Shown here: piece by piece, positions 1-64,000 of the stretch
Position numbering within the stretch: position 1 is the stretch's first letter
Layout: each line of letters starts with the position of its first letter
Virus record (IMG/VR): IMGVR_UViG_3300017565_000001
Location: 333,741-397,740 of that record
DNA from: a virus
Taxonomy: Duplodnaviria; Heunggongvirae; Uroviricota; Caudoviricetes
Direction: 5' to 3' (one strand)
Length of the DNA: 64,000 nucleotides
Position numbers and translations under genes: made by a program
Notes under the pieces: generated by a model
Told to the model about the DNA's origin: nothing
What the model saw: only the letters and a program-made list of their open reading frames with translations
Database searches by the model: none

Positions 1-70
1 TTGTGGCATTAAAAGAAGACATCATCGCAGTCACCCAGCAAATGCTCGAAGAAGTATTTGGTTCTTAATT

Positions 71-99
71 TAGACAAATCCTCCCAACCACCTTACAAT
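71..99 (+). promoter_or_regulatory. sigma70-like early promoter (TAGACA-17-TACAAT)
   Basis: TAGACA at 71-76 and TACAAT at 94-99 with exact 17-nt spacer, upstream of the AGGA-preceded ATG at 121. Confidence 0.65.
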
Positions 100-120
100 T
101 GGTGGAAAGGAGGATTTTCC

Positions 121-402
121 ATGCCTTACAATACGCCTGAATATCAAGCACAGGCAAAAATCATCACCAGGTTGAACGAAGAAATTCGTCAACTCAAAGA
201 ACGCATCATGGCACAACAAGATCGATACGATCGAGTATCAGATGCCGGCGAGTTCTACAAACAAATGCAAACACTCATTATCGCCAACCCAGTGCTACAA
301 GCAGCCTGGAGTGAGTTCATTGCGACTATGGTTTTGGTCTCCCCAGAAATGAAAAACTGGACTGTGCCGTCACTAGTAAAAAGTGAATCGTTCTATGTTT
401 GA
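121..402 (+). CDS. hypothetical protein (coiled-coil N-terminus), paralog-like to next gene
   Basis: ORF 58..402; ATG at 121 has an AGGAGGA Shine-Dalgarno; overlaps next ORF in an operon. Confidence 0.7.
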   Translation: MPYNTPEYQAQAKIITRLNEEIRQLKERIMAQQDRYDRVSDAGEFYKQMQTLIIANPVLQAAWSEFIATMVLVSPEMKNWTVPSLVKSESFYV

Positions 403-739
403 ACCAATTATTCCAATAGAAGAAGTGGACGCTAGATTAGCATTATGCAAAGACGTCTTTGAGCGATTTGAAATCCTCAATGAATACAGTTCAATGTTGC
501 AAGTAATCTCAGCTGATTACCATAACGCTGTTGGTCGGTATGCATATATGGAACTGCAAGTGAAAAACGCGGAACAGTTCAAGGTTAAGGCCGCGCTATA
601 TGATACCATGATGGAAGTTTTCAATAAACACCCAGAACTGGTTGATGACTGGCATGCTCTTTTGGTGAAAGCAAAGCTAGTCAATTCTGACATCGAAGCC
701 GATTTGAATGATATCGGCAAATATCTTTACAAAATATGA
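395..739 (+). CDS. hypothetical protein
   Basis: ORF 383..739, likely ATG at 395; stop overlaps the DHFR start. Confidence 0.7.
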   Translation: MFEPIIPIEEVDARLALCKDVFERFEILNEYSSMLQVISADYHNAVGRYAYMELQVKNAEQFKVKAALYDTMMEVFNKHPELVDDWHALLVKAKLVNSDIEADLNDIGKYLYKI

Positions 740-1251
740 AAATATCAATGATTGTAGCCGTGGCAGATAACAATGTCATCGGTATTAACAACGGCCTACC
801 TTGGCCCCATAACTCAGAAGACATGAAATGGTTCAAAGCCAACACGTCAGGAAAGGTCGTGGTAATGGGTTCAAGCACTTGGGACAGTTTGCCCTTCAAA
901 CCGCTACCAAAGCGCACCAACGTCGTTCTGACAAGTCGCAACAGTATCCAGGATGCAGACTTGACGCTTAGTGGTGAGCCTGAAGAGGTCATCGAATACT
1001 TGAAATCTACCTATGCCGATCTTGACGAGGTTGTGTTCATGGGTGGAGCAAAGGTATATAGTGACTTTCTGAAATACATGGACGTCATCTACCTGTCAAG
1101 GATTCGTGGTTCTTTTGAGGGTGATACATTCCTGGATGTTGACACCCTAATGAGCATACATAACAGTGAGACCGCAAAGTTTACCAAAACTTCAAGCCAC
1201 CATCTTGAAGGTGAATACGCGGTTGATTTTGAAATTTGGGAAAAACAATGA
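736..1251 (+). CDS. folA: dihydrofolate reductase (T4 frd-like)
   Basis: MIVAV..N.VIG....LPW, DMKWFK, VVMGSSTWDSLPFKPLPKRTNVVLT, MGGA, GDTF motifs. Confidence 0.95.
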   Translation: MKISMIVAVADNNVIGINNGLPWPHNSEDMKWFKANTSGKVVVMGSSTWDSLPFKPLPKRTNVVLTSRNSIQDADLTLSGEPEEVIEYLKSTYADLDEVVFMGGAKVYSDFLKYMDVIYLSRIRGSFEGDTFLDVDTLMSIHNSETAKFTKTSSHHLEGEYAVDFEIWEKQ

Positions 1252-2285
1252 AAGAATATTTGGATCTAATGGGTGAAGTTCTGCAGAACGGTGACCCTCG
1301 TTTGGATCGTACTGGTACTGGAACTCGTGCGGTATTTGGTCGTCGTATGGAGTTCGACCTGTCGAAAGGCTTCCCTGCTATGACCTCCAAGAAGCTGGCA
1401 TGGAAATCGGTTGTGTCAGAACTGTTGTGGTTTATGGAAGGTTCTGGCAATGAACGTCGTCTTGCAGAAATCATGCATGGTAAGGATTCACCCAAGGCTA
1501 CCATCTGGACTGGCAATGCTGAGGCTGATTATTGGAAGCCCAAGGCCAAGTTCATTGGTGACTTGGGTCGTGTTTACGGTGTTCAGTGGCGCTTCTGGCG
1601 CAAGCAACCCAATACGCTATGGGGCAAGATCAAGGCTATCTTCAACAAATATGAAACCGTTGATCAACTTCAACAGTTGGTTGATGGTTTGAAGAATGAT
1701 CCGTTTGGACGTCGTCATATTATCTCGGCTTGGAATCCTGGTGAGCTGGATCAAATGGCTCTCCCACCCTGCCACATGTTTGCACAATTCTTTGTGGAAC
1801 AATTGACGCCTGAAGAGATCCAAACTTCGTACCTTACTCTCCGGGAATCCATTCCATCATCAGAGCGTAAGGTTCGCATCGACACCGATGCAAGTGGCAA
1901 GTCGCGCAAGAACCGCACCAAGACATTGGCCGACCTGGAAGAGTTGGGTCTACCCACTCACAAGCTGTCATGCCAGATGTATCAACGTTCAGCTGACATG
2001 TTCTTGGGTGTTCCGTTCAATATTGCGTCGTATTCGCTCATGACGCACATGTTGGCACAAGTCTGTGGCTATGCAGTTGGCAACTTCATCCATATTCTGG
2101 GTGACACGCATATCTACGAGAATCACATCGAGCAAACGCAAGAACAGTTGACGCGCAAACCCTTGCCGTTGCCTACGTTGAAACTGAATCCCAATATCAC
2201 CAACATCCTGGACTTCACCATGGATGATATTGAATTGGTTGACTACCAACACCACGAGCCAATTAAGGCCAAGATGGCGGTTTGA
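1248..2285 (+). CDS. thyA: thymidylate synthase (T4 td-like)
   Basis: DRTGTGT, ELLWF, MALPPCH catalytic Cys, YQRSADMFLGVPFNIASY (Asn indicates dUMP specificity), HIYENH, C-terminal MAV; ATGA overlap with DHFR. Confidence 0.97.
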   Translation: MKEYLDLMGEVLQNGDPRLDRTGTGTRAVFGRRMEFDLSKGFPAMTSKKLAWKSVVSELLWFMEGSGNERRLAEIMHGKDSPKATIWTGNAEADYWKPKAKFIGDLGRVYGVQWRFWRKQPNTLWGKIKAIFNKYETVDQLQQLVDGLKNDPFGRRHIISAWNPGELDQMALPPCHMFAQFFVEQLTPEEIQTSYLTLRESIPSSERKVRIDTDASGKSRKNRTKTLADLEELGLPTHKLSCQMYQRSADMFLGVPFNIASYSLMTHMLAQVCGYAVGNFIHILGDTHIYENHIEQTQEQLTRKPLPLPTLKLNPNITNILDFTMDDIELVDYQHHEPIKAKMAV

Positions 2286-2288
2286 TGG

Positions 2289-2296
2289 TATAAATA
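2289..2296 (+). promoter_or_regulatory. T4-type late promoter TATAAATA
   Basis: Exact T4 late consensus immediately after the thyA stop; a gp55 gene is present in the window. Confidence 0.7.
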
Positions 2297-2324
2297 CTTG
2301 GGGAACATTGTTCCCCAAGTTTTC
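2296..2324 (+). terminator. intrinsic terminator-like hairpin after thyA
   Basis: Perfect 11-bp stem ACTTGGGGAAC/GTTCCCCAAGT followed by a short T run. Confidence 0.6.
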
Positions 2325-2442
2325 AATTTGCTCTACTGGAACAAATTGAACGAAGATGCGGCGAAGAGTCTCATCTTCTACCCCAATGGGGTTTAGGCTT
2401 GATGACTTCTCCAGTCGTCTTTTTTCGCAGGCGCAATGCCTG
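2322..2442 (+). ncRNA. putative structured RNA / attenuator leader upstream of tctA
   Basis: Five consecutive stem-loops (2322-2350, 2352-2378, 2380-2392, 2401-2419 followed by T6, 2428-2442) fill the region. Confidence 0.4.
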
Positions 2443-2448
2443 AATGTT

Positions 2449-3768
2449 ATGGAACTCACCCTAGCGACATTCCTGGGTATCGCCCTTGGAATAATTTCTG
2501 GCATATTGCCTGGCATCGGATCAGCCAGCATCATGCTTACCTTCTACATGATCCTGATCGCTTTTGATCCCTTGAATGCAATGGTCTGTTATCTGGCCCT
2601 TGTAATCAGTAGTCAATACGTGGCGAGTCTCACCGCAATTTACACCGGTATTCCCGGAGCCGAAAGTTCATTCCCTACAGCAAAAGAAAGCCATAATCTC
2701 ATCAGCATGGGATTGACGCAAACTGCCGTCGCTCAGAACGCTCTCGCGTCTGTAGTGGGCAATAGTGTGGGTATGGTTCTTTTGATCTTGTTCATCCCCC
2801 TCGCAACCAAGATCCTTGGGATCTTTGGAGCAGCCCTACAGCTGACGATCATCATGGCTTCAGTACTCGTTGTGATCCTCACTACTGAACGTCGCTTGGC
2901 TGCCCTTATATCAATTCTACTCGCTTTCTCACTTATGTATTTGGGGCCAAACGCGCACACCTTTCAAGTGATTGATCTGGGGATGAATTTTCTGAGTGGT
3001 GGCCTGTCATGGGTAGCACTCACAATGGGAGCCATTATCGGACATGCGATGAACTCCATGAAAGGATACCAGAAAGTACAAATCAACACCCAAGGGGTTA
3101 TGGGTTTCAACCTAGCCATGCAGTCACTCAAGAATAAATGGGGTGCGTTGATGCGTGGATCATTTGTGGGATTCTTCGTGGGTCTAGTTCCCGGCCTAAG
3201 CTATATCTTGAGTTCAACGGTTTGCTATCAAGTTGAACAAAAGATTGGACAATCCAAGAAACTCAATGATAAGGATCGAGTTCTCAGCAGTATCATGAGT
3301 TCAGATGCAGCGCATTGTTCAGGCACTCTTGCAATGCTTCTTCCCTTGTTGGCTTTTGGTGTGCCAATTACTGCGAGTGAGGGGGTGATTTATAACATCA
3401 TCACTCTGTCAACAACCACCAAAGATTTACTGGCAAGTATCTACGATAATTGGTTTGTCATCGCACTTGTCATATTATTCGTGAATATGATTTCCATGTT
3501 CACAGCATGGAAATTAGGTAGCAAACTCGTCTCAGTACTCATGTTGCCACGTATGTTCTTGATGTCTTTGATTCTGATCATCAGTCTCCTAGCAGTCATT
3601 TACATCGCTTCAATGACCGGCACAATTTGGCTGTCGGTGGCCACATTTGTCCTGATAGGACTTGTGTTCTTTGTAACACGGATGAACCCGCTACCGTTCA
3701 TCTTCGGAGTCCTTGTCTTTAACCTGTTGCAGTCACTCATAGTGAGTGTCAGCCAACTCTACTTTTGA
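2449..3768 (+). CDS. tctA: tripartite tricarboxylate transporter large permease, TctA family
   Basis: Very hydrophobic; GIISGILPGIG repeated as GFFVGLVPGLS, SQYVASLTAIYTGIPG..SS, LLPLLAFGVP are TctA hallmarks; the ORF is open from 2356 but 2449 is the likely start. Confidence 0.85.
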   Translation: MELTLATFLGIALGIISGILPGIGSASIMLTFYMILIAFDPLNAMVCYLALVISSQYVASLTAIYTGIPGAESSFPTAKESHNLISMGLTQTAVAQNALASVVGNSVGMVLLILFIPLATKILGIFGAALQLTIIMASVLVVILTTERRLAALISILLAFSLMYLGPNAHTFQVIDLGMNFLSGGLSWVALTMGAIIGHAMNSMKGYQKVQINTQGVMGFNLAMQSLKNKWGALMRGSFVGFFVGLVPGLSYILSSTVCYQVEQKIGQSKKLNDKDRVLSSIMSSDAAHCSGTLAMLLPLLAFGVPITASEGVIYNIITLSTTTKDLLASIYDNWFVIALVILFVNMISMFTAWKLGSKLVSVLMLPRMFLMSLILIISLLAVIYIASMTGTIWLSVATFVLIGLVFFVTRMNPLPFIFGVLVFNLLQSLIVSVSQLYF

Positions 3769-3772
3769 TTAT

Positions 3773-4657
3773 ATGAACATTTCTAAATTTTTCGCATCAG
3801 CTTTTGCTGCTCTGATTCTGTCGGCATCTGCCGTAGCTCAACCCACAGTAAACGTACTTCGTTTGGCTCCCCCAGGGGCCGGAACGGCAGCATGGGCGGA
3901 AGCTATTTCTCAAACACTGACTGAGAACGGCTATACGACCAATATTCTGGGTTTTAAGAATTGCCAAGAAGGTGCAAAGTGGCTGAAGGATAATCCCAAG
4001 GAGCCAGTCGTAGCGATGAACTTTAGCGACCCGTTCTTGTTGAATATCGCCGAACCGTCCAATCCTGCCGGTTGCGGGTTTCCAGTAAATGAACAGTCCC
4101 TAGTGGCCGTTGCTGGTAAGTGGTTCCACTTTATTTGTGGCCACGCAGATGCCGGTGGTCTGAAGGGTTTGCTGGCAAGTGATGGCGCAAAGGTTGGTTC
4201 TTGGAACAGCCCAGTACAAATGAAGATCGTTCAAGATCAATTGACTGATATTGGCGTTAAGAACTTCAAGGTCATCGGCTATGCGGCTGGTAAAGATCAA
4301 CTCCAGGCGTTCGTTTCTGGTGATACACAATACATCATCCTGAGTTCCGAATCGTTGGCTAAAGGTCTCCCAAATGCTGAATGTTTCGCAACTTCAGCAG
4401 AACCCGCCATCGCTGCCGGTATGAACCGCACGTCATATTCCGAACTGAATCCACAAGTACGTCACCAAGATAGCGGCCTTTGGCCCATCATTGTTGGCTA
4501 CAACGTTGATATGACGAAGGTTCGAGAAATCCTGGGTGCTTCTGGCAATCACGGCGTTCTGCAACAATCCCTCAGCAAGAATTATATCCCGGTGTTTGAT
4601 TCAATCGAAACTCAACTCCGTGATATCAATAAGCGAGCTCAAGGCATCAAACAATGA
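3773..4657 (+). CDS. tctC: periplasmic substrate-binding protein, divergent TctC/Bug family
   Basis: Signal peptide (FAALILSASAVA-Q), PPGAGT..A motif, GY.AG...LQAFVSGD motif, position right after tctA. Confidence 0.7.
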   Translation: MNISKFFASAFAALILSASAVAQPTVNVLRLAPPGAGTAAWAEAISQTLTENGYTTNILGFKNCQEGAKWLKDNPKEPVVAMNFSDPFLLNIAEPSNPAGCGFPVNEQSLVAVAGKWFHFICGHADAGGLKGLLASDGAKVGSWNSPVQMKIVQDQLTDIGVKNFKVIGYAAGKDQLQAFVSGDTQYIILSSESLAKGLPNAECFATSAEPAIAAGMNRTSYSELNPQVRHQDSGLWPIIVGYNVDMTKVREILGASGNHGVLQQSLSKNYIPVFDSIETQLRDINKRAQGIKQ

Positions 4658-5754
4658 AGCATTATTACCGCATCGGGGACGAAAAATACATCAACGCCAT
4701 TGAGGCGTGGAGTCGCATTCGTTCCTTACAGGCAGTCAATCAACTGACTACCTTCGAACTAGTTCTCGAAGCCGGTAAGCTTCAGCATTATGACTGGCAA
4801 CAATCCACCACGAAAACGATCGAAAGTCTAGAAGAAGAGTATGCGACTCGTATTCGTGGTGAATACCAATATGTGCGGTTGCTGTATAGCGGAGGGTCGG
4901 ACAGTTACTCAGTAGCTGACGCCTTCTTGCGGAGCGGTAACCCCATAGACGAATTCATTTTGTATGAATGGCAGACTATGGAAAATGTCTGCATTGACGC
5001 TGCCAACAATACCGCAATGAAGATCCGTTGGCTTAAGGATATGCATGCCAAATATGGTCTTGATTGCGGCAAGATCTCAGTCATAACAATAGACCAGAAA
5101 GTTCACGAACGCCACTTCCAAAAGGATTGGTTTCTGAAGTCTGCTGGTCATGCTGGAACTGAAAGCTTCAATGTCAACCACATGGCTGACATGATCGATT
5201 TGTGCCCTCTTCCACCTGGTGTTACCAACTATGTGGATTTGATGGGTTTTGAGAAACCACGATTGTTTGCTGATGACAATATGATTTGGTTTCAAATGAA
5301 CGACAAGAATACTATGTATGGCGCCAGGAAGCAGGAGGAACCTCACATTTGGTTCTATTTGTCCGGCGATGCTCCTGAGTTGATTCGAGCACAATGCCAA
5401 GGCGCTATCCGGGTAGCCAAGATGTTATTCCCCAGAATGCCTTTGAAGGATGCACTGCACAAATTGCAGAACGACAAGAATTACTACCACGAATGGTGTT
5501 ATTCAGTTGGGCGCCGCACAAGCAAGTTTCAGAATTCTTTCGTGTTGCTGGCAAAGAACGTCGGTCAATCAGCAAGTATGAACAATGGTCGATACCTTCA
5601 CATCGATCAATATGCTGGAGAACGGGCTTCTGCGTGGAAAGCATATGAAGAATACGTGGATGTAGTGAAGGATTTGGGCCAGGGTTCAATCGTACCTGGT
5701 ATCAAAACTCAGAAATTCGTATTGGAGAAGAACTATGTTCACAGTCATTGGTAA
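4654..5754 (+). CDS. PP-loop (adenine nucleotide alpha-hydrolase-like) protein
   Basis: LLYSGGSDS PP-loop motif, GFEKP motif; ATGA overlap with tctC. Confidence 0.65.
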   Translation: MKHYYRIGDEKYINAIEAWSRIRSLQAVNQLTTFELVLEAGKLQHYDWQQSTTKTIESLEEEYATRIRGEYQYVRLLYSGGSDSYSVADAFLRSGNPIDEFILYEWQTMENVCIDAANNTAMKIRWLKDMHAKYGLDCGKISVITIDQKVHERHFQKDWFLKSAGHAGTESFNVNHMADMIDLCPLPPGVTNYVDLMGFEKPRLFADDNMIWFQMNDKNTMYGARKQEEPHIWFYLSGDAPELIRAQCQGAIRVAKMLFPRMPLKDALHKLQNDKNYYHEWCYSVGRRTSKFQNSFVLLAKNVGQSASMNNGRYLHIDQYAGERASAWKAYEEYVDVVKDLGQGSIVPGIKTQKFVLEKNYVHSHW

Positions 5755-6412
5755 TATAAGAAACCTGCCATCTAGAGAAGAGCTTATGGCAGGAAGTGGA
5801 GGATTCACACCCAAAGAACAATTGGCAGCCGATCCCAAATTCGTGCCTCTTAGGTACAGTTCACAGCAACAGGCCCTAGACATAATTTCGTCTAAGACTG
5901 GTGCCGATACGAAGACTGCGAATTTTGCCAATGCTCCTGGATTTCAACGAGTTGGTTTGTCTGATGAAGTTGTCAATCGACTGGCTGAAATATTGAAGCT
6001 CACCAAACCTCAAGCTAGACTGCAAGTGTTGGAACCTGGCAATGTGACAATGATGCATCTGGATGATTTGGATCTGGGTTACATAAATCCCATTGAGGAA
6101 TCTCTAAAGACTATCACATTTACCGATCAGGAACGAGAGCAGTTTCGTGATGATGTGCGCTCAGCCACCAGGTATTTGATCATGTTGGAAGACTGGCAAT
6201 GGGGACAAGGAATGATGTTTCACGACAAAACGCTGACCGGTTGGAAAGCGGGTGACATCATTTATTGGGATTGGCCAACTGTCGCACATTCAACATTCAA
6301 TACTAGCTTTTGGCCTCGAGGTTTGATTCGCATTACTGGTCTTCAAACTGATGGTTCTAGAAAAATAAACGAATGGGCGCTAAACGGCGGCCGCATATTG
6401 GTTGAATATTAA
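5735..6412 (+). CDS. putative cupin / 2OG-Fe(II) oxygenase-like protein
   Basis: LEPG..TMMHLD (HxD) ... WKAGDII.WDW...HSTFN..R..I.ITG pattern typical of jelly-roll Fe(II) oxygenases. Confidence 0.55.
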   Translation: MFTVIGNIRNLPSREELMAGSGGFTPKEQLAADPKFVPLRYSSQQQALDIISSKTGADTKTANFANAPGFQRVGLSDEVVNRLAEILKLTKPQARLQVLEPGNVTMMHLDDLDLGYINPIEESLKTITFTDQEREQFRDDVRSATRYLIMLEDWQWGQGMMFHDKTLTGWKAGDIIYWDWPTVAHSTFNTSFWPRGLIRITGLQTDGSRKINEWALNGGRILVEY

Positions 6413-7389
6413 TGGCAAAAGTATTGGTGACTGGAAGCAGTGGGTTCATCGGGCACAATGTCGTGAATCAGTTAAATGGTCATACCGTATATGGTCTCGA
6501 CAACTGTGACTCATATGCTAGTCTTAATCAATTCGAACTCAACTCATTGATTTGTGAACGCATGGATTCCATACGTGATACTGGGGTTGATTTTCAAGAT
6601 CTGTATCAAGACATCAGGGAACCTTTTGAGGATGAGCACGGTCCACTTCTGGGGCATTTCAACATTCATCCTGAAATCGTTATTCACCTAGCCAGTTTTC
6701 CACGCCAATACGAAGTACAGTTGGCGCCAGCCCAAGCCAGTGCTACAATGGTGGGCGGCCTTTTGAATGTTTTAGAGGCGGTGAGACAAACGTGTAAGCG
6801 ATTTGTCTTTGTGAGTTCGAGCATGGTTTATGGTGACTTTCAAAACCTCACTACCGAAAGTCACCCTCTAAACCCCAATACTCTGTATGGTATCCTTAAG
6901 CAAACAGGTGAACAGATAGTGTGTGATTTCTGTTCCAAGAATGGCATCGAATATACCATCATCCGGCCCAGTGCCGTTTATGGTGAACGCGATGTTTCCA
7001 ATAGACTGGTTGGAAAGTTTTTGACAGCGGCTCGCCGTGGAGAAACCCTATTGGTCAAGGGCCCCGAGGAAGTGTTGGATTTCACCCATGTGAGTGATGT
7101 GGCTCGAGGTATGGTTTTGGCAGCGTTCTCACCAAACGCTGCCAATCGTGCCTACAATTTGACTAGATCAAGCGAAACTCCTCGAACCATTCAAGACGCC
7201 GCAAATCTTGCTGTATCTCTTATGGGAAACGGCAACATCCAGGTTCTAAATCGTGATGCTTCCTTCCCATCCAGAGGGACTTTATCTATTCAGCAAGCCA
7301 GGGATGACTTCGGATATAACCCAACCATTGACATCGAACAAGGTTTCGCACAATATGCAAAATGGATTTCTGGACGTTCCGTTCAATAA
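6412..7389 (+). CDS. NAD-dependent nucleotide-sugar epimerase/dehydratase
   Basis: VLVTGSSGFIG, HLAS, SSSMVYG, YGILK (YxxxK), RPSAVYG, DFTHVSD. Confidence 0.92.
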   Translation: MAKVLVTGSSGFIGHNVVNQLNGHTVYGLDNCDSYASLNQFELNSLICERMDSIRDTGVDFQDLYQDIREPFEDEHGPLLGHFNIHPEIVIHLASFPRQYEVQLAPAQASATMVGGLLNVLEAVRQTCKRFVFVSSSMVYGDFQNLTTESHPLNPNTLYGILKQTGEQIVCDFCSKNGIEYTIIRPSAVYGERDVSNRLVGKFLTAARRGETLLVKGPEEVLDFTHVSDVARGMVLAAFSPNAANRAYNLTRSSETPRTIQDAANLAVSLMGNGNIQVLNRDASFPSRGTLSIQQARDDFGYNPTIDIEQGFAQYAKWISGRSVQ

Positions 7390-8443
7390 CGTCAAGCTGC
7401 AGAATCAATCCGTAAAAGAGGAACTGATGGAAGCCATCAGTTCTGTTCTGGATTCAAATCAAGTGCTTGATGGTCCTCACAGAGAAGAACTTGAGGCAAA
7501 TATTGCTCAGATCACTGGACGTAAACACGCCATTGTCACCCATAGTGGCACTGCTGCACTCGGTATCATATCTAAGGCGTTTTATCAACCAAATCGATAT
7601 GTGGATTTGCCAGCAGTTTCGTTCATTGCCACCGCAAACGCTTTCAAGAATGATGGCTGGCGTCTTTCCTTCTACAACAATCTAAATGTGAGTGTCATAT
7701 CACAAGACGTGGCATTAATCGTTGGTGTTGGGCTATTTGGGAAACCTTGCTATATGTCCACCATGGGAGTTCCCTATGTGGAAGACGCCTGTCAAAGTTG
7801 GTTAGCATCACCCTGGATGCAACCGTATAGCTCCAGGCACACACAAGTCATAAGCTTCGATCCCACAAAAAATATAGCCGGGTTGGGTAATGGTGGCGCA
7901 ATAGCTACTGATGACGAAATATTGTCGAGGTTCGTCCGTAAGTACATCAATCACGGAAAAGGTCCTGATGGTTTCGGTATGGTTGGGATGAATCTAAGAA
8001 TGTCAGAACTGGAGTGCGCAACGCTGAATGTGAAGCTCAAACATATGGAAAGCTGGCAACAGAGGCGTAGAGCTATAGCCATGTTTTACTTGAATGAATT
8101 CGCAAATACGCCACAAGTTGAAACAGTTATGAAACACCAAGACATTTGGAATCACGGTCTACAGAAGTTCGTGATATCCGTTCCTGGTGAAGATCGTGAT
8201 GCGCTTGTTGCTTATTTGAGCAATCGTGGAATTGAATGCAAGATTCATTACGAGAAAACCATGTTTGAATATGGATTCTTGAATGACTTTGAAGATCATG
8301 ATGCTTATTATTTGCGTATTCACGACGAATTGAAAACAACAATGGCCGGATGGTTGAGTCTGCCGTTTTATCCCGAATTGACGGCAGACCAGATGCATCA
8401 TGTCGTCAACAGCGTTGACGCATACTTTTCAGAAAAGAATTGA
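7355..8443 (+). CDS. DegT/DnrJ/EryC1/StrS PLP-dependent sugar aminotransferase
   Basis: SGTAAL, SFIATANA, EDACQS, SFDPTKN..G.GNGGAI (catalytic Lys), N.RMSE, LSLPFYPEL. Confidence 0.92.
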   Translation: MQNGFLDVPFNNVKLQNQSVKEELMEAISSVLDSNQVLDGPHREELEANIAQITGRKHAIVTHSGTAALGIISKAFYQPNRYVDLPAVSFIATANAFKNDGWRLSFYNNLNVSVISQDVALIVGVGLFGKPCYMSTMGVPYVEDACQSWLASPWMQPYSSRHTQVISFDPTKNIAGLGNGGAIATDDEILSRFVRKYINHGKGPDGFGMVGMNLRMSELECATLNVKLKHMESWQQRRRAIAMFYLNEFANTPQVETVMKHQDIWNHGLQKFVISVPGEDRDALVAYLSNRGIECKIHYEKTMFEYGFLNDFEDHDAYYLRIHDELKTTMAGWLSLPFYPELTADQMHHVVNSVDAYFSEKN

Positions 8444-9438
8444 TCCAACCACTTCCATTCGTAGCTTGCTAGAAGCTTCGTATAATCCCCACCAACAGAC
8501 GTGAAGTACAGGAGCGCATCGTGCGCTCCTTTTTGCGACCAATCACCGTATAGGGCGTGGGAAGGGGCCAGCCAGCGTTCTAGGCGGTAACTTGCTTCCT
8601 GTTCTCCACGCTCACTGTAAAGTTTCAACTTCAATGCTTCCCTGAAGGCCGTGCGCCAAGCATGTTGGGGGCTGGTATTAAACACGGCCGTACCAGACAA
8701 TCGATTTACTTCTTCGTATGGTTGCGCCAACGTGAAATCAATCTCATCACCTGGGTTTACGAGCACTAGCTTCTTGCAATAGGCAATCACAGCTTGATGG
8801 CCGTAAACCAATCCATTTACTGGATTTTCAGCCATGAACACATAGTGGCGATCTTCGTATTTTGCAGGGGTCCAGCTAAAGTCAAAGTCAGGATAGATTT
8901 TGATCTTCGCAAATACAGCAAAGAAGTGTTCTGTATTGCTTGCTTGTGCCGCAGTCTTATAGGCTGCCGATCGTCCAGTCACACCATCAACCCTAACTAC
9001 TCTATTGGGAATATGATCGGTGACTTCTTGTAGAAGAGACCAATGCTCTTCAGCGGTTGATTCCCCGTTTGAAATGAATACGATATCCAGGGGATCATTC
9101 TTAACAAAAGACGAACGTTGATTGATGACACGAACCTCGTTATTGAATATAGCTCGTTCATCTGTTATTTCCAATTTCTTGGGGATTAGGGCCACTCCCA
9201 AGGATTCATTGGAGTTTCGGCAACAATGCACCAAGTCCTGATCCCATGGTTCCACCGTGTAATCAAAATTGAAATTGTCCAAGACCAGCATGTCATCCCA
9301 CACCACCCAATAGTATTTGGTGAACGATTTGCGGCGGGCTTCAGCTATTGAACCAACAGCTTTGATTCGTGGAAATCTATTTTTGAGTTTCTGGTATTGG
9401 TCAGAAGGATTATTGGTTATCAGGAATATGTCGTACAT
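8398..9438 (-). CDS. glycosyltransferase-like protein with tandem GT-A-like segments
   Basis: Paralogous to 15015..15935 (DIVFIS..E..AEEHW, RV.GV.G..AA..AA..S.T..F, NPVNGLVYG, AWRTAFRE..KL); extra N-terminal segment with WVVWDD. Confidence 0.65.
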   Translation of the reverse strand: MYDIFLITNNPSDQYQKLKNRFPRIKAVGSIAEARRKSFTKYYWVVWDDMLVLDNFNFDYTVEPWDQDLVHCCRNSNESLGVALIPKKLEITDERAIFNNEVRVINQRSSFVKNDPLDIVFISNGESTAEEHWSLLQEVTDHIPNRVVRVDGVTGRSAAYKTAAQASNTEHFFAVFAKIKIYPDFDFSWTPAKYEDRHYVFMAENPVNGLVYGHQAVIAYCKKLVLVNPGDEIDFTLAQPYEEVNRLSGTAVFNTSPQHAWRTAFREALKLKLYSERGEQEASYRLERWLAPSHALYGDWSQKGAHDALLYFTSVGGDYTKLLASYEWKWLDQFFSEKYASTLLTT

Positions 9439-9440
9439 GA

Positions 9441-10346
9441 TCAGAATTGCATGTTCTTTTTCCACTGCGATTTGACGACAGTGGTCTGGCCCACTTTACC
9501 ACATGCTCGTTGACATGTGACATGGGGATCAGTCGTTAGTCGATTGATGATAGTATCTATCACCCGATCTTTCGGAATATCCCGTATGCCGTGGTCCGAC
9601 TCAATATCAGCCTTGGTAGCGATATAACAACACGGGTACCATTCACCTAACGAATTCACGAACACACTTCGATCTCGTAGGGCTTCGCATTCTATTCCTT
9701 GAATTTCTGGTTCCTTGTACTCACTAACCTTCTTGAGCCAAAAGACCGTTTGATGAACTTGCCTTTCGGTTTCTTTCAATCGGAACCACAGGAAGCCCAT
9801 AGAGCGCGCCAAAGCCTCTGCTTCATCGACCTGATGTTTGTTATGCTCAAACACCAAATAATCCCAGTGAGCGTGTCCTCCCGCGTCTATGAATGCTTGG
9901 GCGTTAGTCATTACCTTCGACCATACGGCATCACGGCGATAGATGTGATTAGTATCTTCCAATCCATCTATAGACCAGATGACAAAGTCCAGGGGTTGAT
10001 TTAAGATCCCAGCCAATTCCCGCCACCAGGCCGCGTTCCGTAAACTACCATTCGTATTCATCCCAAGCTCGATGTCTGGGTTACATTCACGAAAATACCG
10101 GTAGATATCCAGACAATCTTTAGCCATAGCAGGTTCACCAAAGTTGCCACACATGAACATTTTGCGAAGACCACGAATGAACTCTGGACTGAAGGTTTGC
10201 TTTGCTCTTTCCAGAGTCATTTCACCATGACGTAGTGTTTCGTTTGGCAAATCACCTTCAGTTCTGCGGCATTGAGGGCACCGTAGGTTGCAATTAGTGG
10301 TGACTTCAAGATGTAAAACATCCGCTTCGTGTTGTAATGATGTCAT
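9441..10346 (-). CDS. radical SAM enzyme with C-terminal twitch-like Cys cluster
   Basis: CNLRCPQC, CGNFGEP, TNGS, SIDG; C-terminal C...G..YPCC...CQRAC. Confidence 0.9.
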   Translation of the reverse strand: MTSLQHEADVLHLEVTTNCNLRCPQCRRTEGDLPNETLRHGEMTLERAKQTFSPEFIRGLRKMFMCGNFGEPAMAKDCLDIYRYFRECNPDIELGMNTNGSLRNAAWWRELAGILNQPLDFVIWSIDGLEDTNHIYRRDAVWSKVMTNAQAFIDAGGHAHWDYLVFEHNKHQVDEAEALARSMGFLWFRLKETERQVHQTVFWLKKVSEYKEPEIQGIECEALRDRSVFVNSLGEWYPCCYIATKADIESDHGIRDIPKDRVIDTIINRLTTDPHVTCQRACGKVGQTTVVKSQWKKNMQF

Positions 10347-11056
10347 AGAGTATAAGGTTTGGTTGGTACCACAAAACTACTCGAATACAACCCAATGCCA
10401 TTCAGAATACGCATGTCGTCCAAACAACCATCAAAATACCGTTGATTGGTAAAGAAGCCACCCACATAACAGGAACCACCAAAGCTATCAAAGTTCTGAA
10501 CTTGATTGAGTGTGGTATCCAGAACTCCATTTACGAAGATCATGAATACGTTGTTGATGCGAGTTATCGCCACGTGCGTCCAAGTTTGTGGCGATATTGT
10601 GATGTTACCCAGGAGAAGTACCGAGTTGGTGATGTAGCTGTATAGGCGAATCTTACCCAGGTTGTTTATTCCCACCATGAGAAAATTCCCCGCTGCCGAA
10701 GCTCCCATGGTCAGGATCGGACTATGGACTACGCTTGCACTGACATATTGATTCAACCAACAAAAACATTCAATGGTAAAATCGTTTGTCCCCAATACCA
10801 ACTTATTGATCTTCGGGACATTCACATATTGCTGATTGGTGGACGATGAGCCGCGCAGGTCCAAGGAACCACCAAACTTAGAAAGAGTGTTGGTTATTTT
10901 GGCGTTCCCTACTATCGAGATGGGGCCATCTGGAGAGGTTGCAACTATTTGAGTAGAACCTTCTTCACCATCAAAATGAGACGCGAATCCCACTTGGTCT
11001 CGATACTGTGATTCGGGTGAAGATGAAGCAGACAAAAGCTTAGTAGTTAAATTCAT
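10343..11056 (-). CDS. LamG/concanavalin A-like lectin-domain protein (putative virion adhesin)
   Basis: HFDG.EGST, DFTIECF, WTHVAITR..N...IFVNG, G.LDDMRI, F..PT.P. Confidence 0.8.
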   Translation of the reverse strand: MNLTTKLLSASSSPESQYRDQVGFASHFDGEEGSTQIVATSPDGPISIVGNAKITNTLSKFGGSLDLRGSSSTNQQYVNVPKINKLVLGTNDFTIECFCWLNQYVSASVVHSPILTMGASAAGNFLMVGINNLGKIRLYSYITNSVLLLGNITISPQTWTHVAITRINNVFMIFVNGVLDTTLNQVQNFDSFGGSCYVGGFFTNQRYFDGCLDDMRILNGIGLYSSSFVVPTKPYTL

Positions 11057-11093
11057 TTGGGTTCTTGCTATAAAATCGAGCGCTATCCGTTAT

Positions 11094-11258
11094 TTACCTA
11101 TCAAGTTTGCGAATATCTACCTGGAGTTCTGTCAGGGTAAAGAGACCCTTATGACTCTCCATGAATGTACCAGTTACCAATTCCCATAAGTCTACCTGGA
11201 GATTCCCCTCATCATCAGGAATTGATCCCCCAATCCCATTGATATCCTTGAACATCAT
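11094..11258 (-). CDS. small acidic hypothetical peptide (54 aa), not in ORF track
   Basis: Translated by hand: MMFKDINGIGGSIPDDEGNLQVDLWELVTGTFMESHKGLFTLTELQVDIRKLDR; fills the gap between two lectin genes; weak SD. Confidence 0.35.
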   Translation of the reverse strand: MMFKDINGIGGSIPDDEGNLQVDLWELVTGTFMESHKGLFTLTELQVDIRKLDR

Positions 11259-11302
11259 CCGTAAAGAATGATCCCCTAGATACTATCACACACCATTAGA
11301 AC

Positions 11303-11329
11303 AAAGAGGAACATTTTCTGTTCCTCTTT
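11303..11329. terminator. terminator-like hairpin
   Basis: AAAGAGGAACA/TGTTCCTCTTT inverted repeat just past the stop of 11332..12030. Confidence 0.65.
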
Positions 11330-11331
11330 CT

Positions 11332-12030
11332 TTATTTCCATGTCAATGGATCGAAGGTTTGTGTCCTTGCCACTAGTTCATATCTGAACTGTGATATCAA
11401 TCCCCTGTAGCCATACCTAGCTGAATTACCACCCGTGTAGCCACTTCTATCACCGATACCACCAATATACATGTTTAGATTCGACGGATTTGCTCCTTGT
11501 GCTGGACCGAATGGTTTACCATCAATAAATCCCGTTATAGTTCCAGTTGAGCGTTCGTATGCCATTGCCACATGACGCCAGGTACCTACTGGTGATGCAG
11601 TGTCGCTATAGGCTCCTGATACTGAGCCACCAACAGATCCTGTCTTGGGGTACGTTGCCGTTCCTGTTCCACTCATAACCACGTAATTGAGATTCAGACC
11701 GCTAAATGGTCCAATCTGCAGAATCCAGGCTTGTGGTGGTGAATTGCCATATTGCGGCTGATAACTGGTTGGATTTATGAAGAAGCCAACCGTGAACGAA
11801 TTCAATCCCAGGGTTGGTGCCAGATCGTATTGCAAGCAGGATGCGCCTGTATCACTCCACAGGTTGCAAGAGTCACCATTCGGTGCGATTGTCGCTGATG
11901 TTGCAGTACCAGAACCAGCCCAAGTGGTTCTGGGAGTCATTGATGAAAATTGAATAATACCACGAGGACCATCTTGCTCAGTCTCACCGTCGTATGCAGC
12001 AAACAACAGTTTGTATACGATAGGGATCAT
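11332..12030 (-). CDS. LamG/ConA-like lectin-domain protein
   Basis: SFTVGFFINP, WRHVAM.Y...G.I..FIDG, G.ISQFR; Gly/Ser/Thr-rich. Confidence 0.7.
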   Translation of the reverse strand: MIPIVYKLLFAAYDGETEQDGPRGIIQFSSMTPRTTWAGSGTATSATIAPNGDSCNLWSDTGASCLQYDLAPTLGLNSFTVGFFINPTSYQPQYGNSPPQAWILQIGPFSGLNLNYVVMSGTGTATYPKTGSVGGSVSGAYSDTASPVGTWRHVAMAYERSTGTITGFIDGKPFGPAQGANPSNLNMYIGGIGDRSGYTGGNSARYGYRGLISQFRYELVARTQTFDPLTWK

Positions 12031-12053
12031 AAAGGTGTGCTCAAAACCTTTAT

Positions 12054-13592
12054 TTACTTTGATGGTGGTACAAAGTCCTGTGAACCTGGATTTGTCTTAC
12101 TCTTGTCTAGGATCCATCCTTCCTGTTTGGCTCTTTCTTTCAATTCTCTTTCGTGGGGCCATTCCTCGACCCTGCCCTTCTCCAGCTTGATAGGAATAAG
12201 CTTGGTATCGGGAATGCTGTCAAACCATTCAACCAGTTGTGGGAATGTAGCCCTGAAGTCCTTGCCCCTACGAGCGTCGTATTGCTTGAAGAAACTGCGG
12301 AAGTCGCGCTCTCTAGATTTCAGGCTGCTGGTATGAGCATGACCCTCAGTGACTTCTCTCAGGTATTGGATGAGGCGAACGATACCATCGTGTTCGTGTT
12401 GTTGAAGAATTCCCCTACCCTTCAAATGTTCAGGTTGGTAATCCCAATTGTGCTTCAACCAGGTTTCAATGTGGTCGGCGCGTTCCAACCTAATATGTTC
12501 TGGTAGTGTCACTGCACTCTGAAAACTAGGGAATCTCAGAATATTGAAGCTCATGCTGCAATGATGCATGCCGTATTGTTCTTTGATTCTATTCAATGAA
12601 TCCATAAAGTCCGTGATGCTAAACAGGCAAAGACTGTTTACGGTCATCATCACGTGTGTGGCAGCAAAATTACCATCCTGAATGCACGTTTTTAGGTTGT
12701 GCAACCATTCATCCCAGTGCAAGCCATCCCTGATATATTCAGCATGAGCTCCGAATGATTCATTGCTAGTGTATAGATGAATATCCTTGAACGAATGACT
12801 GGCAGTAACGAGTCGCTTCAACAGTTTGGCGTTAACACCCAGATTGCTATTCAGGGCGAGACGAACCTTACATTCAGGATGTTCTTGCCACCAATCCATA
12901 AGCTTCCAGAAGTCTTGACTCATGGTAGCCTCACCACCAGTAATTCGGAGCTCAGTCAGACTATGCTGCAACTCTGCTTCCCACCACTGCCAGAACGCCG
13001 CCAAATAGGGATTATCGGTATTCCGGATACCATAGGGTTGTGCCCAGGAACCGTCCTGTTGGAAAGCACCACCACCATCACTCACTAGATCCTGGTACGG
13101 ACCGTTCTTCTTGACATCAGCCATCCAGGTGGTAGAGAAGCTGGGATTACAATACGAACAAGCGAAATTGCAGTTGGCGTCGAAGGCAATTTCCAAAGTC
13201 TTCAAGTCAACGTCACCCGTGGCACCATGAACTTCGGCAGCTTGTGCCAACTCTTCGTCGGTGTAAATGACACTCTTGAACACACGATCACTGACTTGAT
13301 CCTTACCCAAGTCTTCAATCTTCCAGCAGTAATCGCACTCTTCGGGACGTTCACCCCTGAGCATTTGTTCCCTGACCATCTTCTTGTATGAAGTATTGTG
13401 AATCGCCTTGTAATTGGCCAACACTTCTTCAACTGAAATCTTGTGAGCAGGTGGGTGATGACAGCTTGCAGTCGTACCACTACCCAGCCAGATCGTTGCG
13501 TTATACCACTTTGCACCACAGAATGACGGGCTGATGGGATCAACTACTCGATCCCTGTATTCAACGTATGACTCAGTTTGAATTTTTGGCAC
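12054..13592 (-). CDS. radical SAM enzyme with N-terminal twitch-like Fe-S domain
   Basis: CNFACSYC, ITGGEA; N-terminal FCGAKW...SCHHP...ECDYCW. Confidence 0.9.
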   Translation of the reverse strand: MPKIQTESYVEYRDRVVDPISPSFCGAKWYNATIWLGSGTTASCHHPPAHKISVEEVLANYKAIHNTSYKKMVREQMLRGERPEECDYCWKIEDLGKDQVSDRVFKSVIYTDEELAQAAEVHGATGDVDLKTLEIAFDANCNFACSYCNPSFSTTWMADVKKNGPYQDLVSDGGGAFQQDGSWAQPYGIRNTDNPYLAAFWQWWEAELQHSLTELRITGGEATMSQDFWKLMDWWQEHPECKVRLALNSNLGVNAKLLKRLVTASHSFKDIHLYTSNESFGAHAEYIRDGLHWDEWLHNLKTCIQDGNFAATHVMMTVNSLCLFSITDFMDSLNRIKEQYGMHHCSMSFNILRFPSFQSAVTLPEHIRLERADHIETWLKHNWDYQPEHLKGRGILQQHEHDGIVRLIQYLREVTEGHAHTSSLKSRERDFRSFFKQYDARRGKDFRATFPQLVEWFDSIPDTKLIPIKLEKGRVEEWPHERELKERAKQEGWILDKSKTNPGSQDFVPPSK

Positions 13593-15015
13593 GATACACC
13601 TCCTTGCATGACTCCAAGAATTCCTTGTATTCAGGGAAAGTCTTCAGGAAGTCTGTTCCGCGACGACGATCATATTCGGGATAGAACGCACCAATGTCAT
13701 TCATATGATTGAACATTTGGTCCTGGGGAATTTCTTCCATCATGTATTCACCCAAGCGTTCAATCTGATCAATCTCCTCCAAGTAAAATCTGCCCTTGGA
13801 ATCTGGACTGTTGTGACGCATCAACCCAGTCATGTAGGTTTTGATTTCCTGCAAGTAACGTTCCTTGATTTCCCGGGGTGCGACCCTGACATCCTGAAAC
13901 GGTGGCCAACGCAGATAATTGATCATCATTGGCAACCTGTTCATCGCATCGTCGGGGTTGAATTCGGTCCGCATGGTCCAAATGTCTTGCATGAAATCCT
14001 TGAACGTACTCAGGCTCAACATGTTGAATGTGATCATGAAGTTAAGTCTCGACCATTCACCAGTTTGCGACAAGAACTTGCGGCAGTTGGCAATGAATGA
14101 ATCGTAGTTCATACCGAAGCGAATGTATTCTGCGGCAGGCCCAGCTGCTTCACAACTGGTGAACACATCAAAAGCCTTGATGTTTGGTGCGATCTCGTTA
14201 TACAGCTTGATGAACTTATCCATGAGCTCATCAGGTACCTGGAGATTCGTATTAATGGCCAGGGTAAGATCAGCTCGTGGATTGTCTCTGATCTCTTCAA
14301 GAACGCGCCATGTATGCTTACTCAACAGGGGCTCACCACCCGTGATGCGGAATGTATGCAGGCTCTTGTAAAGATCAGGCCACCATTCCCAGAAAGCATC
14401 CACGTATGGGTTCTCTTCCCTGTTGGGAATAGGCATTTTGCCTATCTTTTCCAGCCACTGAATGTTACCCACTGAATAAGTGGTGCCCTGATATGGACCG
14501 TATTGTTTGACCTCTTCCATCCACTTGGACGAAATGTCAGGCGTGCAATACATGCACTTCAGATTGCAGGTGTTGTCAAATGCGACTTCCAGGTAGGACG
14601 GATTGACGTCCTGGCCTTCCTTTGATTCGATGACTTTCTGCAGGTTGGGATATGCCCAACCCATGTCAGCACTCTTGTATGTGCGATCACTGAAGTGATT
14701 ACCAGGAAGGTCTTCCACTTTCCAACAATAACTGCATTCAGGAGGACGTTCACCACTCAACATCTTCTTGCGAACTTCGACCTTGTATTCGGTGTTGTGC
14801 AGAGCTGATGGCTTACGTTTTATCTCGCTGATGGGGATCTTGTGCGTGGATGGGTGGTGACAAGAATGGGTGTGACCGTTCATCAAATAAACGGTACTTT
14901 GCAGCCACTTTGCCAAACACATTGTGGGTGAGCCACTTTGCTTTTCCACATCATCCATCCGCTCAGCCATTTTTTCAATGTTGATCTGATTGGGTGACTT
15001 GGGGGTATCGGACAT
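13573..15015 (-). CDS. radical SAM enzyme with N-terminal twitch-like Fe-S domain (paralog of 12054..13592)
   Basis: CNLKCMYC, ITGGEP; N-terminal MCLAKW...SCHHP...ECSYCW; YD.RRG.DF..TFP C-terminus shared with paralog. Confidence 0.9.
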   Translation of the reverse strand: MSDTPKSPNQINIEKMAERMDDVEKQSGSPTMCLAKWLQSTVYLMNGHTHSCHHPSTHKIPISEIKRKPSALHNTEYKVEVRKKMLSGERPPECSYCWKVEDLPGNHFSDRTYKSADMGWAYPNLQKVIESKEGQDVNPSYLEVAFDNTCNLKCMYCTPDISSKWMEEVKQYGPYQGTTYSVGNIQWLEKIGKMPIPNREENPYVDAFWEWWPDLYKSLHTFRITGGEPLLSKHTWRVLEEIRDNPRADLTLAINTNLQVPDELMDKFIKLYNEIAPNIKAFDVFTSCEAAGPAAEYIRFGMNYDSFIANCRKFLSQTGEWSRLNFMITFNMLSLSTFKDFMQDIWTMRTEFNPDDAMNRLPMMINYLRWPPFQDVRVAPREIKERYLQEIKTYMTGLMRHNSPDSKGRFYLEEIDQIERLGEYMMEEIPQDQMFNHMNDIGAFYPEYDRRRGTDFLKTFPEYKEFLESCKEVYRAKNSN

Positions 15016-15935
15016 TAGATGTTCCTGAGTTTGAAAGTTTCGCGGAAGAACGCACTAGTATCCGCGTCTAGTGTTGGTACACTGATCTTGGTGGTTTCCT
15101 TGATGTAAGCACCAAGTTTCTTGATTTCTTCTTCAACAAAGAAGAGTGCATGGTCTTCTGTTCGTTGCTTGCCCATATTGGGCAGATAGATCTGATGAGA
15201 CACTTCAGCCCAGTATTGGTTGAACCAGTCATAATCACGGATCACGGAGAAGTCCCATGTGGCGTCACACATCTTGCACCATGCCAAACGAGTGCCGTAA
15301 ATAGCCCAGAGACCATGCTCCACATCAGCACCAACTGACGACCAGATGCGTAGGTTACGCAAATTTACGCCGTGTAGTTGCGTCTTCATAAGTTCGGGTT
15401 TGATGCGCTGGCCCCTATCTAGGGCCAATTTGACACCCTCTCGGAACCCCACACGAAACGCCTGGTATGGGGAACCGTTGTTCCAGACTTCACTGAATGC
15501 CTTGTGAATACCCTTGTAGTTTTCATCCCAACAGAAATCCACGGCCTGTCCATCTTCAGACAGTTCATGGCTACGCATATTCAGGGCAAATTCTTTGGAC
15601 CACAATTTCAGGCCACCATTACCGTACATCAAACCATTCATCATGTTGATGCCGTTCCAACAGAAGCTCTTGTTGCGATCCAGGGTATCGTCTAATTCGA
15701 TTGTTTCGTCGAAGAATTCTGGCAACACAATGTTGTCAGCATCGACTGTGATGAACCACGGAGTTTCGCTTTGTTCCGCGCAAGCTCTATGAGCTGCGTC
15801 AAAGCCCTTTACGCCATGGACTCGTTTAGCCCAAGGCGCCTTGTCAAGTAAATCAGCCCAATGCTTTTCGGCATTGGGCTCGTCGTAACTCAAAAAGAAA
15901 ATATCAAATTCACTGATGCCGTAAGTCTTTTTCAT
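15015..15935 (-). CDS. putative GT-A glycosyltransferase
   Basis: DIFFLSYDEPNA, GVKGFDAAHRACA, WFITVDAD (DxD), YGNGGLKLW. Confidence 0.7.
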   Translation of the reverse strand: MKKTYGISEFDIFFLSYDEPNAEKHWADLLDKAPWAKRVHGVKGFDAAHRACAEQSETPWFITVDADNIVLPEFFDETIELDDTLDRNKSFCWNGINMMNGLMYGNGGLKLWSKEFALNMRSHELSEDGQAVDFCWDENYKGIHKAFSEVWNNGSPYQAFRVGFREGVKLALDRGQRIKPELMKTQLHGVNLRNLRIWSSVGADVEHGLWAIYGTRLAWCKMCDATWDFSVIRDYDWFNQYWAEVSHQIYLPNMGKQRTEDHALFFVEEEIKKLGAYIKETTKISVPTLDADTSAFFRETFKLRNI

Positions 15936-16849
15936 TCTTGTTTTCGTATGAAGAGCATCTGATCAGCAATCGGGAACCCCGACACGCCAAACTTTGCTCC
16001 TGCTTTCTTCTTGACCTTGGTTGTCAGACCACCTTTCTCGATCAATTCGTTGACATCGTAGTCGATCGTGTCAACAAAGATCATGGGGTCACCGGCCTTA
16101 GTCAAGAACACTGACGGCTTGGAACTTTCTGGCGTGTACAGCTGGGGCTCACCAACAACCTTGAGCTCAAGTGTGTTGTTATTTATGAGATGATACACTA
16201 CCACTCCTTCAAAGTCTTCTGGTACCTGAGTTGCTTGTTTGAAGACAGTCAATTTGTTCATATGCCCAGTTCTTACATGGGCGGTCATCCAGTCTGCATT
16301 CCGAATCACCAATTGATAGTTACGGAACACCTTGATAGTGCTCACCGCATAATCACTGATTTGGTTCTTGAATTGGTAACGAACTGAACCTCGTTCCACC
16401 AACTGCTTGACATTGATCTTGAATTCACCCAAGACCATAGACGGATCCTTTTGCTTATGCAGAATGAAGCGGAGTTCCTGTTCAGTGATATTCACCAATG
16501 GCACACCGACAAATTTCTGAGGAATTGATACTTCAAAAGTGTTGCTCTTCAGGTAAAGGGCGACCGTGATTGTTGGGACGTTTGAATCGCCAGTTGAATC
16601 CTGGGGGATTGCGATGACTGTGCCGGCATCACTTGGAACGGAATCCAAAACATTCTGTTGAAGGTTGAAAACACCATCCCCAGTTTCAACAACAAACCAC
16701 TCATCAACGCTATATTCAGCAGTGATGAACTTCAGAGCTACTTCCTCATCCACGATATGGAAATCGTAATCACCAAATTCTTCTTGAGGGGCTGGGGCGA
16801 CTGCTTTGATGGCACCTTGATTGTCATGGTAAATGTAGAATGAAGTCAT
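15932..16849 (-). CDS. hypothetical protein with internal domain duplication
   Basis: Operon-coupled ORF; F.L.K..DP......I.V..L.E.G occurs twice. Confidence 0.7.
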   Translation of the reverse strand: MTSFYIYHDNQGAIKAVAPAPQEEFGDYDFHIVDEEVALKFITAEYSVDEWFVVETGDGVFNLQQNVLDSVPSDAGTVIAIPQDSTGDSNVPTITVALYLKSNTFEVSIPQKFVGVPLVNITEQELRFILHKQKDPSMVLGEFKINVKQLVERGSVRYQFKNQISDYAVSTIKVFRNYQLVIRNADWMTAHVRTGHMNKLTVFKQATQVPEDFEGVVVYHLINNNTLELKVVGEPQLYTPESSKPSVFLTKAGDPMIFVDTIDYDVNELIEKGGLTTKVKKKAGAKFGVSGFPIADQMLFIRKQE

Positions 16850-17718
16850 AGTCCTAGTTTCTCCTCATAGGTGGCAATCATATCGTCTGTAAGGAATTCT
16901 TTGATATGATAGTGGAGTGGCGCAATTTGGCGACAACGTCCGATCTTTAGTTCCAGATCTTCTGTGAAATAAACGCCGATGTGTTTTGTCCAATCCTCTG
17001 TAATTGATTTATCGTCCCAATTTTGCAGTTTGGATTTCATGTGAACAAAATGTGGGAACTTTCTAACCGTATTCGTACACTGATCATCCGCATCGAGCAA
17101 TCGCATAGCAAGGGCAAATACCACATCTGTACTAACCTCTGCTGGACGTGGCTCATCAGTAAATTCGTAGCGGAATTTTTCCCAGTTCTGGTAGATGATT
17201 TCGGCCATATCAAACAGTTCTTTGGCCATATCGCTTGACTTGAAAAACATGAATGCCGTGTAAACATTTGACAGCTTGTTTGCCGTAAATGTCTTTCGGT
17301 AAAAGTCACTGGTGATTTCTTCACCCCTGAACGTCAATGCTGTTGTGGCAGCCCATACGTCCTGAAGCTCCAACGTATCCCACCATGCATCGATGTTCTG
17401 CAGGAAAAGCATGTCACAATCCAGCTTGATTGTTTGCTCATACGGAGTCATGTGATAAGCCTTCCATTCATTCTGAAGCTTCCATGACGCATCCTCGGCC
17501 GCATCGCCCCATGGAATTTCAATCACTTCATCAAACACCTTCCGGTATTTCTCAGGCACTTCTTGGCCAGGCGTGATGCCTACTGCCAAGTATGGAACTT
17601 CGACCTGGGTGGCTTTCAGGCTAAGGGCCAGTCCATATGCCAACCGCAAGTAATCGTATGAACCATTTTGTGCGAAGGTGAAGAACCCACGTTTACGTTT
17701 GAAATCTCGTTGACTCAT
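16846..17718 (-). CDS. putative GT-A (GT8-like) glycosyltransferase
   Basis: RGF..FA.N...DY.RLA..LALSLK, FDEVIEI, TPYEQTIKLDCD (DxD), STDVVFALA, HYHIK. Confidence 0.7.
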   Translation of the reverse strand: MSQRDFKRKRGFFTFAQNGSYDYLRLAYGLALSLKATQVEVPYLAVGITPGQEVPEKYRKVFDEVIEIPWGDAAEDASWKLQNEWKAYHMTPYEQTIKLDCDMLFLQNIDAWWDTLELQDVWAATTALTFRGEEITSDFYRKTFTANKLSNVYTAFMFFKSSDMAKELFDMAEIIYQNWEKFRYEFTDEPRPAEVSTDVVFALAMRLLDADDQCTNTVRKFPHFVHMKSKLQNWDDKSITEDWTKHIGVYFTEDLELKIGRCRQIAPLHYHIKEFLTDDMIATYEEKLGL

Positions 17719-18602
17719 TTTCTATACAACTCAATCAGTTTATCCGCATGGCGGAGGATTGCATATTTGTTCATTGCGTGAACGGTGACGCCCTTTACTT
17801 TGCTCAACAGGAAGCGCCATGATTCGTGTTGATCTTGCGCCAAGAATGTCAGTTCATTCCGGCCCACTTCCATAATATCATCCACATCAAAACTACTCAG
17901 GATTTTGCTTTGAGGGAATGGCTTAAACTCGTCATTCTCCAGGAACCCATTCAACATGTGGATGGCAATACTAAACACGTAATCGTTACGATAAAGCTTG
18001 CCTGGAAACTCATAGACGTACTGATAATATTCGTAATTGGATTTAATTTGCTCAACTAGGTCGAACAGAATTTGTGCTCGTTCACTCTTACGGAAATATA
18101 CCATGGTAGCCCAATACATGGGGATGGACGTGCTATCAAGTCGGCGTTCTGAATCCTTGGGAGGAGTATGAAGCAAAGTCAATGCATCTTTGTTGATGAG
18201 GACTTCTTCGTCATTTCCCCAAACCAAATCAAACATACCGTCTTGCACCAGAACGTCACTGTCCAGAATGATGGTTTCATCGTAAGGCGTCAGTTCGTAT
18301 GCTGTGCTGCGAGTCCCGTTATGCCAAGTCAGATGCTTTACGGTGCTCTTCGTATCCAGGAATTGACGTTGTTTGGATTGACGCTTGAATTCGTATCCAA
18401 TTACTTTGATGTGATCGAAAGCTTGTTTGATTAACTCATCACCCAGACTACTTTGCATCCAATCAAGAGTTCCTTGATCCGTCACTAGACAGACGCTGTT
18501 TTCCCTGAGATTTGCTTTAATCATCAGGGCGCAACAGAGTGCGATTTTGCCATAATCAACTTCTTCGTTGTTATGGGCGTAGATAAGAAATCCTCTACTC
18601 AT
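17715..18602 (-). CDS. putative GT-A (GT8-like) glycosyltransferase, paralog of 16846..17718
   Basis: RGFLIYA.N...DY.K.A, TPYDETIILDSD (DxD), RNDYVFSIA, HAMNK. Confidence 0.7.
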   Translation of the reverse strand: MSRGFLIYAHNNEEVDYGKIALCCALMIKANLRENSVCLVTDQGTLDWMQSSLGDELIKQAFDHIKVIGYEFKRQSKQRQFLDTKSTVKHLTWHNGTRSTAYELTPYDETIILDSDVLVQDGMFDLVWGNDEEVLINKDALTLLHTPPKDSERRLDSTSIPMYWATMVYFRKSERAQILFDLVEQIKSNYEYYQYVYEFPGKLYRNDYVFSIAIHMLNGFLENDEFKPFPQSKILSSFDVDDIMEVGRNELTFLAQDQHESWRFLLSKVKGVTVHAMNKYAILRHADKLIELYRK

Positions 18603-18946
18603 TTTCCAGTCGCTTGCTCAACAGTGCGAGCCTTACGAATCTTTTCGTATTCGGCCAAATACTCATTGGTTGCTTCAAAATATTTGCTGATGACTTCATC
18701 CAGGAAGTCCTGCAAGTTGCTGATAAGAACCGGGTTTCCCCTAGCATCAATCAGAACGGCTTCGGTCTGTTCTCGACGGACTAGAACGTCCACAAACGCA
18801 ATCAACTGATCACTTACCGTAAAGATGCCACCATTGTGGGCGTAAGTGAGCAGATTTTCCATGCGAAGCTTGAGGTTCTGCTTCTGATTGTAAACCGTAA
18901 CCTTGTAGTTGGAATGGGCAAGAGCCTTAGTCAAACGGTCGTCCAT
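18599..18946 (-). CDS. hypothetical protein, first gene of the GT/radical SAM operon
   Basis: GGAG SD, ATGA overlap with the next gene. Confidence 0.75.
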   Translation of the reverse strand: MDDRLTKALAHSNYKVTVYNQKQNLKLRMENLLTYAHNGGIFTVSDQLIAFVDVLVRREQTEAVLIDARGNPVLISNLQDFLDEVISKYFEATNEYLAEYEKIRKARTVEQATGK

Positions 18947-18969
18947 AATTTCTCCATATTGATTTACTT

Positions 18970-18998
18970 ATGATAGCTTGCGGGTGACTACTGTTCAA
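18970..18998 (-). promoter_or_regulatory. sigma70-like promoter (TTGAAC-17-TATCAT) for the GT/radical SAM operon
   Basis: Minus-strand hexamers with exact 17-nt spacing, between a hairpin and the 18946 start. Confidence 0.55.
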
Positions 18999-19015
18999 AA
19001 TAGCCAAAGGTGGTG

Positions 19016-19041
19016 AAGGGGAGTGGAAAACCACTCCCCTT
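19016..19041 (-). terminator. GC-rich hairpin ending the tail-fibre operon
   Basis: AAGGGGAGTGG-AAAA-CCACTCCCCTT perfect 11-bp stem; U-tract weak. Confidence 0.55.
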
Positions 19042-19056
19042 GTTAGTCACTGAAAA

Positions 19057-19965
19057 TCAAAGACCGTTGCCGTTGAAAAGCGAGAATGTGGGTGTAACTA
19101 GCGTTGGGTTGTCCAAATATGTAGTGGCCTTCAGGTGTGAGAACCTAATGGACGTACCTGACGTCATAGTGGCACCATTTTGTTCAATCAATTGAACCAG
19201 GAAGCGAACACCGTTGGTGGTACGCTTGGCACGCACATAGAAGTCATCCATGAATTGATATGACGGAATACCAGCATACGTGGGATCAAAGTTCGTACCA
19301 TCCAGAATAATCGAATAGCCCGCTGGATCAACTGGCAATTCATAGAATCCAGCATTGGCCGGCGTGCCGTAATCACCAGTTCTGGTGGTCGTATGTGCTT
19401 TCATTGCCACAGTACCAACTCGACTCAATGCATTGGCCCATGAATTGTCATTAGCCGTTCCCGTAGGATGCGACGTGACAATACGAATTTCACCACCACT
19501 GTTGAAGAACCAACGAGCAGCATCGGCAGAGGGCCAAGTCACATCAATTTCCGCGTCAATCGTACCCGACCATGCAGCAGCGCGAGTATTAGTAAATGCA
19601 TTGGCAGTCAGCGTCATACTAGCTGCACCATACGTCAACGATTGCGCAAAGATTTCGTTGGTTTTGGCTTCATAAGCATTTGCGATTGCGGCAGAAATAA
19701 GCGTCGAACCAGCTACGGGGATTGGAAGATCGGCCTCCACATAACCCGTCGAATTACCCAACTGATGCCTACGAGCAGCGTTGATGTAATTGCGCATTTC
19801 GATCCATTTGGCAGCGGTGCTCACATCAGCCGTAGTGGCATCAACCCATGTGCCAATGCTTTGGCCATAGCCCTTGTCACCACTACCAGTTGACAACATG
19901 CTCACAACCCGTGCTTTCATTGAGTTGTAAAACGATGCTGTGAGAATATCACCGACGTTTGCCAT
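19057..19965 (-). CDS. putative virion structural protein (baseplate/tail-associated)
   Basis: GYGQ and ARWFFNSGGEIR motifs, Ala/Thr/Gly-rich, co-transcribed with the tail-fibre-like gene. Confidence 0.6.
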   Translation of the reverse strand: MANVGDILTASFYNSMKARVVSMLSTGSGDKGYGQSIGTWVDATTADVSTAAKWIEMRNYINAARRHQLGNSTGYVEADLPIPVAGSTLISAAIANAYEAKTNEIFAQSLTYGAASMTLTANAFTNTRAAAWSGTIDAEIDVTWPSADAARWFFNSGGEIRIVTSHPTGTANDNSWANALSRVGTVAMKAHTTTRTGDYGTPANAGFYELPVDPAGYSIILDGTNFDPTYAGIPSYQFMDDFYVRAKRTTNGVRFLVQLIEQNGATMTSGTSIRFSHLKATTYLDNPTLVTPTFSLFNGNGL

Positions 19966-20933
19966 TACTTCGCTCCCAACGCCACTTCGATCAATTCAAC
20001 ATCATGCGATTCTTTGTTGACCAAAGAGCGTCCAATGATTTGGAACGTTGTAAGCTCACCAGAAACACGGCTTTCTGCAATGGCAACACCGCGTTCACCG
20101 CTTGCAACTAGACGCTCACCCTTCTTGACGGCTCCCTTGACCTTTACTGGAACACGACCAACTAGTGCCACGTATGGGTGCGTTTCGTCAGTACCAGCAT
20201 CAGCGTTCATCTTGAAACCAGGAGCAGTTGAGATCACGCCGAATACTTGTTCAGACCTGCAATCACGCACCTTCTGGATTTCCTTGTCACCACCCAGTTC
20301 GACCACGTCACCGGGTTCAACTGGTTCGCTTGTTTCATAGCGTTCGGCCAAGTCAGCGAATCGAGCTGACGTTGCAACACCATTGAAAGTAGTGGCATAA
20401 ACAGTCGCAAATCGACGAGTAGTAGAACCCAGATCAAAAGCGTTGTTGGTTGTGGGGCCAGTATTAGCGTTGGACTTCAAGTAATTGGTAGCGAGACCAG
20501 CACCTTCCAATGCGGCAAGCATTTCGGCCAAGGTCACGAACTTGTAGCCGGAACCATCAGGCAGAACTTGAATGAATTTGTTGGCATCAGCGGGAACAGG
20601 CTTCAGACCCAGGCCACCTTGAACGGGTGGGACCAATACGGTAGAATTGCTTGATTCACCAAAGATGACCTTCCAGGCACCATTCGACCACACTTTCAAT
20701 GCTGAGACACCGGTGTCAAACCACAATTGGCCAACAAGCGGAGTACCAGCTGGAGCAGTCGTATTAGCAAAGTTCGACAGTTGACGAACCGTGTTGATGG
20801 CAAATGCCTGGCCATAGCCAGGACCGCCACGACCGACCAATGTCAGTGCGGTAGAAGTAGTGTCCAGAGCCCCGGCCACGACGGTGAGCGCACCATTAGG
20901 GCCATACGCGGGGATGATATAATTGTTGGACAT
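19965..20933 (-). CDS. tail-fibre-like protein with C-terminal intramolecular chaperone (peptidase G2/IMC-like)
   Basis: TLVGR...YGQ....N....L.NFA....P..P..GQLWFD N-terminus; ADLAERY..PGDVV..GVIST.PG..MN..VAL.GRVPVKV.G.V.KGE.L C-terminus. Confidence 0.7.
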   Translation of the reverse strand: MSNNYIIPAYGPNGALTVVAGALDTTSTALTLVGRGGPGYGQAFAINTVRQLSNFANTTAPAGTPLVGQLWFDTGVSALKVWSNGAWKVIFGESSNSTVLVPPVQGGLGLKPVPADANKFIQVLPDGSGYKFVTLAEMLAALEGAGLATNYLKSNANTGPTTNNAFDLGSTTRRFATVYATTFNGVATSARFADLAERYETSEPVEPGDVVELGGDKEIQKVRDCRSEQVFGVISTAPGFKMNADAGTDETHPYVALVGRVPVKVKGAVKKGERLVASGERGVAIAESRVSGELTTFQIIGRSLVNKESHDVELIEVALGAK

Positions 20934-20987
20934 TAGTTAAGCTCCAGAGTTATCTGAAAATATTTATCGCGGTATTTATGTGAGTAT

Positions 20988-21605
20988 TTAATTAGGTGCA
21001 ACCATACTGATTCGCACCGTATAAATGATCTCAATTGCGCGGTTCAGTGACTTCTGGACTGGGTGGAAAATCACGTGAGTCAGCAATCGGCGAACGTTTG
21101 TGTTTGAATTCACCGTTTTCAGGCCCATTTCATCGAAAATATATCGAGCATTGGGGTCGTCACTTTGGCTGGCATTTTGTACCACCGCATCGTCATATTG
21201 CGCTGCATCAGCTGGTTCACCGTAGCCCAACGTGCATGTGATCACGATGTCTGTATAGGTGGTACCAACAGTATGCTGAATGCGAACATTGGTCTTGGTG
21301 GGATCGTCGGTGAAATACGGGCTGCGATCATTAACCACCTTGGAATAGGTGGGATTGTAAAGATCAGCATTGATACCTTGAACCTGGGGTGTGTTATAGT
21401 CCAACTCACCTGTAGAATTCACAATGGTACCACCATTACCAAAGTGGATTTCTTCGATAACACCGTTGTCATATTTGGCAAAAGACAGCGCCAAAGCTTC
21501 GCTGAAGTTTTCCAAGTGGATATCGTTATGGACATCGCGGAGGATTTCCCCCGAATCAATATCACGAATCAGCACATGGCCAGTCGCGAACACTGGGTTG
21601 TTCAT
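20988..21605 (-). CDS. putative baseplate/virion structural protein
   Basis: GHVLIRD, FGNGG, L.YGEP, FDEMGL, LLTHVIFHPVQKSLNR..EI.YT.RI; late-operon context. Confidence 0.65.
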   Translation of the reverse strand: MNNPVFATGHVLIRDIDSGEILRDVHNDIHLENFSEALALSFAKYDNGVIEEIHFGNGGTIVNSTGELDYNTPQVQGINADLYNPTYSKVVNDRSPYFTDDPTKTNVRIQHTVGTTYTDIVITCTLGYGEPADAAQYDDAVVQNASQSDDPNARYIFDEMGLKTVNSNTNVRRLLTHVIFHPVQKSLNRAIEIIYTVRISMVAPN

Positions 21606-21606
21606 T

Positions 21607-21759
21607 TCATTCATCCCATTCCCCATCTTGTCTTTTCGTAGAACCAGACTGATCGATGATCACTTCTTTGGTATCTGCATCTCGAATCATTAGATGTTCT
21701 CGAATGCAGATACCTTGATGGTCATCTACGTCCAGGTTTAGAGTGGATTCATTATTCAT
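21607..21759 (-). CDS. small 50-aa protein resembling the N-terminus of the downstream gene; not in ORF track
   Basis: MNNESTLNLDVDDHQGICIREHLMIRDADTKEVIIDQSGSTKRQDGEWDE; HLMIRDADTKEVI matches GHVLIRDIDSGEIL; TAAATA upstream. Confidence 0.65.
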   Translation of the reverse strand: MNNESTLNLDVDDHQGICIREHLMIRDADTKEVIIDQSGSTKRQDGEWDE

Positions 21760-21808
21760 AGTACGGGTATTTAGCTGACACCAAATAGTGATACTTAACT
21801 TCCATCCA

Positions 21809-24800
21809 TTAGTTTTCTTGGAATTTGAGAATAGATGGATAGTTTAGAATCTCAGATGCATTCGGTGAGCAACCATAATATGGATTTGGTAATGGCACTT
21901 GATTGAAGGTATTGCCATCAGGGGCCCAAGAACCATTGTCTGGGAGTTCAAACTGATATGTAAAGTGTGGTGTCCCCAATTCCAAGTGCCAAAAGCCTTT
22001 AGTTGAAAGTGGATCCGGAACGTCAGGTGCTAAAATACTCACGACCATGCTCCAAGGCATAGCTATGTCTTGAACATTCACGCTATTGATGCTGTTGGCG
22101 GTGACTATGAACGTCTCAATCTTGGCGCTTGCGAGATCAGGCATTGGATAACAATGTAGAGCCACCACCTGAGCTTCGTGCGTTATTTCCCCAGTCAAAT
22201 AATCTGTTTCAAACGAGTATATGAGTGGTACCGTTTGTGTTATTTGTTCAGTCACATCACAGTATGAGGAACTACCAGTGAGTACGTTATACTGACCCTT
22301 ACAACTGGCCGTACCACATTCACCAATACCCATGTTTGATTGTTTAATTTGCGCAATCGCTTGAGCGGCTTGCAATGCGGTTCCACTGTAGTTACCCGTA
22401 GATGGCATGCTATCCACACCGATACCAGACGAATCGATCGTTATCGTTGTTTGATTCTCATCTCCGTCCGGCCCACTACATTCACCAACCATTTGGCCAT
22501 ATGTTGAGGCCCATTGTGTTGGTGTCATCCCATCTTGCGGTGGGTTGCTTTGGATCCAGTAACTGTAAAGTGTAGTACCAGGTGCGTCAGTTATTTCTCG
22601 ATTGAACAAGACTGAGCCACCCGGTCCTCCTGGATTGGTGCTTGGATTACTGGGGGTGGTATATGGCCCGTTAACCGCAGGAGCGGTTACTACCCACCAC
22701 CCTCTGCGGTTTTCCGAAATGTAATCGAGCTCAAGCGCGGCCTCGACTGCGTGGTTGACACCCTTATGTACAGTAAAGGTCAGTGTGTCATCCGTGTCTT
22801 CATCCTCATTGATACGACGTGCCAAAACTCTAGGATTACCAGCAGTCATATCCCATTCGAAATAATCCAGAACTGCTCGACCGTATTGCTCTGGGTCAAA
22901 ATAGCGATCCAAGTAATCTTCAGTCGTGATTGTTTCATCCCAATCGTATGCCGATATGCCATCATATCGGATGTAATCCCAACCATACTCGCCGTGAACT
23001 GCTGGACCATCCTGGCGATAGATCTTCATGTTGATCGTTTCACCAATATGAATGTCAGCAACATCCAGGGGAGCGAGTGTGATGTTCATCTTACGTACCT
23101 TGGCATTGTTGTTGAAAGCAAACTGGTTATACCAGTGCTTCCACATGCCACCTTGCATGATTGCCACGTCAGCTGGTACCCTTGCATCCAGGATACGGTT
23201 GCGCCCAAGAGCAACGTCATAGTATGCAGGCTTGTCAAAGTCCAGAGCCATAACGTTGGCGACTTCGGTATCGACACCGTACTTGCTAATGAAGTCGCGA
23301 ACCTTCACATGATAAGGCTTCACTTCGTTGATGTACGACAGCAGATTGCTGGTAAGATCCGCAAAAGCAATTGGATCCTGGCGCAGACGATCGCTATAAC
23401 CGGTCACATACATGAACGAGGTCTTGAAGCTCCAGTCAATGAAGTCTTGCTCCGTGTGAGCATAGTGGACCCAACCAAAGAACATTTCGTTGGTCTCCAA
23501 ATCAGTCAACACGCCTTCACGCAGGGAATTCAGAACCTTGTTGAATTCGTAACCCTGATCCCTGGCAACGACCAAGTTACCAAAAACCACTGGATCAAAC
23601 GTATCAGTAGTCTTACCCAACGATTCCATTGAGTCTTCCAGGAATGTTCCTGTATTCTCCCATACAGTATCACTGAGCTTAATGGTACCAGCTTGCTTTG
23701 CAACAATTTGCCAAATGCCATCACGCAATTCAGTCCACATCCAACGACCACGACCGTCATCCAGAACTTTCGCAAAAGTCAGGTATGGGTTAGTCAGTTG
23801 GGCGTTATTGCGATCAGTTGCTGTGGCGAATACGTCACGTGGTGCATTCAATACGTCGTAACCGGTTTCGTACCAATCAACATAGGACCAAATATCCGAA
23901 CTGTCGTAGCGCTGGCTGGCAACCAATTCCAGCACAAAGCCGGCCTTGATTTCCCACAAGGTCCAGAAACCACCAGTTTCCAGATTAATGTCATCGTCAA
24001 CCTTAATACGTTGACCCACTTCCAGTTCAACTGTCGCAGTGCCGGCTTGGAGAGCTGATTCCAAGGCTTTCAGTTCTGCCAAGTTGTCAACTACATGATC
24101 AAACAATTTGACAGTGATTGCCAAACCATTGTCGTCACGTTGCATAACAGACCAGAACTGATCACTATCTTTCAACAAATAAACCAGATCAGGAGTTAGG
24201 TTGGACAGATTGTCTTCGTCATTGAACTTCTGGCCCCAGAAAGCTTGTTGTGGCAAAGGTTCAACGAAATAACTTTCATCAGCTTGTGTCCAGTGCAAGA
24301 ATTCATTCTTACCATCTGCCCCGTTCAAGATCTCAAGACCTCTACGAGTTTCGACCATAGGGGTTCTGGCAAAGATTTCATTCAAGTGCTGTACTGCACG
24401 CTTACGAGCAACTTTGACGTCTCTGAACAAGTTCTGGCCATTCTCCACGTCAAAACCAATACGATCCGTGTAGTAACGATCCATGCTTGGCAAACTTGCA
24501 CCCCAAGCATTGCGGCCAGTCAACGAATTGACAAATTTAGTCCACAAACTCTGAATTGGCAAGCTGCGTTCGTCGCCTTCACGCATCAAATCCCATTCAA
24601 CGTGGAGTGGAACCTGTGCTTCATTGCGAGCAACAGTGAATTGCAAGGACGAATTGCTTGACAGGAATTGATCCACACCAGCAATAATGAAGCTGTTTTC
24701 GTCCATAGGAGCAACCCACGCCAAACCAGCAGACGTTGGGTTCTCGATCATACGAGAAACCTCAAATGCCGAGATCTCACGAGCTTCATTACTCACTGGA

Positions 24801-27800
24801 GTCATCTTGCGATTCTTAACCCAGAAGTAATACACCGTGATGAAACGTCCCAATTGGGCATTCCATTCTTGCGACTCAACCCATGATGGATCAGCCGCAT
24901 TTAGAACTTCACCGTCATAGGTGTTTGGATCGCTGTTGTTTTCAAACGCAGTCTGCCATTCCGATGGGGTTAGAGTGCTGCGCGTCCATTCGTAAACATC
25001 CACGCTCGTGTTCGGTGCCAATTTACCCCAATTCGAAGTGCGGTAAAGCTTCTCAGCGTCATCCATGATATCGCTGGTTTCAGCAATCAGGAAGCGAACC
25101 GAGTTAAGATCCCACCACAAACGACCAACTTGAGCTGCGCCCCACTGCATACCAACGTTCTGGGTGGAACCCTCGTTGTAATAAGCAGGATCATATGGCA
25201 GCTTGTAGAACAATTCTTTGTCAGCTTGGCCGACAATCAAACCTTGAACTGGAGCAAACGATACGATTTCACCATAACGCAATGGCTTAGCGTTTAGGAC
25301 ACGATCAGTACGAACGCTGCGGTTTTCAAAGATCTTCACATCCACGATGCGGTCTCTACGGATCAATTCTGGCTGTGTGCGAACACGAGTGAATTGGCCA
25401 TTAGACTTCTGGAATACAGACCAGCGACGGTGAACTTCAGGCATCTTGTGCTGGAATGCAAACTCATAGCAAGCATCCACATAAATCAATTCACCATCCT
25501 GGTAGTCGCCCAAGCCCAAGTATTCGACTTGGCTGTTATTCAGCAGAGTTGCGGTGATGAGTGAACGATTAACAGGAGTGTCGGTGTCAAAGCGGAATCG
25601 AACGCTTTCCAGTTTGAAAGCCAAGGCACGTTCTTCATCTTCCATGTAGGTTTTCACATTCAGTGTGTCAACACCAACACGAACTTGCGTCAAATCCTCG
25701 CTTACCCAGTTGATGACGTGCGCACCAACCAGTTCTTCGGAATCAACCTGCATGTTCTTTTCAATGTACATCACGTCACCAACCTTGAATGTGGTTGGGG
25801 CAGCAAATGTGATAACTGTGCCATCCATCTCAGCACCAAAGCCTGCTATTTCGTTTGCATCAGTTGAGTAAGCGGTTGCTCGGTAAACATCCCAAGAACC
25901 CTTGTGGTCCTTGTAAATCCAGACACGGTCGCCCATAACAATGTCATCAATGCTTTCAGCCACAACGACATTTAGGGCAGCCAAATCAAGGGCGGGCCAC
26001 TTTACATCCGAAGTGCGAGCATAACCAGCCGTTGGCAACCAACCCTTTTCACGAACATATGATTCCTGAATTTCAAACAGGTTACCAGTAGGTGGAACAA
26101 TCCAACGACTATCAGTACCTTCAACACTCTTGTACAGACTGATGATGGTATCTTCCTTGCTATCATGATTGGCCATCTCGTCAGGAGTCGACATGCCGTA
26201 TGGATGCACATCATAAACGAAATAATCCCACAAGCTTTCATTCTTAGCAACCACCAATTGTGGGTCCTGTAGAACCAACTCTTTGTTGAATTCGAATTCA
26301 AACGTGGAGCGTGATTCAACACCACCGAATTGGCCCTTGCGGAAAGCCCATTCTTCCAAGAAGCTCAGGCTACGAGTCTGCGTCAATTCGCTGTTACGCA
26401 TCAAGCGCTTGAATACACCAGGGGCACCCTTCTGTTGGATCATACCCTGATAGAATTCAAACTGGTTGATGTCGTTATACATCAAGTTCTCCAGATATGA
26501 ACGATTCTGATAGCCAATTTGATGACGTGCATTGTCACGGAGTGGCAAATTGATCGTCTTCTCGATATCATACATGTAGCGGATATCTTCGGCCTGACGT
26601 TCAAAACTTGGGACCAGTCGGTTGTCAGTGATTACGAACCCTGGGGCATCCAAGCGACCCTTCCATTCAGTGCTCAATAGGGCAACCAAACGGATGCGGT
26701 TTTGACGCAGATTGAACAGTTGGTCGTAGATGACATCACTGAAGATGGTCTTGTTGTTGAAAATCAGAGCCTGCTCGACTTCGCTTACGAACACACGAGA
26801 ACCGAAAATGCCACCAGCAGTAACACCGATGTTGATTTCATCATCCAGACGGTTCACGGTAACAGTGCTAGATGGAACTGCGACACCTTGGCGATCCAGG
26901 AGTGAATAAACGCCATGTACCAGCTGTTCGACGTTTTGCACCGTACCGTGATCTGTCGTGAACTTAACTGAAGTTGATGCGGGGCTCAAAGCAATAAACG
27001 TGCCCGCTTCCCATTGTGCTTGAGTCCAGTACAAGAATTCTTGTGCCGAGTAGCGGAAGTCTTTGATGACGTTTGCTTCGTTGTCATAATAGTCAAATAC
27101 CCAGCCATCATTCTCTAGATTCTTCTGGTAACCACTGAGGAAGTCGGCGATGTCTTGGCGTGAATAGAACTCAGTGCCATAAGGAACAGTGTCAACGAAA
27201 TCTTCATGATCTTTATGCCAGATCAGGGAACTTGCTGGGCTGAACTTACCCGTGGACTCAGGAGTCCAGAAGTTTTGCTCAAATGCTCTACCACTTGTGT
27301 GTGATTTGATACAACGGTAATTGGTACCGTTGTATTGAACCAGAACACCTGATTGGTAATACGTGTCAACACGCCAGTCAACGGCGGAAGGACCATCGTC
27401 ACCGATAGAAATCTTAAATTTGCGGCCGGTTTCTCTGATAGGATTGATGGTGAATACTGGATTTACCACGTCGTAACCGAATACGCGCCAACCCTTACCC
27501 GTCCACTCAACAATCACACCACCATAAAATTCTTCCCTAATGCTAGGGGAGCGATACAGTGCAATGTTGACGTCTTCCTGAGGGACCAGACCTGAGTTCT
27601 CAGTGAATGCCTTTACGCTTGCTGGATCAACAAAACCACCCAGCTTGTGAGCAATGTTTGCACTCAGAGAGCGAACTTTATTACCGAACGACGTTGTGAC
27701 GTTTGCTCCTTGCGAACGCAGATAGTCACCAATCCATACTTGAACACCCAGTACACGAGTTGCGGTGGTACCAGTCATTTCATTGTGAACCAGTGACTTC

Positions 27801-30800
27801 AAGTCGGCGGCGCGGTTCTTGGTCTTACTGCTGAACCATTGTTCAAACGCAAATGTTTCGTCACCAGCCACCCAATTGCTTTCAACAAATCGAGCAGGCT
27901 TCATCAAGTAACTCAAGTGAGGGATCGTGAAGCTGGCCGAATAACTATTCCACCACATCATTTCGATTGGGGAACCATCACCAAAAGCCCATGGATTGCC
28001 GTACTTTTGCAAACCCGTATCCAACACGATGCCGGCTTCAACTGGATTCAACAGGTTACCCTGATCATCAACTGGAATGAAACGCGCCGCCGATGCTCGA
28101 GCATAGGTTTCGTTAGCTTCTCCGTTTGGATCAGCTTGGCCATTTTCGATAGCTGCAATCAAGGAAGCGCGTTTGGCGCTGTCCGTCCATGAGTACAGTG
28201 CATCCCAGAAGCTTGGCTTGCTTGTGTAGCCAAACATCTCCCAGGGGTGCGTGTGGGGACGATCAGTGTCAAAGTAATGACGGTAGATACCACGCCAGTA
28301 GCCTGGCAGTGCTTCACCATCAACATCCAGCAAAGTATTGTAGTTCCAAGTGAACGGATCATTTGCAACATACAATTCATTCTTGCGATAGTTGTAGCCG
28401 TTTTGAGCAGCCCAACGTTCAAACATTGGACGTGCCACTTGGTTGAGCTCGTCACGTGAGTAATCACGTGTGCGGAACTTACCAGAAGTGTAAACAGTCA
28501 GATCAAATATTGGGCGCTCACTCTTGAACTTGTTGTTGGTGCTGTCGTAAATCATGCGTTCCAACGTCAAAGTCACAACGTCGCGACCGCTGAATACGAT
28601 TTGATTCGTATCAACATCAAAAGTGGAAGTACCGCGAGTCAAACTACCATCATGGCCGCGCAACAGAACAGTGCCATTTTCAACGAAGATTTCGGGAACC
28701 CACAACGGGCTCATACCCAAATACGCGCCGGTGGCGGGAATGTAGTATTCACCAATAACACCAGTGTTGGCAAAAGGAAAATCAGGCGTCTTAGCTGATT
28801 TCAACATCGTCAGCAATTGCAAGACGGTTGATTCTGGATCAACAATGGAATTTGAATTAGCCCAACTATTCAAAGCTTGGTTGAACTTGTTGCGGAAGCG
28901 CAAATATTCGCGTTCATTGTAAATCGTAGATTTCTGGAAGTCCAAAGCTGAATTGCTGCAAAGAAGCATAGTCTTCAACAATGGGCTACGATGTTGCAGG
29001 ATAGAACGACCCAAACTCAAGTCAAAGAAGTCACTATCCTTCGTCCAGTCATTACCTTCACGAACAACCTTGAAGTGGTTATTCCATTCGTTGGATGAGA
29101 TCGTGGTGATTTCTTGATTCAGTGGGTTGGCTTGAAGATTGAATGGGATGGCGTAGAAACCATCAGCATTCTTATCTTGGTACGAACGACCTGCAGGTTG
29201 CCACACTGAATGCAGCGTATCCTCACCGCCTTCAACCAAATCATAGAACTTCAAACCATCAACGGTTCCACTCTGATACGTGATAACATCGGTGTTGATA
29301 TGGTTGGTAAACTCCAGACTACCATATTTGTTGCGGCTGACATCGATCCCCAGGATCTTGTCCTGTAGGGTTCCACGCTTGTATGCGAAGATCTTGCTGC
29401 CACGGAATGTAGTACCGGGCAGTTCTGACAGCATACGCCCTTGTGTGTCAAACAGTTCAAACAATGGCTCACTGCCATCATTCCATTGCTGTGTGACCCA
29501 ATTGGAACCGTCAAACCACCACGACTGTGCTTCGTCAATCAAAGCAACCGAGTCATAACGTTCTGGCATAGGTACTGTTGCGGCATCTTCCAAAGAAGTT
29601 AGACGCATACCATATTCCCAGTACTCATCGTTTGGGACATCCCAGTTGCTGAGTTCCAGATCAACGCCAACGCCATCCCATTCCATGGAATTAGTCAACA
29701 CTTCACCAGTCAGAATCTTCTTTTCAGCATTTGCTTGGGAGTTACGATTCACCAAGATGCGGATAGTGTTGGTGCCAGTTTGACCAATAGGTGGGAAGGT
29801 GATACCACGAACCCCACCGGTAATTGCCATCAAACCAACATCCATTTGTCCGATCATTGAGTACGGAGTATCCGAAGGATCATCCCAGCGGGCATTAACG
29901 TCCTGAAGACCATTAAATCCGTGATTGACCAAACGCAAGCTCTTATGAAACTCGATAATTGGACGAATAGCTTGGGTGGGCTGGTAATCCTCATGTGCAA
30001 AGAACATGAGGTCCTTGTGATACCAATGATTGGTGCGGCTCCAACGGTTAACGTTTTCGGCACCCTGCTCAATGGTCCAATACATGGGTTCTTCTACCCG
30101 AACTCCGGTTTGTGTCGGGGCGATCAAATCCAACAAACCATTTTCGTCACGAATGACCTGGTATACGTTGAATCCATTGTTGTCCTTGATTGCAACACTC
30201 ATTCCAGCACGCAAAGGAGGCGCATTTTCCACCAAAGATGGACCGTAGGTGACAGTCTTCGTGCCACCTGAAGTCTCAATCTGAGTGGTGATGTAGCCGT
30301 ACACTTGAACGGGGTGCAGATACTCTGCCTTACCCACGATGTTTTGTGTATAGTTGGCATTAGACCAGATCTCGATTACATCACCAGCAGGCCATGCACC
30401 GCTGAACACAACGTTAGCGCCCATGATGGTAAAACCGTTGTCCTGGTTCCCATCAACAGTTGGACCACCCGTGTTGCCATCCAGAACTCCATTCTGATCG
30501 TCGTTGCCGTCAACCACACCTTCGTTCGTGACTGGTACACCATTACGATGAATCACATAGTCGACCACCATGCCCGGAATAGCCGTAGGCAGGGGGTAAA
30601 CAGTTTGGAACCCATCAGAAACAGTATATGAATAGAATGGGTTATCATTCGTACCATTACCATCGTCATCACGGAAACCCAAGTCAAACAACATGACTGG
30701 GGGACCATCAGGCAACCAATAGTAGTCACGGTAACGAGTCAGCTTGTCGATGTTGATTGGAGGACACCAGCTGTAAAAGTCGGTCTCCAACAAACGTTCA

Positions 30801-31117
30801 TGATTTTCAGTAATAGCACCTTGGAATCGCAGTTGATTGATCAGGTCTGGATAGAACAACAGATCTTCAAATGTACCATCGGTTGCTTTCGTGGTCATGG
30901 CAGGTTCAAGCTGATAGAATTCCCGATCAGCGTTGATTTCACTCTTGTAAAAGTCTTTCGAGGGGTCGAAATACGAAGGCTTTCGACCAATGAAAGCATT
31001 TACGCTTTGGGTCTCGCCCGGTTGAAACACCTGATCCACTGTCGCATTGAAAAACTTCTGAAGCGTAGTGGTTTGGTGAATAACCGGAAGTTGCGAGATG
31101 AAACGTCTTTTTGCCAT
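21809..31117 (-). CDS. giant baseplate wedge-like structural protein (gp7-like position)
   Basis: 3102 aa directly after gp6; YINEVKPYHVK motif, CBM5/12-like W....Y..G..V.YNG..Y.C...HTS segment. Confidence 0.7.
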   Translation of the reverse strand: MAKRRFISQLPVIHQTTTLQKFFNATVDQVFQPGETQSVNAFIGRKPSYFDPSKDFYKSEINADREFYQLEPAMTTKATDGTFEDLLFYPDLINQLRFQGAITENHERLLETDFYSWCPPINIDKLTRYRDYYWLPDGPPVMLFDLGFRDDDGNGTNDNPFYSYTVSDGFQTVYPLPTAIPGMVVDYVIHRNGVPVTNEGVVDGNDDQNGVLDGNTGGPTVDGNQDNGFTIMGANVVFSGAWPAGDVIEIWSNANYTQNIVGKAEYLHPVQVYGYITTQIETSGGTKTVTYGPSLVENAPPLRAGMSVAIKDNNGFNVYQVIRDENGLLDLIAPTQTGVRVEEPMYWTIEQGAENVNRWSRTNHWYHKDLMFFAHEDYQPTQAIRPIIEFHKSLRLVNHGFNGLQDVNARWDDPSDTPYSMIGQMDVGLMAITGGVRGITFPPIGQTGTNTIRILVNRNSQANAEKKILTGEVLTNSMEWDGVGVDLELSNWDVPNDEYWEYGMRLTSLEDAATVPMPERYDSVALIDEAQSWWFDGSNWVTQQWNDGSEPLFELFDTQGRMLSELPGTTFRGSKIFAYKRGTLQDKILGIDVSRNKYGSLEFTNHINTDVITYQSGTVDGLKFYDLVEGGEDTLHSVWQPAGRSYQDKNADGFYAIPFNLQANPLNQEITTISSNEWNNHFKVVREGNDWTKDSDFFDLSLGRSILQHRSPLLKTMLLCSNSALDFQKSTIYNEREYLRFRNKFNQALNSWANSNSIVDPESTVLQLLTMLKSAKTPDFPFANTGVIGEYYIPATGAYLGMSPLWVPEIFVENGTVLLRGHDGSLTRGTSTFDVDTNQIVFSGRDVVTLTLERMIYDSTNNKFKSERPIFDLTVYTSGKFRTRDYSRDELNQVARPMFERWAAQNGYNYRKNELYVANDPFTWNYNTLLDVDGEALPGYWRGIYRHYFDTDRPHTHPWEMFGYTSKPSFWDALYSWTDSAKRASLIAAIENGQADPNGEANETYARASAARFIPVDDQGNLLNPVEAGIVLDTGLQKYGNPWAFGDGSPIEMMWWNSYSASFTIPHLSYLMKPARFVESNWVAGDETFAFEQWFSSKTKNRAADLKSLVHNEMTGTTATRVLGVQVWIGDYLRSQGANVTTSFGNKVRSLSANIAHKLGGFVDPASVKAFTENSGLVPQEDVNIALYRSPSIREEFYGGVIVEWTGKGWRVFGYDVVNPVFTINPIRETGRKFKISIGDDGPSAVDWRVDTYYQSGVLVQYNGTNYRCIKSHTSGRAFEQNFWTPESTGKFSPASSLIWHKDHEDFVDTVPYGTEFYSRQDIADFLSGYQKNLENDGWVFDYYDNEANVIKDFRYSAQEFLYWTQAQWEAGTFIALSPASTSVKFTTDHGTVQNVEQLVHGVYSLLDRQGVAVPSSTVTVNRLDDEINIGVTAGGIFGSRVFVSEVEQALIFNNKTIFSDVIYDQLFNLRQNRIRLVALLSTEWKGRLDAPGFVITDNRLVPSFERQAEDIRYMYDIEKTINLPLRDNARHQIGYQNRSYLENLMYNDINQFEFYQGMIQQKGAPGVFKRLMRNSELTQTRSLSFLEEWAFRKGQFGGVESRSTFEFEFNKELVLQDPQLVVAKNESLWDYFVYDVHPYGMSTPDEMANHDSKEDTIISLYKSVEGTDSRWIVPPTGNLFEIQESYVREKGWLPTAGYARTSDVKWPALDLAALNVVVAESIDDIVMGDRVWIYKDHKGSWDVYRATAYSTDANEIAGFGAEMDGTVITFAAPTTFKVGDVMYIEKNMQVDSEELVGAHVINWVSEDLTQVRVGVDTLNVKTYMEDEERALAFKLESVRFRFDTDTPVNRSLITATLLNNSQVEYLGLGDYQDGELIYVDACYEFAFQHKMPEVHRRWSVFQKSNGQFTRVRTQPELIRRDRIVDVKIFENRSVRTDRVLNAKPLRYGEIVSFAPVQGLIVGQADKELFYKLPYDPAYYNEGSTQNVGMQWGAAQVGRLWWDLNSVRFLIAETSDIMDDAEKLYRTSNWGKLAPNTSVDVYEWTRSTLTPSEWQTAFENNSDPNTYDGEVLNAADPSWVESQEWNAQLGRFITVYYFWVKNRKMTPVSNEAREISAFEVSRMIENPTSAGLAWVAPMDENSFIIAGVDQFLSSNSSLQFTVARNEAQVPLHVEWDLMREGDERSLPIQSLWTKFVNSLTGRNAWGASLPSMDRYYTDRIGFDVENGQNLFRDVKVARKRAVQHLNEIFARTPMVETRRGLEILNGADGKNEFLHWTQADESYFVEPLPQQAFWGQKFNDEDNLSNLTPDLVYLLKDSDQFWSVMQRDDNGLAITVKLFDHVVDNLAELKALESALQAGTATVELEVGQRIKVDDDINLETGGFWTLWEIKAGFVLELVASQRYDSSDIWSYVDWYETGYDVLNAPRDVFATATDRNNAQLTNPYLTFAKVLDDGRGRWMWTELRDGIWQIVAKQAGTIKLSDTVWENTGTFLEDSMESLGKTTDTFDPVVFGNLVVARDQGYEFNKVLNSLREGVLTDLETNEMFFGWVHYAHTEQDFIDWSFKTSFMYVTGYSDRLRQDPIAFADLTSNLLSYINEVKPYHVKVRDFISKYGVDTEVANVMALDFDKPAYYDVALGRNRILDARVPADVAIMQGGMWKHWYNQFAFNNNAKVRKMNITLAPLDVADIHIGETINMKIYRQDGPAVHGEYGWDYIRYDGISAYDWDETITTEDYLDRYFDPEQYGRAVLDYFEWDMTAGNPRVLARRINEDEDTDDTLTFTVHKGVNHAVEAALELDYISENRRGWWVVTAPAVNGPYTTPSNPSTNPGGPGGSVLFNREITDAPGTTLYSYWIQSNPPQDGMTPTQWASTYGQMVGECSGPDGDENQTTITIDSSGIGVDSMPSTGNYSGTALQAAQAIAQIKQSNMGIGECGTASCKGQYNVLTGSSSYCDVTEQITQTVPLIYSFETDYLTGEITHEAQVVALHCYPMPDLASAKIETFIVTANSINSVNVQDIAMPWSMVVSILAPDVPDPLSTKGFWHLELGTPHFTYQFELPDNGSWAPDGNTFNQVPLPNPYYGCSPNASEILNYPSILKFQEN

Positions 31118-34100
31118 TATGAGATCCTAAGGTTGGCCATTGTGTTGCCGTCGATGATTACAACGTCTTCGACTTGTGCTGTACTTATAAAGACTTCGTC
31201 TGTATCGCAGCGGACTTCGAAGAGTTCACCGAATTTGCCATTATCAGCTAGGGGAACGATCACTACAGAACTGATTGCAGCCGCCAATCGAATGTGCAAA
31301 TATGCTGCCAGCTCGGTGTAGTAGAAGGTTTCCCCAAATTCCCACTTATTTACGTCAAAATAATCATTGATCGCCTGGATTACTCGTGAGCGAATTTCAC
31401 CGTCACTCAACGAGGTATTGGGTAGACGAACGATCTTGAATTGTGCTTGTACCTCAGGACGTGCCTGGCTACCAAACAGATACTTGTATTTGACTGGACG
31501 CCATACCAACTGATCACTGAACATTTTGTATTGTTCAAAGTCCTGGAAGGTGTTCTTCAAATCCAAGTCTGATGGTGCGGCAGGAATATCGTCTTCCGGA
31601 GTGCCATCTTTAATCCATTGGCGAGTCAGGAAGTCATACTCAGAAGTCAGAACAAAAATGTCGATGATGTTCGTGACAGCTGGGTCAATACGAACATCGG
31701 AACCAGCGAAGTGGTCCCATTGGAACCGCAAGCTGCTACGACCCATCTCATAAACCAAAGACTCATCAACTGATGGCTCGTAAGCATTCAGAGATTCATT
31801 CCAAGTATAGAAGCCACGAGTGGAATCATTAGCTTGGGTACTTCCCTTCACAAAAACATCAGCCCCGTTGTAATTGGTTGGTAGCGTTGTGAACTGCTTA
31901 ATATCCGAACGCGGATTCAACTTCTGGAAAATGTCCTGCAGGTCCTTTTGGAACAATGCAAAGTCCAGAGGTTGAGAACTGCCATATTCGATATTGGCCA
32001 CATAATCAAAGCTGTCTGGCACATCAACTACACCATCGGCATCAGAATCCGTGGGGACTACCACTACCTTGCGGAAGTCCGCGAGTCCGTCAGGATCGTA
32101 AACATTATCCACGATATCAAATGTCACGCTTTCAGCCTTACGACCATCGACTTCGTATTCAGGCCATACGATTTTGATTGCATCACGACGGTCAACACCT
32201 GACTTGCTATCAAGAACTTTGTGATTCTTCAAATCATGCCAGCGCACATCAGCAACACTCTCAAATACGTATCTGGTGCCGATGGCTGTTTCAAAGCTCC
32301 AGAATAATCCACCGTTATATGAGCCACTTAGCACCACAATGGCAGAGCCTTCAGGAGCTGGTTCACTTGGTTCCTGAATGTGCCATTGCCCAGCAAGAAT
32401 CAAGGTCGAATACGACAGAATGCTTTGTTGATCAATCACATACCAGAGTTTGAATGGCTTCTTCAACGAGATAAATTCTTCCAGCTTTTGAACTTCACTG
32501 CTAGTACCCAGATCATCACGTTCCATTTCTCGGGTATCGAGAGTTGCTCGATATGGTGGAACGATCAAACGCATCACCGCACCATCAGGAATGGATTCGT
32601 CCAATGTTACTGGCTCAAGCTGCGGGTTTGTTAGATCAGTACTGAATACACAAGAAGTCGTGCTGGAGTTCAGTTTGGTGGTCATTACTTTGGCCCAACC
32701 AATCATGGTCTCGCCGTCAACTTGCCATTCAAACTTGATCTTGGCGTTAGGGCTGAGGAATTTCTGAACTGCATCGCGATCGGCTTGTGGTGCATCACTC
32801 CAAGGAGCCCCAGTATATGGACAGTATGCATCAGTTTGATTCCCACTGGCATCAAAATAACCTACCGAACTAGTGCCATCACTACGCACCGACTTCCATT
32901 GGAAATTGTCATGGCTGAAGTGAGTCCCAAAAGAATCAACATTGGCCAACGTGTAATCCAAGAAATAGCTCTTCACATTGGGGTGTTCCAACATGGGTTG
33001 AATCTTCTTGGATACCATCTGTTCTGGGGAATAGTTGGCACTCAATGATACCTGGGTGTATTGATTCGCATTGAATTCCTTGTACAAAATACCGTCTTGA
33101 GACAGAACCGTCGTATCCTGCAGAGTTGCCGTAGGATCATTGATATCAATGAAACGACTGTGGCCGCTGTAAACACGGTTTACAGCACGCATTTTCACAA
33201 TTTCATTCGAACTCAGCGGGAATACGTTGTAGTCTTCACCGCTAACCATACGGTTTTGCGTGCCATAAACTTGTGGCGCCCGTTCACGAATCTGGTCGAT
33301 AGTTTCAGAGGCCAAAGCATTGCTTACGGTTTCCTGCAGGCTGAATTTGATAGTCAGATCCTGTGAACGGCCATAGGTATCCACATATGGAATAGTTACT
33401 GTGATGTTTTCCATATCACGAGGACGAATCTGATATTGACGACCATTTACCGTACGGAACCACACCTTCAAGTTACCGATAGGCACTGCGCCAAAACGAC
33501 CATCCGAGAAGCGCAATGACACGGTGTCATCGTCTCTGGTGATTACGCTGAAGATGTCACGAACGTTTGCATCAATTTCGTTGAATGTGATATTTTGGCT
33601 GAAGATTGCAGGTACTTTGGTCCAATTAACAGTCACATTGTTGCTGTCATCGAGTGTTTGGAACCATACGTCAGTTTCACTGATGTTATTGGTGTCAATG
33701 TCGATAAGACGGTTTTCAATAGGGTTGACGATGGTGTAATTTTGTTGGTTGATGCTTCCCTGCTTGAAAAACAGGAAAAATCCAGTACGAGTGCTCGCAT
33801 TGCCCTTGCCGTCGTTACGGTATAGCATGTGGAAACTATTGGCTGGGTCTGGAGTGCGTTCGCTAAAACCAACTTCATCCTCAAAGTCAACGTTCACTAG
33901 CTCAAATTGCTCATTCGAACCATCAACTACCGCCCCAAAAGAGTAAACGCAATTGGGGTTACGGGCCGTATTCATCGCATACAATTGAGTAGTAGCGCCA
34001 CCAAGTGTGCCACTCTTCAACGGAACGCCGTAGGGGTTGATTGATGGGAAGGTAGCATTCAGAACCAGAGTGAATTGCTCCATCCAATCAGGATTGTCCG

Positions 34101-34539
34101 GATCGTTCCATTTCACCGATGTGTTGTTGAGGTTCACACCAAAGCTGTCAACCACACTCTGTGTGGTCCTGACTTCTGTAATCTTCACCATACCCCTGGC
34201 TGATTGCGCTCTACGGGGGTTGTAGGACAGGAATCGAGCAAGACGCAGAACTGATTCACGAGCCTGTGCCACTTCCAGGAAGTTTTCTCTGGCGTTCACG
34301 TCTGTGCGGAATGCCAAACTACCAGCAAGCCAGCTCAAGAGATCGATAATTGCTACGAATTCAGATGATTCAATCCAGTCATTGAAATCTTCTGGATAGT
34401 TTGTCTGAATGTACTGACGCAGTGCTGCGTTGATGCTTTGGGGATCATACGCATTGAAGTTAATCTGGTTAAACGCTCGGTACAGGACAGTCCAGTCCTC
34501 ACCAGAAAATAGTTCAGTTTGGCGGAGTGCTTGACTCAT
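31117..34539 (-). CDS. gp6: baseplate wedge subunit gp6-like
   Basis: DFND..ESSEF.A.IDLL, FL.VA..RESV.RLA..L.YNP.R, FSDG.FG..P, E....IR..AP..Y..QNRMV...DY. Confidence 0.88.
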   Translation of the reverse strand: MSQALRQTELFSGEDWTVLYRAFNQINFNAYDPQSINAALRQYIQTNYPEDFNDWIESSEFVAIIDLLSWLAGSLAFRTDVNARENFLEVAQARESVLRLARFLSYNPRRAQSARGMVKITEVRTTQSVVDSFGVNLNNTSVKWNDPDNPDWMEQFTLVLNATFPSINPYGVPLKSGTLGGATTQLYAMNTARNPNCVYSFGAVVDGSNEQFELVNVDFEDEVGFSERTPDPANSFHMLYRNDGKGNASTRTGFFLFFKQGSINQQNYTIVNPIENRLIDIDTNNISETDVWFQTLDDSNNVTVNWTKVPAIFSQNITFNEIDANVRDIFSVITRDDDTVSLRFSDGRFGAVPIGNLKVWFRTVNGRQYQIRPRDMENITVTIPYVDTYGRSQDLTIKFSLQETVSNALASETIDQIRERAPQVYGTQNRMVSGEDYNVFPLSSNEIVKMRAVNRVYSGHSRFIDINDPTATLQDTTVLSQDGILYKEFNANQYTQVSLSANYSPEQMVSKKIQPMLEHPNVKSYFLDYTLANVDSFGTHFSHDNFQWKSVRSDGTSSVGYFDASGNQTDAYCPYTGAPWSDAPQADRDAVQKFLSPNAKIKFEWQVDGETMIGWAKVMTTKLNSSTTSCVFSTDLTNPQLEPVTLDESIPDGAVMRLIVPPYRATLDTREMERDDLGTSSEVQKLEEFISLKKPFKLWYVIDQQSILSYSTLILAGQWHIQEPSEPAPEGSAIVVLSGSYNGGLFWSFETAIGTRYVFESVADVRWHDLKNHKVLDSKSGVDRRDAIKIVWPEYEVDGRKAESVTFDIVDNVYDPDGLADFRKVVVVPTDSDADGVVDVPDSFDYVANIEYGSSQPLDFALFQKDLQDIFQKLNPRSDIKQFTTLPTNYNGADVFVKGSTQANDSTRGFYTWNESLNAYEPSVDESLVYEMGRSSLRFQWDHFAGSDVRIDPAVTNIIDIFVLTSEYDFLTRQWIKDGTPEDDIPAAPSDLDLKNTFQDFEQYKMFSDQLVWRPVKYKYLFGSQARPEVQAQFKIVRLPNTSLSDGEIRSRVIQAINDYFDVNKWEFGETFYYTELAAYLHIRLAAAISSVVIVPLADNGKFGELFEVRCDTDEVFISTAQVEDVVIIDGNTMANLRIS

Positions 34540-34541
34540 AA

Positions 34542-34925
34542 TTAATATCCTTGTTCCGTCTGTCTTGTTTCAAAGTTAACCGTAAACACATCAACCACAT
34601 CCAGGGGCACATACAGAAGCGTGATGCTCACTTGAATTGCATTGTGGGTGGTTTGAACGTCGGGGGAACCCTGCAGTCTAACCCTTGAATCACTTTCGCA
34701 AATACGAATAGCTTCTTGTTGGACTGCATTTTTGATGTAGTCGGTGAATGGTTCCATCAGGTAATCCCAGATACGGCAGCCGTACTCTGGTCGCATCACT
34801 CGCTCACCTATACGAGTGTTGAAGTGATTGAGCAAATCTTGCTTGATGAGCTCAAGATCGTACATCTTGAAGCTCTTAGCTTGCGTGCTTCCTACAGTGC
34901 TGAATCCAGTGAAAATTGCGCTCAT
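34542..34925 (-). CDS. gp25: baseplate wedge subunit gp25-like
   Basis: D.ELIKQDL.N.FNTR.GER.M.PEYG..I...L.EP, DSRV. Confidence 0.9.
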   Translation of the reverse strand: MSAIFTGFSTVGSTQAKSFKMYDLELIKQDLLNHFNTRIGERVMRPEYGCRIWDYLMEPFTDYIKNAVQQEAIRICESDSRVRLQGSPDVQTTHNAIQVSITLLYVPLDVVDVFTVNFETRQTEQGY

Positions 34926-34994
34926 GGGAGTTCCATTGTTATCGATGTATTTATTCGTCCCATAAACTACGTAGATAATAGTTACGTGTTCGCT

Positions 34995-35023
34995 TTGACT
35001 TGTAAACGTGGCGGTAATACTTT
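34995..35023 (+). promoter_or_regulatory. sigma70-like promoter (TTGACT-17-TACTTT)
   Basis: Upstream of the AGGAG-preceded ORF at 35039. Confidence 0.45.
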
Positions 35024-35038
35024 GTCCCTAAGGAGAAC

Positions 35039-35347
35039 ATGATGAGTAGTTACACGGTTTTCAGTAGGATCCCGGGGTATGTGGCTCACGTTGGCTGGGA
35101 TGCCTTGGGACAAACTTATTTCGCCTCAATCAAAGAGCTTGATGAAAACGAAGATGAACCCGACATTCAATTCTTGGTGGGTTCGTGGATGGATGATTCC
35201 TGTGATCGAGCAGATGAGCTCGTGAGGAAAACGATGGCTTATATGGTGATCCCCGATCACGTCCTAGAGGCTGTAATCAGGGATCGAATGCAGGATCCTG
35301 CTCCTGTGGGTATCATCTTTATTACTGACACCCCGTCATACCATTAA
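35039..35347 (+). CDS. hypothetical protein inserted antisense in the baseplate cluster
   Basis: Strong AAGGAG SD, own promoter; converges on the gp5-like gene. Confidence 0.7.
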   Translation: MMSSYTVFSRIPGYVAHVGWDALGQTYFASIKELDENEDEPDIQFLVGSWMDDSCDRADELVRKTMAYMVIPDHVLEAVIRDRMQDPAPVGIIFITDTPSYH

Positions 35348-37251
35348 GCTGTGGGGTTGTATCCCCTGTAGGCGATTGAACGCGGCTCAATGAAGTTGCG
35401 GAAATAGGCCGTGATAGCCCCTACGGTCTTGGGAGAACCTTTGTCGAAAAAGATCCAAGGGTTCGCATTCGCCGCGTCTGAACCAGCAACTGAAACACCC
35501 GTTGCTGAACTATCCCCTAGGATCAATTTTGCGGCTGTTCTAGGGCCTGCAAAGTGAGCCATGTACAGGTGAGTGTTCGTAGGGCTTGCAACCCCATATC
35601 GCCTAAGAGCAGCACCGTTTTCTTTTGTAAGAAATGCAGCCATTAATGCGTTAGCGTATGGATCAAAACGATTATTGGGGATGTTGTAACGAGATCCATA
35701 GTTATTGTAGAGGTTGTCCCAAGTTGCGTTGAGGATCTGATACAAGCCCTTAGCTGATGAGTAAGGCTTGCCAGTCTTCTTGTTCATTGGGATAGCGTTG
35801 GGGTTGAAGCTACTTTCCTTTTCGGCCATAGCCATCATAAAGCCAAAGTCAACGCCGACCACTTCACTAGCTCGACGAATCGCAGCAACCACGTCCTCAG
35901 AAACATTAAAGGCGCCAATCTTTACCTTCTTGGCTTCTGCTTCTGCATCATATTCGACATCTTTCACTTCACCATCTCCAGTTCGTTGTTCTTTTGTTTG
36001 TGGAGCACTTTCAATTGGAGTATTGGGTGGAACGTCCGTCAACTGATCACCTGTACCCCTAATGGCAGCCGTTTGCCCCGGAATATCCCCTTGTGGGGGA
36101 TCTGTGTTGTTGGTCTTGGGGTGACCATTCCATGGCTCATGCGTGGGCATTACACTCACAGTCACATCAACGGTACCCTTACGGTCGGATCTAGTGAATG
36201 TGCCGGGAGTCGTGGCATCGGCTGCGTTGCCAATGTTATCGTAAATCATGCCATCTCGATAGATGGTATCAGCCTTAGTATTGTGAATTGGAGTGCTCTG
36301 ATTGATCACACTCATGCCAGTTTGATGAATGCCTGCGCCCGCCCATGTCAATACATCGGCACCAGCCTTCATATTGATGTTTTGACCAGCATCCAGGTTG
36401 ATATTTCGATCAGCTCTGAAGTTGAGATCTTGTTCAGCCCTAACGCTTGCACTGCCAGCCGTATAAACGTTCACACCATCATCACTCAACTCCAACCAGG
36501 TATTACCCTTCTTGGTGTTCATGTAGATGTAGCCGTTCGTTTCATGCACAAGTATCTGGACTCCAGAACGAGTGCGGAAACGCATGTATTCATTGGTGAT
36601 GTCGTCGTCTATGTACAGTTGATGCGACCGTGGAGTCAGCAGACCATACACCTTTGATGGCGCCTCACGTCTCGCACTAGCGTCAGTGGGTCCACGTTCA
36701 AAGTCACTGTAGAGTCCTTGTGCCAACAACCCCTGATGCAACGGGGTGAAGCGTGGACGAGTGGGTGAATTGGGGGTGACGCTACCATCCTTCTTGTTGT
36801 ATTCAGTGACTGGTGGCAAGATACCCTGTTGACCCTGGCTGAATGACACATTGCTGGCAACTCCAGGAACCATGTGATTCATGTTCTGTTGCCATACACA
36901 TGCAAACCAGAAACCCTTTGTGGGTTCACCATTAAGGAAGGTGACCAGAACTTCGTTATTGAGATCTGGTGGTACAAACCACATACCGTAGCTAACCTGG
37001 CTACCATCCATGCTCTGTGATCCATTCACGTTTGCATCGATGTTCGACACACCTGCAAATGGGCTCGCATAGCTGACGACAAACCAACGATCACGGTCGT
37101 TGGGATCCCCACCAAATTCAGGAATGTAAACGGCCAGACGTCCCATCTTTTGGACGTCTGTATTGCTTTTCACGATGCCAATATAGATTTTGCTGTCGTT
37201 TGGGCGACCAAATCCTGGCTCGTTATTATATCCTGGTTGCTTTTTCATCAC
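35344..37251 (-). CDS. gp5: gp5-like baseplate hub/spike protein with C-terminal lytic transglycosylase (SLT-like) domain
   Basis: OB-fold N-terminus (G.V..N.D...MGRL.V.IP, SYGMW.VPPD...VLV.F.NG), beta-helix-like repeats, PTHEPW..H; SLT motifs A..ESSFNP.A, SSAKGL.Q, YMAHFAG. Confidence 0.8.
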   Translation of the reverse strand: MMKKQPGYNNEPGFGRPNDSKIYIGIVKSNTDVQKMGRLAVYIPEFGGDPNDRDRWFVVSYASPFAGVSNIDANVNGSQSMDGSQVSYGMWFVPPDLNNEVLVTFLNGEPTKGFWFACVWQQNMNHMVPGVASNVSFSQGQQGILPPVTEYNKKDGSVTPNSPTRPRFTPLHQGLLAQGLYSDFERGPTDASARREAPSKVYGLLTPRSHQLYIDDDITNEYMRFRTRSGVQILVHETNGYIYMNTKKGNTWLELSDDGVNVYTAGSASVRAEQDLNFRADRNINLDAGQNINMKAGADVLTWAGAGIHQTGMSVINQSTPIHNTKADTIYRDGMIYDNIGNAADATTPGTFTRSDRKGTVDVTVSVMPTHEPWNGHPKTNNTDPPQGDIPGQTAAIRGTGDQLTDVPPNTPIESAPQTKEQRTGDGEVKDVEYDAEAEAKKVKIGAFNVSEDVVAAIRRASEVVGVDFGFMMAMAEKESSFNPNAIPMNKKTGKPYSSAKGLYQILNATWDNLYNNYGSRYNIPNNRFDPYANALMAAFLTKENGAALRRYGVASPTNTHLYMAHFAGPRTAAKLILGDSSATGVSVAGSDAANANPWIFFDKGSPKTVGAITAYFRNFIEPRSIAYRGYNPTA

Positions 37252-39746
37252 GTACCTTTGTTCTTGTTCTGATCAACTTGTTCAGGTTTCCAACCGAATG
37301 CTTGGAAAATCTGATACAGGGGCATCCGTTGGGCATCTATACGTTGACGAAACATACCACCTTCAAAGTGGTGATTAATTTTGGTGACCTTGTAAACACC
37401 CGTAAACGTATCATTTTCATTGAAAACGGGATTGTTGGTGTTGTCATCATATCCTTGTGGATATTTGAATTTCAACAGAAATAGTATGTCACCATCGTCC
37501 AAATTGGTTCGAGTTGGTTCATTCTTGTTCAAATTATCTCGAACAATGTTTGAACTAGCACCAGCCTGATAGTAATTTGTGAACGAGCGTTCCAAACCAC
37601 CTGCCCCTAGCCAATATGGATCACCGATAATCTCCATACTCAAATTCTGCAGGGAGCCACCTTGAGTGGAGTACAATTGATCCATTACCGCACCGTAAAT
37701 CGAACGATCTCGGTGGTAATAATCCGGGAATGCACCACTCATAAGGAACCTAGTGTCTTCGTTTGATTGCTGGATAGTTACTGGCATGGGTGCTTGTTGC
37801 ATCAATGCCTTGCTTTCTTCTTTAACTTCTTCAGCATATTTGATTGCCGTGCGATCAGGAGCAATGGTACCAATACGAGACTGTGCAATGCGGTTAAAAT
37901 CCTGAATGGAATTACCCAAAGTACGATTCAATGAGTCAATTCGATTCTGAATGTCATCAACATCGGCACCAACAAATTCTTTATATTTGTCAAGTTCTTG
38001 ACGTTGCTTGTCGATTTGTGCTTGCAAATCTAGTTGCTTCGCCTTATCAGTAGTCTTGGCCTGCTCGTCTTCAAGCTGACGGACCCTGGTGGTTCTATTA
38101 CCAATTTCGTCACGTTGACGAACCAAATCAGCCAATTCTCGTTGATCTTTTGTGATACTTTCACGGTTCAAATACATGGCATGGGTAGTATTGGATTCAA
38201 TCGAATTACCAAAACCAGCCACACGCGGTAGCAAAGCCGCCCACGTTGTATTGAACGAAATGTCCAGATTTGTGACTTCGGTGTTTAAACCAGTGAACAA
38301 ATAATCATATCGTTTGGACAAATAGCCAGCCTTGCGCATAGTAAGGACGTTTCTGGCTTGTGCCCTGGGGTCTTTACTGATATCAACTTGAGCTGACGAA
38401 ATAATTGGCTCTTGGGTGAAATATGGGATGACTGTGAAGATGTACTTGAGTTTGTAGCTTTCAGTCACATGATCGTAATCATTGATTTCAACTGTTGGAA
38501 CCACCCTAAACACAACGGTACTCTTGATCTCCTTCTTGCCATCTGTCAAGTTGGATTGTGTCATTACAGCCTTACCAAGCTTTTGTGCTGCTTCGCTGTT
38601 GGCCATAAGCATTTCAACGATGTCGTGAATCTTAGCACCACGACCGAATGTACCAGTCGCATTACCAGCACCATCCAGGGAAAGATGTCGTTGTGTGTTC
38701 ACATCTTGTTCGTTTGCAGAAACGATTTTGAAACCAGCAGGATCGATTTCCTGACCATCGTATATGAACTTTTGGACTCGGAATTCGTAAAGTCGATAGG
38801 TGGGGTCTTTGTACATTTCAGCATAAGCTTTGTTCAAAGATTCAGCCAATGCACTCAACATTGCTCCTACGGTATTTGCTTGAGGCATCATGCTGAATGG
38901 AAGAGTATAGTCGTCACCATTTAGAGTGGCCTCTTCAAACGGCATCATAGTCATATGATACGTGCTTCCCTCTTCCGTGAAATTAGTCTGCACATCAAGA
39001 ATCTTCAAGAAATACAACCATGAACCCTTATTGGGGAAATCGGCACATGGGTTTATGGCAAATGTACCATCTTCGTTATAGCCCTGGAAACGAACCTCCA
39101 GAAAATACGACATCTTGGCGAAATTCCTAACCTTCAATTCACGAGCTGAATTGGCAACCATGTCCATGAAATTCACACCCATGGGTTCCTTAATCACCAT
39201 ATCGATTTTGGTGGCACTCATGCTGCGAGTCTTGGGATTGGGTGATGGCACTGTTTCAATATTCAAACTCATGATGCTGAGTCCAGTAGTGCCTGTTTCC
39301 ACGATAGTTGTTTGTTTGCGTCCACTGATTTCCTTTAACAATGAAGGATAATCAGTAATGTTGGAATAATTGAATGGGCTATCATCAGTCATAAACAGGC
39401 GAGCGTGATAGGTGGCTTGGCGCACACCACTCAACACATTCGCATTCCAACCATCCAAAGAGTTCAGAGCCTCAAAGGGAGTATCAGGGTTGATACCTTC
39501 AGGAGTTTGTGATGGCTGCGTTTTGGCATTTTGTTCGGCCTGAGCCTTCTGCGCTGCTTCGGTCTTCTTGGCAACTTCTTCTAGTTCCTTGAGTTTGGTT
39601 TTTCCAAACTCAACCGCCTGACCGGCAGCGTCATATACCGTGCTTACGGCATTAGTTACCTTGGAGGTAAGAGTATCAAAAAGCGAATTCCCTTGGCTTG
39701 GTGCTGGGGAATCCGAATCTACAAAGTCTGGCGTCTTATTTGCCAT
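37248..39746 (-). CDS. putative baseplate hub protein (gp27-like position)
   Basis: I.EP.G..F, K.YDY.FTG.N.EV..LDI.FN, I.GDPYWL, F.G.Y.V.KI.H.FE.G.F.Q; located between gp53 and gp5. Confidence 0.6.
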   Translation of the reverse strand: MANKTPDFVDSDSPAPSQGNSLFDTLTSKVTNAVSTVYDAAGQAVEFGKTKLKELEEVAKKTEAAQKAQAEQNAKTQPSQTPEGINPDTPFEALNSLDGWNANVLSGVRQATYHARLFMTDDSPFNYSNITDYPSLLKEISGRKQTTIVETGTTGLSIMSLNIETVPSPNPKTRSMSATKIDMVIKEPMGVNFMDMVANSARELKVRNFAKMSYFLEVRFQGYNEDGTFAINPCADFPNKGSWLYFLKILDVQTNFTEEGSTYHMTMMPFEEATLNGDDYTLPFSMMPQANTVGAMLSALAESLNKAYAEMYKDPTYRLYEFRVQKFIYDGQEIDPAGFKIVSANEQDVNTQRHLSLDGAGNATGTFGRGAKIHDIVEMLMANSEAAQKLGKAVMTQSNLTDGKKEIKSTVVFRVVPTVEINDYDHVTESYKLKYIFTVIPYFTQEPIISSAQVDISKDPRAQARNVLTMRKAGYLSKRYDYLFTGLNTEVTNLDISFNTTWAALLPRVAGFGNSIESNTTHAMYLNRESITKDQRELADLVRQRDEIGNRTTRVRQLEDEQAKTTDKAKQLDLQAQIDKQRQELDKYKEFVGADVDDIQNRIDSLNRTLGNSIQDFNRIAQSRIGTIAPDRTAIKYAEEVKEESKALMQQAPMPVTIQQSNEDTRFLMSGAFPDYYHRDRSIYGAVMDQLYSTQGGSLQNLSMEIIGDPYWLGAGGLERSFTNYYQAGASSNIVRDNLNKNEPTRTNLDDGDILFLLKFKYPQGYDDNTNNPVFNENDTFTGVYKVTKINHHFEGGMFRQRIDAQRMPLYQIFQAFGWKPEQVDQNKNKGT

Positions 39747-40057
39747 TAGGTCATCAATCCTTCAATTCTTGTTTTTGTTGGAACCCAAATCTTCACATTT
39801 GCTTGAAAATCCCAAATGGGATCACGAATCAAGTTCATATTTCTAACCATGAACACCCACCAATATGACGGCGTGCCATAGAAGTCGTAACTCATGAGAT
39901 CAGGTCTAAACTGATACTTAGTTGAAATTTCTTCATACGTATCCGTACTATCTGGCAGCACTTCCCTTAGGGTAATTGGCAGCAAATACCAATTAGTTTG
40001 GTACGTATCAACGTATGGTGATTGAGCAGAATATTGTTGGCGTGGCATTAGATCCAT
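39746..40057 (-). CDS. gp53: baseplate wedge protein gp53-like (LysM-like)
   Basis: RPDLMSYD.YG....WWVF..RN.....DPI.DF. Confidence 0.8.
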   Translation of the reverse strand: MDLMPRQQYSAQSPYVDTYQTNWYLLPITLREVLPDSTDTYEEISTKYQFRPDLMSYDFYGTPSYWWVFMVRNMNLIRDPIWDFQANVKIWVPTKTRIEGLMT

Positions 40058-40884
40058 CCCTTGTTTTTCATGAGTTTGCCGGTGCGAAAGTCGTCCAGAT
40101 TGAATTCCTCGCGCAATCTCTTGGGAGTATTTTGAACCACCAAAGTCATTGTTATTTGCAAAACAGAGGGTAATCTAGCTGTGCCACCTGCTGTTTCGAT
40201 ATCAATATAGTGGGCGTCTTTACCCAACGAATATCCATGATCAGTCAAAATAACTGGAAGATCGTTGAACATGTACTCACCATAACCAGAGAACAACAGA
40301 ACAGGTGGTGGCATACCAGGTGTCTTATTGGTTTTACCAAAATACATCTTGGATACCGTACGCAGGAAGTGAATCACAGCCAACATATATTGGCCTTCCC
40401 GATAGTTGGAGATAGTGAAGTCACCAGTAAGTCTGAACTGAGTGCTGGGCGTACTTTTGTAGATCTTGTAATCTTGATTGGTATGAGTGAGTGAGGTGGT
40501 TGCGTAATCGACTGATTGCGTCCAATCAATAGTTGGGGTGTAGGGGAACAACAGACCATTGGTCTCGTACATGATTTTCAACAAGTTGGACGGATCATTG
40601 GGACCGTATACTTGATCTGGTTGCATGGCACGAAGGCGGACTCGATTGTCCGCCGTGTTGGGCGTAGGAAGCCCTAGAGCACCCTGGAGTTGATCAATGC
40701 TGTCAAACTGTAGATTCGCGGAAAGAGCTCCCACGGGATCATCCAGAAACCCCAAAGCTGTTTGTTTTGCTTTATTGACGGTTGCGACTACTCCAGTAAC
40801 GTCAGCGACTGTCGTCTTGACATTGTTTGCTACTGAACCGGCCTGTCTTGCCAAACTATTGATTTTATCAAATGGACTCGCCAT
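40048..40884 (-). CDS. baseplate/tail-tube junction protein (gp48/gp54-like)
   Basis: G..FPYTP.I, Y......HTN, HFLRTVSKM.FG, G.PPP.L.FSGYG.YMF..LPV. Confidence 0.6.
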   Translation of the reverse strand: MASPFDKINSLARQAGSVANNVKTTVADVTGVVATVNKAKQTALGFLDDPVGALSANLQFDSIDQLQGALGLPTPNTADNRVRLRAMQPDQVYGPNDPSNLLKIMYETNGLLFPYTPTIDWTQSVDYATTSLTHTNQDYKIYKSTPSTQFRLTGDFTISNYREGQYMLAVIHFLRTVSKMYFGKTNKTPGMPPPVLLFSGYGEYMFNDLPVILTDHGYSLGKDAHYIDIETAGGTARLPSVLQITMTLVVQNTPKRLREEFNLDDFRTGKLMKNKGWI

Positions 40885-41422
40885 CTCGGATACCTAACCC
40901 CTGCCTGACCGCGTGGTATAGTTCTGCGATCACGGAAGGGTCAGCTTCTGGGACGCAGCTTGAGAATTCCTCAAAGTTCCCTTCAGCGGCAAGTTTCCGA
41001 GCCTGAGTTGCGGAATAGTCTTCAGCAGTACGTTCGATCACATACGTGTCGATTTCTTTAAGACCCAGAGCCTTTTCAGGATCAGGGTGGCCAATGTACT
41101 GTTTCAAACCCTTGATTAGATCGCCATCACGATCTTCACCAATTACAAGAACTCCCCTTTCATATCCTTGTTGCGCCAATTCACGGCAAACCGTGAACGC
41201 ATTGACGCATGACTGGAACTCAGTATTGGGAAAGAACTCCTTCAGAAAATGCAATTTCTGCTCAACTGAAAGTGGATTCTTCTTGCTGTCCTGGGAACGT
41301 GTCACGAACAGGCGGCAATCTGATCCGGTTGTTCGAGCCAACTCATGGGCTGCTCTAAAGAGCTTCTCATGTCCCTTCGTGGGAGGGTTGATTCGTCCGG
41401 TTGTAAATACTACCTGTTTCAT
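40868..41422 (-). CDS. cytidylyltransferase-like (HIGH-family nucleotidyltransferase)
   Basis: T.GR.NPPTKGHEKL, SQD.KKNPL, G.DR, SATQAR. Confidence 0.8.
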   Translation of the reverse strand: MKQVVFTTGRINPPTKGHEKLFRAAHELARTTGSDCRLFVTRSQDSKKNPLSVEQKLHFLKEFFPNTEFQSCVNAFTVCRELAQQGYERGVLVIGEDRDGDLIKGLKQYIGHPDPEKALGLKEIDTYVIERTAEDYSATQARKLAAEGNFEEFSSCVPEADPSVIAELYHAVRQGLGIRDGESI

Positions 41423-41566
41423 GTTTTCCTCATATTTATGGAGAGTATTAAGTGCCTATATAACTGGAGTTATTCATCTGTTGCCAATATTGCTGGTACC
41501 CAAACATGGTACTAGAGTTAACCCATAGCTTCAACAAAGCTTATAAAAACAATAACAGAGAGCAGT

Positions 41567-42436
41567 ATGACTGACCAAATTAAACAACCCGTAAAGTACC
41601 TGAACAATAAGGAACTACTGGCTGAAATTCACAAGAGTAAACTCACGTATTGTGTGAGTCTCGCTCCCGAATACTCCATGTATGACGCTATTGTGGCAAA
41701 ACGCACTGATATAACTGATGAAGTGCTGGAAGCTGCAAGAATCCGCAAAGCTCATCTGTTGAGCCAAAGCGCCAAAGCTGTCCTCAGAGCTGAAGGTGCC
41801 AAACAATCAGTACTCAAGGAAGCCGTTATTGATCCCCTGACTATTCCCATGGAACAAGTCGTAATCAGGGTCATGACTTCCGAACACATTCCCCTTGATC
41901 CCGATCGCAAGCGTAAGGGTAAGGGCGAAAACGCAGATCACAAACGCACCCCCTTCCTGCCCTTCAAACACTTCATTCGCAAAGATGGCGAACTCGTGGA
42001 AGTATTGCGCTCGCATTGGACTGGTGATTTTGAAACCGGCCACTTTGACATGGATCAAGGTCGTATGACGAACGGACTGGCTGTCATGTTTATGATGCTG
42101 GTTGATCGATATGCTCGCCGTTATAACTGGCGGGGCTATACGTATCTGGATGAAATGAAGAGCCATGCTTTGTTGCAGCTCAGCCAGATCGGTCTGCAAT
42201 TTAACGAAGCCGTTTCCGATAATCCTTTCGCATTTTACACGACCACGGTGAAGAACTGTTTCACTCGTGTGCTTAATCTGGAAAAGAAGAATCAAACCAT
42301 CCGTGATGATATTTTGATCATGAATGGCGTCACACCATCATACACTCGCCAAACCGACTATGAATACGAACGTGGTGCCGCGGCCAATACTTCAGAAGTG
42401 ATTACCTACACGGGCGATCAACTGGACAACGAATAA
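41567..42436 (+). CDS. gp55: late-transcription sigma factor gp55-like
   Basis: YLNNKELL, NWRGYTY.DEM, F....S.NPFA.YT....N.F.R.L..EKK. Confidence 0.85.
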   Translation: MTDQIKQPVKYLNNKELLAEIHKSKLTYCVSLAPEYSMYDAIVAKRTDITDEVLEAARIRKAHLLSQSAKAVLRAEGAKQSVLKEAVIDPLTIPMEQVVIRVMTSEHIPLDPDRKRKGKGENADHKRTPFLPFKHFIRKDGELVEVLRSHWTGDFETGHFDMDQGRMTNGLAVMFMMLVDRYARRYNWRGYTYLDEMKSHALLQLSQIGLQFNEAVSDNPFAFYTTTVKNCFTRVLNLEKKNQTIRDDILIMNGVTPSYTRQTDYEYERGAAANTSEVITYTGDQLDNE

Positions 42437-42487
42437 TTTTTGTGCGCTGCCGCGACAAATACTACAATAGAATCATAGAAGGTAAAC

Positions 42488-43504
42488 ATGGCAGAACTAT
42501 TTGAAAAGATTGCTGGTTTCACAGATATTCACTTCGGTAGAAAGGGCAACGATCGACAGGCAAACCAGGACAATGAAGATTTCATTACCTGGTTTATTGA
42601 AGAAGCACAAGCTTGGGGCGCCAAGCAAATGGTCTTCTGTGGCGATTGGCACGATAACCGACACAATCTGCACGTAAGCACAATGAATTACAGTCTGAGC
42701 AACATGGAACGGCTCAGCAAAGCATTTGAGAAAGTTTGGTTTATTCCCGGAAACCACGATTTGTTCTATCGCGAAAAGCGTGAGATCAATAGCGTGGAAT
42801 TCGGCCGCAATATTCCAAACATGACCATTATTAACGAACCCACGACTATCGACGGTGTGACATTCATGCCGTGGCTAGTCGGTGAGGAATGGGAGAAAAT
42901 CCCTGAAATCGAGAGCCGATATATGTTCGGCCACTTCGAATTGCCTCACTTCTTTATGAATGGCCAGGTAGAAATGCCCGACCATGGTGGTTTGAGATCT
43001 GATCACTTTAAACATCAGGAATATGTTTTTAGTGGTCACTTCCACAAGCGACAGTCGAGAGGTAATGTGGTTTATGTGGGTAACCCATTCCCCTTTAATT
43101 TCAGTGATGCATGGGATGATGACAGAGGTGCATTCTTTCTGGAATGGGGCCAAGAGCCCTTTTTCAAAGAATGGCAGGATGCACCCAAGTATCGCACCAT
43201 GAAAGTTAGTGAGCTCCTGGAGGCACCAGAACGTTTCATGCTTCCCAGATCGTATAACCGCGCCAGTATTGACGTGGATATTTCGTATGAAGAAGCGCAA
43301 TTCATCAAAGAGACTTTCATTACTCAATTCAAGGCCCGGAAAATTGATCTGGTTCCCATGAATAAAGAGGAAGAGAATCAGGAATTTGATGACAGCGTGA
43401 TGTTCCAGAGTATCGATCAAATCGTCATTGAGGGTTTGAATTCGGTTCAAAGCACTGGCATCAAGAACGAAACACTGGTAAGCATCTATAACGGACTCAA
43501 ATAA
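42488..43504 (+). CDS. gp47: recombination endonuclease gp47 (Mre11/SbcD-like)
   Basis: TDIHFG, GDWHDNR, GNHD, GHFE, SGHFH. Confidence 0.92.
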   Translation: MAELFEKIAGFTDIHFGRKGNDRQANQDNEDFITWFIEEAQAWGAKQMVFCGDWHDNRHNLHVSTMNYSLSNMERLSKAFEKVWFIPGNHDLFYREKREINSVEFGRNIPNMTIINEPTTIDGVTFMPWLVGEEWEKIPEIESRYMFGHFELPHFFMNGQVEMPDHGGLRSDHFKHQEYVFSGHFHKRQSRGNVVYVGNPFPFNFSDAWDDDRGAFFLEWGQEPFFKEWQDAPKYRTMKVSELLEAPERFMLPRSYNRASIDVDISYEEAQFIKETFITQFKARKIDLVPMNKEEENQEFDDSVMFQSIDQIVIEGLNSVQSTGIKNETLVSIYNGLK

Positions 43505-45288
43505 TGTTGAAAATCACTGATGTGTCAATGCGTAATTTCCTCAGCGTTGGCAATGCACCTCAATCGGTAAAGCTCTGTGACAAGGGTCTTACCCTTGTCC
43601 TGGGTGAAAATATGGACACTGGCGGCGTGAATAGCCGCAATGGTGTTGGTAAGAGCACACTCCTGCAAGCCGTATCGTTCGGCTTGTTTGGTATCCCCTT
43701 GAGTAACATCAAGAAGGATAACTTGGTGAATAATATCAATGCCAAGAACATGGTTGTTAGCATCAGCTTTGAGCGCGACAACAAGAAATACAAGATCGAA
43801 CGCGGCCGTAAGCCGCAATTCGTCCGCTATTATGTGGATGATGGTTTGGTAAACGACGCCAATACTGACGAAAGTCAGGGCGACTCACGCAATACGCAAG
43901 CTGAGATTGAGAAGGTTCTGGGCTTTAGCCATGACATGTTCCGTCACATTGTGGCCATGAACACGTACACGGAACCATTCTTGAAGCTGAAGCCGGGCGA
44001 CCAACGTCAGATTATTGAAGAACTGTTGGGTATCACCCAAATCAGCACTCGTTCAGATGTTTTGAAAGAGTTGATTAAGGGCACCAAGGATTCGGTTAAG
44101 GAAGAAGAGTTTCGCATTAAGGCTGTTCTGGAAAGTAACCAGAAAATCCAATATGCGATTAATGACCTGGATGCCAAAAGCAAGCATTGGAATCAAGGTC
44201 AGCGTAATCGAATTGATCAGGCAATGAACCAGTTGAAGGGGTTGCAAGACCTTGACATTGAAGCTGAAATTGAGGCCCACAAGCTGATTGTGGATTTTAA
44301 GACGCTCACAGCTGAAATAACCAGAGCTCGTAAGGATTTGCATCGCCAGGAAAATGACCTGATGACGCGAAACAAAATGTATGAGCGTTTGGTTGCCCAT
44401 TATGCTTCGGCACAAGAGCACAAATGTCATGCTTGTGGACAAGACATTCATGATGATTCACATGAGCGCCAAATTGCTGATCTAAAGAAGCAAATTGACA
44501 AGGCTGAGCCAGAGCTTCTCCAAGCTGCTTCGGATGTTGAGGCAACCCAAGCTCTGATTCAAGAACTTCGAGACGCACTGGCGTCGATTGGTGACGAACC
44601 AGTCACTACCTATGCAACTTTGGAGCAAGCTTACGAGCACCGCAACACCATCAACAACCTTCGTGAGACTATCGCTCGTGAAGAAGCCAGTCTGAATCCA
44701 TACATGGAACAGATTGAGACTTTGAAATCGAATGGGTTGCAGCCAGTCTCATATGATGTTTTGAATGAACTACAAGTGTTGCTGAAACATCAGGATTTCT
44801 TGTTGAAACTTCTAACCAGCAAGGATTCGTTTATTCGCAAGAAGATCATCGACCAGAATATCAACCACTTGAATCATCGGTTGAACTACTACTTGGAAAA
44901 GCTGGGTTTGCCACACGAAGTTCGTTTCAAGAGCGATCTGAGTGTTGAAATCTCGCTGCTGGGTCGCGACTTTGACTTTGAACAATTGTCGCGTGGTGAG
45001 ATGAACCGTGTTATTTTGTCCACTAGCTGGGCCTTCCGTGATGTATGGGAAAGCTTGAATCAAACAGTTAATCTGATGTTTGTTGATGAAATGATCGATA
45101 ATGGTCTGGATCAACAAGGTGCAGAAAGTGCCCTGGAGCTGATGAAGCGCATGGCACGTGAACGTGGCAAGAATATTTTCTTGATCTCCCACAAGGATGA
45201 ACTGATTGGTCGAGTTAATACTATTCTGAAGGTCAAGAAAGAAAACTCGTTTACTAAATTTGAGGCAAACGCAGAAGATGCAGAATGA
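43504..45288 (+). CDS. gp46: recombination ATPase gp46 (Rad50/SbcC-like)
   Basis: NFLSVGN, Walker A NGVGKS, CHAC zinc hook, LSRGE, Walker B FVDE, ISH. Confidence 0.93.
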   Translation: MLKITDVSMRNFLSVGNAPQSVKLCDKGLTLVLGENMDTGGVNSRNGVGKSTLLQAVSFGLFGIPLSNIKKDNLVNNINAKNMVVSISFERDNKKYKIERGRKPQFVRYYVDDGLVNDANTDESQGDSRNTQAEIEKVLGFSHDMFRHIVAMNTYTEPFLKLKPGDQRQIIEELLGITQISTRSDVLKELIKGTKDSVKEEEFRIKAVLESNQKIQYAINDLDAKSKHWNQGQRNRIDQAMNQLKGLQDLDIEAEIEAHKLIVDFKTLTAEITRARKDLHRQENDLMTRNKMYERLVAHYASAQEHKCHACGQDIHDDSHERQIADLKKQIDKAEPELLQAASDVEATQALIQELRDALASIGDEPVTTYATLEQAYEHRNTINNLRETIAREEASLNPYMEQIETLKSNGLQPVSYDVLNELQVLLKHQDFLLKLLTSKDSFIRKKIIDQNINHLNHRLNYYLEKLGLPHEVRFKSDLSVEISLLGRDFDFEQLSRGEMNRVILSTSWAFRDVWESLNQTVNLMFVDEMIDNGLDQQGAESALELMKRMARERGKNIFLISHKDELIGRVNTILKVKKENSFTKFEANAEDAE

Positions 45289-45676
45289 CGATCAGGAATG
45301 GTCGGTCGAGCATGTAACGGTGGATCCCAATGAAGCTGGTTGGGATCCAGCAATGCTTTACAGACATGAGTTCCAATACCGAATGTTTTTCAAGAAGTCA
45401 CAATACGATTTCACCAACGCTATGGCATTGGCTGATCTCAGATATATGCTTTCTGAGCAGTGTGGCGAAGAAGATAAGGACTGGGTCGTTGAACAATGTT
45501 CAGACTACAGAACTGGGGATGACGAGCGTTATGGCAACGCCGTATATCTGACTAGCATGACTTGGATGCTAATGATGAAGCTAGACGGGAATATGAGTAA
45601 TGAGGTCGATTACTTACGCGATACAAGTGAGCATTTCTGGAAAGCTGCTACCATCATCGAAACAAGAGCTGGATAA
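45278..45676 (+). CDS. hypothetical protein
   Basis: ORF overlapping the gp46 end, followed by a terminator hairpin. Confidence 0.6.
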   Translation: MQNDDQEWSVEHVTVDPNEAGWDPAMLYRHEFQYRMFFKKSQYDFTNAMALADLRYMLSEQCGEEDKDWVVEQCSDYRTGDDERYGNAVYLTSMTWMLMMKLDGNMSNEVDYLRDTSEHFWKAATIIETRAG

Positions 45677-46108
45677 ACATAAAGCCCCATTAGGGGCTTT
45701 ATTTTCGTCGAAATAATGAATCTTTTTCACGAGTTCTCGATGACACATCATCAAGATCAATACGTCACTGCTGTTTTCCAAAAAGACCGACTTGATGAGA
45801 CGGTCTTTGCGATAAGAACAGTATCTGTGTTTGACAATTTTGTATTGACCAGTGGTCAATTGTTTGATGCTGTCAAGCAATTGTCTGGAGGATCGAGAAG
45901 CATCCCCATAGCTCATATCGTGGATATTGAAAAACAGTTGGGCGCCGAAGCCATCTTGTACTGGAGCAACATCAAGGGTCTTGGGAGGAAGACGTTCAGC
46001 CTTCCGTTTTGATGCTCTCAATCGTTTACCGCGGTCAATTGACGGAGAGCTAGTTACAGCGCTCTGAAATTTGTTCCGCTTCTTCCATGCTCGTTTTGAT
46101 TGTTTCAT
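45614..46108 (-). CDS. hypothetical protein with basic N-terminus
   Basis: ATGA coupling to the resolvase gene; C-terminus runs through the terminator hairpin. Confidence 0.55.
   Translation of the reverse strand: MKQSKRAWKKRNKFQSAVTSSPSIDRGKRLRASKRKAERLPPKTLDVAPVQDGFGAQLFFNIHDMSYGDASRSSRQLLDSIKQLTTGQYKIVKHRYCSYRKDRLIKSVFLENSSDVLILMMCHRELVKKIHYFDENKAPNGALCLSSSCFDDGSSFPEMLTCIA
45681..45704. terminator. terminator-like hairpin between converging genes
   Basis: AAAGCCCC-ATTA-GGGGCTTT followed by a T-rich tract. Confidence 0.6.
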
Positions 46109-46617
46109 TTACTCAAATCTAGGATGACGTCTTTGTTATCCGCCACGAACTTCGTCAGTTCTGTGACAACAAAGGAGTTCTTCCCATCATTGTATACGGC
46201 ATGGTTGCCAACCGCAACCTTTGGTGCCAGATCGTGTGAATAGCAGATGAACCAACCCTTACGGTTGATTTTGAATGCTACAAACCATAGATCACCCTCT
46301 TCCACGCAATCAAGAGTCTGCTCAATCCACTTGTCCAATTGTGGCACTTTGCCACCAGTGATAAGGGAATGGAAGGGAAATTCTGCGTAGAACTTACACT
46401 CCAGGACCAATTTTGGCATGTGGCCAGGAGGAATGATGTCTCCCTTTGCGTGCCTTACTTGTCCTTCACTCAAAAATTCACGGCGATGGGCATTCTTACC
46501 ACCAATGTAAGCACCGCTGTTGGGGACGCGAATGAACGAACCACCGAAGGTATTCTTCAAAATGGTACAAAGTTCACGTTCTCCCGAGTTGCCTTTTGCC
46601 TTAGCTTTTCCCGTCAT
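46105..46617 (-). CDS. Holliday junction resolvase-like PD-(D/E)xK nuclease
   Basis: K.KG...ERE, RVPNSG, GDI, ECK motifs as in archaeal-type/phage resolvases. Confidence 0.75.
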   Translation of the reverse strand: MTGKAKAKGNSGERELCTILKNTFGGSFIRVPNSGAYIGGKNAHRREFLSEGQVRHAKGDIIPPGHMPKLVLECKFYAEFPFHSLITGGKVPQLDKWIEQTLDCVEEGDLWFVAFKINRKGWFICYSHDLAPKVAVGNHAVYNDGKNSFVVTELTKFVADNKDVILDLSK

Positions 46618-46672
46618 TATAATTCCTATTCTTATGGGATGGTCCCACCATGTTACAGTGGGACCATAATTG

Positions 46673-46909
46673 TTACAATAATGGCAAGCCAGTCTCTTCC
46701 GTGTTCTTCACACGTTTCTTGACGTCTTCCATCATTTCCATTCTTTCTTTGGGACTCAGCGTCCAAGCTTCTTCCCTACTCAAACTACCCCGCATATACC
46801 ACATGAGTTCGTGGATGAATTGGCGAAGCTCCTTTTGGTCATGAGCCATTTGGGCCAAAAGGTCACCAATATGCTCAGGCGGAGTTTTTAGGAGCCTTGC
46901 CCGAAAAAA
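46673..46909 (-). CDS. gp51-like tail/baseplate chaperone segment, probably expressed by -1 frameshift from the upstream gene
   Basis: WYMRG.LS.EEAW.L...ER motif; frame is open back to the slippery site T TTT TTC at 46903-46909; no SD/ATG of its own. Confidence 0.65.
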   Translation of the reverse strand, partial: FFRARLLKTPPEHIGDLLAQMAHDQKELRQFIHELMWYMRGSLSREEAWTLSPKERMEMMEDVKKRVKNTEETGLPLL

Positions 46910-47733
46910 TTGGCAGGGTCAAACTCAACAATGGTTTCCCAGGTCTTAGAGCATTGCGAACACGTAACCGAGTGTTTCTTATTGATACCGGCTTCGTTGA
47001 TTTCCTTCAGCTTGTTTTCCAAAGCGTGTGTTTGGTTTAGATCGATGTTGTGAATGAACTCGTCAATAAACTGTCGTTCGGTAACTGTGCCACCTGGTGT
47101 GACAACTCGTTCCACGCATTCAGCGATCATCTGAACGTTCATGTCATTGAGTACCTTATAGCTTTGATTGATGAACGATTGACGTTCATCATCAGAGACT
47201 TCAAGGTTGTCCAACAACTGAAGTTTTCTGGTTTCTTGGAACACTGTTGAACTTGCTTTGGTGCTGTTATGCAGGTTGAACGGACGCAAATACACGTTCA
47301 ACTCATCACTTAGGCGAACCAAATACTCGTCCTCCAATGGTGCAACGGTATCCAGAATACCGTTGATGTTGAATTCATAAGCGTTTTCTGCACCACAATG
47401 TGGGCATTCGCTTTCAATGGTCATCATTTCGCCGTATGTTGATGCTCTGATACCCAACAGAATAGCGTCAACGTCTGGACTTGGTAGTTGGCGTGGATCC
47501 TTGATAGCAGGGCAGCAACTCTTGATAACTTCCTCAATAGCCATACCACTCATCAGAGCATCAGGGCTTTTCATAAGTAGTTCATCTTGAGCACGCATGG
47601 CCATAATTGGCAACTCACCGGTAGCCGTTAGGTTGATGTTGCCTGCGTCTTGAAAACGACCGTTGCTTGGTAGCTTGATGTGAACACCAGGCAAACGGAA
47701 ATATTTTTGTAGCGGATTAATTTGTTGGTCCAT
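46888..47733 (-). CDS. gp26: baseplate hub assembly chaperone gp26-like
   Basis: NPL..YFR.P...I.LPS.G, D.DAIL..IR..TYGE, CPHC and CSQC zinc knuckles, C-terminal FDPANFF. Confidence 0.8.
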   Translation of the reverse strand: MDQQINPLQKYFRLPGVHIKLPSNGRFQDAGNINLTATGELPIMAMRAQDELLMKSPDALMSGMAIEEVIKSCCPAIKDPRQLPSPDVDAILLGIRASTYGEMMTIESECPHCGAENAYEFNINGILDTVAPLEDEYLVRLSDELNVYLRPFNLHNSTKASSTVFQETRKLQLLDNLEVSDDERQSFINQSYKVLNDMNVQMIAECVERVVTPGGTVTERQFIDEFIHNIDLNQTHALENKLKEINEAGINKKHSVTCSQCSKTWETIVEFDPANFFGQGS

Positions 47734-47832
47734 AAAGTCTCACGTTAAAGACATGTGTCAAGTATTTAGTCAGCTGATTATCTGAGCACTTAATTCTTTC
47801 ACTAAATATTTGATATTCATTAGAGAATCAGT

Positions 47833-50334
47833 ATGGCTGACATTTCCCAACAAGATCTACAGAATTTGACAGATGCGATTAATCGCCTATCTGGCGGTAA
47901 CCGGATGGGCAATTCCAACCGTACTGGTTATTCGTCAAGTTCTGGTTCTGACGATAAAGCGGTATCTGGTAAGAAGAAAGAATTTGTCAAAGGAATGGAC
48001 AACGTCGTAAATGCGATGTCCAAGAGCGACAAAGAATTCAACAATCTGTACAAGTCCACCAAAGACGTAGCCGGACAAACTAAAGAGTTGGCCGCCAACT
48101 TCAAGTCAATGGCTGCTTGGATTGCACTGGTTGGTACCGCTACCACTTCAGCAGTGAATGCGGTAAATGCAAGCGTTGACACATATCGAGACATGTCTAA
48201 TGTGGGCCAGACGTTTACTGGTTCCATGTTGAAGATGCAGATGGCAGCGGCTGATGCAGCTCTACCACTGGCTGATTTTGCCAAGCTTATCAAGGATAAT
48301 GCTATGGCGGCCGCAGTTATTGGTACAAAGGGTTTGGGTGATATGAGCAAGGGACTTCGTGCTAGTTTGCGCGAATTTGACCTCTTGAACCTCACTACTC
48401 AAGACTTGAATGATTATCTGTCTGAATATACCGAAACACAACGACTGTACGGTAATTTGCAGAATCTCAACCAAATGCAAGCTACCAGCTCCATGAAGGA
48501 TCTAGCCATTGAGACCACGAAGCTATCTCAAATGACTGGTAAGAATCGTATGGATATCATCAAGCAAACGGCTCAGGCGTTGCGTGATGACAGTATGATT
48601 TCCCTTCAGTTGATGAACAGTGGGCGAAATCTACAGGAATTCAACGACAGTACTCAGAAGGCGATTGCGCATTTGGCCGCCTTGCCTGGTGAAGCTGGTA
48701 CCCTGATGTCCAGTATGCTGTCGCAAACCATTGGTAGGGGTTCGGCAGAATTGACTGACATGTCATCCGATCTCATCAAGGGTGGTATGTACGGCATCAA
48801 CTCCATGATGAATGAGATGGCCGAAAAGGTCAAAAAGGGTGAAATGCCCGACATGGAGGAGTTCAGAGATCGCTTTGTAGCAGAAGCCAAACAGAATATG
48901 TCAGCTATCAAATGGCAGGCTGACACTGGTAATCAATACGCCAAGAAGATTGTTCAAATGGTTGGTCAGATGTCCAACTTGACTGGCAAACAATTGGCTG
49001 ATTTGACGAAGCAACAGGCTATCACCAGCACGGTGATGCGCCTGCAGGACACGTTCAACAATTTCTCAGGCTTCCTTAGAACAAAATTCTTCACTGCCGT
49101 GGAAGAAATTTTCAAGGCATTCGACAATTCTAAATTGAAACCACAGCTAGAAGCATTGGGTGCTCGCTTTGGTGAATTGATGGATCGCTTCGGAACGTTC
49201 CTCACTAAGGTATTCTCACCAGAAAACTTGTTGTCTATGGGTAACAAGTTGACATCTTTCCTGGATGGTGTTGGGACGGCATTGCCCAAATTCCTGGAGG
49301 TGGCTGGATCATTGAGCGAAAAGTTCATAGCTGTTGTGAAACCCATGATTGAAGGATTTTCGTGGATACATGACAAATTTGGTCTTCTGGGTACTGCGGC
49401 TGCTGGTCTCGTTGCTTATTTGGGTGTAAAGGGTGTCGGTGGCTTGTTGGGTGGCTACATGGCCAAAATCAAGGGTGGCCTTTCCGAGAAATTCAACGTG
49501 GGTCACGGTATTGATAATGTCGGGATTCAAAATGGTGGTTTGAAGGTTTGGGTCGTTAATAACGGCAATGGTGGTTTTGATAGAGGATCACGAGGTCGAG
49601 GAAGAAAATCTGGCCCAAGACCCAACAGACCCGGTTCCAGAAATCGTGGTGGGTCAGTCAATAGACCAGCCGGAAGAGCCGGCGGCATTGCTGGTGAAGC
49701 TGCAAACAAATCTGGTGGTTTCTTCAAGAGGGCCGCAAAAGGTGTTGGTAATATCGTCGGTAAGACTGGTGGACTTTGGGGCAAACTTCCAGGACTGGCT
49801 AAAGGTGGTGCCCTGGGTATTGGTGCTAGTTTGGCTCTAGACGCACTTCCAGATTTCGCTGGTAAGAAGGTTTTGAGCGCAGGTTCAAACATCGCAGGTA
49901 TGGCTTCTACTGGGGCCGCTATTGGTAGCATTATTCCAGGTGCTGGTACTCTGATTGGTGGTTTGGTGGGCGGTGGTCTGGGCGCTATCAAGGAAGCTTA
50001 TGACAATTGGGATGACATCACCAAGACTACCAGCAGTATTTGGGACGGTGCAAAGAATATGGTTAGTGGATGGTTTGGTCCATCGGTGTCAGCCCCAATC
50101 ACACCAAAAACGCCTGATATGCCAAAGCCTGATAACACGGTAATGTCGGAGCGTGAACAGCAACAAATGAAGGACATGCTCAATAAGGCAATGGAATCGA
50201 ATCAGAGTGCCATGATTGAATATTTGTTGAACAAGAATACCTCTGAATCAACTCTGTTGGCCATGCAGATGATCGAAGAACTTAAGAAGATGAACAGAAC
50301 CAACAAGTCGATCGCCGACAATACGGATCAGTGA
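47833..50334 (+). CDS. probable tape measure protein (gp29-like)
   Basis: Long, alpha-helical, Ala/Gly/Met-rich; hydrophobic Gly-rich segments (GAAIGSIIPGAGT.IGG..GG..G); adjacent to the chaperone gene and portal. Confidence 0.65.
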   Translation: MADISQQDLQNLTDAINRLSGGNRMGNSNRTGYSSSSGSDDKAVSGKKKEFVKGMDNVVNAMSKSDKEFNNLYKSTKDVAGQTKELAANFKSMAAWIALVGTATTSAVNAVNASVDTYRDMSNVGQTFTGSMLKMQMAAADAALPLADFAKLIKDNAMAAAVIGTKGLGDMSKGLRASLREFDLLNLTTQDLNDYLSEYTETQRLYGNLQNLNQMQATSSMKDLAIETTKLSQMTGKNRMDIIKQTAQALRDDSMISLQLMNSGRNLQEFNDSTQKAIAHLAALPGEAGTLMSSMLSQTIGRGSAELTDMSSDLIKGGMYGINSMMNEMAEKVKKGEMPDMEEFRDRFVAEAKQNMSAIKWQADTGNQYAKKIVQMVGQMSNLTGKQLADLTKQQAITSTVMRLQDTFNNFSGFLRTKFFTAVEEIFKAFDNSKLKPQLEALGARFGELMDRFGTFLTKVFSPENLLSMGNKLTSFLDGVGTALPKFLEVAGSLSEKFIAVVKPMIEGFSWIHDKFGLLGTAAAGLVAYLGVKGVGGLLGGYMAKIKGGLSEKFNVGHGIDNVGIQNGGLKVWVVNNGNGGFDRGSRGRGRKSGPRPNRPGSRNRGGSVNRPAGRAGGIAGEAANKSGGFFKRAAKGVGNIVGKTGGLWGKLPGLAKGGALGIGASLALDALPDFAGKKVLSAGSNIAGMASTGAAIGSIIPGAGTLIGGLVGGGLGAIKEAYDNWDDITKTTSSIWDGAKNMVSGWFGPSVSAPITPKTPDMPKPDNTVMSEREQQQMKDMLNKAMESNQSAMIEYLLNKNTSESTLLAMQMIEELKKMNRTNKSIADNTDQ

Positions 50335-50376
50335 TTTTCTGAGAACTAAATACCAGCATAATTTTGTGAGCATTTA

Positions 50377-52149
50377 ATGTCCTGGAAAAAGCATTTTAGA
50401 GTAGTAACTGTTCCAAACGCGAACACCAGTAAGCCGAATTCGTCTTCGGGTGAGAGTTCGGCTTCGCACGGATCCGGCTCAAAGTTTTCCAGCTATCTGC
50501 CAGAAATCTACGCCGGCCATCCAAACCGCATTCAACGATACATGCAGTATGATGACATGGATCGTGACAGTGTGATCAACGCAGCTCTTGATACGATTGC
50601 TGACTTCTGTACTCAAAGCGAAGAGCACACGGATTCACAATTTGAAGTCAATTATTTGGGCGAAGCAAACGAAACAGAAGTAAAGATTCTGAAGACGACA
50701 CTTCAAAAGTGGACCAGATTGAATGACTTCCGTCAACGTCTTTGGTACATCTTCCGTGGTGTTATCAAGAACGGTGATCAATTCTTCGTGCGTGATCCTG
50801 AAACCAAGGAATGGTTGTGGATTGATCATTACAACGTTGACTTGGTGAAGGTTGACGAGGCCAAAGGCCGTGAACCTGTTGAATATGTGGTCCGTAATCT
50901 GGACTACAACAAGCAAGCAAAGCTTGCTACTAAGCCTGCCAACAACAGTGACTATGGCGTAAACGGAGTCAGTGCTGGCATTGCCAGAGGCCCGTTGAGC
51001 ACGCCAGGTGCTGGTGCGGGAACCAGCTTCAACCTGGCCGGTAGTGATGCGTCAGTGCCTCATGGTAATCAACCCACTAACGAAGTATCGGTTATCGACG
51101 CCAAACACGTCGTTCACCTAAGCTTGAGTGTGGGTATGGACAATAACTGGCCCTTCGGTTCTTCGATTCTGGAGTCAGTGTTCAAGGTATTCAAGCAAAA
51201 GGAACTGTTGGAAGACGCGGTAATCATCTATCGCGTGCAACGTGCCCCAGAACGTCGAATCTTTAAGATTGACGTGGGTAATATGAATCCCGTTATGGCT
51301 AATGCTCATATCGAGCGTATCAAGAACGAGATCCATCAACGTCGCATTCCAAACAGGACTGGAGGCGGCAGTTCAGTCATGGACGCTGCCTACAATCCCT
51401 TGAGTATGTTGGAAGACTATTTCTTTGCCGTAACGCCAGAAGGCCGTGGTTCGACTATTGACACCCTTCCTGGGGGCGATGCAACGGGTGAAATTGGTGA
51501 CCTGAGCTTCTTTGATAAAAAGCTCAAGGATGCTCTGCGTATCCCGTCATCGTACTTGCCTGGTGCAAACGAGCAAGGTGCCGCTTATAACGACGGCAAG
51601 TTGGGCGCTGCCATGATTCAAGAATTCCGCTTTAACAAATACTGCATGAGGCTGCAAAGCTTGCTGTCCCCAGTATTTGACCGAGAATTCAAGGCGTTCT
51701 TGAAAGAAAGTGGTATTATGATTGACGAGAGCTTGTTTGAGCTGAACTTCAATCCGCCACAAAACTTCGCCAAATATCGCCAAGTGGATCTGGACTCTGC
51801 GCAAATGGGCGTTTACAGCCAGATCGCAGACAACAAGCGTTTGAGTGAGCGTTTCAAGCTGAAGCGCTTCTTGAACCTTACTGAAGAAGAACTGTTGGAA
51901 AACGAACGCTTGTGGGCTGAAGAAAACCCCAGCAAGATGAAGGCCGCAACTGGTGCCACAGAAATGGGTCCTGGTGGTGGTGACGGTCTCTCGAGTGTTG
52001 GTGTTCGTTCTGGTGGTGACGACTTCGGTGACTTTGCTGATGATGGTGATGCAACGGAAGAAATTGGTGGTGATGAGGGTGACGGTGGTACAGACACTGA
52101 AGCCACGGTTGATGCAGTTGACACCACGCCTGACGATACGGAGACATGA
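50377..52149 (+). CDS. gp20: portal protein gp20
   Basis: EDAVIIYRVQRAPERRIF.IDVGNM, EDYFF, GRGS.I.TLPGG, L.IP.SYL; acidic C-terminal tail. Confidence 0.95.
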   Translation: MSWKKHFRVVTVPNANTSKPNSSSGESSASHGSGSKFSSYLPEIYAGHPNRIQRYMQYDDMDRDSVINAALDTIADFCTQSEEHTDSQFEVNYLGEANETEVKILKTTLQKWTRLNDFRQRLWYIFRGVIKNGDQFFVRDPETKEWLWIDHYNVDLVKVDEAKGREPVEYVVRNLDYNKQAKLATKPANNSDYGVNGVSAGIARGPLSTPGAGAGTSFNLAGSDASVPHGNQPTNEVSVIDAKHVVHLSLSVGMDNNWPFGSSILESVFKVFKQKELLEDAVIIYRVQRAPERRIFKIDVGNMNPVMANAHIERIKNEIHQRRIPNRTGGGSSVMDAAYNPLSMLEDYFFAVTPEGRGSTIDTLPGGDATGEIGDLSFFDKKLKDALRIPSSYLPGANEQGAAYNDGKLGAAMIQEFRFNKYCMRLQSLLSPVFDREFKAFLKESGIMIDESLFELNFNPPQNFAKYRQVDLDSAQMGVYSQIADNKRLSERFKLKRFLNLTEEELLENERLWAEENPSKMKAATGATEMGPGGGDGLSSVGVRSGGDDFGDFADDGDATEEIGGDEGDGGTDTEATVDAVDTTPDDTET

Positions 52150-52382
52150 TGAGACTGAATGAATTTGAATCACCAATGCCTAAGGGCATGTATGACCCCA
52201 GAGAAGACGCAGTATCTATGGCACATCTGGATGACACCAGAAAGCCACGTCTGACTCTCAGGGACTTGAATCGCCTAAAGAAACTCAGGGCTTTCCGAAA
52301 GCTCCAGGACTTGAAACGAAGAGACTCACTTTCCACTATCTACGGACAGGGCGAAGGTGACGATGACGGTGGCGACTTCTAA
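52146..52382 (+). CDS. small head-associated protein
   Basis: ATGA overlap with portal; DTRKPRLTL..LNRL.K.R; MRLNE-type N-terminus. Confidence 0.7.
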   Translation: MMRLNEFESPMPKGMYDPREDAVSMAHLDDTRKPRLTLRDLNRLKKLRAFRKLQDLKRRDSLSTIYGQGEGDDDGGDF

Positions 52383-52404
52383 ACCGTAAAGGGTCTTATT
52401 TAAT

Positions 52405-52430
52405 AGAAAACGCGGAATTCCGCGTTTTCT
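52405..52430 (+). terminator. terminator-like palindrome
   Basis: AGAAAACGCGG-AATT-CCGCGTTTTCT. Confidence 0.65.
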
Positions 52431-52493
52431 TCGTGCCATTTTTAAATACAAAGTAAATAGAGCGAACATCTGTTTGTTCTAGGGAGAAATTAA

Positions 52494-53762
52494 ATGCGTT
52501 CAATTTTGGAAAAAGCTCTGGTAGCTCTTATCAACGAGGATAAGGAGACGGCCGATAAGCTTTTCCATGACTTCGTTCTTGAGCGTTCACGCCAGATTCA
52601 CGAATCTATTCGTCAGGGCGAGGACTTTGTTCTTGATGAGGGTCTGGAAGACAGTATCGCCGTAGAAGATATGTTTAGTACGCCAAGCCAAATTGGTGAA
52701 ATGAAGGGTCCTTATGGTGACGATGACGATCCTGAGGATTACGTTGAAGACGACAACGAACTCGACGAAGACGAGTTCCAGGAACCCAATAAGGCTGAAC
52801 TTATTGATATGGGTTACGAGGTAAGCAAGCTGTCGCCACACATGCTAAACAACCACGAATACGAGCGTGGCGGCCAATGGTGGGAAGTCACCAAGTTCAA
52901 CCAAAACGGTGATGCCGTAACGGTTGCTCGAGTACCAGGTGTTGAAATCGATGCTTGGGATGCTGCACAAGAGCACGCCAACGGCGGTGGTAGCATGGTT
53001 GAAGGCAAGTCATACAAGCGCAACCGCGATGACGACGCCGATGAAAAGAAGAAGCAGGACAAGGACCAATCCAAGGCCCGCCAGCAAAAGCGCGAACCCG
53101 TCGAAGAAGGCAAGACTTTCAAGCACGATGACGAAGATGGCGATGCTAAGGACAAGAAGAAGGCTGATCAAAAGAAGCGCGACGAGAAGAAGTCGAAGCG
53201 TGAACCTGTTGAAGAAGGCCAACTGACCGCCACTCAAGGTGACGACGGCGTCCTGACTATTGTTCACGAACCAGAAGGTGCTGCTGTTCCTATGGCCGCC
53301 CCTGTAGTGGAACCCGTTGTTGGTGGCGAAATGGCACCAGAAACGGATATGGATATGGACTTGGATCCAGGCGTTGACGAATTTGATTCGGTTTCCGATG
53401 ACGAATTCTCAGCTCTGGGTGAGTCTCTGGTTTCTGAACTGGAAAAGATCATCGTCACCAACAAGGATGGCGAAGAAGCTGGTAATGGTAAGGCAGTGAA
53501 GCAAGAACGTCATAGCCCAACACCTAACCGTAACGCTGATGATCGTGTCGACCATGCCGCCCCCGTGGAAGTAAAGGGTGACGAGCACAATGGTTTCGAT
53601 CGTGAAACTTCCCCATCGGTTGAAGGTTCGAAGGTTCGCCAGAACGCTTTCAAGCAGGGTAAGGACTCGTTGGATGCAGTAAAGGATGGTGGTGACACCA
53701 AGGCTTTGCTGAATCAACTGGGTGACGACAAATCGGCCAAGAGCCCAATCGCTGGTAAGTAA
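52494..53762 (+). CDS. acidic prohead core/internal protein, copy 1
   Basis: Between portal and protease; MRSILEKALVALINEDK..A..LFH.FVLERSRQIHES.RQGED; highly acidic. Confidence 0.7.
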   Translation: MRSILEKALVALINEDKETADKLFHDFVLERSRQIHESIRQGEDFVLDEGLEDSIAVEDMFSTPSQIGEMKGPYGDDDDPEDYVEDDNELDEDEFQEPNKAELIDMGYEVSKLSPHMLNNHEYERGGQWWEVTKFNQNGDAVTVARVPGVEIDAWDAAQEHANGGGSMVEGKSYKRNRDDDADEKKKQDKDQSKARQQKREPVEEGKTFKHDDEDGDAKDKKKADQKKRDEKKSKREPVEEGQLTATQGDDGVLTIVHEPEGAAVPMAAPVVEPVVGGEMAPETDMDMDLDPGVDEFDSVSDDEFSALGESLVSELEKIIVTNKDGEEAGNGKAVKQERHSPTPNRNADDRVDHAAPVEVKGDEHNGFDRETSPSVEGSKVRQNAFKQGKDSLDAVKDGGDTKALLNQLGDDKSAKSPIAGK

Positions 53763-53769
53763 TGTGAAT

Positions 53770-53793
53770 TTGGCGGAGCAAATGCTCCGCCAA
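53770..53793 (+). terminator. hairpin between the core-protein paralogs
   Basis: TTGGCGGAGCA-AA-TGCTCCGCCAA. Confidence 0.55.
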
Positions 53794-53938
53794 TCTTCGT
53801 GCCAGCCATTTGTTAAATAAAGACAGTTATTTGCTGAAACTGATGATTATTCATCGCTATTTTCGGCGAGTAAAAAGTAGGTAGTAAATAACAATGAACA
53901 TTCGCCAGCGTTTGTTCATAAGAAATAGGGAGACTAAT

Positions 53939-54877
53939 ATGCGTTCAATTTTGGAAAAAGCACTGGTTGCTCTTATCAACGAAGATAAGGACCAGGCTGA
54001 TGCTTTGTTCCACGAATTCGTTCTCGAACGTTCTCGCCAGATTCATGAATCACTGCGTCAAGGCGAAGATATGATTTTGGACGAAAACTGGGAACAATCT
54101 CTCGCCATCGACGAAATGTTTTCGGAAGCTGATCTGTTGGAAGCTGACGAAGACGAAGGTGATGACGAAGTTGTCGGCGCTGAAGGCGACGACACTGTGG
54201 AAGGCGACGATGAAGCTGAAGGCGATCAAGCCGATGCTGATGAAGAAGCCGAAGATGAAGAAGATGAGGAAGGTGAAGACGAAGGTGATGAGCCTATCGA
54301 AGATCGCGTTTCCGACCTGGAAGCCCAACTGGCTGAACTGACTGCTGAATTCGACGCTCTGATGGGCGATGAAGAAGTCGTTGGTGACGAAGTTATGGTC
54401 CCAGAACTCGGTGATGACGAAGTCGAAGAAGGCGAACTGGATATCACGCAAAGTGATAACGGTGACATGACCATCACGCACCACCCCGATGATGTAGCTG
54501 CCATGGATGACGAGCAATTCGAATCCCTGGGTGAGTCGATCGTCGATGAACTCGAAGACGTTTCAGTTAAGCACGCTGAAGGTATGACGACTGACGGCAA
54601 GCTGCCAGTTGACACCAAGGGCCGTGCATTGAGCAACAAGCACGAAGACCGTCTTGCTGGCGAGCCAGTTGAGATCAAGTCGAGCCAACACAACGGCTAC
54701 GAGCGTGAAGCTGCTCCTAAGAACGACACAATGAAACCACGTCGCAACACTGTCAAGAAGTCGACTGATGGTCAATCCAAGGTATCCAAGGAAGGCGACA
54801 AATCCGCCGTTCTAAATACTGGTAAGGAAGACACGTCTGCTTTGAAGGGCTTGTTTGACAAGAAATTGGCGAAGTAA
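53939..54877 (+). CDS. acidic prohead core/internal protein, copy 2
   Basis: Near-identical N-terminus to copy 1; AGGGAG SD before ATG 53939. Confidence 0.7.
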   Translation: MRSILEKALVALINEDKDQADALFHEFVLERSRQIHESLRQGEDMILDENWEQSLAIDEMFSEADLLEADEDEGDDEVVGAEGDDTVEGDDEAEGDQADADEEAEDEEDEEGEDEGDEPIEDRVSDLEAQLAELTAEFDALMGDEEVVGDEVMVPELGDDEVEEGELDITQSDNGDMTITHHPDDVAAMDDEQFESLGESIVDELEDVSVKHAEGMTTDGKLPVDTKGRALSNKHEDRLAGEPVEIKSSQHNGYEREAAPKNDTMKPRRNTVKKSTDGQSKVSKEGDKSAVLNTGKEDTSALKGLFDKKLAK

Positions 54878-54880
54878 ATC

Positions 54881-55516
54881 ATGAAGAATTTTCTAACAGA
54901 ACGACTGACGTTTGACCAAGCTGGACTGAAGGTCGAAATCTCGGAAGCTGCTGACGCAACGACCGGTATCCGCCCCCTGTTCATGAATGGTATTTTCGTT
55001 CAAGGTGGCGTCCGCAACCTGAACGAACGCGTCTATCCCGTATCGGAAATCCGTCGCGCTGTGGAAAATGTTAATGAGATTCTGGGTCGCGGAGAGAGTG
55101 TTCTGGGTGAAGCTGATCACCCAGAAGAACTCAACATCAACCTGGATCGAGTTAGCCACATGATTACGCAGATGTGGATGGATGGTCCTAACGGGATGGG
55201 GAAATTGAAGATCCTACCCACCCCAATGGGCAACATCGTAAGAACACTGCTGGAAAGCGGTGTGAAGCTGGGTGTTTCCAGCCGTGGTAGCGGCAACGTT
55301 ACTGATGGTGGTGAAGTATCCGACTTCCAGATCGTGACGGTTGACATCGTTGCGCGTCCGAGCGCTCCTAACGCCTATCCGCAGGCAGTTTATGAAGCTC
55401 GCAACGCAAGACGTGGCGCAATCATCGAAGACCTGGCTCAAGCTGTACAGCATGACGCCAAGGCCCAACAACACCTGAAGAAGGAATTGTTGGACTGGAT
55501 CAATAAATTGAAATAA
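54881..55516 (+). CDS. gp21: prohead protease gp21
   Basis: GIF.Q...RN.N.RVYP, GE.DHP, VSH.I, TPMG.I, GVSSRG.G, D.VA.PSAP.A. Confidence 0.95.
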   Translation: MKNFLTERLTFDQAGLKVEISEAADATTGIRPLFMNGIFVQGGVRNLNERVYPVSEIRRAVENVNEILGRGESVLGEADHPEELNINLDRVSHMITQMWMDGPNGMGKLKILPTPMGNIVRTLLESGVKLGVSSRGSGNVTDGGEVSDFQIVTVDIVARPSAPNAYPQAVYEARNARRGAIIEDLAQAVQHDAKAQQHLKKELLDWINKLK

Positions 55517-55526
55517 GGGGTGGTCC

Positions 55527-56924
55527 ATGGATAACATCGTAAAGAAATTGTTTGAAGCTGGATTGCTCAGTGAAGACGACCAAAAGTCTCTTCAAGAATC
55601 TTTTGACGCTCGTATTGCTGAAGCTAAGGCCGACGCAGAAAGCCAAGTCCGTTCGGAAATGGCTGCACGTTACGAGCAAGACAAGAGTTCCTTGGTAGAA
55701 GCTATGGAACACGCTTTCACTGACGTAGTTCAGAAACACGAAGCCGACAAGGCTGCTGAAGTTGCAAAGCTTCAAGAAGCCCGTGCTGCTTTCGAATCCG
55801 CTAAGGCTGGTTTGCAAGCTCAGTACAAGGCAAAAATCAAGGAACGCACCCAGGTTTTGGAATCTTTCGTGCTGAACAAGTTGAGCTCCGAGCTCGGCGA
55901 ATTCATGCAAGACAAGAATGCCGTTTCGGAAATGCGCGTCAAGTACGCAGCCGCTCTGGCTGAATGCAAGACCGCATACAAGGCTCGCATGTCTGAAAAC
56001 ATGCAGCTGATGCGTAAGTTTGTGCTTGAAAAGCTGGAAGGCGAACTGGCAACCCTGCGTGAGCAGCAAGCCGCGTTTGTTCAGCAAAAGGCCGAAGTCG
56101 TCAAGGAAGCTGCTGACGTCAAGGCTGCCCTGCAAGCTCAATATGCTGACCGCATCGCAAAGATGGACAAGTTTGTTGTGTCCAAGGTTGCTGCCGAACT
56201 GCGTGAATTCCAAGAAGACAAGCGTGCCCTCGTTGAAAAGAAGGTTCAACTGGTTGCTGAATCCCGTGAAAAGCTCGCTGAAACCCAGCGTACTTTCATC
56301 AAGGAAGCTGCAAAGTTGGTTGACCAGAAAGTCACCGAGTCACTCAAGACTGAGCTGTCTCAGTTGCACGAAGACCTGGAAGCGAATCGTCAGAACATGT
56401 TTGGTCGCCGTATTTTCGAAGCGGTTGCCAGCGAGTTCATGTCGAGCTACTTTGCAGAAGGTACGGAGTTGAAGAAGCTAGAGAAGGTTATGGAAGCTCA
56501 AGCTGCTGAACTCGCCAATGCTAAGAAGCTGTTGCAAGAATCCAAACTTCAAATCGACGTAGCTTCGCGTAAGGCAAAGCTGGCCGAAGAGAAGGCAAGC
56601 CGTACACAAGTCATGGGTGAGCTGTTGTCGCCACTGGCTCGTGATAAGCGCGCCGTAATGCAGGAATTGCTGGAATCAGTCAAAACCGCAGGACTTCGTG
56701 ACGCTTTCAATAAATATCTTCCAGCAGTCCTCAGTGAGGCCAGCAAGAAGAACGTTCAACAATCACGCCAAACTTTGAGTGAAGCGCCTGTTGAGAAGAA
56801 GAGCACTGTAGCTATTACTGGCGACCAGCGCATTAACCGACTGACCGAATCGGTCAAGGCTGAAGGTTCAGAAGCCGTGTCAGAGATGACCGCAGAAATT
56901 CTGAAACTAGCCGGTATCAAGTAA
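55527..56924 (+). CDS. gp22: prohead scaffolding protein gp22-like
   Basis: Long Glu/Ala/Lys-rich coiled coil between protease and capsid genes. Confidence 0.8.
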   Translation: MDNIVKKLFEAGLLSEDDQKSLQESFDARIAEAKADAESQVRSEMAARYEQDKSSLVEAMEHAFTDVVQKHEADKAAEVAKLQEARAAFESAKAGLQAQYKAKIKERTQVLESFVLNKLSSELGEFMQDKNAVSEMRVKYAAALAECKTAYKARMSENMQLMRKFVLEKLEGELATLREQQAAFVQQKAEVVKEAADVKAALQAQYADRIAKMDKFVVSKVAAELREFQEDKRALVEKKVQLVAESREKLAETQRTFIKEAAKLVDQKVTESLKTELSQLHEDLEANRQNMFGRRIFEAVASEFMSSYFAEGTELKKLEKVMEAQAAELANAKKLLQESKLQIDVASRKAKLAEEKASRTQVMGELLSPLARDKRAVMQELLESVKTAGLRDAFNKYLPAVLSEASKKNVQQSRQTLSEAPVEKKSTVAITGDQRINRLTESVKAEGSEAVSEMTAEILKLAGIK

Positions 56925-56942
56925 ACCAGGAGTGATATAAAA

Positions 56943-58148
56943 ATGACTAAACTGTTTGAATCTCAATGGGCAGTGACCAAGAAGTTGCTGTGCGAAGGCA
57001 AGGATCTGACCCATAACCAGGATGGCAGCGCCAATCCTACCAAGAAGAAGATGATGGAAACCGTTCTTGAGAACACGTACCGTGAACTCAAGCTGATGGA
57101 AAATGCAACGGCTGGTGCTACCAACGCTGCAAACGTGGCTACCCTGAACAAGGTTATTCTGCCCGTTATCCGTCGTGTTATGCCTACCGTCATCGCTAAC
57201 GAAATTATCGGTGTTCAGCCTCTGACCGGCCCTGTCGCTCAGATCCACACACTGCGCGTTCGTTACGCTGACAGCCACGCTGGCGTTACTGCTGGTGCTG
57301 AAGCTCTGAGCCCATACGCCATCGCCCGTGCTTACTCGGGTAACGGTGACGCATCCGCTCCTAAGGCTGCTCCTACTTCCACTCTGGAAGGTACGGCTGG
57401 CAAGCGTCTGAGCATCCAAATCCTGAAGGAAGTTGTTGAAGCCAAGACACGTCGTCTGTCCGCTCGTTGGACGTTCGAAGCTGCTCAAGATGCACAAGCC
57501 CAACAAGGCATTGACATCGAAGCAGAAATCATGGCTGCTCTGGCACAAGAAATCACCGCTGAAATCGACCAAGAAATTCTGGTCTCTCTGCGTGCTCTGC
57601 CAGGTGCTCCTACAGCTTCGTTTGACCAAGCCGCTGTGTCCGGTACCCCAACGTTCGTTGGTGACGTCCACGCTGCTCTGGCTGTTCTGATCAACCGTCA
57701 AGCTAACTTGATCGCTGCTCGTACACGTCGCGGTGCTGGTAACTGGGTTGTTGTTTCCCCAACCGCTCTGACCATCCTGCAATCTGCTACGACTTCGGCT
57801 TTTGCTCGTACAACTGAAGGCACGTTCGAAGCCCCTACCAACACCAAGTTTGTTGGTATGCTGAACAACTCGATGCGCGTTTATGTTGACCAATACGCTT
57901 CCGATGACACTCCTGTCCTCGTCGGCTACAAGGGTCAAGGCGAAATCGACGCTGCCGCTTATTACTGCCCATACGTGCCTCTGACTTCGTCTGGTGTTGT
58001 GGTTGATCCTAACACCTTCGAACCAGTCGTGTCGTTCATGACCCGTTACGGCTACCTGGAACTGACGAACACCGCTTCGTCGCTGGGTAACGCTGCTGAC
58101 TACCTGGGTCTGGTCGGTATCAACACTGCTAACCTGAAGTTCCTGTAA
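56943..58148 (+). CDS. gp23: major capsid protein gp23
   Basis: RRVMP..IA.E.IGVQP.TGP, VEAKTR.L.ARWT.E..QD, EI..EID.EI, YCPYVPL, DP.TF.P...F.TRYG. Confidence 0.97.
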   Translation: MTKLFESQWAVTKKLLCEGKDLTHNQDGSANPTKKKMMETVLENTYRELKLMENATAGATNAANVATLNKVILPVIRRVMPTVIANEIIGVQPLTGPVAQIHTLRVRYADSHAGVTAGAEALSPYAIARAYSGNGDASAPKAAPTSTLEGTAGKRLSIQILKEVVEAKTRRLSARWTFEAAQDAQAQQGIDIEAEIMAALAQEITAEIDQEILVSLRALPGAPTASFDQAAVSGTPTFVGDVHAALAVLINRQANLIAARTRRGAGNWVVVSPTALTILQSATTSAFARTTEGTFEAPTNTKFVGMLNNSMRVYVDQYASDDTPVLVGYKGQGEIDAAAYYCPYVPLTSSGVVVDPNTFEPVVSFMTRYGYLELTNTASSLGNAADYLGLVGINTANLKFL

Positions 58149-58200
58149 TCAACTGTGGGGCTAGACCCCACTTGATACATACTTAGGTTGAAGGCAAAAG

Positions 58201-58231
58201 AAAGCCACTGAGAAATCAGTGGCTTTTTCTT
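58201..58231 (+). terminator. intrinsic terminator after the capsid gene (probably bidirectional)
   Basis: AAAGCCACTGA-GAAA-TCAGTGGCTTT followed by TTCTT. Confidence 0.8.
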
Positions 58232-58248
58232 CATCCCTACGTTTTGAA

Positions 58249-58524
58249 TCAGGTCACGTAAATGATGCGTTCCTGGAAATTGATGCCAACCATGGCTTCA
58301 TCTTGATCATCAGGCGGACCGTCGTAAACGACCACGTACAGGATGGGATCGGGATCACTGCAACGAGGATCATTGTCATCCTGCCACTCCAGATACTCGC
58401 TGATTTTCGTCAGCCTGCTGACTTCGTCTTCCGTGATTTGGTCTTGCTTGTAGGAGAACTCACCACGGCTCACTTGTTCTAGCTTGATACCAAACAGTGC
58501 TTCGATGCGGGTGTAAATGCTCAT
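58249..58524 (-). CDS. small acidic hypothetical protein
   Basis: AAGGAG SD and sigma70-like promoter upstream. Confidence 0.7.
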   Translation of the reverse strand: MSIYTRIEALFGIKLEQVSRGEFSYKQDQITEDEVSRLTKISEYLEWQDDNDPRCSDPDPILYVVVYDGPPDDQDEAMVGINFQERIIYVT

Positions 58525-58558
58525 TTACTGCTCCTTGTGTTTGTCTACCATGTATCGC

Positions 58559-58587
58559 ATTGTGGTACCAAATGAACTAGGAGTCAA
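58559..58587 (-). promoter_or_regulatory. sigma70-like promoter (TTGACT-17-CACAAT)
   Basis: Minus-strand hexamers with 17-nt spacer upstream of 58524. Confidence 0.55.
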
Positions 58588-58637
58588 GCAGTCATCTCGT
58601 TCATTCGCCATAAATACAGGTTTAATATTGGTGAAAT

Positions 58638-59780
58638 ATGCGATATTCTGAACTCATGGAATTGTTTGACGGCGGAAACAAATGGAAAGCCGTAACCGAC
58701 GGACAAAACGGCAAAACATTTTCATTCACAGTCAATGACGTCCCGTTTACGATGATCTTCCGTAGAACCTCAAAGTTCCTGAAGGGTAAACACATTTGGT
58801 TCTGGAGTCCTTCCTTTGATATCAGGGGTAGGGACGAAGATGATCAATACAAGCTGACTGGTGATGGTGACTCGGTGGCAATCCTCAGCACCGTAGTTGA
58901 CATTATGCGACATGTCATAAACAAAGAACACAATCCCAACATCATCTTTACGGCTGATGAGGCTGACGGTTCTCGTTCAGCCTTGTACAAACGCATGGCA
59001 ACCACACTGACTCGTAATTCCCAGTATCAGGTAGTTACTGAACAGGAACCAGGTGTCACAGTCATCATGCTGCTGAACGCCAAAACGCAACAAGAGTTGA
59101 GTGAAGAGGTAGTCGTGGAAGCCCCTAAGACTGCCGCTGCCAGGTTCTATTCAGAACCCTATGGCTCGGAAAAGGCTTTGATTTATTACGCTTCCATGGC
59201 CTTTGGTGGGCATCCATTGGTGAAAAGGAAACAAGCCAGTACGTCAGCATTTGAGTACAAGTATTACATCAAGGGTACGAATACGGTTGTTGGTCGTTCA
59301 ACGGCTGATGGTAAGTTCTATCTGGCGCAGAATCCCAATAACCCAGAATTCAAACCAGAGAAGGACAGGTTCGCAGCAAAGGATGCTGGAAAGGTAGAAC
59401 CCAAAGTGGAACCTAAGGCCGAACCAAAAGCCAAACCACCAGCCAATAAGGTATCAGCTGACACGGTACTTTCCGAGATTAGACAGGCAATGCAACGTGG
59501 ACTGACCAAACGTTGGACAATTTTTCGCAGTAGTTCAGCAAAAGAAATGGGTCACGACAATCCCCTGACTGTTTGCTTTGAAGTGCGTGACTGGGGTGAC
59601 TGGGAAGTTCCGCCCGGTGAAGAAGATGATGGCGATTACGATTGGCAGCAAATGACTCAAGAAACGTCAAACCAATTGCGAACAATCATTACTGCGGCCA
59701 GAGCCAAATATCCTGATTTTAATATCGGGGTACAAAGTGGTGAGAAAAACTGGATCTACATTGATGTGACTCCCAAATAA
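58638..59780 (+). CDS. putative internal head protein (multi-domain)
   Basis: TAAATA at 58611; MRYSELME leader; internal ELSEEVVVE linker; EPKV/EPKA repeats. Confidence 0.55.
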   Translation: MRYSELMELFDGGNKWKAVTDGQNGKTFSFTVNDVPFTMIFRRTSKFLKGKHIWFWSPSFDIRGRDEDDQYKLTGDGDSVAILSTVVDIMRHVINKEHNPNIIFTADEADGSRSALYKRMATTLTRNSQYQVVTEQEPGVTVIMLLNAKTQQELSEEVVVEAPKTAAARFYSEPYGSEKALIYYASMAFGGHPLVKRKQASTSAFEYKYYIKGTNTVVGRSTADGKFYLAQNPNNPEFKPEKDRFAAKDAGKVEPKVEPKAEPKAKPPANKVSADTVLSEIRQAMQRGLTKRWTIFRSSSAKEMGHDNPLTVCFEVRDWGDWEVPPGEEDDGDYDWQQMTQETSNQLRTIITAARAKYPDFNIGVQSGEKNWIYIDVTPK

Positions 59781-59840
59781 GAATCAAGGGTTAGTGAATA
59801 CTATGGGGTGAACGTTCACCCCATCTTTAGGGTTAGTCAT

Positions 59841-60530
59841 ATGATTGATAGAAAATTATTGATGACCATGTACCAGGATCCTGGTACAACATCACCAGTA
59901 GGACCAGGGCCAGACACATTGATTCTCGGCGATATGACTGCTGGATATTATGGAACAGTTGCAAGCACTGAAGTCTTCAGTGCATCTCAACTAAGAACTG
60001 CATTGGGAGTAACGACTGGAACTATTTGGAATGATACACCCTTGTGGGCAAAATTCGCTCACAACGGTTTAATCAAATACATTCCAATGGCGCCATTGGC
60101 TTACAGTTTAACTTGGCAGGCTCTTTATTTGGCTGGTGCGGTATATCCAAGTGGACCTGGTAACTATCCACCCACCGGCCAACCTGTGACTCAGCAAGGA
60201 AAACAAGTAATGAATGGTCAGGGTTATAAGTTTTCCTGCGCTTTGATTTCAACTGGAACTGATCCGGTCCCAGTTAGTACCATACCAGCATCCACATCTG
60301 AATATGCATTGATCAACAGGCTAATGAATGGACCCTGGGGTACTTCCACATATCAGGACTGGGGAGTGAATAATTTCTCCGCATATATGTGGATTATGCA
60401 GAGTCTTGATACCACTACTAATACCAAATTGAGTATCAGCTATTTGGCGAATAACGTAAACGGATATTCGACAGATCCCAATGACAACAGAAACATTTTG
60501 CATTGGCGTCCCATCCTTACGCTTCAATAA
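59841..60530 (+). CDS. putative virion structural/adhesin protein
   Basis: GPGP.TL..GD...GYYG.V....F....L....G...GT......W.KF...G....IP..P....LTW..LY.AG.VY, recalled from phiKZ-like virion protein families. Confidence 0.55.
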   Translation: MIDRKLLMTMYQDPGTTSPVGPGPDTLILGDMTAGYYGTVASTEVFSASQLRTALGVTTGTIWNDTPLWAKFAHNGLIKYIPMAPLAYSLTWQALYLAGAVYPSGPGNYPPTGQPVTQQGKQVMNGQGYKFSCALISTGTDPVPVSTIPASTSEYALINRLMNGPWGTSTYQDWGVNNFSAYMWIMQSLDTTTNTKLSISYLANNVNGYSTDPNDNRNILHWRPILTLQ

Positions 60531-60531
60531 G

Positions 60532-60559
60532 AAAGGGGAGAACAGTTGTTCTCCCCTTT
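60532..60559. terminator. bidirectional terminator-like hairpin
   Basis: AAAGGGGAGAACA/TGTTCTCCCCTTT between converging genes. Confidence 0.7.
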
Positions 60560-60576
60560 GTCAATCAGATGATCAA

Positions 60577-60720
60577 TTACTTGACATCTTTGTCTTCAGA
60601 AACGACGGTAGTGACGTCATCAACCTTCTTCTTGAAGAAACCAACAATCTTGGTGTACAGAGTAGGCGAATAGTGACCAACTGCCAGACCAGCAACAAAA
60701 CCAATAATCAGACTAAACAT
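60577..60720 (-). CDS. small single-pass membrane protein (47 aa)
   Basis: GGAGGA SD before ATG 60720; MFSLIIGFVAGLAVG hydrophobic segment; TAAATA at 60752. Confidence 0.65.
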   Translation of the reverse strand: MFSLIIGFVAGLAVGHYSPTLYTKIVGFFKKKVDDVTTVVSEDKDVK

Positions 60721-60915
60721 AAGAATATCCTCCAGTAAATTAGGACAATGATATTTATGGTGAACCATGCCAATTCTAAAGACTCCTTTAATGAATAAAT
60801 ATGTAAATCGTTCGATCTCTTGATGAGTTCCAATGATCAAAATATTCATGGAGAGCTGTCACTACTTCCTAATAGTGTGAGAACTCCAGGTAGACTTCTA
60901 CAAACTGGCAATAAT

Positions 60916-61719
60916 ATGCGATACCATCAAATAATTAACGAGCTCGTGGGGGTGAAGCAATTCGCCAATATGAACGCTCAAGAGGTTCTTGACTATATCA
61001 AGAACACAATGGGTTCGACCAACATTCAGGTGTTGGGTCAAGGCTCGATGGGCGCTGCCCTGAAGATCGGTTCAACGGTATATAAGCTGTGGCAACAGGA
61101 CAGTGCCTTCACTGACTTTGTGAAATACGCCAAGGCCAACTCCAATAACCCATATCTACCAAAGTTTTTCACTGATGTGAAAAGAATGCCTGCATTCTTT
61201 ATTCGTCACGAAGACAGTGGCGATTATGTCAACTATGTTCGTATGGAAGAACTTGCACCATTGGGTGATTTGTTGAGTGGATCCTTTCCATTGAAAATGG
61301 AATATCAAGATGCCGAAGACGAAGACGAACGTGGGCATCTGGGCCGTGTGAAGATAACCAGGGTCATTGAAATAATCAATGATTTACCAGACTCGGTCTT
61401 TCAGCCATTACGCCAATTCCAATTGAAGTTGAACGGAATGACTGGTCATGAATACAAATTAGACGACTTTCCAAATGACTTGAAACTGTTTGTTGAAACC
61501 CTTATGGAGATTAAACAGTTGGGTCATAACTTGGACCTTCACCCAGGCAACTTTATGTCCAGAGGTGGAAAACAATTGGTGATCATGGACCCCATTGCCA
61601 ACAAGGAAGACTTAAAGTTGAATCGAATATTCAGCAAGTTCAATTCCGATTTGAAGGCAAAAGCAAGTGAAGAAGCAAAACAAGCAATGACGAGTAGAGT
61701 GTTCAGAAGTGGCCAATGA
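60916..61719 (+). CDS. protein kinase-like enzyme
   Basis: LGQGSMG Gly loop, VYK, MEEL hinge, DLHPGNFM catalytic loop, LVIMDP. Confidence 0.75.
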   Translation: MRYHQIINELVGVKQFANMNAQEVLDYIKNTMGSTNIQVLGQGSMGAALKIGSTVYKLWQQDSAFTDFVKYAKANSNNPYLPKFFTDVKRMPAFFIRHEDSGDYVNYVRMEELAPLGDLLSGSFPLKMEYQDAEDEDERGHLGRVKITRVIEIINDLPDSVFQPLRQFQLKLNGMTGHEYKLDDFPNDLKLFVETLMEIKQLGHNLDLHPGNFMSRGGKQLVIMDPIANKEDLKLNRIFSKFNSDLKAKASEEAKQAMTSRVFRSGQ

Positions 61720-62152
61720 TCATAGAGTTCCCCCAAAGCCACCATGGTTTGATACGGTACCAGAAGGGACATGTAAGTGGTGCAATAAGCAAATAGGATT
61801 GACGAAGAAAGGACAACCCAGCAAGTCACGCTGGCACCCTACATGCGTCAAGGAGTACAAGTTACTGTTCTGGCCTACTACCACGAGACGAGCAGTCCTA
61901 AAGCGTGATAAAGGGGTTTGTAGGGGATGTGGTGTGCAGTGTAGTGGTAAAGGTGCTACACGGTGGCATATGGATCATATCCAACCACTAATAGAGGCTC
62001 AGGGGAATATGGATTTCTGGCGACTAGGAAACTTACAGACTCTATGCACTGCATGCCATAAAGAAAAGACTAGCAGGGAAGCGACTGAGCGCGCCGAAAA
62101 ACGAAAATTGAAAAGAGAAAGCGATGTTGCACAAAAAGATCCTATTAAGTGA
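61709..62152 (+). CDS. HNH endonuclease
   Basis: RD...C..CG, DHIQPL...G......NLQTLC..CH..KT; extra N-terminal CxxC. Confidence 0.88.
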   Translation: MANDHRVPPKPPWFDTVPEGTCKWCNKQIGLTKKGQPSKSRWHPTCVKEYKLLFWPTTTRRAVLKRDKGVCRGCGVQCSGKGATRWHMDHIQPLIEAQGNMDFWRLGNLQTLCTACHKEKTSREATERAEKRKLKRESDVAQKDPIK

Positions 62153-62888
62153 AGCTGCGATAGACGATACACCGGTGGTCATTGATGCCAATGTGAAATT
62201 TCTTTGTCACTTTGATCAGAATCCACCGATCAATGCTGCGACAAATGGAGCTGGTACTGTGGTGAATGCCGGCTATTATAGAACACAAGTCATAACAAAT
62301 GATCCCGCGTCTGCTAAATTTGGACAAGGATACTTGCTGCATGGTGGTACGGTTGGGGGTGGTGCTAGTGAGTATGTCACTTTTCCAAAAGGCTTTTCTT
62401 TCGGAACAAATAATTTCACTATTGATTCGTGGCATCTATGGAATGCATATGGATCAGCCAACGGTGCCCAACAGTATGGTTGGGAGTTTGGTTTGAATAC
62501 GTCAAACAACTACTGTGGTTTGAATCTTTCAGGAACTCGATATAACGGTGGTATGCAGCTTACGGTTAATCGCGGTTTTAATGGTGTTCCAGCAGCAACC
62601 ATCAACATACCTGGTCTATCATCTTTGTTGCCAACTACGGCGTATTTCCATGTCGCCATCGTTAGGGATGGATCGGTAATTAGGGTTTATACAAATGGTA
62701 TTTTGCGAAACTCACAAAATATCGGAGCGATAGCCATAACTGAAGGTACGCTACTGAAATTTGGTGTATCAAGTAATGCATACCAACCAGGTTGCGCTAC
62801 TGACGAAGTTCGCATCGTTATGGATCAGGTTCTGTACACTGACGACTTTACGCCACCAACGGCGCCATTCCCCAATCCGATTATTTGA
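62124..62888 (+). CDS. LamG/ConA-like lectin-domain protein
   Basis: LCHFD, KFG.G, NFTIDSW, FHVAIVR.G..I..Y.NG, DEVRI, FTPPTAPF. Confidence 0.8.
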   Translation: MLHKKILLSEAAIDDTPVVIDANVKFLCHFDQNPPINAATNGAGTVVNAGYYRTQVITNDPASAKFGQGYLLHGGTVGGGASEYVTFPKGFSFGTNNFTIDSWHLWNAYGSANGAQQYGWEFGLNTSNNYCGLNLSGTRYNGGMQLTVNRGFNGVPAATINIPGLSSLLPTTAYFHVAIVRDGSVIRVYTNGILRNSQNIGAIAITEGTLLKFGVSSNAYQPGCATDEVRIVMDQVLYTDDFTPPTAPFPNPII

Positions 62889-62913
62889 TGACGGTTATCC
62901 TAAAGAGAAAGTA

Positions 62914-63588
62914 ATGATATCAAAACGTTTGTTGATGACGAAGAAGGTAGCACCCGCCGGTGATCCCAATACGCTATTGATGATTCAAGGTGGTAGTATT
63001 GTGGATCAATCACTCAACCATTATTCTGGGACTCTACAGGGTACGAATTCAATCGTTTCAACAGGCGGAAAATTCAATAATGGTTATTTGGATTTTACGA
63101 ATGGTCGATTGAATTATGATTTGCCCGACGTTACCACCAATTTGTTCATTGAGGCTTGGGTTCAATTGAAATCAAACTTCAATGGCACTTGGTGCCATTT
63201 AGTCGGGAAGGGAAACGGTCTGAATCAAGGCACATGGGTCATGGGGATTCAAAGCCGACAATTGACATTTGCGATCGGTGGTAGCACGACGTCAAACCAA
63301 TTCGCAGTTCGTGGAACGTCTACACTCGTAGCTAGTCAGTGGTATCACCTTGCCGCAAGTAAAGTTGGCAGCAGCTACTATGTTTTCGTGAATGGGGTTC
63401 GTGAGAATACGGGGACTTCAGCCTATTCTATGATCAATACTGCGGGATTCTCAATAGCAGACAGAAGGGCAAACGATATGTATTTGCAATATCCAACAGC
63501 TGGGTTATTTGGAGGAGTGCGTATAGCTCTCAACAATAGTTCGCCAACTGCTACCTTCACACCGCCAACGGCTCCTTGGACTTCTTGA
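62914..63588 (+). CDS. LamG/ConA-like lectin-domain protein
   Basis: DPNTLLM, KF..G, FIEAWV, WYHLA..K.G..Y.VFVNG, FTPPTAPW. Confidence 0.8.
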   Translation: MISKRLLMTKKVAPAGDPNTLLMIQGGSIVDQSLNHYSGTLQGTNSIVSTGGKFNNGYLDFTNGRLNYDLPDVTTNLFIEAWVQLKSNFNGTWCHLVGKGNGLNQGTWVMGIQSRQLTFAIGGSTTSNQFAVRGTSTLVASQWYHLAASKVGSSYYVFVNGVRENTGTSAYSMINTAGFSIADRRANDMYLQYPTAGLFGGVRIALNNSSPTATFTPPTAPWTS

Positions 63589-64000
63589 TGAAGGGATTGG
63601 TATCCTTGCACACAACATCCCACATAGAAGATTGATAATGGAGACAATCAGTGAGCTTTGCTATCGCTTCCCAATCGTCACTGTTGGTGAAGTACAGCTC
63701 AGTCATCCCCATCAAATCCCGATGGAGCATGAAATCAACGCCTGAGTCCCTGATAAGGCGTTTGAAGTCCGAATGATAGTCGGAATGGTGAGTCACGTAA
63801 ACGATCGAATATTGGTGGGCTCCTTTCTTGGCCCACCAGGTTCTGGGCAAATTACCAATATCAGTCCTGACCTTGGTGCCAAACCGCAAGCGCAGATACC
63901 ACCAGATCCGTCTTGATAGCATTTTAAATCCGATCGTGATCGTAAAACATGACTTCACCCAGTCTACTGTTGTGGAGTCTGGCATGCATAAGCCAGTCAT
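63557..64000 (-). CDS. hypothetical protein (start may lie outside the window)
   Basis: ORF reaches the window edge; true start uncertain. Confidence 0.45.
   Translation of the reverse strand: MTGLCMPDSTTVDWVKSCFTITIGFKMLSRRIWWYLRLRFGTKVRTDIGNLPRTWWAKKGAHQYSIVYVTHHSDYHSDFKRLIRDSGVDFMLHRDLMGMTELYFTNSDDWEAIAKLTDCLHYQSSMWDVVCKDTNPFIKKSKEPLAV

Follow-up and report, generated by a model that had tools for sequence, protein, structure and literature searches.

The mycobacteriophage capsid and tail glycosyltransferases are virion glycosylation systems, and among sugar-editing enzymes DesII acts downstream of the DegT-type aminotransferase DesI. The host recognition cluster (HRC) of pelagimyophages and cyanomyophages is a hypervariable region in the structural module, with an inferred role at the host surface or in host recognition (PMC7029224). 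The locus analysed here, which a first-pass annotation had put forward as its best candidate for an undescribed system, belongs to a kind that is already known, from fibre-linked GT8/radical-SAM islands (PMC7029224) and from sugar clusters of jumbo phages (PMC7824862).

Layout and conserved core of the island

The island lies in the complete 424,529-bp genome of an uncultured jumbo myovirus, whose nearest isolate is Ralstonia phage RsoM2USA. Coordinates are those of the window, the whole 64,000-nucleotide stretch analysed. Two overlap-coupled gene strings converge, one at 2356-8443 on the plus strand and one at 8398-18946 on the minus strand (from 18599-18946 down to 8398-9465). Gene junctions within both strings are mostly overlaps of 1-25 nt, and the strings themselves overlap by 46 nt (8398-8443). 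Beyond the island lie fibre genes (19057-20933), a 3102-aa virion protein and the baseplate wedge. The earlier description of two converging, tightly coupled operons beside fibre and baseplate genes is borne out by these coordinates; the gene content is likewise real, with several labels corrected. The genes are as follows.

2356/2449-3768, plus strand (2449 as the start used here): TctA-family permease (PF01970, E 1.2e-46 over 414 aa)
3746-4657, plus strand: 303-aa protein with a signal-peptide-like N-terminus
4654-5754, plus strand: phage-specific PP-loop ATP pyrophosphatase-like protein (SGGSDS invariant in 10 homologues)
5735-6412, plus strand: 225-aa cupin/2OG-oxygenase-like protein (HxD...H pattern, a lead only)
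6412-7389, plus strand: extended SDR, NDP-sugar epimerase/oxidoreductase (PF01370, E 2.3e-36)
7355-8443, plus strand: DegT/PseC-like PLP sugar aminotransferase (PF01041, E 2.2e-51; SF-PTKN Lys motif)
8398-9465, minus strand: Y2, a Y1 paralogue (31% identical) with an additional N-terminal half-domain, DxD lost
9441-10346, minus strand: small radical SAM protein (301 aa) of SPASM/twitch type with C-terminal Cys (PF04055, E 2e-9)
10343-11056, minus strand: LamG/ConA-like lectin-fold protein 1 (PF13385, E 2.5e-17)
11332-12030, minus strand: LamG/ConA-like lectin-fold protein 2 (PF13385, E 1.8e-7)
12054-13592, minus strand: TwB, NF033640 radical SAM protein with an N-terminal auxiliary Cys domain (303 bits)
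13573-15015, minus strand: TwA, NF033640 radical SAM protein (345 bits), TwB paralogue (36% identical)
15015-15935, minus strand: Y1, founding member here of the Pfam-less GT-A family Y
15932-16849, minus strand: X, conserved core protein with a C-terminal extension in the source phage
16846-17718, minus strand: G8a, GT8/glycogenin-like GT-A enzyme
17715-18602, minus strand: G8b, G8a paralogue (26% identical) with the same profile and the same DxD
18599-18946, minus strand: s115, small conserved protein, first gene of the cassette
19057-19965, minus strand: f302, fibre-associated beta-rich protein directly upstream of the cassette
19965-20933, minus strand: f322, tail-fibre protein with an intramolecular-chaperone C-terminus (PF11962, E 7.6e-7)

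The block recurs in hundreds of aquatic phages, with island-type genes on at least 597 viral contigs; in the GenBank phage collection, searches with Y1, G8a or TwA returned only RsoM2USA. The conserved core consists of the f302 fibre gene, s115, two GT8-like GT-A enzymes, X and Y. Upstream of Y in the IMG/VR loci a G8 gene was found in 71 of 71 cases, s115 in 62 of the 62 loci with enough upstream sequence, and f302 in 55 of 55. Radical SAM (NF033640) genes follow the core in 0-7 copies: of the 49 loci whose downstream sequence spans at least 8 kb, 33 have them, and about a third have none. The PP-loop, cupin-like, SDR, DegT, LamG and TctA genes are restricted to close relatives or to the source phage. 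The 16.5 kb, read before as one co-inherited supercluster, is instead a conserved five-gene core with variable accessories. Nor is coupling of radical SAM and DegT genes (BtrN/BtrR type) general, as neither SDR nor DegT occurs in the relative L082 or in any of the 80 core loci.

Thymidylate-synthase genes often border the island (ThyA in the source phage, ThyX in about 20 loci). This neighbourhood speaks for DNA hypermodification, in which the glycosyltransferases and radical SAM enzymes would decorate a modified pyrimidine of the phage DNA. We consider this very improbable: the sole ThyA-family gene clears the equivalog cut-offs for thymidylate synthase and lies beside DHFR, a hydroxymethylase paralogue, a 5-hmU kinase and a T4-type GT-B enzyme were all not seen, and the island is located in the structural module. 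The ThyA and DHFR genes thus uphold the earlier remark that no acceptor for DNA glycosylation is visible.

Enzymes of the core and accessory genes

Four glycosyltransferases had been proposed at 15015-18602, and three of them stand. For G8a and G8b the evidence is a 44-sequence G8 profile matching glycogenin-1 and -2 (E 1.4e-7) and a DxD motif with D100 and D102 invariant; a search of G8a for PF01501 gave no match. In the AF2 model of Y1 (pLDDT 92.2), residues 4-161 adopt a GT-A fold (fold-comparison Z about 10). Among its matches are A64R, which glycosylates the PBCV-1 capsid, and two glycosyltransferases of peptides, SunS and ThuS; the DxD motif of Y1 (D65/D67) is conserved at ≥90%. The Y family has 6,640 metagenome homologues, no Pfam domain was found among the 120 listed, and we regard it as a new GT-A family. 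The fourth candidate, X, was rejected as a glycosyltransferase. It gave nothing in Pfam, PHROG or NCBIfam searches and is a conserved non-GT family, matching in hhalign the ~208-aa "gap" family of 44 loci (probability 98.9%, E 1.9e-17) and a 184-aa ORF of RsoM2USA (probability 97.6%). Another GT-A paralogue, Y2, lies instead at 8398-9465, but its DxD is lost: VFAKIK replaces VDADN in the source phage, L082 and L083, while DAD is retained in 18 Y2-type proteins from other phages.

The three enzymes labelled twitch radical SAM are all radical SAM proteins, but in the two large ones the auxiliary Cys domain is N-terminal rather than a C-terminal twitch domain (NF033640 cut-off, 170 bits). The invariant cysteines of TwA are C33/C52/C94/C97 and C150/C154/C157, and TwB has Cys at 25/44/86/89 and in C141xxxC145xxC148. 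Assignment as BtrN relatives with a C-terminal twitch fails, BtrN matching only at E 0.086. The TwA AF2 model (pLDDT 92.6) matched SkfB, DesII, BlsE and MoaA in a tie (Z 12-14), with SuiB and CteB also among the top folds. The 301-aa protein matches phrog_21308 (E 1.8e-20), has maturase-type NCBIfam matches that are all below cut-off, and carries Cys at 19/23/26 and 220/239/240/278/282.

With SkfB, SuiB and CteB near TwA and SunS and ThuS near Y1, the folds could be taken to suggest maturation of the glycocin/sactipeptide type, the radical SAM enzymes cross-linking or epimerising a peptide or fibre protein and the GT-A enzymes glycosylating it. This is improbable, as the same matches are tied with sugar enzymes. 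The small protein s115 has no conserved Ser or Thr core and no conserved Cys, and is therefore not of the peptide-precursor type; no conserved short ORF was found in the island, the 54-aa ORF at 11094-11258 having no relatives. The bacterial homologues are also located in polysaccharide clusters. On Bdellovibrionota chromosomes NF033640 homologues directly adjoin GT2 genes in 26 of 75 loci, with GT1 genes, ABC-2 exporters, a UDPGP-like gene and GNAT nearby, and this company of GT2/GT1 genes and exporters ties the family independently to glycan synthesis.

Among the accessory genes, the families given before for the transporter, epimerase, DegT protein and lectins hold (PF01970, PF01370, PF01041 and two LamG_3 proteins). 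The TctA permease was found, among the loci examined, in the source phage only; it is missing from L082 and L083 and has no true homologue across 50,697 phage records. The 303-aa protein, putatively a TctC, has no match in Pfam, NCBIfam, PHROG or PDB profiles, and its homologues number only 9, on contigs equal in length to those that carry PP-loop homologues. The PP-loop label is carried by the invariant SGGSDS, not by Pfam, where no match was found; its nearest clusters in the Atlas are exclusively viral, with remote similarity to an Asn-synthase/QueC fold (TM 0.58-0.60). This gene and the cupin-like gene are conserved together in L082 and L083, where cupin-like orthologues are 53% identical. 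The name "oxygenase" is no more than a lead, its basis being the HxD..H pattern and an Atlas lead (Asp_Arg_Hydrox, the nearest Pfam, in 27% of one neighbouring cluster among viral hypothetical clusters). The SDR has GSSGFIG (GxxGxxG) and Y159xxxK, with SSS where the TDE dehydratase motif was sought and not found, and NCBIfam matches all below cut-off. PseC and DesI models match the DegT protein, also below cut-off; L083 has both of these genes and L082 neither. PHROG matches of LamG protein 1 are LamG domains of baseplate and virion proteins, and the gene itself was not found in related loci. LamG protein 2 is followed by a terminator-like hairpin (11303-11329).

Product and candidate acceptors

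The most likely product of the island is a sugar decoration that has been chemically edited. The earlier proposal of sugar tailoring is supported in this respect by invariant-DxD GT-A enzymes as fixed partners of a fibre gene and by the Bdellovibrionota glycan-gene context, but BtrN/BtrR coupling, a single supercluster and novelty of kind are not. As for the acceptor, we tentatively favour a layered, fibre-linked island for glycan building and editing that acts on the phage's own fibre proteins. Drawing on NDP-sugars of the host, the core (s115, two glycogenin-like GT-A enzymes, X and Y1) would put together a short glycan in the infected cell's cytoplasm. The radical SAM proteins, TwA and TwB as well as the smaller one, would next alter sugar C-H positions through radicals generated from SAM, whether by oxidation, epimerisation, deoxygenation or C-C chemistry. 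In some lineages the SDR and DegT proteins would add an amino-sugar branch, the PP-loop and cupin-like pair possibly an amidated or hydroxylated substituent, and the TctA permease may bring in a precursor that is a carboxylate. No NTP_transferase occurs anywhere in the genome, and the island itself has neither a lipid-carrier nor a flippase-type gene; the host would therefore have to supply donors and carriers.

The favoured targets would be f302 and f322, whose genes always precede the cassette. PDB and Pfam searches with f302 gave no match. In RsoM2USA an f302-type C-terminal part shares one ORF with an f322-like fibre N-terminal segment; f322 matches phrog_19602 (tail fiber, E 2e-15) and has 1-4 copies in relatives. 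The GT-A fold of Y1, with capsid-glycosylating A64R among its matches, and the DxD kept in the G8 and Y families argue for this reading. Against it, the TwA fold matches peptide maturases (SkfB, SuiB) as well as it does the sugar enzymes DesII and BlsE, radical SAM genes are missing from about a third of the loci, and the ABC-2 exporters of the bacterial context point towards a lipid-linked polysaccharide for export, not towards glycosylated protein.

Transcription also bears on the choice. A terminator-like hairpin separates f302 from the cassette, and a sigma70-like site precedes s115 (18998-18970; 9/12 matches in the source phage). Of 58 relatives, 21 carry a sigma70-type promoter with 10/12 or more matches ahead of s115; many are near-consensus, and most lie ~50 nt away. 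With this hairpin and promoter-type sites of this kind, the cassette need not be a late, virion-assembly operon. Such promoters fit receptor masking, in which the same enzymes would modify the LPS core, O-chain or another envelope glycan of the host from the cytoplasmic face, blocking superinfection and preventing the adhesion of progeny to debris. Most GT8 enzymes of bacteria act as LPS-core transferases, and in T5 llp adjoins the receptor-binding gene; the cassette would travel with fibre genes because receptor binding and receptor masking must match. Phage glycosyltransferase clusters have been read in this way (Zaragoza-Solas et al. 2020, PMC7029224; Iyer et al. 2021, PMC7824862), and the exporters beside the Bdellovibrionota radical SAM homologues agree. 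We judge masking somewhat less probable than fibre glycosylation, though a good deal more probable than peptide maturation: the island has no membrane-anchored glycosyltransferase, flippase, polymerase or ligase, its glycosyltransferases have no hydrophobic N-termini, the small non-enzymatic core proteins s115 and X would have no obvious role, and the f302 linkage is absolute. On fibre glycosylation, virion proteomics of RsoM2USA covers just 10 abundant bands and is silent on glycans (PMC8504454).

Comparison with described systems

NF033640 (N_Twi_rSAM, twitch domain-containing radical SAM protein) shares with TwA and TwB the N-terminal 4-Cys domain and CxxxCxxC; no characterised member or known reaction was found for it, and its name makes no reference to phage fibres or GT-A enzymes, with which it is associated here. 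DesII, BlsE and BtrN share the radical SAM core fold (TwA to DesII Z 13.3, to BlsE Z 13.1), and a DegT gene, as in the DesII/DesI pair, is present here too. However, the match covers the core only and is tied with peptide maturases, the auxiliary domain of the island enzymes is N-terminal, and DegT and SDR are not conserved partners in the relatives.

The G8 enzymes align with glycogenin (CAZy GT8) from the N-terminus as far as the DxD, over ~100 residues, and have the retaining GT-A architecture, but the C-terminal half is unrelated by sequence. PBCV-1 A64R (Z 9.2 to Y1) is likewise a virus-encoded soluble GT-A enzyme adjoining structural genes; it and the mycobacteriophage systems differ in having no radical SAM tailoring and in their 10-15% identity. 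The HRC, known by annotation only and without a defined s115-G8-G8-X-Y core or the NF033640 family, is likened to the island by gene content: both combine tail-fibre genes, GT8-type glycosyltransferases, radical SAM cassettes and transport or hydroxylase genes (PMC7029224).

Layout of the island and its conserved core

The window comes from a viral record that consists of one contig of 424,529 bp, has direct terminal repeats and is rated complete. By its PHROG matches the phage is a T4-like/Rak2-like jumbo myovirus, and the matched structural genes encode a baseplate wedge, a hub/lysozyme, a 3102-aa virion protein, the portal and the major head protein. A nucleotide-level search of 50,697 GenBank phage records found no match to the window; in a protein-level search, Ralstonia phage RsoM2USA was the sole isolate with the island core. 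The island is flanked by baseplate/fibre genes on one side and nucleotide-metabolism genes on the other, and its accessory layer is variable. The two converging, tightly coupled gene strings described in the first-pass annotation are borne out by the ORF map, with overlaps of 1-25 nt at most junctions.

Genes of the island in the window: + strand string, then two fibre-associated neighbours and the - strand string, 5' to 3'
2449-3768 (+), TctA permease
3746-4657 (+), 303-aa protein with a signal-peptide-like start
4654-5754 (+), 366-aa protein with a PP-loop motif
5735-6412 (+), cupin-like 225-aa protein with an HxD..H motif
6412-7389 (+), extended SDR
7355-8443 (+), DegT
19965-20933 (-), f322, fibre-associated
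19057-19965 (-), f302, fibre-associated
18599-18946 (-), s115, small core protein
17715-18602 (-), G8b, glycogenin-like
16846-17718 (-), G8a, glycogenin-like
15932-16849 (-), X, core protein
15015-15935 (-), Y1, predicted glycosyltransferase
13573-15015 (-), TwA, large radical SAM protein
12054-13592 (-), TwB, large radical SAM protein
11332-12030 (-), LamG2
11303-11329, terminator-like hairpin, with a 276-nt spacer
10343-11056 (-), LamG1
9441-10346 (-), 301-aa radical SAM protein
8398-9465 (-), Y2, paralogue of Y1

Between f302 and s115 there are another hairpin and a sigma70-like site (TTGAAC-17-TATCAT). Inside the spacer between the LamG genes, just past the terminator-like hairpin, there is a 54-aa ORF (11094-11258, -), relatives of which were found in none of the fetched loci.

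Scanning IMG/VR with an alignment of the Y family detected at least 597 contigs. For synteny, 80 loci were fetched and counts were restricted to loci with enough flank. The common order is (p212), one to four copies of f322, f302, s115, G8, G8, X and Y, after which come additional copies of Y, radical SAM genes (0-7) or both. The expectation that the island genes would co-occur across relatives held for the core (G8 in 71/71 loci, s115 in 62/62, f302 in 55/55), but not for the + strand genes of the window, which were absent from all 80 core loci. Less constant are f322 (42/50), the radical SAM genes (33/49) and X (41/76, by BLAST detection only). In hundreds of contigs from aquatic phages, a fixed cassette is made up of Y, the G8-like pair, s115, X and a curated radical SAM family. 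Functional annotation is lacking for Y, s115 and X, and the likeness of the G8 pair to glycogenin is remote.

Two closer relatives (L082 and L083, about 60% identity) were recovered by an IMG/VR scan with an alignment of the PP-loop protein; the single protein as a query had returned 0 loci. Their order begins with DHFR, ThyA, PP-loop, cupin-like, SDR and DegT (these two in L083 only), Y2 and the small radical SAM gene, and ends with TwA, Y1, X, G8a and G8b, with L082 stopping inside X and L083 at G8b. TwB is present in L082 and was not seen in L083. Neither locus contains TctA, the 303-aa protein or the LamG pair. These comparisons indicate that the island consists of a fixed core, a sub-clade layer and strain-level accessories. 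A compact version (ORF349-354), comprising the core and a single radical SAM gene, is found together with the fibre gene ORF355 in the culturable Ralstonia phage RsoM2USA, which makes the question of its function directly testable.

Some relatives carry an island sub-type in which Y is present twice and radical SAM genes are missing (L006-L008, L017, L019, L022 and others); its convergent downstream genes are ThyX, a DUF2201 metallopeptidase/VWA gene and a MoxR-like AAA gene. A Rossmann methyltransferase-like family without a Pfam model (GGWYG ... D.D ... INTSxEH) stands beside the cassette in 42/80 loci (e.g. L079 10868-11914 and L006 14119-14814) and is not in the window. This family, 'c235', had been a candidate for the window's cupin-like protein, and alignment showed the two to be unrelated. 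The p212 protein was likewise rejected as a homologue of the RsoM2USA virion protein ORF356, to which it has no similarity.

Radical SAM enzymes and their bacterial relatives

TwA and TwB are full-length members of NF033640 (N_Twi_rSAM), scoring 344.9 bits over model positions 1-398 and 303.2 bits over 1-397 (curated cut-off 170). The CxxxCxxC motif (C150/C154/C157) and the N-terminal cysteines C33, C52, C94 and C97 are invariant in 29 sequences, and bacterial paralogues match the SPASM model PF13186 at their N-termini. The kinship with BtrN-type twitch enzymes that had been assumed is therefore not upheld: the auxiliary Cys domain is N-terminal, not C-terminal, and BtrN itself matched with an E-value of 0.086 over 39 residues only. 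No characterised member of NF033640 was found. With the predicted structure of TwA (pLDDT 92.6), SkfB, DesII, BlsE, SuiB, MoaA and anSME were tied at Z 12-14, so the fold does not separate sugar from peptide substrates.

For a RiPP maturation system, a short cognate peptide whose conserved core could be modified would be expected, and none was found here. The reading of s115 as this precursor was rejected, since the protein is structured, is conserved and lacks conserved Cys; the sole short ORF in a spacer (54 aa) is not conserved.

Among prokaryotes, searched with one genome per species, 246 homologues of the radical SAM family were found, overwhelmingly in Bdellovibrionota, some of them on contigs of 0.8-2.2 Mb. 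No Y, G8 or s115 genes accompany them, except on three phage-looking contigs. A GT2 gene lies immediately beside the radical SAM gene in 26 of the 75 bacterial loci. Other common neighbours are GT1 fusion proteins, an ABC-2 exporter pair, a UDPGP-like gene, a GNAT, a methyltransferase and further N-SPASM radical SAM paralogues. In a FastTree phylogeny of 142 sequences, phage and bacterial members are interleaved, with at least 11 label changes forced by well-supported branches, and TwA clusters with sequences of Bacteriovorax and Pseudobdellovibrio (59-60% identity). FastTree supports are local only, and neither a root nor a direction of transfer is claimed.

Two bacterial loci are unusual. 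In Bdellovibrio sp. HCB2-146 (L106 115-5835, 2.2-Mb contig) a fibre-like 1906-aa repeat protein, rich in Thr/Ser and ending in a Peptidase_S74 intramolecular-chaperone domain, is encoded immediately upstream of an NF033640 radical SAM gene and four GT2 genes. Fibre adjacency was seen in this one locus only and was rejected as a general rule in Bdellovibrionota. A Bdellovibrionia MAG (L136 493-9365, 917-kb contig) has six radical SAM paralogues in 9 kb, at least three with an N-terminal SPASM-type domain, and next to them a UDPGP-like gene and a methyltransferase.

Predicted glycosyltransferases and accessory genes

G8a and G8b are paralogues. Neither matches PF01501 (CAZy GT8) at E<0.01, nor does any other protein of the genome. 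A 44-sequence G8 profile matched glycogenin-1 and -2 (E 1.4e-7 over positions 3-106, up to the DxD), and D100 and D102 of the DxD are invariant in the alignment. Judged from this remote sequence likeness, both proteins carry a predicted GT-A N-terminal half with DxD, homologous to glycogenin.

The Y family comprises 6,640 metagenome proteins, with no Pfam domain among the 120 homologues listed; PF00535 (Pfam GT2) matches neither Y1 nor Y2 nor anything else in the genome. In the AF2 model of Y1 (pLDDT 92.2) a GT-A domain (residues 4-161) is followed by a helical domain. Matches to GT2/GT-A enzymes, PBCV-1 A64R and SunS/ThuS reach Z 9-10 (rmsd 3.4-3.9 over 137-143 residues), and D65/D67 (VDADN) are at least 90% conserved in the family. 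Since the nucleotidyltransferases MobA and IspD score about as well, it is the DxD that points to transferase chemistry, and Y1 is a putative GT-A fold glycosyltransferase. In its paralogue Y2 the DxD is replaced by VFAKIK, in the window's sub-clade only. X, probably one of the glycosyltransferases of the first-pass annotation, instead falls into a conserved family (~208 aa, unknown fold) with an hhalign probability of 98.9%.

Among the + strand genes, the DegT aminotransferase assignment was corroborated by PF01041 (175.6 bits, cut-off 19.8) and the SF-PTKN PLP-lysine motif, and no NCBIfam equivalog cut-off was reached. The SDR can be classed only as an extended SDR: the NDP-sugar 4,6-dehydratase model TIGR01181 gave 90 bits (cut-off 365), and SSS stands in place of the TDE acid/base pair. 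The predicted transporter gene was likewise confirmed as TctA by a full-length PF01970 match (159.7 bits, profile positions 2-422 of 423, E 1e-46). A full-length TctA permease is thus encoded by a lytic jumbo phage, with no true homologue in the 50,697 phage records or the two nearest relatives. The ORF map holds no tctB-sized gene, and a TctC identity of the 303-aa protein found no support, with no PF03401, other Pfam, NCBIfam or PDB-profile match; its alignment, used to scan IMG/VR and metagenomes, gave no matches. The PP-loop protein has an SGGxDS motif, SGGSDS being invariant in its homologues. Its Atlas model shows a distant likeness to the Asn-synthase/QueC fold (TM 0.58-0.60), with no profile match.

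Target of the predicted glycan and known systems

The fixed partnership of intact-motif GT-A enzymes with fibre genes, and the link between radical SAM genes and glycosyltransferases in two unrelated genomic settings, suggest glycan assembly with radical editing. No sugar-1-phosphate nucleotidylyltransferase is encoded in the genome, which points to host NDP-sugars as donors. The island enzymes would assemble a glycan from these, and radical chemistry would then edit it; in the window's phage, an amino-sugar branch (SDR and DegT) and the PP-loop/cupin-like pair may be added.

The target may be the phage fibres. The cassette is linked to f302 without exception, no membrane or lipid-carrier component is encoded in the island, G8a and G8b are similar to glycogenin, whose glycosylated protein is itself, and the core holds two small non-enzymatic partner proteins. 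An f302 profile had no match in the PDB. The family has an invariant Tyr in a near-invariant G-Y-G-Q loop near its N-terminus; speculatively, this could be an acceptor site for the glycogenin-like enzymes.

Alternatively, the cassette may modify a host surface glycan and so mask the envelope, as in published readings (PMC7029224; PMC7824862). Bacterial GT8 enzymes are chiefly LPS-synthesis enzymes and the bacterial radical SAM homologues adjoin exporters. In 21 of 58 relatives there is also a promoter of the sigma70 type (at least 10/12 matches), mostly ~50 nt before s115. It is near-consensus in many; other relatives have a TAAATA motif there, and the window's site at the same position is weaker (9/12). 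Hypermodification of the phage DNA is an unlikely third target: as the first-pass annotation held, no hydroxymethyl-cytosine acceptor is seen, and the sole ThyA-family gene is a bona fide thymidylate synthase that passes equivalog cut-offs and adjoins DHFR. This 349-aa enzyme (1236-2285) has a ~50-residue insertion between model positions 156 and 189.

In the most far-reaching reading, which we judge rather unlikely, the cassette would put a radical-SAM-edited glycan on the tail fibres, the first virion glycosylation system known in phages of Gram-negative bacteria, with an N-terminal-SPASM family, repeatedly exchanged with predatory Bdellovibrionota, doing undescribed sugar chemistry. Were the fibres the target, the product would matter for host range, adsorption and the stability of the phage; if the host envelope is remodelled, the cassette would be a widespread superinfection-exclusion device tied to receptor-binding genes. 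With either target, the radical SAM enzymes may catalyse carbohydrate reactions that are new.

Comparable islands are already known: fibre-linked GT8/radical-SAM 'host recognition clusters' have been described without biochemistry and with the core undefined (PMC7029224). The window adds the accessory layer (TctA, the 303-aa protein, PP-loop/cupin-like, SDR/DegT and LamG) and the DxD-less Y paralogue. In layout and gene content its island resembles these clusters, being likewise variable, with fibre, GT8 and radical SAM genes in the structural module.
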